Shown piece after piece: positions 1 through 64,000 of a DNA stretch of 64,000 nucleotides. How positions within the stretch are numbered: position 1 is the stretch's first letter; the number at the start of each line of letters is the position of its first letter. The DNA comes from a virus. Taxonomy: Duplodnaviria > Caudoviricetes. Under the pieces are notes generated by a model. That model had not been told where the DNA came from. It was given only the letters and a program-made list of their open reading frames with translations, and ran no database searches. The stretch covers positions 1 to 64,000 of the IMG/VR virus record IMGVR_UViG_3300028591_000126, one strand, 5' to 3'. The position numbers and the translations under genes are program-made.

Positions 1-1311
1 TACAACAATTGATTTAGGTAAATCCTTATTATTAGCTCTATTTTTTAATTCTAATAATTCATATTCTTGGTTTGTCGCAAAATAATAATCAGATACCTTT
101 GGGGTTGCAGTACCTAAAATTAATGGCACATTATGATATCTAGCTCTAAATTTCGCAACATCAATCGTATCATATCTAGGATTAGATTGTTGAATATATG
201 ATTGATCATGTGCCTCATCAATAATAATTAATCCTAAATCATCTAATTTAGAAAAAATTGCACTTCTCGCTCCAACTACTATTTTAATTTCATGGTTAAT
301 TATCTTTTTCCATTCATCATATTTTTCTTTTGGAGTTAATCTAGAATGTAATACAGCGATATTTTCTTTAAATGTATCATATAAGATTTGTGTAACCTGA
401 GGTGTTAAAGAAATTTCAGGAACTAATAAAATAGCCCTTTTACCTTTTTTAACCACTTCATTTATCCAATATAAATATAATAATGTTTTACCACTACCTG
501 TAATACCATGTAATAAATATGTTTTATATTCATCAAAATTTATTTTATCAAATACCTTTTGTTGATCAGAATTTAAAGGTAACATTTTATTTTCGTGATA
601 AATAATTTCTTTTTTATTATCATTTATTAATATTTCTATTACTTTTTCATTTACTAATTCTTCAATTTTAGATTTTGTAAATGAAAAATCAGATAATATA
701 GAATTATAATCAACAGGATCTTTAGCTTCTTCTAAATATTTAATTAAATTCTTAATCTTCAAGCTTCTTGTTTTATAACTAGGATTTAATAATCTAATTA
801 ATTTAGGTCTATCATCTTTAACATCAGCTATCTTTGTTTCAATACTAACTAAATTATTTTTATAAGCCCTAAAAATTATTTTTTGATTCTCTTTAGATAA
901 ATTATCAATTATTATTTCTTTTCTTTTGAATAAACTCTTTAATTCATCATTTGGATTATCAATTAATAATTTAGCAACCTTTTTATATTTAATTTTCAAG
1001 CTCTTTGGAATCATCGCATCTAAGATTGTTGCATAATATGTAAAATAATTTGATGAAATATATTTAGCTATTTCAATAAATTCTTTATTCAAAATAGGTA
1101 TAACATCAACTATTTCAATTATTTCTTTTAATCTTTCAACTTCAGTTTCATTTTTAAGATTAATTACATAAGCAACTCTTAGAGTATTTCCAAAAGGTAC
1201 CTTTACTCTTAAACCAATATCAATAATATCTTCTAGATATGATGGCACAATATAATCAAAAGTCTTATTAATTTGTTTATTTTGAATATCAATAACAACT
1301 TCAGCAATCAT
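1..1311 (-). CDS. priA: Primosomal protein N' (runs off the left edge)
   Basis: Starts MIAEVVIDIQNKQINKTFDYIVP; contains LLHGITGSGKT, LVPEISLTPQ, IIIDEAHD and LGTATP motifs. Confidence 0.93.
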   Translation of the reverse strand, partial: MIAEVVIDIQNKQINKTFDYIVPSYLEDIIDIGLRVKVPFGNTLRVAYVINLKNETEVERLKEIIEIVDVIPILNKEFIEIAKYISSNYFTYYATILDAMIPKSLKIKYKKVAKLLIDNPNDELKSLFKRKEIIIDNLSKENQKIIFRAYKNNLVSIETKIADVKDDRPKLIRLLNPSYKTRSLKIKNLIKYLEEAKDPVDYNSILSDFSFTKSKIEELVNEKVIEILINDNKKEIIYHENKMLPLNSDQQKVFDKINFDEYKTYLLHGITGSGKTLLYLYWINEVVKKGKRAILLVPEISLTPQVTQILYDTFKENIAVLHSRLTPKEKYDEWKKIINHEIKIVVGARSAIFSKLDDLGLIIIDEAHDQSYIQQSNPRYDTIDVAKFRARYHNVPLILGTATPKVSDYYFATNQEYELLELKNRANNKDLPKSIVV

Positions 1312-1335
1312 ATATCATCACCACCTTAAAAAATT

Positions 1336-1360
1336 AAAAAAGCCATAATAATGGCCTTTT
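1336..1360 (-). terminator. Intrinsic terminator (riboswitch expression platform)
   Basis: GGCCAT-TATT-ATGGCT hairpin followed by a U-run, between the SAM aptamer and priA. Confidence 0.7.
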
Positions 1361-1364
1361 AATT

Positions 1365-1452
1365 AATGCCATCAATCAAGTATTAGCACCTTGCATATTG
1401 TAGGTTGCTTGGTATTCAATGGGCTTGTCCCTCCTACCATCTATATGACAAT
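1365..1452 (-). promoter_or_regulatory. SAM-I family riboswitch
   Basis: Minus strand reads GGAGGGACAAGCCCATTGAATACCAAGCAACC...AAGGTGCTAA, matching the S-box pattern GAGGGA..GCCC..GAA..GCAACC..GGTGCTAA. Confidence 0.8.
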
Positions 1453-1491
1453 TAAATTATATATTTAAATTTATTATTTTACAATAAAAAT

Positions 1492-2724
1492 TTAAAATAA
1501 TGTAACATGTTCTCGAACTCTCATATCTATTAGTCCAAAGGCTGATAATGGTCTTGTCATAGCCTTTAATACTATAAATAATAAAATAGTTTGAGGTAAT
1601 AAATAAATTAAATTCTTAGGTAAAGAAATAACAGTAACATATGTCAAGTAAGCATCAAATGTGAAATTATTAATAATACCCCACCACAATGAACCAAAAA
1701 TAACATTAGTTACTAAATTAACAAACAATCTTGCGTATAAGCATTTATTAAATGTAAGTTTTGTTTTATAAAAAAATATTCCATAAACGAATCCAGCAGT
1801 CATCGCATCAAGTGTATAACCTATAAAGAATGCTTGTCCACCTTGTGGAAATATAAAATATCCTAAAACATCACTAAAGGCTCCAATTACAAGTCCAGCT
1901 ACAGGTCCATATATCATTGCGATAATCGCGAAGAATAAATATGTAAAGCCTAATCCTAAGGCTCCAAATCCTGATGGTAAATTAATCATCTTCATTAATA
2001 ACATCATACCAAATAACATTGCCAATATTGTTAAATCTCTAACATTTTTAAAACATTTTAAGCTACCAGCCCAATATTTTTTATGAAATGGAGTTTTAAA
2101 AATATTTTCATTATCAGAAATATCATCAAAATAATCTTCATTTTTACCTTTAGATAAAATAAAGAAAAAAGCAATAGATAATAATAACATTGATACTGCA
2201 GTAACTCCTCCATAAAAATATGGATCATTATAACTAACTAAATTAAAATCAGATATTATTTCAACATTATATTTAGGTGCGTATTCACCATCAGCTGGTT
2301 TTGTTAATACAGCTGTAATACTATTTTTACATTTAGTAATACCTTCTGATACCTTTAATGTTGAAGATACAAATGTATCAGAGAAATACTTTTTAGTAAT
2401 TCTAATTCTATATTCATTGTTACCTAATTCTTCTATTTTTATATTTTTAGCAATTGTTGTATAGTCTGCAGAACTTGTATAAGATATTTTTTTGTCTTTG
2501 TTAAGAGTATTGTAAGATTTTAAATCTTCAATTCTAGATTCAAAATATTCTTGATTAAATACTAGATTTGTCGCTACATCAGTTTTGATTGTAGTTTCAT
2601 AATAAGAAAAGTTATTATTAATAATAAAGCTTGTTACAAAAAAACCAGCTAAAAATCCAATAATAACAAATACTAAAAATGCTACCTTATATTTCCATAA
2701 GGCATATAATGTTTTATTTCTCAT
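1492..2724 (-). CDS. Folate ECF transporter S component (FolT-like) with an N-terminal membrane-anchored extension of about 225 aa
   Basis: C-terminal part has S-component motifs (AMIYGPVAGLVIGAFSDVLGY, FFIGYTL); lies directly below a THF riboswitch. Confidence 0.8.
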   Translation of the reverse strand: MRNKTLYALWKYKVAFLVFVIIGFLAGFFVTSFIINNNFSYYETTIKTDVATNLVFNQEYFESRIEDLKSYNTLNKDKKISYTSSADYTTIAKNIKIEELGNNEYRIRITKKYFSDTFVSSTLKVSEGITKCKNSITAVLTKPADGEYAPKYNVEIISDFNLVSYNDPYFYGGVTAVSMLLLSIAFFFILSKGKNEDYFDDISDNENIFKTPFHKKYWAGSLKCFKNVRDLTILAMLFGMMLLMKMINLPSGFGALGLGFTYLFFAIIAMIYGPVAGLVIGAFSDVLGYFIFPQGGQAFFIGYTLDAMTAGFVYGIFFYKTKLTFNKCLYARLFVNLVTNVIFGSLWWGIINNFTFDAYLTYVTVISLPKNLIYLLPQTILLFIVLKAMTRPLSAFGLIDMRVREHVTLF

Positions 2725-2768
2725 AAAAAAAGGCCTCCATATAATAGAGCCCCACCATATAAAATAAT

Positions 2769-2860
2769 ACAGCGGACGCGCAAAGATACCGCCACATTTA
2801 GTGTTCGTCCATACCCAACATCCCGTGATATGGCACTTAACGCATACTTTGCTACTCTGT
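2769..2860 (-). promoter_or_regulatory. THF riboswitch
   Basis: ACAGAGTAG...GCGTTAAGTG...GGGATG...ACGAA...GCGGT...GCGTCCGCTGT matches the THF aptamer consensus; a downstream hairpin covers the GGAGG RBS. Confidence 0.85.
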
Positions 2861-2940
2861 TTTTAAAATACTCACTTATTATATCAATTAAAGAAATAAT
2901 AATCAAGAAAAAAAGGAACTAGTTAAACTAGTTCCAAATT

Positions 2941-3174
2941 TTACATTGATTCATGAATTGTACGACTAATAACGTCGTCTTGTTGTTCCTTTGTTAATTT
3001 AATAAAATTAACAGCATATCCAGAAACTCTAATAGTTAATTGTGGATATTTTTCAGGATGAGCTTGTGCATCTAATAATGTATCACGATTAAATACATTA
3101 ACATTTAAATGATAACCACCATCTGATACATAAGTATCTAACATTTGTACTAAATTATCTACTCTATTTGACAT
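2941..3174 (-). CDS. Stand-alone glycyl radical domain (PFL C-terminus / GrcA-like)
   Basis: GYHLNVNV...[13 protein letters not shown] glycyl radical motif; has its own AGGAGG RBS. Confidence 0.9.
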
Positions 3175-3191
3175 AATTTAACCCTCCTAAA

Positions 3192-5234
3192 TTAGTCTTC
3201 ATCTTTACCTAAAGAAGCTGGAGTAATTGAGAATGTATTTGAAATACCATCTCTTGAATACTCATATGGAAGCTTAGCAACTGATTCAAGTGAAGCTAAA
3301 GCACCATGAGAATCTCTACCATGCATTGGGTTAGCACCTGGAGCTAAAGGTTGTCCTGCTCTTCTTCCATCTGGAGTATTACCAGTCTTCTTTCCGTAAA
3401 CTACGTTTGATGTAATTGTTAAAATTGACATTGTTGGTTCTGAATCACGATAAGTATAATGCTTTCTAATCTTATTCATGAAAGTCTTAACAAGCCATAC
3501 AGCAATTTCATCAACTCTATCATCATTATTACCATATTTAGGGAAATCTCCCTCAGTCTTAAAATCAACTATAATTCCAAATTCATTTCTAATTGGAGTA
3601 ACCTTAGCATATTTAATTGCAGATAATGAATCAACTGCACAAGATAAACCTGCTATACCAGTTGCGAAATATCTATGAACCTTTGTATCATGTAAAGCCA
3701 TTTCTAAAGCTTCATATGAATATTTATCATGCATATAATGAATTAGATTTAATGTATTAACATATAATCCAGCTAACCATTCCATCATTTGTTCATATTT
3801 ATCTATAACTTCATCATACTTAAGTGGATCATTTGAAGTAATTGCTTCAAATTTAGGAGATACTTGAAGAGGCTTTCCAGTCTTCTTATCAAGCATTAAT
3901 TCATCCTTACCACCATTCATTGCATATAATAAGCATTTAGCTAAATTAGCACGTGCTCCAAAGAATTGCATATCCTTACCCATTCTCATAGATGATACAC
4001 AACATGCAATACAGTAATCATCACCCATTTCAGGTCTCATTAATTCATCTGATTCATATTGAATTGCAGAAGTTCTAATTGATAAATCAGCACAGAACTT
4101 CTTGAAATTCATAGGTAATCTCTTAGCCCATAAAACTGTTAAATTTGGTTCAGGGGCAGGTCCTAAATTATCAAGAGTATGTAATACACGGAATGAATTT
4201 TTAGTTACTAATGTTCTACCATCAGTACCCATACCACCAATTGATTCAGTTACCCAAGTTGGATCTCCTGAGAATAATTCATTATAAGATTGAATTCTCA
4301 TGAATTTAACAATACGAAGCTTCATAATGAAATGATCCATTAATTCTTGTGCTTCAGATTCAGTTAAAATACCCTTCTTTAAATCACGTTCAATATAAAT
4401 ATCTAAGAATGTTGAATTACGACCAATTGACATAGCTGCGCCATTTTGATCCTTTACAGCACCTAAATATCCAAAATATAAAGCTTGGATAGCTTCTTGA
4501 GCTGTTTTAGCAGGTTCTGAAATATCAATACCATAAGATAATGCCATTTCCTTTAATTGCTTTAAAGCTTTAATTTGATCAGATATTTCTTCTCTATCTC
4601 TTACCTTATCTGGTGTCATTTCTCCATCAATTAAGCTCTTATCTAATTCCTTATGTCTAATTAAATAATCAACACCATATAAAGCTAATCTTCTATAGTC
4701 ACCAACGATTCTACCTCTACCATAAGTATCAGGTAAACCAGTTAAAATATGAGATGAACGTGCAGCACGCATCTCAGGTGTATATGCATCATAAACACCT
4801 TCATTATGAGTTTTACGATATTTAGTAAAGATTTCTTCTACTCTATCAGATACCTTATAACCATACATTTCACAAGCTTGTGTAGCCATTTTAATACCAC
4901 CAAATGGTTGTAAGCTTCTCTTGAATGGTTCATCAGTTTGTAAACCAACTATCTTTTCTAAATTTTTATCAAGATATCCAGGCTTATGGCTTGTTAATGT
5001 AGAAATAATATCTGTATCTGCATTTAAAACGCCACCAGCAGCTCTTTCCTTATCTTGTAAATCTCTAACAATTTTCCATAACTTCTTTGTAGCCTCAGTA
5101 GGTCCAGCTAAAAATGAGCTATCGCCCTCATATGGAGTATAGTTTCTTTGAATGAAATCACGAACATTTACTTCATCATTTGACCATTTGCCTAAGACAA
5201 ATCCTTCCCAACCTAAATAAAAAATATCTGACAT
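3192..5234 (-). CDS. pflB: Pyruvate formate-lyase lacking the glycyl radical C-terminal domain
   Basis: [34 protein letters not shown] active-site cysteines, [10 protein letters not shown]. Confidence 0.95.
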
Positions 5235-5366
5235 AAGAATACCTCCAAGTTACCCAAAGATAAATAAAACAGACTAAAAAATTTAATCTGTTTTAACTAG
5301 TGGGTATTTATTTTAGCATTAAATTTAGAGAATGAATTGTAATAATTACAACTAGTAAAATAGCTG

Positions 5367-5654
5367 TTAAAATATACATGATTTTTTCTCCTTTAAACCA
5401 TAGTTTTTTCTTGCTTCAAGCTCTTGAGCTTTATTAATATACCAATCTGATTTTGCTAAATCTTGTTCAGTATTATCTTTATGCCCCGCTCTATATCTAT
5501 ATTTCCATGCATTACATTTACAAAAAGCAATAACTGCATCAATACCAAAAACTACTTCTAATTCATCAATACATTCCATAGTGTGAGTACTATAGTGATC
5601 AGGATGATTTACAATTTTTGAAATTTCTGCATCATTTAGCTTAATATCTTCCAT
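5367..5654 (-). CDS. DUF3310-family phage protein
   Basis: VNHPDHY...ECID...FCKCNAWKYRYRAGHK...DLAKSDWY pattern. Confidence 0.8.
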   Translation of the reverse strand: MEDIKLNDAEISKIVNHPDHYSTHTMECIDELEVVFGIDAVIAFCKCNAWKYRYRAGHKDNTEQDLAKSDWYINKAQELEARKNYGLKEKKSCIF

Positions 5655-6349
5655 ATTACTTTTCCTTTCTTAAATAAATTACTCCACCATTTGGAATTAA
5701 ACTTAGATGATCTACAATACAATCATAATATTTCTCATCCACTTTTGTTATTTGGATTAATTCACCATTAATTTTAACAAATGTAGCAGATTTAGGATTA
5801 AATGGTTTCATATAGTCTTTTAACTTAATATCAGCTTCTTTAAATCTTTTATTATACTCTATAACACTCATATACTTTGACATTAGTTAAGCTCCTTTTG
5901 AGTTTCCTTATCTAATAAATAAATAACTCCACCAATTTTACCATTAACATTTATTAATTCTCTTTTATAAACATAATAATCTAAATATTTTTCATCTATA
6001 TTCTCTGAGCTAACTAACTCACCATTTATCTTTACAAATGTTAATGGATCTGGTGCAGAATTATTAAAGTATTGTTTTAACTTAATTTTTCTCTCCGTAT
6101 AATACAATGGACTTTTCATCATAGCTTATACTCCTATCTTTCTTTAAATATACAATAAAATATGTATATAATCAGTTCTAATTTGTCTTTATTGATATAA
6201 AATTTGTCATTTTTTGACACTTTATTCTAGCCATATATAAATTGCTATCTGACAAAAATAAACTCATTAAAACTAAAAAATAAAAAGGCCGAAAATTATC
6301 GACCTTCATTTATTTTACCTCAGAAATTTTTATTTATTTTTTTATTTTA

Positions 6350-6781
6350 TTAATACCAGAAATCATACCAGAAATGTCTGAAAGCTTTTCTAGTTTCTTC
6401 CATATCATTAAAGAAATCTTCTAATGATTTTTGCTTTACTTCTTCGACTTGGAATTCAACATTATCTCCATCACGTCTATAAGTTAAATGATAACCTTGA
6501 TGCTTATCTGCAAAATCATCTAATTCTTTCTTATATGCATCATAAGCTTCTTGTTCTGTTTTCTTTAATTCAGCACGCTTTTCATTATTTTCTTTAACTA
6601 ACTTTAAATAATCATTTGCAGCTGTATTAATTTTAGCTAATTCTTGTTTCTTTTCAGCTAATGCAACTTCTTTCTTTGCATTATCTGTTTTTACCTTTGC
6701 TTCAGCTTCTTCAAGCTCTTTAACATCAGTAAATTCTTTTCCTTCTAATTCTTTTAATTCAGATTTGTAATATGTTTTCAT
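6350..6781 (-). CDS. Coiled-coil hypothetical protein
   Basis: ORF with AAGGAG RBS; E/K-rich heptads. Confidence 0.7.
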   Translation of the reverse strand: MKTYYKSELKELEGKEFTDVKELEEAEAKVKTDNAKKEVALAEKKQELAKINTAANDYLKLVKENNEKRAELKKTEQEAYDAYKKELDDFADKHQGYHLTYRRDGDNVEFQVEEVKQKSLEDFFNDMEETRKAFRHFWYDFWY

Positions 6782-6954
6782 TTTCTAATTCTCCTTTTAA
6801 TTATAATATCATATTTTTGGAATCCTATTTCCAAATTAATTTGACATCAATGATAACATAACTGAGGTGCTTATGCACATTGGTATTAAATTATACAATT
6901 TTTTGTACAGATATTTTCTCTCTGCACCTATAATTTAGCATTAATTTTAATGCC

Positions 6955-7821
6955 TTACCATAAGAAAATTTCCTCTTTATCATTCTTTTTTACATACTTA
7001 ACTAAAACATTATTTCCAAAAATCTCCAGGTCTTCTTTAGAAATTTTAATAATTCCTTTATCATAATCTATAACTTCAGGACTTGTCCAGAAAGACTTTT
7101 TATCTGGATTTACCCATGTAACACTAAATCTATCATCAATTCCATTAACTAAAACTGCCTGTCTGGTCTCTGGGTCAAACTTAGCATATTCTTCAACCTC
7201 TCTTCCTGCTGGATTATAATATTTTAAAACTACTTTTCGATAATGTTCAGCTAATTGTTGTCTATAATAGTCTGTTGTAGAACGCAACCAACCATGTTTT
7301 AAAGCTTGATCTTCTTCTTCATCAACATAGCTTCTGTCAGATATCCATACTTTTTGTGTATCTCCATTACAAACGGCAGCTGAGACTGTATAAGGATAAT
7401 AAGGAAGTAAATCTAATAAAGATTTAAAATGAATTTCCTTTACAATATAGACATGCTTTTTGTTAATTTCTCTTAAAGACTTATACTCTTTATCAAAATA
7501 CATATAAGTATAATAAGTTATTTCTTTTTCACCAGACTTTGTTCTTTTATCTGATATCTTTTTAGTATGCTTAAGTACTTTAAAATAATCACAATGTTCT
7601 GCTATAAAGTCTTGGTTGAATTCAGTAACTTCAACTCTTAGATGTTGATACAAAGTTCCATTGGTTTTCTTTTTAAAAGCTAAAAAATCTTGATATTCAT
7701 CTGAATAATAAACTCTAACACCATCGGTGCCAAATTTTACTGGGTTACCATTTTTGTCATACCAGCCACCTTGTCCGGCAAGATGGTCTGCTAAATCACA
7801 TTTTCCGCTATAAATAGACAT
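6955..7821 (-). CDS. Hypothetical phage protein
   Basis: 288-aa ORF with AAGGAG RBS. Confidence 0.7.
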   Translation of the reverse strand: MSIYSGKCDLADHLAGQGGWYDKNGNPVKFGTDGVRVYYSDEYQDFLAFKKKTNGTLYQHLRVEVTEFNQDFIAEHCDYFKVLKHTKKISDKRTKSGEKEITYYTYMYFDKEYKSLREINKKHVYIVKEIHFKSLLDLLPYYPYTVSAAVCNGDTQKVWISDRSYVDEEEDQALKHGWLRSTTDYYRQQLAEHYRKVVLKYYNPAGREVEEYAKFDPETRQAVLVNGIDDRFSVTWVNPDKKSFWTSPEVIDYDKGIIKISKEDLEIFGNNVLVKYVKKNDKEEIFLW

Positions 7822-7903
7822 ATAAAATTCTCCTTTCGCCTTTTAGGCTATAAAATTGAGCTTTTGGCTCTACTTAACTCTATTTATATATACAATTTTA
7901 AAA

Positions 7904-8545
7904 TTATTTTTTATTTAATTTATGTTCTGTTGCTTTATCAATAGTCATTCTATGAATTGAATCTACTTTAGAAAAAGTACCGTCTTTAATTAATTTTAAT
8001 AAAGATACTGGTGTGTAGTCAATATATTCAGCACAAATATTTAATGATCTATCTGTAGAATTATTATATGCATGAAAATGACCATGTATATTAAAAGCAT
8101 ATGGAATATCAATTGGCTCATGGGATAATAATATCTTTTCTGCAATCCAAACTGGGCCAGAATATACTTCGTCAAATAAATGATTGTCAATATATTTTTC
8201 TTCTAATTCATGTGTATTACAATTAAAATTACATTGAACATATTTTCCTCTTTTATAGAAATCATCACCTTTATCGTCATGATTACCCTTGATTAATACC
8301 TTATAACCAGCTCTTATCTTTGAAATAAAAGAAATATCTGAAATGTCACCTAAAAAAATTATTAAATCCTTTTTGCCAATCTTAGCATTGATTCTTTTAA
8401 CTTGTTCCTCATCAGAAATATAATTCTTTCTTAAATAAACCATTTCTGGGTCCGAAAAATGCGGATCCGCGTATAACCAAATGTTGTTAAATTCTAGCCA
8501 ATGTTTAAAACAAGGATATAATTTTATCTTTAACATATCGATCAC
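7904..8545 (-). CDS. Calcineurin-like metallophosphoesterase
   Basis: DPH, LGD, GNHD, SHEP and HGHFH motifs. Confidence 0.85.
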   Translation of the reverse strand: MIDMLKIKLYPCFKHWLEFNNIWLYADPHFSDPEMVYLRKNYISDEEQVKRINAKIGKKDLIIFLGDISDISFISKIRAGYKVLIKGNHDDKGDDFYKRGKYVQCNFNCNTHELEEKYIDNHLFDEVYSGPVWIAEKILLSHEPIDIPYAFNIHGHFHAYNNSTDRSLNICAEYIDYTPVSLLKLIKDGTFSKVDSIHRMTIDKATEHKLNKK

Positions 8546-8601
8546 CTCTTATCTTATATGGTTAAAAAACTATTCAATTAAGAATAGCTTTTTGTTTTTA
8601 C

Positions 8602-8902
8602 TGGCAGGGGTCGTCGGTAGTCGCACCGACGCATGCGGGTTTGCGTACCACTATAACTTTCGTTACCATTTCTGTTTGTGGTCTGGACTATATCTTAGCC
8701 ATGACTTTCATTTTAGGCTGAGGATCATCTAGTCTCTACGGGTGAACTTATCTTCCCTCGGTATTGCCATTTTACAGGTTTCACCGATATTATCCTCTCC
8801 ACTTATAAAGTTTCCTTTATAAGGCACCAACCTTTGCTAATTGTTCTTTATTTTTGAACTAGCCGGGTAAAGTCCGCTGTTCTACTCTTAAACCAGACCC
8901 CT
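8602..8902 (-). tRNA. tRNA-Trp(UCA), opal-decoding, interrupted by a group I intron (exons 8870-8902 and 8602-8643)
   Basis: Acceptor AGGGGUC/GACCCCU with G73 and CCA (Trp-type identity). Exon 1 ends GCGGACUU and exon 2 starts CAAACCCGC, giving loop CU-UCA-AA. Confidence 0.85.
8644..8869 (-). ncRNA. Group I intron (IC3-like, 226 nt, no ORF)
   Basis: P2 CUUAUAAAG-GAAA-CUUUAUAAG; UCGGUGAAACC...GGCAAUACCGAG; GUAGAGACUA and AUAUAGUCC core elements; terminal G. Layout parallels the Azoarcus and Anabaena tRNA introns. Confidence 0.9.
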
Positions 8903-9187
8903 ATATTATACTCTGAATAATAGATTATTTAACACATTTCTATATCCAGATATTTATTTTACATATTAATATACAGTTTACTTATTGCGTTTTTGAGTAT
9001 TTTTATGAAAAATTTTTAAATTATAACATTTATTATAATCATCTTTTTTCATTTTTTTAAATGGATTTAACTTATTAAATGCTTTAATTGATAAAATTAA
9101 AGATAATAATAAGCATACGCTTAAAATAATAAATAATGGAGCATATAATTCCATATAAATCACCTCTTATATAATTAAAAATATTTA

Positions 9188-9268
9188 TGGCTGGAACAGA
9201 AGGATTCGAACCTTCGAGAAAATGTCGGAGTCAAAGTCCGATGTGTTAAACCTCTTCACCATGTTCCA
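9188..9268 (-). tRNA. tRNA-Gln(TTG)
   Basis: Cloverleaf, loop CT-TTG-AC, encoded CCA. Confidence 0.85.
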
Positions 9269-9272
9269 ATAT

Positions 9273-9635
9273 TGGTGGATCTGGGGAGACTCGAACTCCC
9301 GTATTGAAATTTATCCATCTGATTTTCTACATGTTAGTTTATTTACTTAATACTAATTAGCTTGTGAAATAAACAAGAACTTACTAATTCGACTTGAAAA
9401 CCTCAAGTTAGTTGTCTATTTATAATGAACTACTAACTATCTAATAGACATCAATAGTGTTCGTTTCCTAATACTTATTGACTAGGCTAAAGCGTATGCT
9501 CTAGGAGCATTCATTGCAGCTACAGCTGCCATGTTAATATTGTTTGCGTTTATTACAAACCTCGACGTTGTTAACCGAGACTACTCGACATGCTTATCAT
9601 TTTTCAAAACTCCAAGCGAATCCAAAAACAGACCC
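9273..9635 (-). ncRNA. ssrA: tmRNA; tag ORF 9482-9547 ANNINMAAVAAMNAPRAYALA*
   Basis: GGGTCTG...GGATTCG 5' end; GGAGTTCGAGTCTCCCCAGATCCACCA 3' end with G3.U70; resume context ATAAAC-GCA; tag ends YALA. Confidence 0.92.
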
Positions 9636-9656
9636 AAGTTTTTTTTCTTTAATTAT

Positions 9657-9685
9657 ATTATATATTAAATTTATTATTTTGTAAA
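9657..9685 (-). promoter_or_regulatory. SigA-type promoter for tmRNA
   Basis: TTTACA-N17-TATAAT. Confidence 0.7.
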
Positions 9686-9750
9686 TAGCTTAAGTTAAAA
9701 AAACTATTTATTTTTTTCTGGTCGAACTGTTTCATTGATATCTATTTATC

Positions 9751-9827
9751 TGGGGTAGGGTACGGGAATTGAACCCGTGAAATAATAGGGCCACAACCTA
9801 TCGTGTTAACCACTTCACCAACCCTAC
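9751..9827 (-). tRNA. tRNA-His(GTG)
   Basis: Loop TT-GTG-GC, C73, CCA; no encoded G-1. Confidence 0.85.
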
Positions 9828-9876
9828 ATAAATAGATACCATTACGTCAACCTCACCATGTATTGAAGAATTTATT

Positions 9877-9952
9877 TGGTGCCCCTAGTTCGATTCGAAC
9901 GAACACTTTACTGTGCCTAAAACAGTCGACTCTTCCATTGGCCTATAGGGGC
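9877..9952 (-). tRNA. tRNA-Leu(TAG), short variable region
   Basis: Loop TT-TAG-GC, A73, CCA. Confidence 0.8.
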
Positions 9953-9961
9953 ATATATTTT

Positions 9962-10037
9962 TGGCACCGCTGAAATGATTCGAACACTTATCCTGCCAAC
10001 TCGGAATTGGAAATTTTACCAATTAAACTACAGCGAT
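9962..10037 (-). tRNA. tRNA-Arg(CCG)
   Basis: Loop TT-CCG-AG, CCA; some stem mismatches. Confidence 0.7.
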
Positions 10038-10041
10038 ATCC

Positions 10042-10116
10042 TGGTCCTCAACCACCGAATTGAACGGCGATCCACGGAGCTTCAATCCGTTGCTCTCCCA
10101 CTTAAGCTAATTGAGG
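10042..10116 (-). tRNA. tRNA-Phe(GAA)
   Basis: Loop TT-GAA-GC, CCA. Confidence 0.85.
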
Positions 10117-10121
10117 AAATT

Positions 10122-18819: not shown

Positions 18820-18827
18820 TATTCGTT

Positions 18828-19583
18828 CTATTTTTCTTCTTTCTTGTCTTTTCTATAAATTTTTTTATATAGACCTTCATCATCATAGTGAGTATGATAT
18901 TTTAAAGGATTAAATAATCTTCAAAATAATAAAGGCTTATTTAATGCTACTTTTTTAGTTTTTATAAAACCTAATATTCTAAATGGTAAGTAAGTTACAA
19001 TATCATTTACATCACCAAAGTTATAAATCTCTTTTGAACAACTTCTTAGATATTTTCTAATCTTTCTTCTATTAAAAATATTTGTTTTAAATGGGTTAAC
19101 AGATCCGTAAGTAATTAAATGTGAACGTATTCCATACTGATAGTTTAAATCTTGAGCACATAACATTGCTTGACCAGAACCTAAAGACCAACCTACTATT
19201 TCTATTTCTGCTTTAGGATGTCTTTGTAATAAATACATTACTTCATTTCTTACTTGATGCTTCATTGCTTTATACATTGTTGCTCAACCATTATGAACTC
19301 TTAATGTTATTTTTTTATCATGTCATCTAAATGTATCATAATATTTTTCAATGAACATAAAGTTAACAAATCAATCTTTTTTGCCATTTGTTTCTTGGAA
19401 ATTTACTTGAATAACATTTCTGTTTGGTTCATAGTGCACTTCATAATTAGCATGACATTGAATTCCTTTATATCAATAAGTAATATCTTTATATTTTATT
19501 TCAAATCTTGCTAATCCAGTATCATTGTAATCATTAGAAGTATCAATAAAATATTGACTATATCTTAATTTTTTATAGCTCAT
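18828..19583 (-). CDS. Class 3 lipase / alpha-beta hydrolase, 251 aa with 5 TGA read as Trp
   Basis: D*FVNF, RVHNG*, GWSLG nucleophile elbow, DIVTYLP and terminal YHTHY; TGA at 19473, 19371, 19323, 19284 and 18921. Confidence 0.85.
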
Positions 19584-19704
19584 TATTGTCAAAACCTCCT
19601 AATAAAGTAGCTTAAATTTAAAAATAAACTTTATATAATTTAGACAATAATTTTAACTGTAAAAAAGAAAAGCTTAGAATAGCTTACTACTCTAAGCAAT
19701 ATGG

Positions 19705-20499
19705 TTAGTTATCTTTCTTTTCTTTAGATTTTTTAGGCTTAGCTTTTACATTTTTCTTTGTTTCTGATGTTTGTTCAGCCTTAGGTTGTTCAACTTCTAG
19801 CTTTTCTTCTGTATTTGCTTCATTAACTAGTATATTTAGTTTTTCTAAATCAACTCTACCATCTTTAGTCATGGCTTGCTTTAATAATGATACATCATAA
19901 CCAAAAGCAGTTGCTTGTAAAAGAAGATCATTTTTATCATCTTCAGTTGTAACAAAATCAATCTCATGATCAACATAAAGAGTTTTCTCAGCTGCTATAT
20001 CAATAGCATGTGCAATAATTGTATATGGATTCTTTTCTTTATATATTAAAGCTGTTTCAATTACACCTAGTGCAATATCAGCTCCAGAACCAATAGCTTC
20101 ATATTCTTCAACTTCACTTACAGATAAATCTTGACAAATTTGCCAGCATCTATCCTTATAAGCTATAAAGAAATCATTTGGTAAATAAAATGGATGACCT
20201 GGATCTTCTGTTATAACACCGTGCATCTTTAATGTTTCATATAAAGTTCTTGGTAATTGTAAATGAATAAAGTCTTCATCTAATTGATCTTTACCAAATC
20301 CAGCTGCATCTAACAAGCCTCTAATATATTGAATAACTTGCGCACCTCTTGCTAAGCCAACTGAACCAATACAACAATTTTTATATTCAGCTCTCCATAC
20401 CTTAGTTGCAGTGTGTTGTTTATTATTCCAACCAGATGCTTGTTTATCTGCTCCTAATATAAATCTATTTTTGTGCTTTATCGCTACTACTAGTGACAA
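19705..20499 (-). CDS. Ntn-hydrolase / proteasome beta-like peptidase
   Basis: TTG start after AAGGAG gives (M)SLVVAI...GADKQ...K; AIGSG motif. Confidence 0.65.
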   Translation of the reverse strand: MSLVVAIKHKNRFILGADKQASGWNNKQHTATKVWRAEYKNCCIGSVGLARGAQVIQYIRGLLDAAGFGKDQLDEDFIHLQLPRTLYETLKMHGVITEDPGHPFYLPNDFFIAYKDRCWQICQDLSVSEVEEYEAIGSGADIALGVIETALIYKEKNPYTIIAHAIDIAAEKTLYVDHEIDFVTTEDDKNDLLLQATAFGYDVSLLKQAMTKDGRVDLEKLNILVNEANTEEKLEVEQPKAEQTSETKKNVKAKPKKSKEKKDN

Positions 20500-20592
20500 T
20501 ATAATCAACTCCTTTAAAAATTATCATATAACTATACAATAATTTTAAAGCTGTTTTAATTATTATTTAAAATTATTTGTCAATATAGAAAA

Positions 20593-21519
20593 TTATTTTT
20601 TATCAGTATTATATTTATTAAGCTTATCTGCACATGCAGCTGTTTTTGATCTTTCTGATTTAACTAATTTTACATAGCCAAATAAAGGATCTGTCATTAA
20701 AGCCGCTTTTAAGCTGTCAAGCCCTTTAGAGTCTCTAAATATTTTACCATCTACTTGTGACATATCACCATCAAATCAAACTTCAGAACCTTCTGCTGCT
20801 CTTGCTATAATTAGCTGAATATGTGATGTTAATAAATTTTCTGCTTCTGAACACATTATAATTGCATTATCAATATTTCTACCTCTAATAGATTGTAATG
20901 GCTCTATAATTAGTTGCTCATTGTTTAGCATACACTCAACAGCTGCTTTTCCACAATGGTCAACAAATGGTCCAACATAGTCCATTAGCTTTTCATTTTT
21001 ATCACCTGGTAATGCACCTAAATCTGGAGTGCCTGCAACACGAACATTATTTCTAATCCAAACAATCCTATCAAAAACATTATGCTCTAATGCCTCAAGT
21101 GCCGCTGTAACTAAAAGCATTGTTTTGCCAACACCCCAAGAACCTTCTATAAGTTTTATAGTAATGTCCCTATTGTGTAACAAGTTTATTGCACAAACTT
21201 GCTCATCATTTCTTGCAACTATTTCGGTACTCTTAGCTGATGATTTTCTACTTCTAAAAGAAATACTATCTCGGCCAAATTTTTTAAGTATATTATCTTG
21301 CATAATATACTGAGCTACTAGTCTGTTCTTACCTGCATCATCTGTAGAATAAACTAATAAATACTCATTTTCAATAAGATCAGGAATCTTAACATTTGGA
21401 AAAGCTACAGCAAATTTATCTAAGTCTATATTTCCCTGAAATGTACTTAATGCTGCTCACTCTTCAATTGTTGGAGCTCATTTCTTCCAGCCTGTGTAAG
21501 TATTATTCTTTTCTTCCAT
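20593..21519 (-). CDS. phoH: PhoH-family ATPase, 308 aa with 3 TGA read as Trp
   Basis: GSWGVGKT, LGALPGD, IRGRNI, SEAENL, GSEV*FDGDMSQVD and ERS; TGA at 21478, 21457 and 20776. Confidence 0.88.
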
Positions 21520-21818
21520 AAAAGCACTTCCTTAACTTCAAATTTTAATTATTTAATTTATTTAATTTAGCACTTTTTTAGCTATATCTAACACACTGCA
21601 ATAATAGTTATAGTCATTAAAATTAGCCCAATAACGATTCCGATTTTAATGGCTAGATTATTTTGCTTTACATCATTTAAAGACAAATTAGCAGCCTCTA
21701 AAGCCTTTCTAATTGGGCTTTTACCTAATCTAGCTTTATATACTTTAACCTTTTTACACATAAAATCACCTTCTTATTTTAAATACAATAAAAAAAAGAA
21801 TATTTTTAAAATATTCTT

Positions 21819-22103
21819 TTAAATGATTTGGTAATATGCAGTATCTCAAAATAAAGTAAAATTGTTAATTTTAAAATATTTAGTATAATGTAAATTAACT
21901 GTAAACTTTAATTTGGTATTATTTAAAATATACTCACCACTGTAAACCTTAACTGTTATTTGACCATCTACTATGTTATTAACATATAAATTATTAAAGT
22001 ATACCCATACTTTATATTCATAATTATTAACATAAAATGGAAATTCAAATTTATCTAGCAGATAGGCATCAGCAACTTTAACATGCCCTAATAAGATATC
22101 CAT
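21819..22103 (-). CDS. Hypothetical protein (TGA at 21846 probably read through to TAA)
   Basis: GAGGAG RBS; GCTAAATTA motif at 22136-22144. Confidence 0.5.
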
Positions 22104-22168
22104 ACATCGCTCCTCTAAATATTAAATCAAGTATTTAATTTAGCAATGATGAATTACCTATATATATA

Positions 22169-24076
22169 TTATTTAATTAAATCATTAAAATCTATAATTC
22201 TATCAGATCCAAATTTTATTATGTCATAAAATTGTACTTCGTCTAAATAACCACCATTTGACATTTTATAAACAATTTCTAAAATATACTTTAATGAGCT
22301 TTTTGTACAGTTTTTTGCAGCTTGCCCATCATTCACTACAATAAACTCATAAATATCATTTGCCTTTGTTTTATAAACTTGAAAATCAATAGAAGTTAAT
22401 TTTAAATTTTTATGATTTTTAACAACACTTGATAACTCTCTTACAAAAGCTGTTTTTTCATTTAATTCACTGATATAATTCTTTGTAATAGTAGAGGTGT
22501 TCATACTCTTCTTCCTTTCCAATTTTCTAACATTTTGATTAAAAAAGTAGCCTAATTTTATCTGCTTTGGCTACTATTTTTTCTACATTTAAATATACAA
22601 TTTTTCTTACTATAAAATTTTACAAAAATAAATATAAACTTAAAAATACAAATATTGCAATAGTTAATAAAACATCAAATAAATTTATACGAAAATTAAC
22701 AGTTTTAGTTTCATCCCTTAATGCTGAAAATGCACAAAATAATAAAGCCAATGAAAAACTCCAACCAAGTAAAATTAATCCCCATAAAATCCAAGCAAAT
22801 ATTATCATAATTTAATTCTCCTCTCTTTTTTATTTAAGTGCTTTTAATAATTCAACTTCTAAGTTATCTACAGATTCTTTAATCTTCTTTTTATCTGCTT
22901 CATAAGTTTTTGCTAACTCTTTATACTTTATATCTAGTTGTTCCTCTTTAATAGTACCAATGTTTGTCATAATTTCTTTTTTGTTATCAAAAAATTTATG
23001 ATTAATAGCCATTTCTTTTGAATAAGAACATTTTTCATAATTATCTACAGAATAAATGCTATTAGAGTCTGTCAAAAAACCAACAATTAAATAAGGTTTA
23101 TCCGATAATAATTTCTTTTCACAATTAAAAGGCAATCTTGTTGCAATACTGATTACTCTAGCTTTCTTTATAGAAAAATCTTTGGCTACAGGATTAATAT
23201 ATAAATCAAATATATCTTGTCCTACTTTTAAGTCTTCAAATTTAATCATTATTTATTACCTTCCTTTACTAAATAATCATATAATTCTGATTCATTATGA
23301 TAAGGTGCATTTTTATAGGCATATGAACTACTCTTACCTCTCTCCATATCATATAAGAAATATAATATATCATTATTAACATCATTCATTAATTTTTGAA
23401 TAAGTCTAATATATTCAGATGCATATTCATTAAATAACCAACAATCACAATAATTACCAGGACATAGGTTTTCTAATGCATGAACAAATTGTTCTTGTTT
23501 TTCTTCTTGCTTATATATAAAATTTAAAGCTCCAATAAATTCTTCTTTAGATAAAGAGATATTTTTTAATTTCTTTTCAATTATAGCACAATCTTCTAAA
23601 TATTGATCAGAGCTATTACTTGAGCCTCGATAATAAGCATTACCACCCATAAAACTTGGTGCAGTTTTAATTCTTTCTAATATTTCTAGTTCTTTAGACA
23701 TTTATATTATCTCCTTCTAATCTCTTTTTAAGTTCTAAAAAATAATCTAAATCATCTTTAAAAATATAATATTCTTTATTATTATATACTACACAATAAT
23801 TTTGTGCATCATAATCTGTAAACCACTCACTAAACTCTCTTTCTAATAGCTCTAATGTGTAAGTTAATAATTCTACAGTTGTCATAACTATTCCCCCTTA
23901 TCAAAGTTTACTTCTGCAAACCACACATAACCTTCTCTATCAACTGGTTGTAATTCTACATCTTTTAAACCAGTAAGAACATATCTTTTACAATCTAATA
24001 ATTCTTTCTTTGAAAGAAATGTTTTCATATGCACTACTTTATCACTTGTCATAACTAATAATGTATATTGTTTCAT
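22169..24076 (-). other. Cluster of small hypothetical phage ORFs
   Basis: Six tightly packed minus-strand ORFs in the track. Confidence 0.7.
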
Positions 24077-24154
24077 AATTTACTACTCCTTGTATTTTTC
24101 TATAATAATTATACAATAAAAAGAGCTACTTGTAAATAGCTCTTTGTTATTTTT

Positions 24155-24874
24155 TTAAGAATACGGATTAATATTAAATATTTTAATCTCCTGCGGTATA
24201 AAATCAAATCTATCACCACAAACAATTAAATGATGATCTGATTCAGTTATATACATCGAATTTGAATGGACATGCCCTGCAATATTAAAGAATACTGCAT
24301 TTGGATTCATATAAGAAACAGGTTCATGGCTTAATAAGAACCATTCTTTTAGTAGTATAGGATTTGGATAAACCTCTTTAAAACCAACTTTATGCCAAAA
24401 ATCTTTTACTTCGTCTGGTATAAAATGTGTACCGTCGTTAGAAGTATAACGCCAATCATGATTTCCACAAATCATAATTTTATTCTTACATTTAATTCTA
24501 TTACCTAATTCAATAATAGCTTCTTTAATTTCAGTTTTAACTTTATCAAATTTTGTTCCACAACCATATTGACAATAAGCAAAATCTCCTAAAAAATATA
24601 AAGTATCATTTTCTTTTACTTTTTTATTAATAGTATTTATTATCATATCATCATGAAACTTTAAACATTGTTCTATTAATTCTTTATCATTATCTAGTAA
24701 AGCTCGTGTATAAGTTTCAACTAATATATCAATCATTTCCTTTTTGGAACAATCAAACATAATTAAATTATTATTTACAATATATTCTGCTGTAAGCTGA
24801 ACTCGTCTTGGTTCATACTTTAATATATTAGGATGATGAAAATGAAAGTCAGATGAAAAATAAGTCTTACTCAT
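24155..24874 (-). CDS. Calcineurin-like metallophosphoesterase
   Basis: SDFH, LGD, GNHD, SHEP and GHVH motifs. Confidence 0.85.
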   Translation of the reverse strand: MSKTYFSSDFHFHHPNILKYEPRRVQLTAEYIVNNNLIMFDCSKKEMIDILVETYTRALLDNDKELIEQCLKFHDDMIINTINKKVKENDTLYFLGDFAYCQYGCGTKFDKVKTEIKEAIIELGNRIKCKNKIMICGNHDWRYTSNDGTHFIPDEVKDFWHKVGFKEVYPNPILLKEWFLLSHEPVSYMNPNAVFFNIAGHVHSNSMYITESDHHLIVCGDRFDFIPQEIKIFNINPYS

Positions 24875-25889
24875 TCTTCTTTACCTTTTTTGTTGATTTC
24901 TTTTCTTCTTTATTACTTTCAGTATATTTAACACTCTTAATATATTTGTCTAAAATTGAATAAGCATTATAATTATTACCAAGTGCCTTTTTAGCAACAG
25001 CTATAGCAATACCTTTTTCAATATCCCAGGTATCTTTTGGATCACATGTTACTTTAGTAGTTGATCCATCAACCCACTTGATAACAATTGTTCTTTTTTC
25101 TTCATTTGCATAAATATTTTCTACCCTCGGTGTTAAAATACCTGCATCTCTTCTTCTTGCATCTTCAAATACTCTATTAATACTTTCCATACTGTAATTC
25201 TCCTTTTCTTCTTTTTCCCATAAACCATATATATAATTTTCATACCATTTATTATATTCATCATAATCATTATTTAGATTATTATAAATTCTCTCTGCAC
25301 CATCTTTGACTATATTACCAAGTATTTCATAATCAATTTGAGAATTAATATCTCGGTGTTTAAATTTACTTTTTATTTCATTATATAATTCATTACTTAT
25401 TAATTCATTACTTTCATTGGTTTCTTGACAGTTTATACCTAGAACATATTTAACTAATTTAACTCTTTGATCTATATCAAAATCTTTCCAATTATAATCT
25501 ATTACCTTATCAAAACTATCTAATTCTTTACAAAAGTTATCATATGTATAATCTTTTACAATTTCAGGATATAACTTGCTCATATAATCATTAAAATGCT
25601 TTTCATTACTATAACTTATTGTTACTTTAGAATGTATTAACTTTTTTATTTTTTTGTAATCATCTTCATTGTCTGAAACAATATGATAATAACTTTCACT
25701 CTCTACACCTATGTCATTTCTATATTTAAGATATAAAAATATAGTATTAATTCTTAAAAGACCCATATTAGCATTTACTACTGTGTTATATACAACAGTA
25801 TTTTTAAACTCTTCATAATCACATATTGTTGTGAAACTTTTTGTGAAACCTTCTTCTTCCATTGAAAATTTTTCTTTAATAAAAATCAT
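24867..25889 (-). CDS. Hypothetical protein with a common phage C-terminal domain
   Basis: TIVIKWVDGSTTKVTC...DIEKGIAIAVAKK. Confidence 0.65.
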   Translation of the reverse strand: MIFIKEKFSMEEEGFTKSFTTICDYEEFKNTVVYNTVVNANMGLLRINTIFLYLKYRNDIGVESESYYHIVSDNEDDYKKIKKLIHSKVTISYSNEKHFNDYMSKLYPEIVKDYTYDNFCKELDSFDKVIDYNWKDFDIDQRVKLVKYVLGINCQETNESNELISNELYNEIKSKFKHRDINSQIDYEILGNIVKDGAERIYNNLNNDYDEYNKWYENYIYGLWEKEEKENYSMESINRVFEDARRRDAGILTPRVENIYANEEKRTIVIKWVDGSTTKVTCDPKDTWDIEKGIAIAVAKKALGNNYNAYSILDKYIKSVKYTESNKEEKKSTKKVKKNE

Positions 25890-25902
25890 TAACTAATCAC
25901 CT

Positions 25903-26349
25903 CTACTCACTCTTTACCTCAATGAATATTGGAGTTATAACCTGCTTGTGAAATTTAATAAACACTTCGTGCTTACCAAACATTTTAATATTGCTCATTG
26001 ATAGTTGCTTTGCTTCGATACTTGAATAAGGCTCATAAAGTTTATTTATTTCAGCTAAAACCTCTTTCTTAGTTACTGCTTTATTTGTGGATCCATCTGG
26101 CATTGGTTTTCTATAAAAGGTAAACACTTTGCCTCTTAACTCTTCATCTCTACGCATGCATAATAATAAGAAATCGTTGGCTTCATCCTGAGCTCTATCA
26201 ATATCTCTTTGCCTCATAGCAAGATTTAATTCTGTTGCTAAAGCAGCTTTACCTTGAGCAATTAAAAAATTACCATAACCATTTGCAACATCTATAATAT
26301 CTAATTCTTTACCTTTTCCCTTAATATCTTGTTGTAAAATAATCTTCAT
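25903..26349 (-). CDS. rplI: Ribosomal protein bL9 (phage-encoded)
   Basis: MKIILQQDIKGKGKELDIIDVANGYGNFLIAQGKA N-domain, helical linker, IKMFGKHEVFIKFH C-domain; 148 aa. Confidence 0.9.
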   Translation of the reverse strand: MKIILQQDIKGKGKELDIIDVANGYGNFLIAQGKAALATELNLAMRQRDIDRAQDEANDFLLLCMRRDEELRGKVFTFYRKPMPDGSTNKAVTKKEVLAEINKLYEPYSSIEAKQLSMSNIKMFGKHEVFIKFHKQVITPIFIEVKSE

Positions 26350-26357
26350 AATATCAC

Positions 26358-26708
26358 CTATTCTATATAATCATCATAAATTAATAATTCAGGATAATCT
26401 GTTGGAAGATAGCCTGAGTTGGAAGCAATAACTACTCTGCCTTCACTATTAACTAAGCTTAAAAGATCCTCTAATGAAGCTAGTTCTATTGTCCAGTAAT
26501 CTTTTTTAATACTTCTACATATGCCATTTGCACTAACTTTATGATCAAAACCTTCATTAAGAAAATTATAACCTGTATGATTTTCATAATCTTCAAATGA
26601 TTTAAATCCATACATATCATAGGCAGTTAAAGTTTCTTTGATGCTATTTTTACATGGTGGAGTCTCATCATAATAGCCGCTAGAAGCCCTTTCAATCACA
26701 AATTTCAT
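26358..26708 (-). CDS. Hypothetical protein
   Basis: ORF with GAGGTG RBS and SigA-type promoter. Confidence 0.65.
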   Translation of the reverse strand: MKFVIERASSGYYDETPPCKNSIKETLTAYDMYGFKSFEDYENHTGYNFLNEGFDHKVSANGICRSIKKDYWTIELASLEDLLSLVNSEGRVVIASNSGYLPTDYPELLIYDDYIE

Positions 26709-26776
26709 ATAATCACCTCACTATAATTATTATACTACAAAAAAGAAGGTTTGTAAATACCTTCTATAATATTTTT

Positions 26777-27628
26777 TTATTCTAAATAATAATTAATTCC
26801 AACTACTGGAATTATAGTTTCTTCTTTATACTCATCAATTGAAATATCTAAAAATTTTGGCATTGGCTCAATTTTATGCCTATTAGCCTTATATAGCTTA
26901 TCAATTTTTTCTTTGTGCTCTAAATTATCAATTTTACCTGTTCTAATATATTTATCTAGTTCTGCATAAGTAAAGCCTAACTTCTCTTCATCACTCATAC
27001 CACTCATTCCATCACTTGGAATTTTTTCAACTAAATCTTCTGGTAAGCCCAACTCATAACCTAACAGCTTAACTTCTGTTTTAGTTAAGTTAGCAAGTGG
27101 TGAAAAGTCTCCAGCACTATCTCCGTACTTAGTTGAATAACCAACCCAATCCTCAGATAGATTACAAGTGTTAGCTACTCTTGAATTACCTATAATTGCT
27201 GCAACGCCATATAATGCAGTCATTCTAATTCTTGCTGGAGTATTAGTTGTATATACATCATTGAATACTTCTTCTGTTGGAAATTCTTCATAATAAGATT
27301 TAACAGCATCAGTTAACTTATTTTCTTTTTCAGTTCCATATACATCAATAATAATACTATTTCTTAAAGCTTCTGTAACTTTTCCAATATTAATTATAGA
27401 GTATTCAATTCCTAAATGAGTACATAACTCTAAACTCTTAGCAATATCCTTTTGTTCACAATCTGGCATCAATACACCAAATACTTTATCTTTACCTAAC
27501 GCTTCTACACATAAAGCAGCACAAACTGAACTATCTACTCCACCAGAAATTCCGATAACAACATTACAATCTCCAACTATTGCTTTAACCCATTTAATTA
27601 AATCTTGTTTTAATTTGCTTGTATTCAT
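26777..27628 (-). CDS. nadE: NH3-dependent NAD+ synthetase
   Basis: GISGGVDS, ARIRM, NLSEDWVGYSTKYGD, PSDG and DEEKLG motifs. Confidence 0.92.
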   Translation of the reverse strand: MNTSKLKQDLIKWVKAIVGDCNVVIGISGGVDSSVCAALCVEALGKDKVFGVLMPDCEQKDIAKSLELCTHLGIEYSIINIGKVTEALRNSIIIDVYGTEKENKLTDAVKSYYEEFPTEEVFNDVYTTNTPARIRMTALYGVAAIIGNSRVANTCNLSEDWVGYSTKYGDSAGDFSPLANLTKTEVKLLGYELGLPEDLVEKIPSDGMSGMSDEEKLGFTYAELDKYIRTGKIDNLEHKEKIDKLYKANRHKIEPMPKFLDISIDEYKEETIIPVVGINYYLE

Positions 27629-27675
27629 ACTAAAACCTCCATATATTTATAATACAATATAAAAAAAGAAGAACT

Positions 27676-28182
27676 TTATTGTTCTTCTAATTTTCATCCA
27701 CATTTTAAATAATTTTTTAAATTATCTATGAATACTTCTCTTGTTTTACCATCTTTACAAATAATAACCCAATTACTTGGATTATTAATTCTTTTGACTC
27801 TTTTAGTATTTTTAGAAGTATAATGTTTCTTTTTATTTTCTTCTATCTGTGCAATCTGTCTTAACTCATAAGCTTCAGCATCAGTTCTATACGCTTCTTT
27901 AATATCATTATCCCTGCCACCAATTGATTGATTATAACCAATTCTTGGATCAGTTGAATGATAATAGTTTATTCATTTCTGTTCTGCCAAATCTAATTCT
28001 TCCTGTGACTCACATTTCTGAATTAATTCAACAATAAAATTTCTTTGACCAAACTTTAAAATAGCTCCAGTTATAAGTGTGCCACTACCCTTATAGCTAG
28101 GAGTAAATTTTCTAGATTTATGCTGTCCTATATAAATATACCCATTAACTGTATTAGTTGTCTTGTAGATATAACCATACAT
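27676..28182 (-). CDS. GIY-YIG homing-type endonuclease, 168 aa with 2 TGA read as Trp
   Basis: YIYKTTN..YIGQH..YKGSG..EQK*INYY..GYN..GG and terminal YLKCG*KL; TGA at 27973 and 27694. Confidence 0.82.
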
Positions 28183-28184
28183 AA

Positions 28185-28562
28185 TTATCTATCAAATAAA
28201 TCTAAAATATCTTCAGTTGAAATTGCAACTAAACAATTTGGGTTATTTGTTACTGCTAGAATAAAATAAGCATTTCCATTATAGTCTGCATAATCCTTAA
28301 AATCAAAAGTAGTTCCTGCAGGAAAAACAACAGTATCATTTGCTTTAATAAAACCACCATTAGAATAATAATTTAATAATGTTTCTTGATCTAATGCATT
28401 ATAAATATAATTAAGTGGTTCATTGCCATTTATGATATTTTCAATAGAATTATAAACTAAGCCATGTTTAAGTTTATAGCTTTTACTTTTTAATGACTTA
28501 TCGCCAAAATCAATATCTTCATTGATAATATTTAATGCTTCAAATATTTGATTTAAATCCAT
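28185..28562 (-). CDS. Hypothetical protein (IFEA/INED N-terminus, possible virion-internal protein)
   Basis: AAGGAG RBS; GCTAAATTA motif at 28593-28601. Confidence 0.6.
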   Translation of the reverse strand: MDLNQIFEALNIINEDIDFGDKSLKSKSYKLKHGLVYNSIENIINGNEPLNYIYNALDQETLLNYYSNGGFIKANDTVVFPAGTTFDFKDYADYNGNAYFILAVTNNPNCLVAISTEDILDLFDR

Positions 28563-28629
28563 AGTACTTAGACTCCTTAACTTATTATTAATTAATTTAG
28601 CAAAAAGAAAAAGAACTTAAAAAAGTCCT

Positions 28630-29196
28630 TTAACAAATATCTTTTGTATCTGCTTTACCATAAGCAGCATTTTTAGAATCAAAACCTTCTTTTGAGATTT
28701 GTTTAATTATCTCTTTAATATAATTATAGTCTACCTGTTCTTGCTCAGTTTGTGCATCTTTTAAAATAGCTAAGTTTATTATGCCTAAATCTTCATCTAA
28801 TGTAATATATCTAAAAATTGCTCTTATAAATTCACGATAAATTATTAAATTTTTAAATTGATAAGCAATAGTTGTAGCTAATTTATCTATAGCAGCCTCA
28901 CTATCTGTATCACCAAATGATACACCTGTAAGCTCTTCAATCAATTTAAAAAGATCATCGGCTGCTTTAACCTCATCTTTTAAAGTATTATCCGCACGTG
29001 TAAGTCTTGCTAATCTATTTATTAACTCACTCTTTATTAAATCACCAACAATAGTACTAATTTTATCTTTATCTTTTAATTTATAATGATTAAATAGCAT
29101 ATCAATTAATTCTTCATTTGAAACTATTGATAAATTATTTTTTGTAGATTGCTCTAATAAATTAAGCGCCATATCTTTTGATCTATTTTTACTCAT
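28630..29196 (-). CDS. Hypothetical protein
   Basis: ORF with GAGG RBS. Confidence 0.65.
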   Translation of the reverse strand: MSKNRSKDMALNLLEQSTKNNLSIVSNEELIDMLFNHYKLKDKDKISTIVGDLIKSELINRLARLTRADNTLKDEVKAADDLFKLIEELTGVSFGDTDSEAAIDKLATTIAYQFKNLIIYREFIRAIFRYITLDEDLGIINLAILKDAQTEQEQVDYNYIKEIIKQISKEGFDSKNAAYGKADTKDIC

Positions 29197-29238
29197 AACT
29201 AACTACCTCATATATAATAATATACAATAATTTATTTA

Positions 29239-29577
29239 TTATAATTCTTCACATGCAATACCATTTTGATTAAACCAATCAGCTACAATATGTCTATGAC
29301 AAAAATCACCTGATTTTTCATAACATAATAAGACTTTATTATTAAGCTTAGCTGCTAATTCTTTTGGATTTAACTTAGATAAAGTCTCTACCACATATCT
29401 AGCTTTATATTGACTCTCATTGATTAAGTCTGCCTTATAATCTGCTAATAATTCTTTACTTGGAAATAACTCTTGACATATTTCACCTTTCCAAAAATTA
29501 GCATATCTTGCAATAGATACTCCAAGTTCAATATTATATTTTTTTGATGAAAAATAAGAAGTATAAATCATTATCAT
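29239..29577 (-). CDS. DUF488-like protein
   Basis: IYTSYF...LLCYEK..DFCHRHIVADW. Confidence 0.75.
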   Translation of the reverse strand: MIMIYTSYFSSKKYNIELGVSIARYANFWKGEICQELFPSKELLADYKADLINESQYKARYVVETLSKLNPKELAAKLNNKVLLCYEKSGDFCHRHIVADWFNQNGIACEEL

Positions 29578-29583
29578 ATACTC

Positions 29584-30351
29584 CTAGAATGTAACATCAT
29601 TTTTAACTTTAGCTCCAATTTTTTGTTGTGAACCAATTCTTGTTGCTGGAGTATTACTAAAGCTTGATGTTAATGACTTTTTAAATATATTGATTGCCCA
29701 AGATGCATCTCTATAAGCATTCATAATTGCAATATCAATAATTTTTAATTTAATTGCTTTGTCTGAAGTATAATTATCTAACGTTTCTTGGAAAACTTTA
29801 ACTGTCTGCTTATTTACACCACCCTTTGACTCAAACATTGAATCAACCCATGCTTTTAATTTTTCAAGAATATCTAAGTCTGTCTCTATGATAGAATTTT
29901 TAACTGCAGCAGACATATAATTCTTCTTTGCTTCTTTAGCTGCGCCTTTAGTGGCTTTAACAGCATCAGCTACCTTTAATAACTCATCTGGATTTTCACT
30001 TGTAATAGCTGAAATGTATAGCTGTATATTACAAAATAATCTATCAGGATTGTCTGGATGAATGGTTATAATACCAGTATTTGTAATACCTAGATCAATA
30101 TTATACTGATCTTCTAAAGTTAAGCCAGTTCTAACTTTAATTAAAGTTCTATCTATAATAAAACTACCATCTGCTTGTATAGCAGTATTTAAATTATTTT
30201 TAGCTTTTGCAGCCTCGACTGATAAAAAATCAATAATAGCTGCAAGATAAGCTGCTCCTTGTAAACCAAATATTTTAATAGCCTTTATATTAATATTTAA
30301 AAAATTAGATTGTCCTAGTAAATCAATATACATATCTACTACCTCCAACAT
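29584..30351 (-). CDS. Hypothetical protein, possible replication-organiser HTH protein
   Basis: N-terminal IKIFGLQGAAYL and RTGLT motifs recall phage replisome organisers; weak. Confidence 0.4.
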   Translation of the reverse strand: MLEVVDMYIDLLGQSNFLNINIKAIKIFGLQGAAYLAAIIDFLSVEAAKAKNNLNTAIQADGSFIIDRTLIKVRTGLTLEDQYNIDLGITNTGIITIHPDNPDRLFCNIQLYISAITSENPDELLKVADAVKATKGAAKEAKKNYMSAAVKNSIIETDLDILEKLKAWVDSMFESKGGVNKQTVKVFQETLDNYTSDKAIKLKIIDIAIMNAYRDASWAINIFKKSLTSSFSNTPATRIGSQQKIGAKVKNDVTF

Positions 30352-30365
30352 TTAAATATACAATT

Positions 30366-31253
30366 TTATAGCAAGCTATTTGCAATAATATTTGCTTTTA
30401 AGTCTAATAAACAATTTGATATTTTAGCTCTAAGCTTTGCACTTGGTAACTCCTTTATATCATTAATAACTTCACTTACTTTTGATACTGATACAGTATA
30501 TCTATCTGCAAAGTAGTTAAGATAAACATCGTCAAGTTCCAATAAGTTTTTCTTTAAACGTGTTAATGAAAATTCACGGTATATTTTAACATCTTTTCCT
30601 GACTCTGTTTTTGTTACTTCTTTTGTTACTTTTTCAGAATCTGCAAAAGCGATATTATCAATGACTAAAGCTGTTAATAATTTATCTTTACTAATATATT
30701 CTCTAATTAATGATTCAACTTTACTTAAAGCTCTTCTCATTGGCATTGGTGCTGCTAACTTATCTTCTAAAGTTTGACCCCTGCTTTCATTATCATTTTT
30801 ATTATTCTTTAATATTGCATTAAATGAAGCAGTATTATAATTAGCTGAATTCTTATCTAAATTTGAGAAGTAAAATAAATTTAAAATTTCAGTTGAAATA
30901 CATTGATTTATTGCTTGTTGAGCTGATGTATGCTTGTCAGGATTTTGCCATGCACAGTAATCAAATGCTCTAAGTACACCTTTAGTGATAACATCAATTG
31001 CACCAGTTTCACCTAATTTTAATGTATAAATTTTTCTTTCAATTTCAGGTCTTCTATAAATAAAGTTAATAGTAAGAGCACCAAAGTATAAATTATAGTT
31101 ATAACTGTCCTTATTATCTATTGCTTCCTTCATCTTATTTGCAATATAATCAATTTGCTCCTTCTTAGAAAGTGACTCATCAAGCTTAACCTTATCTGCA
31201 TAAACTTTTAAATCATCCACCCACATTTTAAAAATATCAGTTTTATTTGCCAT
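30366..31253 (-). CDS. Hypothetical protein
   Basis: 295-aa ORF with RBS and SigA-type promoter. Confidence 0.7.
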   Translation of the reverse strand: MANKTDIFKMWVDDLKVYADKVKLDESLSKKEQIDYIANKMKEAIDNKDSYNYNLYFGALTINFIYRRPEIERKIYTLKLGETGAIDVITKGVLRAFDYCAWQNPDKHTSAQQAINQCISTEILNLFYFSNLDKNSANYNTASFNAILKNNKNDNESRGQTLEDKLAAPMPMRRALSKVESLIREYISKDKLLTALVIDNIAFADSEKVTKEVTKTESGKDVKIYREFSLTRLKKNLLELDDVYLNYFADRYTVSVSKVSEVINDIKELPSAKLRAKISNCLLDLKANIIANSLL

Positions 31254-32295
31254 AATAACATATCTCCCTTCGAATTTAAATTTATATTTATATTATAGCA
31301 TAAAAAATACTATTTGTAAATAGCTAAAATATATTTTTTTAAATTATTTTTTATTTTCATATATATTATATATTAAAATTATTAAAATGTAAATAGCTAT
31401 TAGTAAAAAAATAAAAAGATCAGCAATAATATTGATGACCTATTTTATTCAAACTATTAAATTTTTAACCTAAGCATTTAATTGCTTTAATAGCTCTACC
31501 AGGAAATTCTTCCATAAGAGCTGCTTTTAATTCGGCCTCATCTTCAGCAAATCTAGTAATTGAGATACCATCACTGAAAGATACAAGATACATTTTCATA
31601 AGTAGTTTCTCCTAACTATTAAAATATACCTTAAATTTAGCAAATAAAATTTAGTTAAAAATACTTATAAAAATATTTTCATAAATATAGTCTTCAGCTT
31701 TTTTAATTATATTTTTTCTCTGCTTAGCTGCAACTTTAACCATTTTTTCTATATCAGCTCTGTCTATTTTAAGTAGTGTTTTTGTGCTAACTTTTGGTTC
31801 TATCGTAGAATCAAATAAAACTTTACCACGTTTACCAACAGTTACTATTGTGACAATTTTATATACAATTTTTAATTCTGTATCAGTTATATACGTTATA
31901 TACTTATTATGAACATGTTCCTCAAATCTAGTTACTTCTAGCATATTAATCAACTACTTTCTTTTTTTCTTTGCTTCTACTACTTCTCTTTGTTTTTCTT
32001 TAAATCTAATAGATTCAAGAGACATTGGCTCTGCATAATCTATCTTAATAATTTTTATTTGACCCTTTAGCTTTATATCTGTATCTTCTATTACATTATA
32101 ATTTAAATAGTCATTTAATCTATTTGATTCTAATGTATTACAAATTATCCATTTATTATCTTTATTATGAAGAGCAATAAAAGTCTCTCTATTAATTCTT
32201 TTTTTACTAATAAACTCTTTAAGTGACATAATTCTACCTCTATATTAATTATACAATAAAAAGAAAAATAAAAAGCTATTTTTGGTTAAATAGCT

Positions 32296-33981
32296 TTATT
32301 TAAAATGTATTTTTAAAAAATTAATTATATCTTTAATAATAATATCAATAGTACTTTTTGCTTCAAAAATATTATTTCTACCACCGTCTATAATTATAGC
32401 AGCTCGGTAAATAATATCCTTTCAACTAGGAACTGTTGAATAATCAAAAGTACTTACTGGCGGAATTCAAATATATATGTAAGATTTTGCTAAGCTAGAC
32501 ATATCTAGATTAAGCTTAGAGCTTAAATTTACTTTTTCCTTAAATTCATTTAAATTAAGTTTAATACTTATATTGTTGTAGCTACTGTTATTATAGCTGT
32601 ATAATGTGCATTGAACAGACTCAACAACATCCTTTTTAGCATAACTATTATCCCTAGCTAAATTACTATTGAAAAATTGTCCAAGAGTTGCTATTGCATT
32701 AAGAACTGCCAATCTTGAATAAAAACGCTGAGTTAAACAAGATGCTAAAATAGATTCTGGCATCTTTTTAATCATAGCTTCTCCTTCAGGAGTTGGCTTG
32801 TAATGATCACCATTATTAAAATAAAGAGTAAAAATTTCAGAAAGTATTAGACTATTAGAAGGTGTAAATGTAAAATCATCAAAATTAACAGAATATTTAT
32901 TACAGAATGCTTGTACTGTAGCATTATTTAATTTTTGATATTGAGATGAGCTTGCTATATTTGTTTTAATCTGAACTAAAAGCCTATGTGCTATATCATC
33001 TCATTCATCATTTATCTGCTGGCTTATTACCCCACTAGCTCTTAAATTTGCTAATTGTTGCTTTAAATTAGCTACTCTAGTACTCTTAAAACCACGCTTA
33101 TCTATTTCTGCTAACATTTCTGCAGCTTTTATTAGAGCAACACCAATTTTTGTTTTATTATAAATATTTATTAATATTTCTGTACAATCTATTAAATCCT
33201 TGAGTCCGATAACTGATAAATTTAAAAATAACTCATTATTTATTAATTTTCGCATTTGCTCTTCAGATACATATTCTTCTGTTAATTGATTATACTCTAA
33301 ATTTTCATTAGCTTTATTTGAATATATGCCTAATATATATTTAACAATATCTTTTGTTAGATTATTTGGTGTGTTGATAAATTGTTTTGAGTCTTTCTGA
33401 TCAATAAATGATACATTACCTTTATAATTAGCAGTTTTTCATGTTGATTTAAAATCTAAAAAATTATCTATATTTGGTATTATTATCTCTATTGATATAA
33501 TAGCATCTTTATTTACAGTACTACCTAATTTTGGTGCGACTAAAAGATATCTAATTGTACCTGGATACACTCTTATTGAGCCTGGAGCAATAACACCCTT
33601 ATAGTTATCAACAAAAAACTTTTTAATTGTAGCCATTATGTTATAAGCAGCAAGTCTTGATAAAAATTGTTCTGCTTCAATACCCGCAAGTTCATCTATA
33701 TTATACTTTAAAAATCTTGAATCTAAGCAGCGCCAGTCACCATTAACTTTATCAAACATACGTAAAAGCAAAATCTCAGGATGACTATTATCTATATATG
33801 TAAATAGTTGTTGATGGTTATCCTTGACCTCATTCATAAAGTCACATACTTCTTTTGTTTTTATAAGGTTATTAAGGTCATTAGCCATCATGGTACCTAG
33901 TAACATTTCTTTTGCTTTTATATAGCTTTGAATTGCAATATCATTAATAGTAGCTTGGTCTTTTATATTTAAGCTTTGCAT
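32296..33981 (-). CDS. Hypothetical 561-aa two-repeat protein with 4 TGA read as Trp
   Basis: Track ORFs 33439, 33001 and 32467 share one frame and are separated only by TGA (33439, 33001, 32467, 32422); ends TAA. Confidence 0.8.
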
Positions 33982-34019
33982 AATTAGTTGTCACCACCTT
34001 ATAGTGATTTAAAAGTGTC

Positions 34020-35374
34020 TTGAACCTTACACAACTAAAATAGTGTAATTCCTACTTCTTAGAGAACAGCTCTGTATGTATACATAAGTACATAATACAA
34101 AGTCTTACAATCTCTCCATAGGCTTGAAATCCCGTAGTTCCTACGGTACTAATTTATTTACTAAATTAACCTTAAAGCTTCATCTAAAATATTTTTAGCA
34201 GCGTTAATATCTCGATCGTTTTCAGATCCACACATAGGACAAGTCCAAAATCTAACACCTAAATCTTTAGTAATTGGAAATTTATTCTTACAACAATTAC
34301 AAGTTTGAGATGAAGCAAAAAATCTTCCAACTTTGACTACTTGAGAATTATATATTCTAGCTTTATAGTTCAGCATAGAGTAAAATTTGTTTCAAGAAAC
34401 ATCATTAATTGATCTAGCTAATTTATGATTTTTAGTTAGCCCTCTAACATTTAAATCTTCAATACCTATAATTTGGTTTTCTCTTACAAGTTTTGTCGAT
34501 TCTTTATGTAGAAAGTCATTTCTCTGATTAACAATTTTTTCATGTAGTCTTGCGACTTTTATTCTAGCCTTTTCCCTATTAGCTGAAGCTTGTTGCTTTT
34601 TAGCTAATTGTTTTTGAAGTCTAGCTAACTTTTTTTGACTTTTATTTAAATACTTAGGGTTATTAACAGTATTGCCATTAGAATCTGTATAAAATTTTTT
34701 TAAGCCAACATCAATACCTACTATACAACCATAATTTTGTAAATTAGGTGATTTAACCTCCGCAATAATACTTACAAAATATTTTCCAGACGGAGTTTGT
34801 TTAATAGAAGCATTTTTTATTTCACCATTTATCTCTCTAGAATATTTAATCTTAAGTAAACCTAATTTTGGAAACTTAAGCTTATTATTGGCAATTCGAA
34901 TATTATTGTTTACATTTTGACTTCTAAAGCTTTTATGATTATTATGCTTAGTTTTGAACTTAGGGAATCCAGAATGAGCTTTGAAAAAATTTTGATATGC
35001 TCTATCTAAATCTCTTAAGCTTTGCTGTAGTGCAATTGAATCAACTTCATTTAGCCATTGAAATTCTTCAGAAGACTTTAGTTCTGCGAGTAGTGAAGAA
35101 GTCGAATTATAGTTAACTTTATTTCCTAATTTATACTGCTTAATCCTAAAATCTAATGCTTGATTATAGACAAATCTACAACAACCGAAAGTCTTTTGAA
35201 TAAGCTCTTCTTGATATTTAGTTGGATAAATACGATATTCAAAACCTTTTAGCATAGTTAAACTCCTAAAAAAAATCAGGATTGCAGTTGCAGCCAACAA
35301 TCCTGATAATTTTATATATCAAAAGTATAAAATACTTTTAATAACATTATATTATACAATATGATAGCTGCAAT
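34020..35374 (-). mobile_element. IS200/IS605-family TnpB-only element (left end uncertain: 35374 or 35317)
   Basis: TTGAT upstream; omega-RNA-like 3' region (GTACCGTAGGAACTACGGGA...AGTAGGAA...hairpin...GGTTCAA) ending in TCAA; no tnpA. Confidence 0.75.
34161..35255 (-). CDS. tnpB: TnpB RNA-guided endonuclease, 364 aa with 1 TGA read as Trp
   Basis: YRIYPT..FGCCRFVYN, RuvC GIDVG / IEDL / DRDINAA, Zn-finger; INDVS*NKFYSMLNYKA puts TGA (34392) at the conserved W of DxSW. Confidence 0.9.
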
Positions 35375-35476
35375 ATCAAAATGTAATTTGTTTAATTACA
35401 TTTTAATTTAGCAAATATAACTAACAAATAATTTTTAATAATTTTGCAAAAATTTATGACACAACTGAAGTAATGT

Positions 35477-36463
35477 CTATTCTTTTCACAAATTATAAAA
35501 ATATTTAACTATTTTTTTAGCCAATTCGTCAGGTGTGCCTTCTAACTGAATATCGTTTGCCTTAGTAGTAACTTCTACTCTTTGCTTTATAGCTCTCCAG
35601 CTCTCTATAGCATTACCATTAAATATACCAGTAAGCTCAATACTAGGGAAGAAACCTACAAATCTAACTTGCTCAAATTCTGCTGGTATACTAGCAAGTG
35701 TTTTTTTATTGGCTGGAAGCAACTTTTTGCACACTGCTGATAAATCCATAGTCATTTGAATAGTTGCTGCATCTAAAAATACATCATTTGTAATAGTGCC
35801 GCCTTGTTGTTCAAAAAAAGATTTAACTGTTAATATAATATTAATTAATGCAAGTCTTGCTAAATAAATCTCTAATACTGCATAACATATCTTAGAGTGT
35901 GTAGTTGAATCTTCTAGCATCCTTTTAACTTTATTATTAAGTGGCTCAAAAGAACCAGAATAACGCCTAAAAATATCTATTAATAGTTGTGATTTATTGG
36001 CACAGTCCAACCACTGTGCTGGTGAGTTATCTATAGCTTCTCTAGCTTTTATATTTAATAATTTCCTAAGTGCATCATTATATCCTTTAACTGTACTTAA
36101 ATAATTTATATCTTTATAAAGTTTATCAGCTAAGGCATCTCAATTAGGAACTACATTTTGTTGAGGTTGTTTTTGAGCTGGTGATTTAATTCCTGCATTA
36201 GCTTTTACATTTTGTAATTGATTCTTAAAATTAGTAGCTACAGTAAAAATGCCTCTGTCAAATAACTCATCTATAAGTAATTTTATTTTTGAAAGAGCTA
36301 CAACATTATGTGTTTTATTAAAAATATCAAATAAAATATTAATATTCCCAATTATTTTATTAGTATCTGCTAGCTTATAAGCGAAGCCACGTGTACCGGC
36401 AATTCACATTGCCATCTTTTGTTGTTGTGTTAATTCTTCAAATAGGATCTTGCTGTATCTCAT
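35477..36463 (-). CDS. Hypothetical 328-aa protein with 3 TGA read as Trp; paralog of 32296-33981
   Basis: ATG at 36463 with GGAGG RBS, in frame with track ORF 35486..36010; only TGA codons interrupt it. Confidence 0.78.
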
Positions 36464-36490
36464 TATCTACCTACCTCCTACTATTAAATG

Positions 36491-37423
36491 CTAATCTATA
36501 TTAGTATCTAAAGTATCATCTAAATATTCATTAATTAAACTATCAGTATAATTTTCACTTTTAAACTTTTTATTATCTATGACACTATTATTTTCTTTAG
36601 CTTCATAAGCAAGCTCAGTGCTATTTACTTCTACATTGTCCACTTTATTTGATGAAGCCTCATGAAGATTTCTAATAAAATAAATTCTACTATTAGCATT
36701 CTTTTCTAATAATTTAACTAAATCTTTAAGTTGATCTTTTTTAGCATCAAATTTACTTGGAACATCTTCTAGCGAAATATCAACATTACCATCTACAAGT
36801 CTTAGTTTTGGTGTATTATTTCCTTTTTCATAATCAAAAATAATTTGTAATCTATTATTATTTTCTTTATTAATAACAGGAACTTCATACCAAACAGATC
36901 CCATATCAGTTACTGGATTATAATCAACATCTACATAAGTATAAGGTTTTGCTAGATTAAGTGCTTCATCTAAATCTTCATCATCATAATCATTACTATA
37001 ATCATCTTCATAGTCTTCATTGTCTTCTTCATCATCATAAGCTGTTTCAATGTCTATGAATTCTGTTTCTCCAGATGGTGTAGTATAAGTAATAGCAATA
37101 GTTCCATCATTATAAGAAATATTAGCTTCACCATTAGCATCAACTAGTATACCTAAATCTGTAATATCTTTTGCAACTAATCTACCGTCACAAATACCAA
37201 TAATACCAGCATCTACTGGAAACTCAAATCCAACATTACTTTCATAACTGCCATCACCATAGGCAGTACCAACCATTGCAAACATTCCATCTGGAGCTTC
37301 ATAAGCACCATCTTCATAATTGTTGGTACCCCAAATACCCTTGTAAACTTCATCAGAAAGTGCATAGCATAAGTCACCTATATACATCTTTCCATTAACA
37401 TTAATTGTAAAGCTTTTATCCAT
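36491..37423 (-). CDS. Hypothetical multi-domain acidic protein (possible processed virion-internal protein)
   Basis: LDEA, LHEA and YTDSLINEY motifs; GCTAAATTA motif at 37475-37483. Confidence 0.65.
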   Translation of the reverse strand: MDKSFTINVNGKMYIGDLCYALSDEVYKGIWGTNNYEDGAYEAPDGMFAMVGTAYGDGSYESNVGFEFPVDAGIIGICDGRLVAKDITDLGILVDANGEANISYNDGTIAITYTTPSGETEFIDIETAYDDEEDNEDYEDDYSNDYDDEDLDEALNLAKPYTYVDVDYNPVTDMGSVWYEVPVINKENNNRLQIIFDYEKGNNTPKLRLVDGNVDISLEDVPSKFDAKKDQLKDLVKLLEKNANSRIYFIRNLHEASSNKVDNVEVNSTELAYEAKENNSVIDNKKFKSENYTDSLINEYLDDTLDTNID

Positions 37424-37729
37424 AAACTTATTCTCCTCATTTTATTATTTATTTAAAATAATTTAATAGCTAATTAATTTAGCAAATAGCAAATAAAAAG
37501 AAGCAAATAAAAAGAAGCTTACTATTTAAGCTCCTTTAAAATACTATAATATACATTACTAATTTTTGGGTAACAATAAGAATCTTCTAATTTACAATCT
37601 TCTAGCTTAATTCTCCTATCTAATAAGTAGTTCAATACTACCTCAGCATCTTCTTTTGAAATACTAATATTTATTTGCTCTTTATTTCCTTTATATTTAA
37701 AATCATTATACATAAAACTACCTCTTATT

Positions 37730-38725
37730 CTACTTCAAAATTTTAGCTAACCATTCATTGAATGTGAAACTTTCTATAATAAGTCCTCTTGCAACAATAT
37801 TAGCTCTTGCCTTATTAATTGCTTGCTTCATTAAATTAGAATCAAGACCTTCTAATAAGTATTTATACTTTAAATAATATTGTTTAACTCTTGGTACTGT
37901 TTTATCCACATACTCTTTATTTTCTTTTAATAACCAGTCAGGTAAATTAAAAGTATAGTAAGCATTAAATATCATATAACAAACATTAAACTTAGCATTA
38001 TCTAATTTATTTCTTAATATAAATTGTTCTACTGTTGCATCTGAGCTGTCAATTAAATTAGTATATGTTTTAAGAATATATTTATCATCGCTTCTACAAA
38101 TTGAACCTGCTCTCCATTTCCATAAATAGAAGGGTTGACTAATATATCTGGTATTAGTTGTAAGTGTTGTTGCAAGACAATTAAAATAACTATCTTCATG
38201 AATAGTTAGCTCATTTTTAAATCTAATTTTATTGTCTATTAAATATTGTCTTCTATAGACCTTACCATGAATAAATACTGAATCTAAACCATCAATGTTC
38301 TTATCACCACGATTAATATAAGTTATTTCATTTGTTTCCTTATTTAATGTTTCTTGAATAAAGGTTGAAACTAAACAATCAAATTCTTTATTCATTTCTC
38401 TAAATATAACCCAAAGAGCACAAACATTTGAAAACATGTCATCACAATCACAAAACATTACATATTCTGCATTTGATTTATCTAATGAGTAATTTCTAGC
38501 GGCTGATACACCTTCATGGTTTTTAATATAATAAGCAATATCAAACTTATAAAAATCTTCACTTAAATTTGCTTTGTCTATAACTTTATCATCACCATCA
38601 TTAGTGATAATAACACCTATATCATTAAAGTTGATGCTCTGCTGGATATTAATTGAATCTAAGAGTGGCTTTAATACTTCAAAACCTTCATTATAATGAG
38701 TTACTAATATCTCTAATTTTTTCAT
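37730..38725 (-). CDS. Glycosyltransferase family 2
   Basis: THYNE, NDG, GVSAARN, FCDCDD and HEDSYFN motifs. Confidence 0.88.
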   Translation of the reverse strand: MKKLEILVTHYNEGFEVLKPLLDSINIQQSINFNDIGVIITNDGDDKVIDKANLSEDFYKFDIAYYIKNHEGVSAARNYSLDKSNAEYVMFCDCDDMFSNVCALWVIFREMNKEFDCLVSTFIQETLNKETNEITYINRGDKNIDGLDSVFIHGKVYRRQYLIDNKIRFKNELTIHEDSYFNCLATTLTTNTRYISQPFYLWKWRAGSICRSDDKYILKTYTNLIDSSDATVEQFILRNKLDNAKFNVCYMIFNAYYTFNLPDWLLKENKEYVDKTVPRVKQYYLKYKYLLEGLDSNLMKQAINKARANIVARGLIIESFTFNEWLAKILK

Positions 38726-41700
38726 ACTGCTACCTACTTAATTTCAATGTCTACCGCACTTCCAACTGATTGCACTATTGTATCAATTTCATTTTCTGAT
38801 AAATCTTCGCCAGCATCATAATCTGTTAATAGTATTTCACACAAATTTACATAATCTAAAGTTTCATAAATAGCATCATTTAATCTTTCCGCTATGTCAT
38901 CTTCAGATAATGGAGCCAATAATTTATCATCATTAATAGTTATAATAATTTGTTTCATTATTGATCCTTCTTATATATTAATATATAATTTCCGTCTTCA
39001 TTTTCTCTCCAGACTTTAGAAATACTTTTGAAGTTTTCCCATTCACTATCTTCATTAACAAGGAAAATATCATTAACAGCATCAGTATCAAACTCATCGC
39101 TTAATACCATTCTAAAATCATTATCCCACCATAATTCAACTATATCACTACGCTTTAAATCTTTAACTGTCATAGGTAATTCTCCAATCTTTATATTCAA
39201 ATTCTTCTTTAATATCTTCTAAATCTTTTGTCTTTTCCTTATCTATCATTATTGGACTACCAAGAATACTTTTTATTAAAGCATCATTAAGTTTGTCATT
39301 TTGCATTTGTAATCTAATATTATATAATTCTGCTTGAAGTGTATTAGCTATTTCTCTTAAGTAGACATTTTTAAGTTCTAATCGTTTATTTTCTTCTCTT
39401 AATCTATCTAATTCTTCTTTTAATTTATTTTGTCTATACATTATTATATTTCTCCTTTAACCAATTTAAAATCAAATCAAAGTCTTTATTTTTAAATATT
39501 GCAATTTCTTTATTACCAGTAGTTTTATCTATATAATCTTTAGGTTGATATATCTCTATAGTTAACCTTATTCTATTTTCATGATCAAAGTTTGATCCAA
39601 AATAAACATTACTATCAACTATATTTACTTTTAAAATATCTAATATTTGTTTTTCTTTATCCGTTACCTCTAATTCCTTATTTACATTTGTAGATTCTAA
39701 TATATCTTTGTTCCACTCTTCTACAATGGCTTTAAATATAGCAAAATTTACATTTTCACATTCATCTGGAATTGTAATAGGTCTTGGAAGAGTTATCTCT
39801 GCTCCTCCGTAAGCAATCTTTTTAACTTCCATAACTTTTGTACCTCTTTCAATAAAAGTAAAGTTTTATTTAACTTTCTCTACTAATCCTGCTTGAATTA
39901 AGTCGAATAATATTTCAACAGCTTGTTGTTGATATTCAAATTCAACATACTCTAAACAAGAAATTCGTCTAGTTTCATTAAAAATCTCAATGTATGAATA
40001 TTGTCTATTCTTTACATAAGGTATAATGTCATATACATAACCATTATGTTCTTTATATTCTTCAAATCCAAATTTTTCTAGTTCTTTTAAATCTACATTA
40101 TCTTTAATTTTTAACATATACTAATACCTTTCCTCTGCTATATTAAATTCAGCTTGATAAGTTATTATTCCAGGTGACCATTGCATCTCTTGTTTTTCTA
40201 CTTTTATCATTGGTTTAATTTGTTCTTCATACAATTTATTACATAATTCTTCTTTTATATACTCTTCTGGTATGCTATATGTATTTAATGCAAATTTATC
40301 TATTGATTTTTGTGCTACTACTTTTCTAATATTTGCATATACTTTTACTGGTTCAATAAATATTTCAGACTCTAATTTGCCACCTAATTTATGTATTAAC
40401 CAAGTTCTAAATTTTCCAGGTTTTTTCATATTAATAATCCCTCTCCCATTCCCAATCGTTGCTTTTTTCTATTAAGTTACTATAATCATCATACCAACGT
40501 TCAATATCAAACATAGGAACATCTGCTAGAATACAATACATTTTATTTATCATATACCTATCTGGTCTTCTTCTAATTGCACTAAATCTAACAGAATATT
40601 CAATAGGATTGTAAGAATGAATAACTTCAATATTATCATATTTATCACGCTCTAAATGTTTACAAATTATTCCTCCATTAACTAATGGTTCTATCATAAC
40701 TGTTTGATATAAATTTATCATTTTATCAAAATCTTCTTTACTTCTCATACTCAATTCCCTCTACTCTATTTATTTTAATAATCTTAATATCATTATTTTT
40801 TCTCACTAGATTATGTCTTTCAAACATTCTACGTCCACATCTTACTGCTTCATCATAAGTATTAAATAATAAATTATCTGAAATGTCTGCAATATTTTTA
40901 GTTAAGTATTTTGGTATATCAAAGTAGCTAATAAATGTTATACCATTAGTTAAATAAAAATTATCAATAGTAATAGTAAAATAAGATTTTATTTTTAATC
41001 TAGGTCCAGTTATTTCCATAACCTATTCACTCCTACCTTTTATTTATTTAATATAAACTACTACTTCAACACTATACTCATTATATGCTGGACAAGTATA
41101 CCAGTTAAACCAAATACTATTTAAATAATATTGTTCTGACTTTAATTCTGTTTTAAATTCTTTTACTTCTTTATTATATTCTACAACTGCAATACTCTTT
41201 GCTTTATCATCTGTTATAGTTTGAATATAATTATAGTCTGATTGTATTGCTTCAATTTTTTGATCTAAATAAATTCTTGCCTTATTTTTTACTGAAGGAA
41301 CATTAGATGTTATTGCTACAGTGCTACAAATAATAATACCTAGTACTGCTATAAATGAAAGAATCCCACCTGCTATAAATGAAATATAATAAGGAATAGA
41401 ATCCCAGTCAATTTTTTCTTTTAAAATTAATAAACCTATTCCAACTAATAATACAACTGCAAATAAAATAAATAATAACATAATTTCCTATTCTCCTTTG
41501 TCCGCATATTTCTTTAGCAACTCAAATTCTTCTTCAGTAAGCCACAAATCTTTTCTTAATAAATATTTTTCCTTACTTATACAGTAATCTTTATAGTTCT
41601 TATAAAGTTTAATGAGTTCTATATCAACATTCTTTTCAAATATAACATTAAGCACCTTTTCTTGCTCTTGTGCTTTAAGTAAGGCTTGTGCGATAGTATC

Positions 41701-44700
41701 AGTATATTTTCTAAAATCAGTATTTAATTGACTACCAACTTTTCTAATATCGTTTAAATCAACTTCTTGTATGCCACAATCATCTTTAAATGGCATAGCA
41801 CTTATTTCCATACCCCTTAGTTTTTTCAAATCTTCTAACACTTCACTAGGATTTGCATTATCTATTGCTTCTAGGCGTTGTAAGGCTTGCTTTACTATAT
41901 TAAAATCTCTTTCAACATATTTAGAGGTATAACCTATATCTTCATCACAACAAACTAATCTTTCTAATGCTTCCAAATAATCTTTACTCATAGTACAATC
42001 ACCTCTTATCACTATAATTATACAATATATTAATTGTAGTGTAAATACTTTTTTAATGTTTTTTAATATTTTTTTACAAAAATAAAAAGGAAGTATATGC
42101 TTCCTATATTGTAATAATAATGATTTCATCATCTTTAGCACTATTTATAAGTTCAACAGTTTTATCTATATTATCTTTCCACTTAGTAACAAACTTAAAA
42201 TAGAAATCATCTTTATCTACTTTATCATTTATCATTTTATTAATTACTGAACTCCAATAATTTGATTCATCAACAAAATAATTCTTTATAGTTTTATTTT
42301 TAACAATAACAGGAAACCTATTATTAGTTAGCTTTTTACCACTATTTACAATGTTACTTAATCTTTTACCAATATCGTCTAATCTACCATTAAAAGCAGC
42401 AAATTCACCTTTATATTTAAGATGTAAATCTAAAGTATGTGTTTTATCAAAATCTATTGTATTAACAGCATCTCTTTTTAATTTTATTATATGAATATGA
42501 TCACTCATATTATTCACCTCATTATTTATAATTAATATTTATTTACAATCATCTTGATCATCAAAAGAAATTTTATAATACTTATTATTAGCTAATTTGA
42601 TAATAAATTTATTATCAAAAAGTTCTTTTTTAAAATTACCTTCTTTATCATATAAAGAAACTAAGGTGTCATCAATCCAATCATTTATCCAAATTCCTAT
42701 AACATTATAATTAGTATCTTTTTCTATCTTTTGTAATATTGAAAATAGAGTACTATCGCTAGTATAAATATCAAGTTCATTGTCCCAATTTAATTCAGAG
42801 TCAGTCATATCTTCATTAAATACAAGTTCCCAACAATTAGCAATTAATTCAGAATAAGATTCTAATAATTCTTTTTCTTTAATACCAAGTCTTTCTGAAT
42901 ACCCTTTTAATTTATACTTATCATAATCATTTATTGTTTCAATCTTAACTTCAATATCAGTATTGTTCTGTAATAACTGCTTTGTCTTCCATAAAGCAGA
43001 ATCTAAAGTTGTATAAGTATTACTATTTCTACCATTATCATAGCTTACTTTGTATTGCATACTTTACCTCCAATCCTCATGATCATCCCAAAATTTTTTA
43101 TATTTTTTATAATTTGTTTTCCATTGAACATAATCTATTATTCTATCACGAATAACTTGATAAATTCCGAAAAGCATAAGACACATAAATAAACTAAAAC
43201 CAACTATCAACATTACAAAAACACAAATAGGTATTTCTATCATTATTCTTTACTCTTATCCTTTACAATCATATTGTATAAAATTTTCTTTTTCAATTCT
43301 TTTTAATTTATCTAGTAGTTCTTTTCTTGAATAATAACCAAACATTTTTAATTTTTGTTTTTGTTCTTCACTTAATGTCTCAACTTCAGTAATATCTGTT
43401 CCAAAATTCCATTTATCGCCGAAAACTATCTCTTTAATATGCCAAATATAACTAATTGTATCGTTAATTAAATGTGATAGTTCTTCTTTTGTTAATTTAA
43501 CATTTATTTTATTCATTTTCTATTCACTCTTATCCATTCTTTTTATTTTATTTTTGTCTACAATAGAATATATAGTTTTAGCCAAAACTCTAATTGCTTT
43601 TTTATTACCTTTTAAAACTTCAGGATTCACATTAATATTTACTTCAATTTTATCTTCTACCGAAAATATAAATCTCAAATGATTAAAGTTAGGATATTGA
43701 TTAACTATAAATTTTATACTTGGACAATCATTAGAAATAGATTCTAATTCTTTTAAAGCGTTGCTTTTGTAATTATTGTAAACAAAATTATTTACTTCAT
43801 CTTCAATTCTTTTTTCAATATCTTTTATTTTAAACATCTTATTCATTCCTGTCTTCTTTAAGCCACCATGTTTTCTTGTAATCTTTAGTAAATAGGCATT
43901 GTTCATCAAAAGTATATAGTACATAGTCACCTTCTAGATTTTGATGTAAATCTACTGCTGACCAACTCATCCAATCAGCGTTCTCTCCATAATAATCACC
44001 ATTTGTCAATGCCTTAAATACAATATCTAATGGGCATTCTACCTGTTCTTCTAGCTCATCAATAATTAAAGTTTTGGTATCAAGTTCATCATATAACTTA
44101 TTATATTCTTCAGAATGAGCATGTCTATTTGGTTCACTTTCTTCCTTTGCTAAATCAAGCAAATTATAAAGCATATCATTTAGTTTCATATTATTCGCTC
44201 CTATCCTTATCAAATTCTAAACTATTTGATATTTGAGTTAAAGGTTGTTTTAAATTACCATTCTCATCAATATCATTTTCAGTTAAAACTCTATAATTAC
44301 CATCTGAAACAGTAATCATATCACCTGGATGTAAATCAGTGTAATAAACTTGACCATATCTATATTCTAACTTCATATTTATTAATCACTGTCCTTACTT
44401 TGTAATTTCTCTAAATTACTAATAATATATTCAAGAATTTCAATTTTACCCTTAAAATAACTTGCTCTTACACCACAATCTCTTAATCCTAAAGACTTTT
44501 TATAATTACCTTTGGCTTCACCTAGTTTAGATTTTAATACCTTAGTATATTCTTCTAATGAATGTGCTTTACTCATATTACTCACCTTTATTCTTCTTAA
44601 ACATCAATTTTTCAAAAGTGGCTAATTCAGCGTGTAAAATAGTATTTTCTCGTTTTAGTTTTTCAATTTCTGCTTTATCTTTTTGTGCTTGAAGTAAGGC

Positions 44701-45136
44701 GTCTTTAATAATATCACAATCAAATAATATAGTTGCTTTGTATTTTACTTTTTTATCTTCAGTAATATACTCTATGATTTCATTTAATTCCTTCAATGCT
44801 TTGCTAGGATTAGTTTCTTTAATTGCTTTTAATTCGAGTAATGCTTGTCTAATAGATTCTACTGTATGACTATAATCACCACATACATTAGCACAATCTT
44901 CTAATACTTCCAAATCTTCCAATGCTTCACTAGGGTTGGAATTGTCTATTGCCTCTAGACGTTGTAAGGCATTTTTTAATTCCAATTTACTATTCAAATC
45001 AACATTATATTTATGTAAATATTCATAAGTCTTTTTAATGAATTCCTGTTCATCATAATTGCCTTTTGTCAAACCAACCATATTCTCACTCATAACAAAA
45101 GCAAATGATAATAATTTTTCTAATGCTTCTAATTCT

Positions 45137-45826
45137 TTATTCATTCTTCAACGTCTCCTTTAACACATTTTTTCTAACTAAGACAGTTTGCTCTTTATTT
45201 AAAATTCTACACATTTCTTCAGGACTTACTGGAATTATAACTCTAATATCATCAGGATTATACATCGCATAACCCCAAGGATTAATACTAACTCTCATCA
45301 TATTTTTAGGTGAATTAGTTAATTTTTTAGTAAACAACATACCACCAACATTTTTGATTTTATAATAATTACTTAACTCTTTTGGTTTATAAGAATATAA
45401 AGGATGCATTCTATCAAATATGTTTAAGTTCTTGATGTCGATAACATAACCATCTTTATCAACTAGATAATCAGATAAGTAATCAAATAATTTATCATTG
45501 GTATCAAATCCACTTCTTGAAGCTAAATCACATTCATAATGAGTTACATTAGTTCCTTTATATTCATACCAAGATCCATTATGAAGAATTCCAAACTTAT
45601 CTCTTTCTTTGATGTGCTTATATTCTACCTTCTCAATCTCATAATCACATTCAGCTACGATTTTACCGTTAAGTTTATAGTCGTTTATGTCAATACACGC
45701 TTGTTTAAAATTTTTCCCTGAAGTAAGACTAAACTTAACACCTTTTTTAAATTCCTCATTATCTTTTGGCATATCTAATAAATAAGGCTTTGCTTTAGTG
45801 CAGTATAATAATGCTTTAATCTTCAT
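45137..45826 (-). CDS. Hypothetical protein, paralog of 51088-51690
   Basis: Shared MKxKALLYCTKAKPYL and IIPVSxxEMCRIxNxEQTVLVRK ends. Confidence 0.75.
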   Translation of the reverse strand: MKIKALLYCTKAKPYLLDMPKDNEEFKKGVKFSLTSGKNFKQACIDINDYKLNGKIVAECDYEIEKVEYKHIKERDKFGILHNGSWYEYKGTNVTHYECDLASRSGFDTNDKLFDYLSDYLVDKDGYVIDIKNLNIFDRMHPLYSYKPKELSNYYKIKNVGGMLFTKKLTNSPKNMMRVSINPWGYAMYNPDDIRVIIPVSPEEMCRILNKEQTVLVRKNVLKETLKNE

Positions 45827-48800
45827 TTTATTTTACCAACTTTCCAATTCAATTACACCATCATTAATTTCAATGCTCTGTATTTCAGAATGGCCATAAT
45901 AACAGTCATCAGTCTTAGGAACTTCAACTTCTAAATCACCATATTCTTTTATCAATTTTTGTAATCTTTCTATTAAATCACTTGCTTTCATTCTTCCACC
46001 TCAATTTCTTGGTCTTTACCTAAATAAAAATCAACCTTATCTTTATTTCTATCTTCATTAATTCTCATAAATCTTACATCATACCAATAACAAGCAATAC
46101 AATCTGGAACAAAACCTGTTTTATGTATATAATAGTTTTCAAGTTCCTCAACAGAACAATCTCTAACTTTCTTTTTCATATTATTCACCTTCTATATACA
46201 ATTCAAAATGATGTCCATCAACAACTCTGGCATAAAATGAGTAAATTTTCTTAGGTCCATATTTAGATTCAATATAATGTAAACCTGATAATCCTGTATG
46301 TTTTGTAAGCCAAACCTTAGTAATGCCACACAAATTATAATCTCCATTATCATAACCATTATCAAAAATAACATTACCATTCCATACTATTTTTCTAGCA
46401 TCAAAAATGCGTTTTATAACATTAAATGTTATTTGACTAGCATTAGTTCTTTTCATCCTACTCACTCCTGTCAGACTTTAACCACCAAGTTATTCCATAC
46501 TCTTCTATTTTATATCTTGCTATAAAATCATACTCATATATTTCTATTTCATTTGTTTTATGATTATATAGAATAGTAGAATCTGTATAATATTCATGAA
46601 ATACATCTCCATACTCATTTTTCCAGTATACTGGTTTCTTATACATTTCTTCTATTAATTCAAATATATCTTCATATTTACCTATAATTTGAACTAATCT
46701 TATTCCATCTTCCCAACCATAAACTTCTTTATCTGGTTTTAATTTATAAAATTCACCATCTTTTTCAGTTATTCTATTCATAGTATATTTACCATCCTTT
46801 TTCACTATTATTATACAATAAAAAGAACTCTGTGTAAATATGTTTTTTAATATTTTTTAATATTTTATAATTTTAATATTTTATAAAAATAAAAGGACTC
46901 TAAATCAAGTCCTATTTTAAAGTTCTTTAATTTGCATAGGTATGAAAAACCTTTTTGAGGTCTTATCCTTAATCATAGAAATAACTTCTATAAAAGAATC
47001 TGATTTAACATGAAATAGTTCTATATGATTCTTCATGATACAACCTTCTTCATGCCATTTTATTTTATCCTTTTCATCCATAGCTAAAATATAAAAATCT
47101 TTCATACTAACTACCTTCTTTCTTTATTTTCTAAATACCTCTTTAACAAATCAAATTCTTCTTGTTTTTTAAAGTTAATATGAATTGAACATTCAGTATC
47201 TTTACTTTCAATAACAATACTTAATTGGACTTTTTCTTGATTATTTTCAGAATAAGTAAAACTATCATCTTTAAAAGATAAATGTTCCTTAATAATCTCA
47301 AGTACCTTTTCTTGCTCTTGTGATTTGATTAATGCCTGCTTTATTTCAGTGAACATTTCATTTTTAGTTATGCCATTGTATGCAGGTAATGGCGGATAAG
47401 TCGCTATCATCATATTGAAATTATTTTCTTTAATATGTTCTAAATATTCTAATACTTTACTGGGATCAGTATTATCTATTTGTCCTAGCCTTTGTAATGC
47501 TTGTTCTATTTTTGTGTAAGCATTTCTTACTTCCCAATAGTCATCTTTATTAGTAAATTCTAGTTTATCTACTATTTTATATAATACTTCTAACTCTTTT
47601 GACATACTTATTCACCTTTATTATTTAAATATTTTTCTACTTTATCAACATCTAGCAAATTCATTAGATGTAGCCAAGTAACTAAATTGACTTTATCATT
47701 TTCATCTACACTATTTTCTTTACACCATTTTTCAAACGATTTAACTAATTTATGTCTCTTACTATAAAACAATAATTTCATTTTATTTACTCTTATCCTT
47801 AAATGCTATTTTTTTAAAAGCATCTAACTCAGCGTGTAAAATAGCATTATCATGTTTTAATTTTTCAATTTTTGCTTTATCTTTTTGTGCTTGAAGTAAG
47901 GCTTGTTCTATTATGTTAACAAATTTACGAAATTCATTATTTAATGTACTGCCAACAAATCTAACCTCATTTAAGTCAACTTCTTTTACTGCACCATCTT
48001 CACTTTTAAATGGTAAAGAACTTATTTCTATACCTTTAAATTTATTAAGTTCTTCTAATGCTTCACTAGGTTTTAAATTGTCTATTAAATTAAGTCTTGT
48101 TAAAGCATCATTTACTAATTTACAATCATCTTCAAAATTTAAACAATCATAAGAACCATCATTATCACATTCAGTATGTAATGTAATTCTATTAAATGCT
48201 TCTAAATATTCTTTACTCATTTTCAAGTTCCTCCTTTGTTAATGCCCACCAGTTACCATAATCTTTTAAAGGAAAATCATAATAAAGTCCTCTTGAATTT
48301 ACATATAACCTATTGTTAAGAGCTTCATAGTCTAAATCATCAAGAAATTTCTCTTTAACTATCCCATATGATTCTTTAATATATACATACTTCTGCTCAT
48401 TTGCTTTTTTACAAATCATAATTGCGTTGTCTATTGCTTCTAGGCGTTGTAAGGCTTTCTTAATAGCTAGAAAATCGTTATATGTTCCTTCTAATGAATT
48501 AGTGTAGCCATATACTTTCATTATGCTTTCTAATGCTTCTAATTCTTTACTCATTGGGTTTCACCTCATTGTTTATTTCATTATTTATTATGTTTTCTTC
48601 TAATGTTTTTAAAGCATAATAAGTCATTCTAACTACTTCATTAAATTCTTCTCTAGTTATTTTAGTTACTAGAACACTAAAGTCTATATTACAATGTCCG
48701 TCTTTTTGAGTTATAAAAAATAAATCTTTATTCATTATTTACACCTCTCTTTTGAAGTCTTTCCAGTAATTTTAAAAAGTATTTCTTCTAATATTTCTTC

Positions 48801-51087
48801 ATTAACTTGCTTATGTACTATAGAATTGACAGTATACCAATTACTTCCTAGAAAGATATTTGTAATGATTTCAACAAATTCTCTATCACTAATTCCAATA
48901 GGAAAAATATTATCTTTATCCTCTCTATTATCATATCTTTCTTTATTCCATTTATCATAGGCTTCAAGTTCTTTTATATTTAAAAAACTTTTACTCATTA
49001 CTTAGCACCTACCATTCTATTAATTAATGCTTTGTAGTTATTTCAAAATCATAAAAACAGTACCAACCACCGTGTACCTTGACATTTTTTACAATAAGAT
49101 TATCTAAACTATGGTCATAAACACCATATTTTACCCAAGATTGTGGTGCCCAGCCATTCCAATAAACTATATCATCTATTTTAATACACCAAGCATCACA
49201 ACCATTACTATTAGGATTACCAAAATCATCTCCTAAATATTTTGCATCTTTATCTTTTGCATATTCCCTTATCTCATCTAATACTTCTTTAACAGTTTTT
49301 CCATCAAATGATACTTGTCCAGAATATGAATATCCGCCACACATATCATTATTACCTTTTACATTTAACCTTATCATATTATTCTGCACCTACCATTCTA
49401 CCAAGAAATTCAAATTCTTCTTTTGTTAATTCTTCTCTCCACCAATAATCTTTTTCAGTTCTAACTTTAACATTATAAGCTTCAACATCTGGATATGCCC
49501 ATTTTAATAATTTAATATCTACATCTTTAGTATTGATTAGATCAAAAGCAATTTCCTTATCATTTTTCCTTTGTGCTTTTAGTAATGCTTTTTTGACTTT
49601 TTCTAAATCTCTTGTCAAAACCATTTCTAAATTTATAAATTCAAATTCATCAACACCATACAATATATCGTTCATTATTTCTAATGCTTCATTTAGCTCA
49701 GAGTCTTTAAGCTCTTGTGATTTTAATTCTCTTTGAATATCTAATAAAGTCTTTTTATCAATAGGAGTTCCTTCACTCTTACCTGTATGTAATTCAATTA
49801 GAGCCAAGCGTTCAATCATATTATCTATTACTTCTAATAATTCTTTATTCATATTATTCACCTTTATTCTTTTGGTGTAAACCATATATTGTGTTTCCAC
49901 TATTGGTTGTAATAGTCCAACCACATTCTTTTTGCAAATAAGTATATGATTTTTCTAAATCATTATTTATACTATTTAATATTTCTTGTCTTTCTTCTTT
50001 TGAGTACTTAACTAATATTTCATTTAATTTGTCTAATTCTTTAAACTGAATTCTTTTCATATTACTCACTCCTGTCATATTTTAGCCACCAAGTGTTTTT
50101 GTAACTAGTAGTTCTAAATCTCCACGCACTGCCATTGCTTAAAAGGAAGTAGTATCCATCTTCATCTTTATTAAAAGTAACATAAAAATGTACACCATCA
50201 ACTACAACTCCATAAATAGTTGCTTTAATATAAACATCTAATGGACAACCTAGTTGTTCTTCTAGGTCTTCCAGATGTCCTAATTTATTGAGAATGTGAT
50301 AATCATGTGCACATAACATTACATAATCATTTGAATATTTGGGATTTTTTATTTTCTTTGTTAATCTACCCATATTATTCACTCTTATCCTCTTTAAGCC
50401 AATATAAAGTTTTATAATCTCTAACATTTACACAAAAATCACAATGATTACTTAAATACCATTCTGTTCCAATATTTGATAAAGTAAGAGTTGGAATATA
50501 TTTTAGTTTATTTTCATTTGGTAAATCTTTAGCATAAATTCCATTTTTAACTGCCTTAATTCCTACAAATAATACTTCTAATGGACAACCTAGTTGTTCT
50601 TCTAAATTATGACATTTTTCAGCATAATTAAGTTCATCAACTAAAATTTTATATTCTTTACTTGATTCAAAAGTTTGTTGATAAAAATCATCGTATTGAA
50701 TATCATCTAAAATTTCTTTAATTTCTTTTCTCATATTACTATTCCTCCTTATCTTCCCAAGGTCTATAATTTATACCATATAAATATTTGAAATCTTCAA
50801 TGCTACCACCATAACCAACATCTTTTAAATATTGTTTAAACTCTTCTTTTCTATCTTCATAGTTATGAATAATATGATGATTCTGCATTTCTTCAAAATC
50901 TTTAACATAATATGGATCTTCATCATCAAAGATTTCTTTAGCATCTTCTTCTAGTTGTTCTTTATATTCTTCTAATTTAATTTTAATATAATCTTCTTTA
51001 CTAACATTCCAATAAATAGGTGAATCGGAAATTGTTGAAAATATAGTCATTAATCCATTTGGTTGTTTAAAAAATATTCTTCCCATA

Positions 51088-51690
51088 TTACAACATCTCC
51101 TTTAAGACTTTCTTTCTAACTAAAACAGTTTGTTCTCTGTTTGCTATTCTACACATTTCTTGTGAACTTACTGGAATTATGATTTTCTTTTCTTTTCCAT
51201 CTTTATTATAAACATACCTCATATTTTGTGGTGCTTTATACATTCTGTGATAGCCAATTTCGTAAGTAATACCCCAGCTATAAACTGATTTATAATATAC
51301 TTCATCTAACCATCTGGGCTTATCAAATACATGTAAGTTCTTAATATGAATTGCGTAACCAACATTTTCGCCACCATTTTTATATCTCAAGTATCGTAGT
51401 AAGTCAAAGTCTGTCATACCACTTTCCATATAAAACACATCACCATTTTCTAAATAATAATGATAGTCTTTTCTTACACCATTATCAGTAGTGTCGCAGT
51501 AGATTTCCTCAACTTCAAAATCACATTCTATAACTATTTTACCATTGTAATAATCACATTTATCTTGCCATAATGTAAACACTCTTTTTCTAGTTTCAGG
51601 AATAGCACCTTTTTCATTATATTCGTATTCACTATGACTTTTTAAATAAGGCTTTGCTTTAGTGCAATATAACAATGCTTTAAGTTTCAT
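51088..51690 (-). CDS. Hypothetical protein, paralog of 45137-45826
   Basis: Same terminal motifs as 45137-45826. Confidence 0.75.
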   Translation of the reverse strand: MKLKALLYCTKAKPYLKSHSEYEYNEKGAIPETRKRVFTLWQDKCDYYNGKIVIECDFEVEEIYCDTTDNGVRKDYHYYLENGDVFYMESGMTDFDLLRYLRYKNGGENVGYAIHIKNLHVFDKPRWLDEVYYKSVYSWGITYEIGYHRMYKAPQNMRYVYNKDGKEKKIIIPVSSQEMCRIANREQTVLVRKKVLKEML

Positions 51691-54600
51691 TATTCCTTAC
51701 CTCTCAGTATTTCAAATATGACTTGCAACGCTTGTTCTGTTGTATCAAATGATTTTGGACACCAATAGCAAATTTCATCTAATTCTGTAATACTACCAAT
51801 GTTTCCTCCTCTATTTTGATAATCACGATAAGTTTCTTTTAATGGATAGTATTTATTATCTTTTAAAGATTTATCAACCCATCTAGCAACATATCTTGCT
51901 TTATCTGCACAACAAGAACGTCCTTCTTCTCTCTGAATATAATTTTCTAAAATATATTCAAATATACTTATCCTATTTTCAAAAAGGTCATTATACACAT
52001 CTAAATCAGATATATCACAGTTTTCTAATATAGCATCAATTACTGTTTTAATATCATCTGGTTTAACATCATCTATTTTCATATTACTCACCTTTATTTT
52101 TTAATTTGTTAATAAATTCATTATAACTTTTCAATTAAATCGTCTATAGCATCCTGGACTTCATCAACACCTTCAAGTTCACCATCATAAGGGTCTGCAG
52201 AAATGTCGTCTACTAACAAATAAATATTATTTAAATCATTAATTATATCTTCATGACTAACAGATTCATAATCATCAATAGTAACTCCAGATTGATTCTT
52301 ATTAATTACTATATTAAAATCATAAGGACAATTCTCCTCTATAAACTTTTTAAGCTTATCTTCAAAATTAAATGTTAATTTTAATGCCATACTTAATTTT
52401 CCTCCTCACTTATTTTATCACAATAAACTGTAAATGTAACAACTAATGCATCATATTCACTATAGAAACCTGTAATTCTATATTTCATATCATCTCTAAA
52501 TACTTTAAATTTAAAGTAACCATTAAATTTTCTATTTAAATAATTTAAATGATTATTTATAAATTCATCATAATTTAAATCTACTTTACTCCAATCAAAT
52601 TCAGACACTTTTATAGGTTTATCTAAATCAAATGATGCAGAATAATCAAAACAAGGTAATCCTTTTTTAATTGTTCTTTTTGCAAGTTTGAATAATTTTT
52701 TATTTGTAGGATTTTTATCTTCATAACCTATATATAATTTTTTAATTTCTTTTTCTAACTTTAATTCTTTATCCATAGTTTATTCCTCCATATTATTAAT
52801 GTTTAACAAAATAAACATCACCACTATGTTGATAATCGGAACTGTTATTAGTATAAATAAAATACGTACCTTTTAGTTTAAATAATGTATTTGCATTGCT
52901 ACCAAAACAATCATAATCTAAAACCTCTGCATTATGAAACTCTGCAAAATCTTTATAATGAGGTTTTAGGATATAATTCTTCTTACAATACTCTTCAAAT
53001 TCTTTTTTACTTTCAAATTCAAAGACTTCATATTCTCCATCACCTACGTCATTATTATAATGAATAAAATTTCTTTTACCTATTTTAACAACTACACATC
53101 CACCATCACAACTGTATGTTCCTTGCTTCATAGTTTATTCCTCCTCTAATATATCATAACTAAATTCAAACCCTTTACTACGATAAGAATTATCTCTATT
53201 TATAATTTTAAATAAAAAGTCATTTGCTTCTTCATAAGTCTTAAATGCAGTCTTTCTAACTAACTCACATAAGCTAGGCATACTTACTACACTTGTTATG
53301 TAATAATAACCATTATCCCTTTTATTATAAACTGTATGTTTTTTAATTATGTATTTCACAGTTGTTTTCCTCCATATATAAAATAATACAATTAACTTTT
53401 TCTATATTTATATTATAACCCAGAAAAAAAGAAATGTAAATACTTTTATCTACATTTCTTTATTATTTTTTATTTCTTTTTTATATTAACATTTTTATTA
53501 TATGTTTTTTGTTTACCTTTATTATTTTCTTTTGCTATCATATACTGAGTAAATGATCTTACAGCTTCTTTACATTCATCACTGCCAGCATAGCTGCAAC
53601 CTCCTCCTTAAAAAATTTGAAAAAATAGATACTTTGTTTTTGGCTTATTACTAATTAAATCTTTTATTCTTAGTAAAAGTTCACTTTCAAAATTAATATC
53701 TTTCATAAAGTTATCATAATTAAAAATATATGTATTAAAATGAAAATCCATATCACCATTGTCTTCAACAAAAGTTTCACATAGATTGCATAATGTATTT
53801 GCATCTCTAATACTATTTGGTATATTAGAAGATAATGAAATAAAGTCATACCATACATAATCATTATTTATCGAATATTCATCATAATTATTATCTGTTG
53901 GTAATATCTTTGTTTTACTTCCTATTATTTTTAAATCTAAACCCATTTAATTTACCTCCTTTTGATAGTTTACCCATTTACGAACTGCTTTTATAGTAGG
54001 ACTTAATTTCTTTCTCTTATGATAAATTTTCTTTACAGCATTATCCTTTCCATAGCCCCATCTCCACCAGTTCGACCAGTATGAACGTTTTGGATCACAC
54101 ATAAAGTCTATGCTTGGATCAACACCATATCCATATAGAACTTCATACTTATTACCTTTGTATTCAAACTTAGCTAAGTATACATTATCATCTGTTTTAT
54201 TTGTAATTCGCTTTACTACAAATTTTCCAATTCTATCTAGATTATAAACTTTTGGTTTTTTATGTGTATCAAACCAATCGTATGTATCTACATCAACTCC
54301 ATGTTTCTTTGCTACTTCTTCAACATTAGCCATGATTCCATCATACACTAACATGAATCCTTCTTTATAGAATCCTATCATGAAGTCTTTATCCCCGATG
54401 AGAGCCATGTAACTGCCTGCCATAGAAACCTTCTCTGGATGAATACCTTCAACAATAGTTTTATATTCACCAGTCTTCTCATCACATTCTGTTCTAAATG
54501 AGTAGCGTTGAACCATAGTCTCATCTACATTAGTATCTTTTTCTTTTAGCTCCCATGTTCCATCTGGATTATCAATCTTATCATATTCACAAACATATTT

Positions 54601-55355
54601 TAAGTCTGTATAGTTCTGGAATAATCCTCCTTTTTTCTTAGTAATGATTACTCCATTCTTTTTTACTACTGCTCCATAATCTGCCATTGCCATAGTTTAT
54701 TCCTCCTTCTCATCTGCCAATCTTATTGCATTTAATATAATTACAGCTTCTGTATTATCATTCATTTTTTTAACATGATCAATAATAGTAATTATATTAT
54801 CTTCAGTTAATTCTTTATTTAGCCCTGGCACTAATGCATGACCTAAAATATGTTGATCATATTCATAAGGTTTATTACCAATTTCAGCTGTTGCTTTTTT
54901 ATTTTGTTGATAAGTAATTAAATATTCATATGTCCTCATTGATTAAATTCCTTTCTACTTTTCTAATTCTATATAATACATACTTCTATCTTCTATTTCA
55001 AATTTAAACCAATAATTATTTCCGTTATTTAAATTTTTATTCCAATAAGTTATATCTTTTCCAACAGTTGCTTGTTCATAAGAACTTAACTCATCCCAAT
55101 GCTCTGCCATAAAGTTTAACTTCAAATATTCTTCTTCACTTATATGATTATTAGGTCCAACTATTGTACAAATAAAACACATCATAGAACATAATATTAT
55201 TACGGTTGCGATAGGAGATAATATTTCTAACTCTTTTAAAACTGCAATTATTATTACTCCTATTCCTAATAAAAGTGTTATTAATCCTACTATTAATGAA
55301 ATCATATTTTAAAACCTCCTAAATACTAATTGATTGATAATGATCACAAATACAA

Positions 55356-55700
55356 CTAACTAATGAAAATATTAGTGCTATCGCTAAAACGTTTTATTCT
55401 ATCAGTAATATCTGTAAACCCAAAATGATCACATAAATAATACTTAGAAGTTTTATTATCAAAATCTCTATATTCTATAATATCACCAACACTCATTGAA
55501 TGCCAAGCAAATCCTTCAGGATGATCGATATTAAATATTCTAAATAGTTCTTCATTATATAATTCAGGTTTAGTATTCTCAGGAACCTTGCCTTGATAAG
55601 TAGCAACATAGTTTTCTATATTAACTTCAGTTAACTCATCTGCCCCTTTAAACATATCTTCACTATTATGTGGTAATTGTCTTAAATAATATCTGATCAT
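55356..55700 (-). CDS. YodL-domain protein
   Basis: LFRIFNIDHPEGFAWHSMSVGDII...YLCDHFGF. Confidence 0.7.
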   Translation of the reverse strand: MIRYYLRQLPHNSEDMFKGADELTEVNIENYVATYQGKVPENTKPELYNEELFRIFNIDHPEGFAWHSMSVGDIIEYRDFDNKTSKYYLCDHFGFTDITDRIKRFSDSTNIFIS

Positions 55701-55980
55701 CTTTTATGCCTCCTTAACATATTTATATCCAAGTCCATAACTACACCAAGGATATTTTCCTTCTTTTGAAAGTTGTGTATTTAATTGTTTAACCTCATTA
55801 GCTATTTTATTATAATCATAACTTTCACTATCTCTTTGAGGAAATGTTCCTTCACAATTATTAAATGTAATATAATATAATTTCTTCATAACTTTCCAGC
55901 TCCTTCTATTTACAATTATATTATACCATATAAAAAAAGAAATGTAAATAATTATTTTACATTCCTTTAAAATTTTTTTA

Positions 55981-57306
55981 TTATTGTAAGCTCTTTATGC
56001 TAATAGTCTCATAGCTATTTTGTAAATATTTTTTAACATACTCGTTATCAGTATAAACTGTTAATGCTTGACATCCATAGAATGCTGATCTATCTATATT
56101 TGTAACACTATTTGGAATTGTTATGCTTGTTAATGATTTACAATTTGCGAATGCTTGTGGTCCTATTCTTTTAACACTATTTCCTATTATAACATTTGTT
56201 AATGAACTACATTCAAAGAATGCCCCTAATCCTATATTAGTTACACTATTTGGTATTGTTATAGTTTTTAATGATTTACAATTTACGAATGCATACTCAT
56301 CTATATTTCTTACGCCAGTTCCCATATTTATGCTTGTTAATGAAGTACAAGTTGAGAATGCAAAATTTCCTATATCTCTTACCTTATCCGGTATTGTTAT
56401 ACTTGTCAATAACTCACAGCCTTCAAATACACCATATCCCATACTTATAACGCTGTCTGGGATTGTGACGCTTGTTAATTTACTACATGAGTTAAATGCT
56501 CTATTTCCTATAATTGTAACACCGGCAGGAATAACTACTTTTTCAATTTCTGGATACACAGCAACTAAAGTCTTATCAGTTATTACAAGACCATTTACTG
56601 CAGCAAGTTTATCACAGATAATCTCTTCACTAATTAAGTTAATAGGAAGCTCATTAATAGCAGCATAATCCAATTCATCCTTATCATTATATAATGCAAA
56701 ATTTGTAGATTTAATATAAGTTTTTTCATCCATAAACTTTTGTGGATTTAAGACCTTAGGATATACTGTCAATGCATATTTTCCATACATTGTTTTACTA
56801 TCTAGAAAATAATAAAACTTTATTCCCATACCCATATATTCATCCCAATGCTTTTTAGCATCTTCCTTACTAGGAGCATATTCAGGATGACCGTAGTGTT
56901 TATATCTACCTGCTGTGCACCAACCTGTATTAACACCAAGATCCATACTTGCAATATAATCTAAAGGTTGATAAACTTTATAACCATTACTTTCACCCAA
57001 GTATTTATATTCTCCTCTTACTTCTTTATCCTTACCTTGAACTATTCTTTTTCTTTGGGAGTCTTTTTCATTATTATAAAGTGAAGCTAATAAATTTATT
57101 AACTCCTCTTGTTCCATATGTTTACAATAATAAGTTAAATCGGTAGAAAGACCTTTACTCTTTAGTCTATCTTTAGCTTTTAAAAAATTATTATATGTAT
57201 CCATTCCAAACTTGTTAATGAATCTTTGTTGATCTTCTTTTGATTCTACTAACAATTCTGGTAGGTATTCTTCTATAAGTGATTCTGTGTAATCTGTAAT
57301 TTTCAT
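55981..57306 (-). CDS. BspA-type leucine-rich repeat protein with phage N-terminal domain
   Basis: About seven 23-aa repeats (LTSITIPNSVTNIGxxAFxxC); N-terminal YTESLIEEY; GWCTA motif. Confidence 0.85.
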   Translation of the reverse strand: MKITDYTESLIEEYLPELLVESKEDQQRFINKFGMDTYNNFLKAKDRLKSKGLSTDLTYYCKHMEQEELINLLASLYNNEKDSQRKRIVQGKDKEVRGEYKYLGESNGYKVYQPLDYIASMDLGVNTGWCTAGRYKHYGHPEYAPSKEDAKKHWDEYMGMGIKFYYFLDSKTMYGKYALTVYPKVLNPQKFMDEKTYIKSTNFALYNDKDELDYAAINELPINLISEEIICDKLAAVNGLVITDKTLVAVYPEIEKVVIPAGVTIIGNRAFNSCSKLTSVTIPDSVISMGYGVFEGCELLTSITIPDKVRDIGNFAFSTCTSLTSINMGTGVRNIDEYAFVNCKSLKTITIPNSVTNIGLGAFFECSSLTNVIIGNSVKRIGPQAFANCKSLTSITIPNSVTNIDRSAFYGCQALTVYTDNEYVKKYLQNSYETISIKSLQ

Positions 57307-57397
57307 AGCTTATTTACCCCACAGTTTATAACTATATAATTTAGCAATAAAAAAACTTGTGAGCATTTTTACCCACAAGTATTTATTTTATTTATAA

Positions 57398-57748
57398 CTA
57401 ATCTTCTAATTTAATATTAGTTAATACATAACTCCAAGATGTTCCACAATGAGTAACACCCCAAACATAAACATCTAACTCATCATCGTAGTAAACAATC
57501 TCATCAGTATATTCTTTTAATAAACGGTATCCGCCATCATCTATAATAAAATATTGATATACATCAATAAAATAATCATCTTCTTCATCATAGTCAGTAC
57601 CATTAACTAATTCTAAAGTTTCACCAATTCTATTAGCCATAGCATTACATAGAACTGCATCAAAACATTTTGCTAATGTTCCATAATCTACATAACCTTT
57701 TTCTTTAGCATAATCACTTACTTCAAAACCCATAAATGTAGTTTTCAT
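57398..57748 (-). CDS. Hypothetical protein
   Basis: ORF with SigA-type promoter; VYQYFII..YVWGVTHCGTSW. Confidence 0.7.
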   Translation of the reverse strand: MKTTFMGFEVSDYAKEKGYVDYGTLAKCFDAVLCNAMANRIGETLELVNGTDYDEEDDYFIDVYQYFIIDDGGYRLLKEYTDEIVYYDDELDVYVWGVTHCGTSWSYVLTNIKLED

Positions 57749-58623
57749 ATTTGATATCCTCTCTTTCTTACATTTATATTATATCATAATATTATTAAAA
57801 TGTAAATAGTTATTTTAAAATATTTTAAACATATTGGATGGGGCGGCATCCCAATTCCCGGATACTCTGCAGCTAGAAAGTTACTAGTACCTATTCGCTG
57901 TCAGCATAAACTTTCCCCCGGGGGGTGACATCCCAGATGAATCCGATGTTAAAAAAGTTACTAAAAAATTAGTAACATTCCGGATTACCTCTTAATTAGA
58001 TTCCTTCTGATTCATCTTCCATGTATGATTCATATTCATCTTCGATTCTATTCTTGATCATTACTGGAACACTAAAAATATTTATGTCATAATCATATGG
58101 ATTTTTACCGGGAGTTTTTGTAACCTCGCCTAATAAAATATCGTTACCATAAATTTCTTCTAGTGTTAATCCCTTAATGCCTAGAACCAATTCTTTATAC
58201 CAAACTATTGATCCTAATGCTAAATCTTTAATTCTCATATTATTATGCCACCTTACTTACTGCATAGCTATTATCTTTTATACTAAAATCACAATTGTAT
58301 TTTGTATCCTCTGAAAACTCTGTTATACAGTTACACTCATATATTGCAGCCTTCATCCAATCTGCTGAATTAGCAAAATGTTCTTCTTTTGCTTTTAGTG
58401 CTTCTTCATATGTATCGAATGTCCAGAAATGAACTCTAACGCAAAAACGCTCAGGAAACTTATTAAACCATTCATCTAATAGTTCATCACTATAATACAT
58501 ACCGTCCTGTTCTTTTAAATCTCGTTTCATAACTTTAAGTAAATACATATATACATCACTCCTCTAAATTTATATACAATAAAAAAAGAGAAGCTATTAT
58601 AACTTCCCTTTTATTTTTTTTAA

Positions 58624-60489
58624 TTAGTCAGAAGAATCATATTCACTGTGATAAACTTCACGTACTGTTAATCCTAACTTAGCAAGGTTATCTGGAACAT
58701 TATTTTGTACAGTAACTGATTGTCCATTTCCAGGACCTGCATAGTTACTTGAATCTTTACCATGAACGCCTAATGCTGTTTTAAGCTTATCATCTATAGT
58801 AGGATTATAGGTAATAATCTCATCACTTGTTCCCCAGGCTCTACCTGAACTACCAGATATTGTACTAACTGCTATTACCTTTAGTTTATCAAAGTCAGGT
58901 AAATTATTATATGATATATCCTGATTATTATGTAACGGTTGACCTGCCTTAACCCTACAAGCTATTAAATTATCCTTACTATAATTGTTTGGATTTTGTT
59001 TCCAGCAAGTAAATATTATATCTTCTGTTTGTGGATCTAAGAAATATACACTATCATTTTTATTTAAATAATCTTGTAGTCCAAGTTTATTTAATGTATC
59101 CTGTATCTTCTTTGTATATTTTTCTGTTTTTAGTTTTGTTACTGCAGATTCAATCTGTCCTTCAATACCAGAATATCTTCCTACACCACCAAGCACTATG
59201 TTAATATCTTGCTCAGCATCTTTAAGATTATCTTCATTTAATGTAACTATTACATCACAACCTTTTAAATGTATTGTAGATCTAAAATTACCACCAACCT
59301 CAATAGTAAATGCATCATCAATACCATCTAATCCTGATAGTTCTAAATATTCTTTAACTAATTGTGGTTGAGTCTTAGTTAATTTATTTATAGCATTATA
59401 TAAAACAAATTCTGCTAATTCTTCTATTTCTTCTTTCTTTTGATTTTTAGCTTTTGTTTCATTTACAGTATTTCTGAAATCCTTAAACTGTGCAACCCAG
59501 AATTGTACTAAAGCTTTTTTTAATTCAGAATTATTACAATTTTTTATATCTCCATAAGATCCCTTAGATTTTAATTTACCTGTTTGACTATCAAATAAAT
59601 TCATAAGGTTTTCTGCTTGTAACTCAGAATCATATGCAGCATGGAATGCATCAGTGTCTATTAGCTTATTAGTATTTAACTCATTAAAGAACTGAGCTGC
59701 CTTAACCTGATCAATTTGTTCTGTTAGTGAATTACTAATATCATCTTGTATTTCTCTATTTCATTCATGCGCAAATATTCTATTCCAGTCAAAATACAAA
59801 CCATTATCTGCAGTAATCATATTTCAAGGAATTAACTTATCAGGTAAAGAAGGATTTATTTTATCTAATTCCACAGGTTCTTTGCCAGGATATTTTAAAT
59901 ATAAATCACCCTTAATTTGTTTATATAAAATTAAAGTATTATTTATAGGATTATAACCAGCAACATATTTTGCATTATGTGCAGGAGTATTTATTATATT
60001 CACACCAGGTTTACGTTCATTTGCTTTTAATGTTTTAACATCCAATGTTACATTATTACCTGATGGACCAACATACTCAAAGTCTGGAATTGATTCACCA
60101 GCACAACGTCTTAAATACTCATGTGACGGTAGTGCAGTATAATCATCATTATCTTTATATTTTTCGTCCGGTATAAAGTTAGTTTCAAACCTAAATACAT
60201 TATTAGCTAATAGCCAATGTTCTATTACATAGTTATTATAAAAAATACATATACGTGCTAAGCCACCAGCAGTTTTTTCACCTTTATATATACCTTGTTC
60301 TATATTAGCCAAGTTATGTAAAGTATTCCAACCTTCCATATCTCCTACAGGCGGTAATAATGATTTTCTGCCAGCATTAAAATAATAATTATTAAAATAT
60401 TTTTCTAATTCAGTATATGCTATAAAATCTTCTGTATTAACTTCATCAGTAATATATTCTTCTATTAAACTTTCAGTATATTGCTTCAT
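58624..60489 (-). CDS. Hypothetical 621-aa protein with 2 TGA read as Trp
   Basis: Track ORFs 59824..60489 and 58624..59604 are in frame and joined by LIP*NMIT..AHE*NREI..ENLMNLF with no TAA or TAG. Confidence 0.8.
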
Positions 60490-60623
60490 AAAGAATAACT
60501 CCTTTTTTTGTTTACAGATAATTTAGCAAATAGAAAAAGATACTAGTAACTACTCTAGTATCTTAATTGGGGACTGCTACACCCAATAGCAGCAAATTTA
60601 ATTTTAATTTGTAAATACTTATT

Positions 60624-62905
60624 TTAATAATTTAATAATTTCTTTTCACTTACTTTAGTTTTAACAGGTTTGAAATCAAATTGTTCAGGATGTTCTTCAT
60701 AATACGGAATATCACCATATCCAGGTGCATAGCCATTTTCATAAAAGAAATCCATTAGTGAATGAGTAATAATATCCCAATCATCGTATGCATCGTCATC
60801 GTAATCACCAGGATATCTATGATCCCAAGGTGATGCGTGACTCACATTGAATGGACAATTATCATACTCAGGATATTCTGCTAACTCTGCAAATAAAGGT
60901 TTATCTAATATACTTTCATCTGACTCAGCATCCTTTAATAATTGTGTAATTAAAGCTTTATCTATTTCTTTATAAGTAGATGAGCTTGTCATATAAACAA
61001 AATGAATACCATCACTTTTAGCTTTATCAATTACATTAGCTAGAAAGTCTACTACCTTATTATTAAGAATAAGTTCCTGTTCTTCTGTATATATTACTTT
61101 ATATCTTTTAGTTATGCCAATCATTATTCTTCATATCCTTTCTGTTTATTTATTCTATCTAACTTAATTAACTTACCTTTTTTAGTTGGTGTCATTTGAT
61201 GTCTATAAGTTAATTGAGTTGCTATTTGAATTGGATTAGATAATTTTCTTTTTTTATTTTTCATACTATTCTTCCTCTAATGTATCTTCATCAATCTCCA
61301 CCCATTCATCTCTGCCATCTCCATAAAAAGGAAATTCTTGAATAGGCTCATCATCAAATAACCAAGTAGTTTTATCTGCTCTAGTTTCAACCTTACTGCC
61401 TTTTACAACTTCACCTGCGAAATAATGATTACCATTCCATTTAACTTTTGCTTTATACATATCTTTCTTACTCCTCCTTTTTATTCTTTGTCATGTTTTC
61501 AAAATCATTAATATCTATTTTACCACTTAGATAATCAGCAATAAACTTATCAAATTCTTCACCAGTCATATTTAAGTCATTAGGTAAATTTAAAAATTCA
61601 TCTGGACCAAATTCTATATAATTTTTACTTGTTTTGTTTTTATTATTTGTTCTCATATTAATACCTTTTTTCTTTTCTTTATACATATATATTATAGCAT
61701 AAAATAAAAGACTTGTAAATACTTAATTACAAATCTTTTTTTATTCATCATGTATATCAAATATGCCTATTCCATATTCCTTCCATTCAGAACCTACCTT
61801 TTTATATATCCTATGACTACGATTATACATATGATAAATTTTATCATACCAGCCTTCTTCACAAAACCACTTTCTAACTTCTTTTAATGTTCCAGTATAT
61901 TCAGCTATATCTGGACCACAGGAATATTCTTGTATAGTAATCTTATATATGTTCATATATTATTCTCTCTCCTTTAATCCTAGTTCATTTAAATAATCTA
62001 ACTCTTCTTCTGTAAAAGGAAGGTTACTAATTTCTACACCATTATCTAAGAAGGCTAGCTCTTGTCTTTCAATAAGAGTATAAGTATTATCTTCTAAATC
62101 TATCATAAATTGAGTTAGTACAAATGGGTCCTCAGCTTCATCCGCCATAGAGTAAGTATATGTATCTTCATGTATTTCTGTTAATTTAAATCTACCAATT
62201 CTATTCTTAATAACTTTCATACTAATCACCTCTAGCTATGAAAAGGAAGAAATTCCTCTACTTCACAATCAATAGTTAGACTCTTACTTGAGTATGATAT
62301 ATCGCAATCACCCAATAAAGTTATAGTATACATTGGATTATCATTTAGTGTAAATTCATAATCATCTTCTAAGTCGCCTAAAGTATTATTAACAAAATCT
62401 CTAAGTTCTCCTAATGTTCTAATTTTCTTTCCTGTTATTCTCTCTGGCATAATACATACCTCCCTTATTAATCGTCAACTTCTACTTCAATCATTTCATT
62501 CTCATATTGCTTTTCAACTAACTTACATCTACCATGCTTTGCTGCAAACTTACAAGTTTTAGGACAGTGAGTACCACTAGGATGATTGCAGAACTCGGCC
62601 TTCTTACTTAAGTTGATATCACCTATTCTCATTAATTTCTTTTCCATACTATCGCCCTCTTCTTATTCTAAGTCTTCTTTATTCTTAGACCAAGTAACTT
62701 TATAATCTCTTTCAATTAATTTAATAGGATAAGTGTGGTGCCATTCTAATTCAAGTCTAGGATAGTCTTCCCAACCTGTATTCTCAACTCTACACTTAAT
62801 AATTCTATCTTCCCATTTAATATATACATAACCTTGTTTTAAAATACTTCTTAATAACTCCCACCATGTTGGTGCAATAGATAACCATCTACTCATCCTA
62901 ATCAC
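60624..62905 (-). other. Cluster of small hypothetical phage ORFs
   Basis: Seven track ORFs with SigA-type promoters. Confidence 0.7.
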
Positions 62906-62970
62906 CTCTTCCTCATTACAATTATATTATACCACAAAAAAAGAGGTTTGTAAACCCCTTTTAATTTATT

Positions 62971-63999
62971 TTATTCATAATCGCTAATTAAAGAATCTGA
63001 ATCAATTCCAGAAGGCACTACTGAATCTTCTGCTTCAGGCTCAGGTTCATAGTCTGGCATATCAGCACTAAAAGCATTTCTAGTTTCTATTGCTGTAGGC
63101 GCATCTTTGTGTTTATAGAAATCTGGATCTTTATCAAATAAAGAAATAATAGTATCTGCTAAAGCTCTTGAACTTACTTGTTTATCATCTTTAATTTCGT
63201 CCATAGTTTTTAAATCATCATGATTAGATTGACTTCTAGCAATTTCAACCATACGCTTAACTAGCTCAGGCATATCTTGAACATTAGTATCAAAAGTAGT
63301 TATTGCAGCAATGTGCCACATATCTTTTCTAGTATCATCTGAGTTAGCTGCAAGTCTGTCTACAATATGATCTGAGTTCTTTAATAATGGAAATTTAGTA
63401 TATAAAGCATTTATTTCTTTATCCCATCCATCTTGAACTGCATAGTGAGATTTATCTCTTGCTTCAATGTCTTCTTCTGGAATTCCAGGGTTTCCTAAAT
63501 ATACATTACTATCATTGTTTGGAACACTATATTTAATATCAGTTACATGATTTCTTAACCAGTCTTTAACTTCTTCTTTTTCTGCTGGTGTTAAGTTTAA
63601 CATTTGTGTAGCTTTTTTCTTTGATGTAGATTGTTTAATTAAATCTTTAAAATATTTTCTAATAATTGCTTCAATTAAAGATGCAATATGTAAATGTTTC
63701 CAAGCACCACGTTTATCATAAGCTCCACTTAATGTGTGACTCTTAGCTCTATCTCTAACACCTATTGCATAATCAAGTGCATCTTTGTATGGAGTAAATC
63801 TTGAATTATCTCTAGGGTCATAATTAAAACCATTTACAGTAAGAACAGAATCAATTGCTGAATCAACTAATTCAGGTAAATCTGAAGGTCTAAAATCTTC
63901 ATCATTCTTCATTCTATATAATACTAAATCAATTGCTTTCTTTGCAAGTTTAACTGCATGAGCTTTTGCTTTAGGTCCAACGTTGTCTGAAACATATAG
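62971..63999 (-). CDS. Hypothetical protein (5' end beyond the window)
   Basis: Frame stays open upstream of the track ATG to the window edge. Confidence 0.7.
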   Translation of the reverse strand, partial: LYVSDNVGPKAKAHAVKLAKKAIDLVLYRMKNDEDFRPSDLPELVDSAIDSVLTVNGFNYDPRDNSRFTPYKDALDYAIGVRDRAKSHTLSGAYDKRGAWKHLHIASLIEAIIRKYFKDLIKQSTSKKKATQMLNLTPAEKEEVKDWLRNHVTDIKYSVPNNDSNVYLGNPGIPEEDIEARDKSHYAVQDGWDKEINALYTKFPLLKNSDHIVDRLAANSDDTRKDMWHIAAITTFDTNVQDMPELVKRMVEIARSQSNHDDLKTMDEIKDDKQVSSRALADTIISLFDKDPDFYKHKDAPTAIETRNAFSADMPDYEPEPEAEDSVVPSGIDSDSLISDYE

Positions 64000-64000
64000 T

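Follow-up and report, generated by a model that had tools for sequence, protein, structure and literature searches.

A Trp-type tRNA(UCA) gene split by an IC3 group I intron in a phage predicted to read TGA as tryptophan

Results

A tRNA gene interrupted in its anticodon loop

The window, i.e., the whole stretch of 64,000 nt that was analyzed, belongs to the IMG/VR record of a sheep-gut phage; this linear contig comprises 109,813 bp, has a GC content of 28% and is 56% complete according to CheckV. Nearly all genes of the record lie on the minus strand, and tail fibre and tail sheath are among its PHROG and Pfam matches. On the same strand as the adjoining tRNA array, the window carries a tRNA gene in two pieces with a group I intron between them:

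8902-8870, minus strand: tRNA exon 1, AGGGGUCUGGUUUAAGAGUAGAACAGCGGACUU; boundary read from the sequence, cloverleaf by ARAGORN after in-silico splicing
8869-8644, minus strand: group I intron of the IC3 tRNA-anticodon-loop type, 226 nt, no ORF; from Rfam and homology
8643-8602, minus strand: tRNA exon 2, CAAACCCGC...GACCCCUGCCA; from the sequence and ARAGORN

Exon 1 holds the acceptor 5' strand AGGGGUC, the D arm and the 5' strand of the anticodon stem (GCGGA), followed by C32, U33 and U34. Exon 2 starts with C35, A36, A37 and A38 and continues with the 3' strand of the anticodon stem (CCCGC), a 4-nt variable loop, a T arm with an 8-nt loop (UGCGACUA), the acceptor 3' strand GACCCCU, G73 and an encoded CCA. 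When the exons are joined in silico between U34 and C35 (GCGGACUU followed by CAAACCCGC), ARAGORN calls a 75-nt tRNA(tca) with the 7-nt anticodon loop CUUCAAA, the 4-nt variable loop, a 7-bp acceptor and a 5-bp T stem, and neither the acceptor nor the T stem contains a mismatch. Shifting the junction by one base either way gives an anticodon loop of 6 or 8 nt in the same program, and the joint put forward in the sequence-only reading (CU-UCA-AA) is the only one of the three that yields seven. The spliced loop has U33, the anticodon UCA and a purine at position 37. The identity set of tRNA-Trp consists of G73, A1-U72, G2-C71 and G3-C70, all of which can be read in the sequence. The gene is a Trp-type tRNA whose UCA anticodon is assembled only by splicing.

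Other parts of the cloverleaf are unusual. Taking a canonical elbow to consist of a 7-nt T loop with U54-U55-C56 together with G18-G19 in the D loop, we find that the T loop is 8 nt long and has G as its residue 55, and that the D loop (AAGAGUA) lacks GG. Additionally, A31 and C39 face each other as a mismatch in the anticodon stem. The same UGC T loop is found in L119, a tRNA(UCA) of a different phage, which suggests that it is conserved.

Ordinary tRNA scans had been suspected of overlooking this gene, and they do: ARAGORN, intron mode included, finds no tRNA at the locus in the unspliced DNA, and the Rfam tRNA model is blind to the gene until it is spliced. For the window and for the whole 109,813-bp record alike, the ARAGORN output comprises 27 tRNAs plus a tmRNA, and none of the 27 is a tRNA for Trp or Pro or has the anticodon tca. 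The split gene is thereby the only Trp-type tRNA of the window, as was stated before, and of the whole record, but it cannot be claimed as the only suppressor of the phage, since the record is 56% complete.

A relative (G001; 159 kb, 94% complete, GC 28%), which was reached via the neighbouring Metallophos gene, has an intronless tRNA-Trp(CCA) that directly follows the tmRNA and precedes the Metallophos gene, i.e., in the slot that the split gene occupies in our phage. This tRNA (of L009) has the same acceptor and discriminator bases (AGGGG../..CCCCUGCCA) as the split gene, and among 58 tRNAs it is the top match to the spliced tRNA in global alignment.

Identity and lineage of the intron

In a local search of 801 nt, the Rfam model Intron_gpI (RF00028) matches 8839-8663 on the minus strand with 37.8 bits (E 5.7e-8), below the gathering threshold of 50 bits, and the intron is absent from a scan at that threshold. 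For tRNA introns, matches from 18-20 bits were accepted by Williams 2020 (bioRxiv 10.1101/2020.01.27.920355), which is also the source of the nomenclature 'Leu.3Ug' for introns inserted as CUU/a...g/AAAA. The intron of the window ends in GUACG, with G8644 as the omega G. Using blastn against phage records, it is 71% identical over 180 nt to LR756501 (L004), whose intron scores 56.6 bits with Intron_gpI and splits a tRNA-Leu(UAA) as CUU/...G/AAAA with the guide UUU-G-AGU.

A pattern from the conserved P7-P9 segment was used to scan IMG/VR for the lineage, with more than 119 loci among the matches listed. After in-silico splicing, at least 101 of these were tRNA-Leu(taa) and at least 12-14, counting the window, were tRNA(tca). 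By sequence comparison, the intron falls within the IC3 lineage to which the classical tRNA-Leu(UAA) intron belongs, and the two share the 34/35 insertion site. Six sister introns (L006, L008, L067, L071, L081 and L131) have ORFs in L1. The UCA-type introns L006, L008 and L071 encode PD-(D/E)XK proteins of PF11645 there, which we take to be the family of I-Ssp6803I, and the L1 ORF of L131 is HNH-like; the ORF-bearing UCA-type introns are 590-630 nt long. The lineage is mobile, with sister introns carrying homing endonuclease genes. Furthermore, intronless tRNA(UCA) genes are common in IMG/VR phages, and one of these (L168) equals the intron-bearing L067 from the same metagenome in all but 1 nt of the exons shown.

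Structure and comparative evidence

The elements of the intron, in the order in which they would be transcribed, are as follows:

8863-8836, minus strand: extra L1 hairpin, 28 nt, GCUAGUUC...GAACAAUUAGC; from folding, an alignment gap in the relatives
8830-8825, minus strand: internal guide UUGGUG, directly before P2, in the same column as the guides of 46 relatives
8824-8801, minus strand: P2 hairpin with a GGAAAC loop; 7 covarying pairs (RNAalifold)
8797-8792 with 8725-8720, minus strand: P3, GAGGAU with AUCCUC; covarying pairs, shifted by one column in the window
8786-8759, minus strand: P4-P5, inside P3 (block 8797-8720); covarying pairs
8757-8740, minus strand: P6, inside P3; covarying pairs
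8734-8731 with 8689-8686, minus strand: P7, GACU with AGUC; 100% paired in 47 copies
8719-8697, minus strand: P8, which covaries, followed by J8/7 (block 8719-8683)
8682-8678 with 8651-8647, minus strand: P9, ACCAC with GUGGU; middle pair CG in 35 copies, UA in 10 and UG in 2
8665-8654, minus strand: P9b, a GAAA-tetraloop hairpin inside P9 with 4 covarying pairs; P9 is followed by A, C and the omega G

The comparative evidence comes from an alignment of 47 ORF-less copies, window included, each extended by 8 to 9 exon bases at either end; the mean column identity is about 58%. RNAalifold recovers the anticodon stem, P2, P3, P4, P5, P6, P8, P9 and P9b from this alignment, and 37 of the 50 pairs show compensatory changes. 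P1, P10 and P7 were specified by hand; 94% of their cells are paired, compared with 16-64% in slid controls. P7 is paired in every copy and has compensatory changes in two of its four pairs. The window copy forms 44 of the 54 consensus pairs as aligned, and its P3 and P8 (AGCC/GGCU) are fully paired after a shift of one column. The IC3 core helices P3-P9, including the P3/P7 pseudoknot, are present and backed by covariation, and the omega G and a P10 of UUG with CAA are in place.

At the splice site, the first three guide bases (UUG, 8830-8828) pair with C35, A36 and A37 to form P10, while G8827 forms a wobble with U34 and G8825 pairs with C32. The U34.G wobble and the C32-G pair are found in 47 of 47 copies. 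U33 pairs with A in 44 of these; the window, L007 and L119 depart from this and have GGUGCC in common, so that U8826 of the window faces U33 as a mismatch, leaving a weak P1 (U.G, U x U, C-G). The guide base beside the U.G wobble follows the type of the tRNA. It is G in all four UCA-type copies, where it forms a G-C pair with C35, and U in 40 of the 43 Leu-type copies, where it pairs with A35, the first P10 pair being unpaired in the other three. Endonuclease-bearing UCA-type introns outside the alignment likewise have G at this position. As far as can be read from the aligned sequences, the single guide base which needs to change for C35 is changed. The U.G wobble, the P10 and P7 pairing and the covariation of the guide place the splice sites at positions homologous to those in the classical tRNA-Leu intron. 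Splicing after U33 was considered as an alternative (G8828.U33, C32-G, A31-U) and rejected, as it gives a 6-nt loop and no P10, and it also misfits L007 and L119, where position 31 is U. Collectively, these results uphold what had been described from the letters alone, namely a 226-nt group I intron in a Trp-type tRNA, a guide UUGGUG just before P2 with its wobble and P10, the U.U mismatch in P1 and an additional hairpin in L1. Guanosine-initiated self-splicing of this intron is predicted from the known chemistry of the family.

In the window, L007 and L119, the intron also opens with a sequence that nearly repeats the beginning of exon 2. This copy is able to base-pair with the anticodon-stem strand supplied by exon 1, as it does in the minimum free energy fold. 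The L1 hairpin stands where sister introns hold their homing endonuclease ORF.

The genetic code of the phage

In-frame TGAs, roughly 100 in all on the record, are absent from most window genes and frequent at 82-109 kb, and the TGA-rich frames include one of 1323 codons with 11 TGAs and one of 523 codons with 12. Codon 320 of TnpB (TGA) lies opposite a conserved Trp of ISDra2 TnpB and codon 76 of a lipase (TGA) opposite a Trp of the Rhizomucor lipase; W252(TGA) of PhoH lies opposite Met in the alignment with PDB 3b85. The large ORFs of G001 have no TGA, i.e., this relative uses the standard code, and its late genes are collinear with those of our phage at 27-56% identity. Opposite 29 in-frame TGAs, G001 has W 12 times, Y 7 times, a gap 3 times, L twice and five residues once each. 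The profile opposite TGG is essentially the same, with W 12 times, Y 7 times, F 4 times, L 3 times and others. There are 19 code-11 ORFs with TGA as their stop, and each of them is part of a longer code-4 frame. The positions in TnpB and the lipase, the alignment profile against G001 and the location of TGA-ended ORFs inside longer frames indicate that TGA means Trp in this phage, as the sequence-only reading had it, and that the recoding, judged from the genome sequence, mainly concerns structural and other late genes.

Neither TrpRS (PF00579) nor the RF-1 domain (PF00472) was found on the approximately 56% complete record, and a search for homologous proteins with the 523-aa, 12-TGA late protein returned nothing. 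Exact-pattern scans of IMG/VR with the exon-1/intron junction and the T arm found no close sister of this phage. In the short loci around other UCA-type introns, the gain in ORF coverage leaned towards code 4 over code 15, with too much noise for it to be relied on.

Flanking signals and RNA-library contigs

Three signals were considered around the gene:

9061-9032, minus strand: TTTAAA-18-TATAAT, the best sigma-70-like site upstream; a consensus match only, candidate promoter
8910-8905, minus strand: TATAAT hexamer, ending 2 nt before tRNA +1, with no -35 element at the scan threshold
8593-8564, minus strand: AT-rich hairpin between an A-run and a U-run, taken as a probable intrinsic terminator, -11.5 kcal/mol, z -5.7

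The TATAAT just upstream of the gene, reported earlier, is present at 8910-8905, but as a promoter it does not stand: the spacing to the tRNA 5' end is too short, and the hexamer is probably not the -10 element of this gene. The site at 9061-9032, 130 nt upstream, is the top minus-strand promoter-like match of the scan, and read-through from the tRNA array is a possible alternative to it. A terminator of its own had also been ascribed to the gene, which agrees with the hairpin and U-run at 8593-8564; the consensus scan missed this terminator because it needs 3 G-C pairs.

Evidence at the RNA level comes from contigs of two RNA libraries (runs X2 and X3) of one sheep-gut sample. The unspliced gene is found in contigs covering 8601-8940 and 8740-8956, with 0 differences each, at a depth like that of neighbouring genes. 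Several nearby bins are without cover, which argues against uniform carry-over of DNA into the RNA library. The joint of 8870 to 8643 is absent from the contigs of the two runs, and contigs drop a mature tRNA which is rare or heavily modified. In run X2, the depth reaches 133 over 8648-8834, with loose ends at 8670 and 8702, and related introns from other organisms may account for this depth.

Discussion

The most probable reading of the locus, in our judgement, is an opal-decoding tRNA-Trp(UCA) of a TGA=Trp phage which is split between U34 and C35 by a 226-nt IC3 intron, and in which the intron is a tolerated passenger. The precursor would be transcribed from the upstream promoter or via read-through of the tRNA array, and the intron would fold into P2-P9. 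The guide UUG-G-UG would then pair with U34 (wobble) and C32 in P1 and with C35, A36 and A37 in P10, and guanosine-initiated self-splicing would join the exons, with CUUCAAA as the resulting loop. Charging of the mature tRNA presumably falls to the host TrpRS, and the tRNA would read UGA (and UGG). The intron itself would be an endonuclease-less descendant of the mobile lineage, which may have moved from tRNA-Leu(UAA) (CUU/AAAA) into tRNA(UCA) (CUU/CAAA) with one compensating change in the guide. In practice, such a passenger would make splicing a compulsory part of maturation and conceal the gene from tRNA finders, rather than act as a purpose-built timer.

The closest known system is the IC3 intron of cyanobacterial and plastid tRNA-Leu(UAA), which has the same 34/35 site, the U(-1).G wobble, the omega G, a guide before P2 and the same core helices. 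The window differs in that the host gene is Trp-type with C35, so that splicing creates an anticodon which reads a stop codon, and additionally in the P10 guide base (G, not U), the U.U in P1, the extra L1 hairpin and the setting in a recoded phage. It is well supported that the gene is a variant of this tRNA-Leu-type arrangement in an opal suppressor of a TGA-recoded phage. The I-Ssp6803I-type PD-(D/E)XK homing endonucleases (PF11645), known from the tRNA-fMet group I intron, have counterparts in L1 of the sister introns L006, L008 and L071, whereas the window intron is ORF-less and has only the 28-nt hairpin at L1. In Mycoplasma and mitochondria, which use code 4, the tRNA-Trp(UCA) is likewise Trp-type, and its U34 reads both UGA and UGG; there, however, code 4 applies to the entire organism and the gene is intronless, while in the window the gene is split and the phage appears to impose its code on a standard-code host.

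Among phages, the case resembles the recoded phages of Borges et al. (bioRxiv 10.1101/2021.08.26.457843) in its TGA-to-Trp recoding of late and structural genes, its low-GC gut phage genome and its standard-code relative, as well as in the encoding of the suppressor in standard-code territory. Ordinary TGA suppressor tRNAs were found in 35% of the code-4 phages of that survey, and undetectable tRNAs were suspected (Borges et al., bioRxiv 10.1101/2021.08.26.457843). In contrast to the suppressors described there, where no tRNA introns are mentioned, the suppressor in the window is split by an intron and undetected when unspliced. Introns within tRNA genes of alternatively coded phages are known from the Lak megaphages, where the accessible text of Devoto et al. 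2019 (PMC6784885) describes them in Tyr(GTA), Thr(TGT) and others, detected by eukaryote-mode tRNAscan-SE, and calls them 'enigmatic'. Unlike the intron of the window, the Lak introns are not identified as group I in that text and are not placed in a suppressor (PMC6784885). A 2026 survey of jumbo phages repeats the Lak tRNA-intron observation. Our literature search, with most subscription journals outside its coverage, found no published description of a phage suppressor tRNA split by a group I intron.

The sequence-only reading had proposed that the intron acts as a switch of the genetic code. Slow or regulated splicing would delay the tRNA(UCA), and hence the genes with in-frame TGAs that are expressed late, and the precursor would be harmless to a standard-code host. 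Several observations are consistent with this proposal: the anticodon is present only once the RNA is spliced, the P1 of the window, L007 and L119 has the U33.U mismatch, the copy of the exon-2 start pairs, in the minimum free energy fold, with the anticodon-stem strand of exon 1, the whole unspliced gene is found in the RNA-library contigs of one sample at a depth like that of its neighbours with nearby bins uncovered, and the intron is kept without an endonuclease gene. However, any intron is expected to leave unspliced precursors, and endonuclease-less introns persist without function as part of the usual homing cycle. The lineage is mobile and mostly found in ordinary tRNA-Leu(UAA), where gating is unneeded, intronless tRNA(UCA) genes are common in recoded phages, and the intron can be present or absent between near-identical exons (L067 and L168). 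Moreover, transcription alone can set the timing, the supposed private promoter is misplaced and the record is incomplete. We therefore regard the code switch as unlikely. A narrower form of the idea confines it to the sub-lineage of the window, L007 and L119, in which the intron would have been co-opted, the P1 mismatch and the copy of the exon-2 start making splicing slow or conditional and UGA decoding delayed; this too is improbable in our view. Nothing in the analysis shows that the intron times a change of code, and its gating role is unsupported.

The gene might also be decaying or non-functional, maturing inefficiently while UGA is read by a different suppressor, encoded in the 44% of the genome that the record lacks. 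A further suppressor or a tRNA-Trp(CCA) may exist outside the approximately 56% that is covered, and the non-canonical T and D loops, the A x C mismatch in the anticodon stem, the weak P1, the Rfam score under gathering and the absence of the spliced joint from the RNA-library contigs would fit such decay. Against this stand a ribozyme with all helices intact and with omega G, U.G and P10 in place, perfect acceptor and T stems, a UGC T loop recurring in L119, the presence of the locus in RNA-library contigs and in the syntenic tRNA-Trp slot of the relative, and the roughly 100 in-frame TGAs which require a decoder, so that we hold decay to be unlikely. It is very improbable that the spliced tRNA inserts a residue other than Trp, e.g., Gly as in code 25, or is a tRNA-Sec. 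ARAGORN does label it 'SeC', but it puts this label on any tca anticodon, and the 7-bp acceptor and 4-nt variable loop contradict the Sec architecture, with its 8/5 or 9/4 acceptor/T geometry and long variable arm. A1-U72 together with G73 is Trp-type, unlike the Gly-type with U73, and the TGAs lie opposite W and Y in the standard-code relative and opposite conserved W in TnpB and the lipase.

With a tRNA-Trp(UCA) carrying a passenger intron as the preferred reading, the locus bears on how recoded phages are annotated. In surveys, a matching suppressor turned up in only about one third of TGA-recoded genomes. Splitting by an intron is one concrete cause, and suppressors of this kind are simple to recover, by a group I match and joining of the exons. 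In terms of evolution, the tRNA-Leu(UAA) intron lineage would have colonised the stop-codon-reading tRNAs of phages via a single compensating change in the guide. G001, with its standard code, collinear late genes and intronless tRNA-Trp(CCA) in the same slot, forms a clean pair with our phage for studying the origin of recoding. As to mechanism, a ribozyme reaction would become a precondition for decoding the reassigned stop codon, which is a testable, currently unsupported route to post-transcriptional timing of the code. If co-option were true, this would be a ribozyme-timed change of genetic code, in which the translation of TGA-containing late and lysis genes is delayed.

Extra arm and intron start in the tRNA(UCA) genes

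Many phage tRNA(UCA) genes carry an extra arm at the variable-arm position, with a covarying stem of 5-6 bp. The loop of this arm is CUCCAAA (or GUCCAAA), a copy of the anticodon loop of tRNA-Trp(CCA), and the two arms, this one and the UCA arm, form a tandem. The arm occurs in tRNA(UCA) genes with and without an intron, at the following loci:

With intron: L014, L065, L066, L067, L071, L074, L081, L131
Intronless: L147, L149, L152, L153, L155, L156, L159, L163, L164, L167, L168, L171

In contrast to these many other phage genes, the split tRNA of the window lacks the arm. The CUCCAAA arm might have a role in TrpRS recognition, or might allow an alternative folding.

Three introns residing in tRNA(UCA) open with a near copy of the start of exon 2. 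These are CAACCGU at L007:7989-7995, CAACCUCG at the intron start of the phage locus L119, and UACCCGG at window 8869-8863. In L007, the intron start and exon 1 can form a perfect 5-bp helix that mimics the anticodon stem. The phage's own tRNA-Leu(UAA), the type of gene in which this intron lineage is classically found, is intronless:

10920-11006, minus strand: tRNA-Leu(UAA)

RNAs near the tRNA array and a repeated motif

Two further RNAs are encoded next to or among the tRNA genes of the array:

12816-13436, minus strand: ROOL RNA (253 bits), immediately upstream of the array
9273-9635, minus strand: tmRNA between tRNA-His and tRNA-Gln, tag ANNINMAAVAAMNAPRAYALA

Among contigs of one sheep-gut RNA library, depth over the ROOL RNA reaches about 2800 and far exceeds the rest of the stretch, but some of the covering contigs mismatch at several positions, and therefore relatives contribute to this depth.

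The exact motif GCTAAATTA is found 12 times on the minus strand of the window (967, 6931, 12768, 16411, 16931, 21563, 22136, 28593, 35404, 37475, 57337 and 60519) versus twice on the plus strand. One copy is located a short distance upstream of the tRNA array, and the split tRNA is not directly preceded by any exact copy. GCTAAATTA is a possible phage promoter element.

Genes with and without in-frame TGA

Two of the minus-strand genes with in-frame TGA are:

25903-26445, minus strand: ribosomal protein bL9 homologue, with Pfam L9 N- and C-terminal domains
34161-35351, minus strand: full-length TnpB (E 5e-106 against solved TnpB-type chains)

The bL9 homologue has four such codons. In TnpB, TGA is the codon for the conserved Trp 320, and only the phage code gives a complete reading frame. 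At positions 79298 and 103518 of the phage genome (L001 and L003), a TGA lies 2-3 codons ahead of a TAA at the end of a long frame, and each of these two TGAs may be either a true stop that has persisted or a sense codon.

The left end of the window holds the following block:

1-5234, minus strand: PriA-like helicase, ECF S-component and pyruvate formate-lyase genes
1366-1451 and 2768-2861: the two riboswitches within this block

The helicase sits behind the SAM riboswitch and the ECF S-component behind the THF riboswitch. None of the genes in 1-5234 contains TGA or has a counterpart in the relative G001, and they belong to a host flank or else are auxiliary genes.

A standard-code relative

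G001 (the record of L009; loci L132-L139) is 159 kb long and uses the standard genetic code. Its tmRNA occupies the same place as that of the window's phage. Directly after its tRNA-Trp(CCA) lies a tRNA-like element (L009:5878-5949) with the loop CUUCCAA, which scores 41.5 bits with the Rfam tRNA model and receives no ARAGORN call.

The tRNA-Trp(CCA) itself (L009:5775-5848) is intronless and lies in the slot syntenic to the split tRNA, and the late genes of G001 are collinear with those of the recoded phage. G001 and the window's phage are a standard-code/recoded pair, with proteins 27-56% identical.

Follow-up and report, generated by a model that had tools for sequence, protein, structure and literature searches.

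The phage described here uses TGA for tryptophan in a subset of its genes, and it carries a tRNA-Trp(UCA) gene, split by a probable group I intron in the anticodon loop, that is its likely UGA decoder. The analysis covered the window, i.e. the whole stretch of 64,000 nucleotides, and the full 110 kb of the record. The record comes from a large T4-like myovirus with a very AT-rich genome (~27% GC) and is about 56% complete. A megablast search of the INPHARED phages with a 14-kb query gave no match, and the tail sheath has only remote matches, to Bacillus phage SP-15 and one uncultured phage (26–29% identity over ~30% of the protein). Neither a terminase nor a lysis cassette was found within the 110 kb; the same holds for release factor RF1 (RF-1 family) and TrpRS, with 44% of the genome missing from the record.

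The original prediction held that seven genes in the window are restored by reading through TGA, and that nothing but TGA interrupts them. Both statements stood: under translation table 11 all seven are split, whereas under table 4 each becomes a single open reading frame with exactly the predicted number of TGA codons, and all 20 interruptions are TGA, with no TAA or TAG. The family names given to four of them were likewise confirmed by domain or family matches. An eighth, small ORF was expected to gain a short tail, and does so. These genes are:

18828-19592, minus strand: class-3 lipase (Lipase_3) gene; five in-frame TGA (first bases 19475, 19373, 19325, 19286 and 18923) and a single TGG; no other gene of the window is recoded as heavily
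20593-21519, minus strand: PhoH-like ATPase gene with a PhoH domain; three in-frame TGA (21480, 21459, 20778)
21819-22103, minus strand: small ORF; TGA at codon 86 of 94, ambiguous between stop and Trp, read-through adding 8 codons
27676-28182, minus strand: GIY-YIG homing endonuclease gene (phrog_314, E = 8.6e-26); two in-frame TGA (27975, 27696)
32296-33981, minus strand: 561-aa gene with no assigned function; four in-frame TGA
34161-35300, minus strand: IS605-family TnpB gene (Pfam OrfB_IS605, Cas12f1-like_TNB and HTH domains); one in-frame TGA (34394)
35477-36463, minus strand: 328-aa gene with no assigned function; three in-frame TGA (36406, 36142, 35488)
58624-60489, minus strand: 621-aa orphan ORF; two code-11 ORFs joined by two TGA (59826, 59763)

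Several of these TGA codons had been predicted to fall where the protein family has tryptophan, and for the lipase and TnpB this was borne out. Codons TGA74 and TGA103 of the lipase lie opposite an invariant W in 120 of 120 homologues; at TGA90 W is the plurality residue, at TGA224 F is more frequent than W, and TGA40 falls in a variable column. Position TGA303 of TnpB is opposite W in the solved TnpB chains 9yyg_A and 8h1j_A. In the GIY-YIG endonuclease, TGA70 is opposite W, Y or V in Staphylococcus phage endonucleases and the TGA163 column is uninformative; a PDB search with this protein returned no match. In the 328-aa gene, alignment with three homologues (P0123–P0125) places W at TGA20, an invariant W at TGA108 and F at TGA326; the 561-aa product is its weak paralogue (E = 6.5e-4) and had itself as sole match among 5.8 billion proteins. 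No homologue of the small ORF was found among the related loci compared, nor did a homologue search with 58624-60489 find any. The latter fusion is the weakest of the seven cases, its sole support being frame continuity; the 73 codons that link its two code-11 ORFs include neither TAA nor TAG.

Across the genome, comparison with related phages indicates that TGA encodes Trp in this phage, because W occupies the homologue columns, TGA and TGG interchange between relatives, and the relatives' lipase genes are translatable only with TGA as Trp. In alignments with 35 related loci, Trp codons fill 57.9% of the 420 aligned cells opposite phage TGA, close to the 61.3% opposite phage TGG and far from the 0.3% opposite all other codons. 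At aligned codons of relatives, TGA is found paired with TGA and also with TGG, and TGA positions are conserved at 52–76% protein identity. The lipases of three relatives (L006–L008) keep TGA at the same codons as this phage, and the relatives' PhoH genes have TGA at codon 14, at codon 248 in two of five (where homologues otherwise have V or I), and at codons where this phage has TGG. Coding density, a gain of which by more than ~5–10% under code 4 relative to code 11 marks a TGA-recoded phage, rises from 0.79 to 0.87 for the whole record (0.791 to 0.871) and from 0.795 to 0.849 for the phage DNA in the window; at 64–110 kb it goes from 0.71 to 0.86 (0.710 to 0.861), and a TAG control there reaches only 0.75. 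Greedy gene coverage was preferred to stop-to-stop six-frame ORF totals, which did not separate host from phage (ratio ~1.3 in both). A code-11 annotation breaks at least 24 genes, including most of the tail module, and this phage is therefore legible only under the right code.

The use of TGA is patchy. Its fraction of Trp codons in successive genome blocks is 0, 0.30, 0.01, 0.03 and 0.53 (chi2 = 109, p = 1e-22), i.e. 30% in the window at 18.8–36.5 kb, 53% in the tail module, which lies beyond the window, and 0–3% in the other three blocks; for the phage as a whole, TGG:TGA is about 4:1. The gene-class-specific use noticed in the original prediction is therefore real, as is the preference of the small-ORF arrays for TGG, but the picture was understated: recoding is densest in the tail module at 82–110 kb, and the whole pattern had already been published. 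Recoding affects the tail sheath, the fibres and the tail genes next to them, and the baseplate hub gene contains no TGA; there are genes with as many as 11–12 TGA codons. Three kinds of feature in the window bear on this distribution:

36491-58623, minus strand: TGA-avoiding block of 55 mostly small genes (96 TGG, 1 TGA), presumed to be the early region
45988-45991, minus strand: ATGA overlap whose ATG is closely preceded by a ribosome-binding site (GAGGTG); read-through adds only 4 residues
35404-35412, minus strand: motif GCTAAATTA, one of 11 copies in the window
6931, 12768, 16411, 16931, 21563, 22136, 28593, 37475, 57337 and 60519: the other copies of GCTAAATTA in the window

The TGA in the ATGA overlap, present as predicted together with its ribosome-binding site, may be a true stop. 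Within the last 12 codons of genes we counted 9 TGA codons against 6.2 expected, an excess that is not significant. The gene strand has 20 copies of the motif GCTAAATTA, where 1.7 are expected, and the other strand has three; most copies lie 28–52 nt upstream of a start codon, and the copy at 12768 precedes the putative tRNA operon. The motif is likely a phage-specific promoter. Genes with TGA sit nearer downstream of GCTAAATTA than other genes (p = 1e-4), and some genes behind it lack TGA. A rule of 'late genes only' for TGA is too simple, because the helicase and PhoH genes contain it. Around the tRNA region, sigma-70-like sites are no commoner than in shuffled sequence.

The host is probably a standard-code bacterium of the Anaeroplasmataceae/Acholeplasmatales, an assignment that depends on one contig junction, which may itself be chimeric:

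1-5234, minus strand: host chromosome joined to the phage, encoding PriA, an ECF transporter S component and pyruvate formate-lyase (Pfam); all Trp codons are TGG

This segment is 97.7% identical in nucleotide sequence to a MAG contig (L009), the match stopping at ~5219, and is syntenic with Anaeroplasmataceae MAGs. The gene for RF2 (prfB) was found in all four host-lineage genomes searched, the nearest included (483–497 bits against a cut-off of 370), and 16 of 170 long ORFs of the lineage (~9%) end in TGA. In 80 host orthologues of pyruvate formate-lyase, W columns hold 542 TGG codons, and 54,006 residues include no in-frame stop. Since the host lineage has RF2, uses TGA as a stop and writes Trp as TGG, the phage must bring its own decoder. 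Apart from an 86-nt tmRNA match, phage DNA was absent from the four host-lineage genomes searched.

A candidate for this decoder lies beside the tRNA genes of the phage:

8602-8902, minus strand: tRNA-Trp(UCA) gene, candidate decoder; exon 1 at 8902-8870, exon 2 at 8643-8602, CCA end encoded
8869-8644, minus strand: probable group I intron of this gene, 226 nt, between U34 and C35
9188-12492, minus strand: array of 26 tRNA genes and a tmRNA gene (ARAGORN and Rfam), without tRNA-Trp(CCA) and without tRNA-Pro

Only one choice of junction, with U at position -1 and a terminal G in the intron, gives a 7-nt anticodon loop, and it gives tRNA-Trp(UCA). With default settings ARAGORN calls the spliced product tRNA-Trp(UCA), and its minimum-free-energy fold is a cloverleaf. 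The intron matches Rfam Intron_gpI at 37.8 bits (E = 3.6e-8 in a 501-nt search), under the gathering score of 50, and has core motifs common to 58 IMG/VR introns; its P1 helix contains a U-U mismatch beside the splice-site wobble pair, as do most Trp-type copies. The spliced tRNA itself is odd: its T-loop is unusual, its D-loop lacks GG, and A31 and C39 form a mismatch. The same anticodon arm, including this mismatch, is conserved in loci L121 and L135, and 12 other IMG/VR contigs carry a tRNA-Trp(UCA) that is interrupted at this position too and has the guide sequence likewise just 5' of P2. In 12 of 14 split-tRNA loci (two of the 14 being only probable carriers) coding density gains 0.10 to 0.35 under code 4, against at most 0.07 in loci with tRNA-Leu(UAA) introns. 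Besides the split gene, the phage record contains no second Trp tRNA. Two relatives, L192 and L193, have an intronless tRNA-Trp(CCA), in L192 directly after the tmRNA, the syntenic slot. Most likely the suppressor tRNA is concealed from standard tRNA finders by its presumably self-splicing intron. When ARAGORN was run over the whole genome with intron and low-score options it made hundreds of false calls and misnamed the split gene tRNA-Lys with wrong borders; a first pattern scan for split tRNAs, GCGGACTT...ACGCAAACCCGC, yielded only chance matches in GC-rich coding DNA.

Could the host itself use code 4, like Mycoplasma and Spiroplasma, with no suppressor needed and uneven TGA reflecting codon bias? 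The AT-rich genome, the mollicute-related lineage of the attached DNA and the possibly chimeric junction would all suit this explanation, yet we consider it very improbable: RF2 is present in all four host-lineage genomes searched, that lineage ends long ORFs in TGA, and its 80 pyruvate formate-lyases never use TGA for Trp. Moreover, even under AT pressure the TGG:TGA ratio of the whole phage is ~4:1, and in the small-ORF block of 22 kb it is 96:1, the opposite of what is seen in code-4 organisms, and relative L193, with its tRNA-Trp(CCA), is not recoded. A further proposal would assign TGA to a residue other than Trp (selenocysteine, or Gly as in code 25) or explain the interruptions by pseudogenes or errors of assembly; it could appeal to TGA codons in variable columns (lipase codon 40, several tail-gene sites). 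It is effectively refuted by the W columns of homologues, by TGA positions kept in relatives and by the near absence of Gly, which fills 1.7% of the cells opposite TGA; exclusive interruption by TGA, never TAA or TAG, in the window also argues against it.

Somewhat less remote, though still improbable, is decoding without a dedicated phage tRNA, by a leaky host tRNA-Trp(CCA) or by a suppressor encoded in the missing part of the genome, with the split tRNA in decay. The structural oddities of the spliced tRNA (T and D loops, A-C mismatch in the anticodon stem), an intron below the Rfam threshold with an imperfect P1, and the incompleteness of the record could be read in this way. Genes with 11–12 TGA codons, however, are beyond leaky read-through at useful levels; the anticodon arm is conserved with its mismatch; TGA recoding accompanies the split tRNA in the 12 other contigs; and it is the only Trp tRNA alongside an array of 26.

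We thus regard it as quite probable that the phage's own tRNA-Trp(UCA) reads UGA as Trp, and that TGG is kept in genes needed before this tRNA accumulates. The tRNA would acquire a working anticodon loop only once the intron between U34 and C35 is removed, and it would then have to be charged with Trp and outcompete RF2. Until the suppressor is present, TGA genes would be truncated by host RF2. Genes translated early would avoid TGA and retain TGG. Where expression comes later, as may hold for the tail module, lipase, PhoH, the two paralogues of unassigned function, the homing endonuclease gene and TnpB, AT-biased mutation could have turned TGG into TGA; we infer that TGA use tracks expression timing in this way. 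More speculatively, and in our view rather unlikely, the code change might be a timed switch operated by the sole UGA-decoding tRNA: this would be the last gene of the tRNA cluster, maybe a single operon, driven by the GCTAAATTA promoter type found before TGA-bearing genes, and functional only after self-splicing. The same idea would have the suppressor arise by intron spread into a tRNA-Trp(CCA), since a group I intron at 34/35 needs U34 and could thereby create a UCA anticodon, from which recoding might have started in a phage whose host is a mollicute relative with the standard code.

Recoding of TGA to Trp is itself not new, and the pattern matches the one that Borges et al. described in gut phages (bioRxiv 10.1101/2021.08.26.457843). 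As in their code 4 phages, especially the Agate and Jade clades, TGA encodes Trp in a phage of a standard-code host, and the recoded genes are mainly structural ones and a homing endonuclease, other blocks following the standard code. Further shared traits are that TGA seldom serves as a stop, that close relatives are not recoded, and that the genome falls in the 100–200 kb range and comes from a gut or rumen source. Unlike those phages, ours has TGA also in PhoH and helicase, shows no lysis cassette, RF1 or TrpRS in its 110 kb, apparently infects a wall-less Anaeroplasmataceae relative, and has an intron-split suppressor. It thus probably adds an Anaeroplasmataceae (wall-less, standard-code) host to those of recoded phages. 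Suppressors were detected in only 35% of TGA-recoded genomes, and non-canonical tRNAs were suggested as having been missed (bioRxiv 10.1101/2021.08.26.457843). The tRNA described here would be another case of a 'missing' suppressor merely concealed by a group I intron, and suppressors hidden in this way may help explain why only about a third of such phages yielded one. Anticodon UCA and UGA as Trp are shared with the code 4 of mollicutes and mitochondria; there, however, the whole genome is recoded and RF2 lost, whereas here only a subset of genes is recoded and the host lineage keeps RF2.

The intron resembles known group I introns of tRNA anticodon loops in its insertion between U34 and position 35, in the U at -1 and the terminal G, in the core motifs AGAGACUAGA and AAGAUAUAGUC, and in the guide sequence directly 5' of P2. 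It differs in the P1 U-U mismatch of most Trp-type copies and in residing, in a phage, within an opal suppressor tRNA-Trp(UCA); the paper used for this comparison mentions neither Trp, suppressors nor phages. The pattern scan that found the split tRNA-Trp also recovered tRNA-Leu(UAA) introns.

Seven genes of this phage are restored when TGA is read through, as the original prediction had it: a lipase (18828–19592), PhoH (20593–21519), GIY-YIG (27676–28182), TnpB (34161–35300) and the genes at 32296–33981, 35477–36463 and 58624–60489. Each is broken under translation table 11 and forms a single open reading frame under table 4; only TGA codons differ between the tables in these genes, in exactly the predicted numbers. 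The family names also hold in Pfam and PHROGs, where the genes match Lipase_3, PhoH, a GIY-YIG homing endonuclease and TnpB, the last in all three domains. Two of the recoded genes to which no function is assigned (32296–33981 and 35477–36463) are weak paralogues of each other (E 6.5e-4), with TnpB lying between them. Coding density follows the same course, with greedy gene coverage of the whole record rising from 0.791 under code 11 to 0.871 under code 4, that of the phage part of the window from 0.795 to 0.849, and that of the 64–110 kb region from 0.710 to 0.861; the gains from TAG read-through, used as a control, were much smaller.

That the restored codons stand for tryptophan, as had also been proposed, is borne out by homologue columns, in which Trp is enriched opposite TGA in the lipase, TnpB, 35477–36463 and the tail module. 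Among 120 lipase homologues, TGA74 and TGA103 (TGA at codons 74 and 103) fall in invariant W columns, TGA90 in a W/Y/F column where W is commonest, TGA224 in a column with F more frequent than W, and TGA40 in a variable one. TGA303 of TnpB lies opposite W in solved TnpB structures, TGA20 and TGA108 of 35477–36463 opposite W and TGA326 opposite F, and TGA70 of the GIY-YIG gene opposite W/Y/V. The lipase genes of related phages are translatable only with TGA as W, and carry TGA at matching codons as well as TGG/TGA swaps. In the tail module, compared codon by codon with 35 related IMG/VR loci, Trp codons occupy 57.9% of the 420 aligned cells opposite our TGA, 61.3% of those opposite our TGG, and 0.3% of those opposite all other codons; TGA thus behaves exactly like TGG. 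This behaviour across related loci excludes pseudogenes and sequencing errors as the source of the TGA codons, and code 25, in which TGA encodes Gly, is excluded as well, Gly standing opposite our TGA in only 1.7% of cells.

The TGA share of Trp codons is unequal between genome blocks (chi2 = 109, p = 1e-22 for internal TGA).

TGA fraction of Trp codons by genome block
5.2–18.8 kb: 0
18.8–36.5 kb: 0.30
36.5–58.6 kb (small ORFs): 0.01
58.6–82.5 kb: 0.03
82.5–109.8 kb (tail module): 0.53

Because these fractions differ so sharply, the prediction that a subset of genes is recoded was right, although the main recoded block lies beyond the window; two genes of this tail-module block have 12 and 11 TGA codons. 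A motif that is likely a phage-specific promoter, GCTAAATTA, occurs in 20 gene-strand copies versus 1.7 expected (three on the opposite strand), mostly 28–52 nt upstream of start codons; genes with TGA follow it at shorter distances than the others do (median 1.9 kb versus 5.3 kb, p = 1e-4). One copy precedes a BspA-type leucine-rich-repeat protein without TGA (55981–57306, minus strand; LRR_5, E 2e-50).

As a stop, TGA is rare in the phage: at most nine of 181 genes have one within the last 12 codons, versus 6.2 expected by chance. The overlapping ATGA at 45988, which is accompanied by a ribosome-binding site, resembles a coupled stop–start. In the host lineage, TGA ends 16 of 170 long ORFs. 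This probable host lineage was identified from positions 1–5234 of the window, which encode PriA, an ECF transporter S component and a pyruvate formate-lyase (PFL) with a truncated glycyl-radical domain, are syntenic with Anaeroplasmataceae/Acholeplasmatales MAGs, and share 97.7% nucleotide identity with one MAG contig, the match stopping at ~5219. RF2 is encoded, above the curated cut-off, in all four host-lineage genomes searched, and in 80 PFL orthologues Trp is always written TGG and no stop occurs in frame; the likely host therefore reads UGA as stop. At ~5220–5235 host chromosome adjoins a T4-like phage in which no integrase is apparent; either a true integration or a chimeric assembly could have produced this junction. 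Phage DNA was not found in the four genomes searched, except for an 86-nt match (80% identity) to the tmRNA (9273–9635, minus strand; tag peptide ANNINMAAVAAMNAPRAYALA), at locus G004:C87 of the nearest host-lineage genome.

TGA-recoded phages of standard-code hosts are known; their recoding focuses on structural, lysis and homing-endonuclease genes, their close relatives use the standard code, TGA stops are few, and a suppressor tRNA was detected in only 35% of the recoded genomes (Borges et al.). This pattern exactly matches our phage. The reading of TGA as Trp is thus correct and the kind of system already known, the less ordinary features being the host lineage and a hidden tRNA; no description of an intron-split opal suppressor was found in the literature searched.

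ARAGORN and Rfam called 26 tRNAs and the tmRNA, with no Trp tRNA among them. At 8602–8902 (minus strand) lies a putative group I core (Rfam 37.8 bits, E 3.6e-8, under the gathering score). A single junction there combines a 7-nt anticodon loop with U at −1 and a terminal G, and splicing at it would yield tRNA-Trp(UCA), the candidate decoder of TGA. The predicted spliced RNA, 75 nt long with a CUUCAAA anticodon loop, folds as a cloverleaf whose acceptor stem AGGGGUC/GACCCCU and G73 fit the bacterial Trp identity set. Weak points of the candidate are a U–U mismatch in P1 of the intron and, in the tRNA, odd T and D loops and an A31–C39 mismatch. Genes for RF1 and TrpRS were not found in the 109,813-bp record (~56% complete by CheckV's estimate). 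The stretch from the GCTAAATTA copy at 12768 to the first tRNA holds a terminator-like hairpin (12506–12528) and a 42-codon ORF (12612–12740), both on the minus strand, which may serve to attenuate the tRNA operon.

Searching IMG/VR with the core motifs of the intron yielded 58 loci, 12 of which have tRNA-Trp(UCA) split at the identical site, with the guide sequence placed as in ours, just 5' of P2; in L121 and L135 the anticodon arm is identical to that of our candidate. Code 4 raises coding density by 0.10 to 0.35 in 12 of the 14 loci scored as split-tRNA carriers, two of the 14 being only probable; where the intron is the classical one in tRNA-Leu(UAA), the rise is at most 0.07. In two relatives found via the phosphoesterase gene nearby, L192 and L193, tRNA-Trp(CCA) is present and has no intron; in L192 it occupies the same slot, right after the tmRNA, and L193 is not recoded. 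Five further loci with the same intron core (L105, L118, L139, L147, L150) show large rises in coding density under code 4, of 0.19 to 0.39; none has a split tRNA-Trp passing the filter used, and they may hold missed tRNA variants. The split tRNA-Trp(UCA) of L144 (IMGVR_UViG_3300028887_000154) has a long variable arm, absent from ours, whose loop CCUCCAAAC is a copy of the normal tRNA-Trp(CCA) anticodon loop.

The record, of which the window is the first 64 kb, is a single sequence, linear according to IMG/VR, with a GC content of ~27% and nearly all genes on the minus strand. Relatives found with the lipase gene occur on contigs of up to ~196 kb, and genes for T4-type portal, prohead protease and Gp23 capsid proteins are present on one 150-kb contig. 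The stretch of the record beyond the window codes for a tail sheath, a baseplate hub and tail fibres. Directly upstream of the tRNA array is a full-length ROOL RNA (12816–13436, minus strand; RF03087, 253 bits versus a gathering score of 99). Positions 13885–15688 have a GC content of 0.37 versus ~0.27 and lack any long gene-strand ORF, with a weak IMES-1 match (25.6 bits) at 15402–15485.
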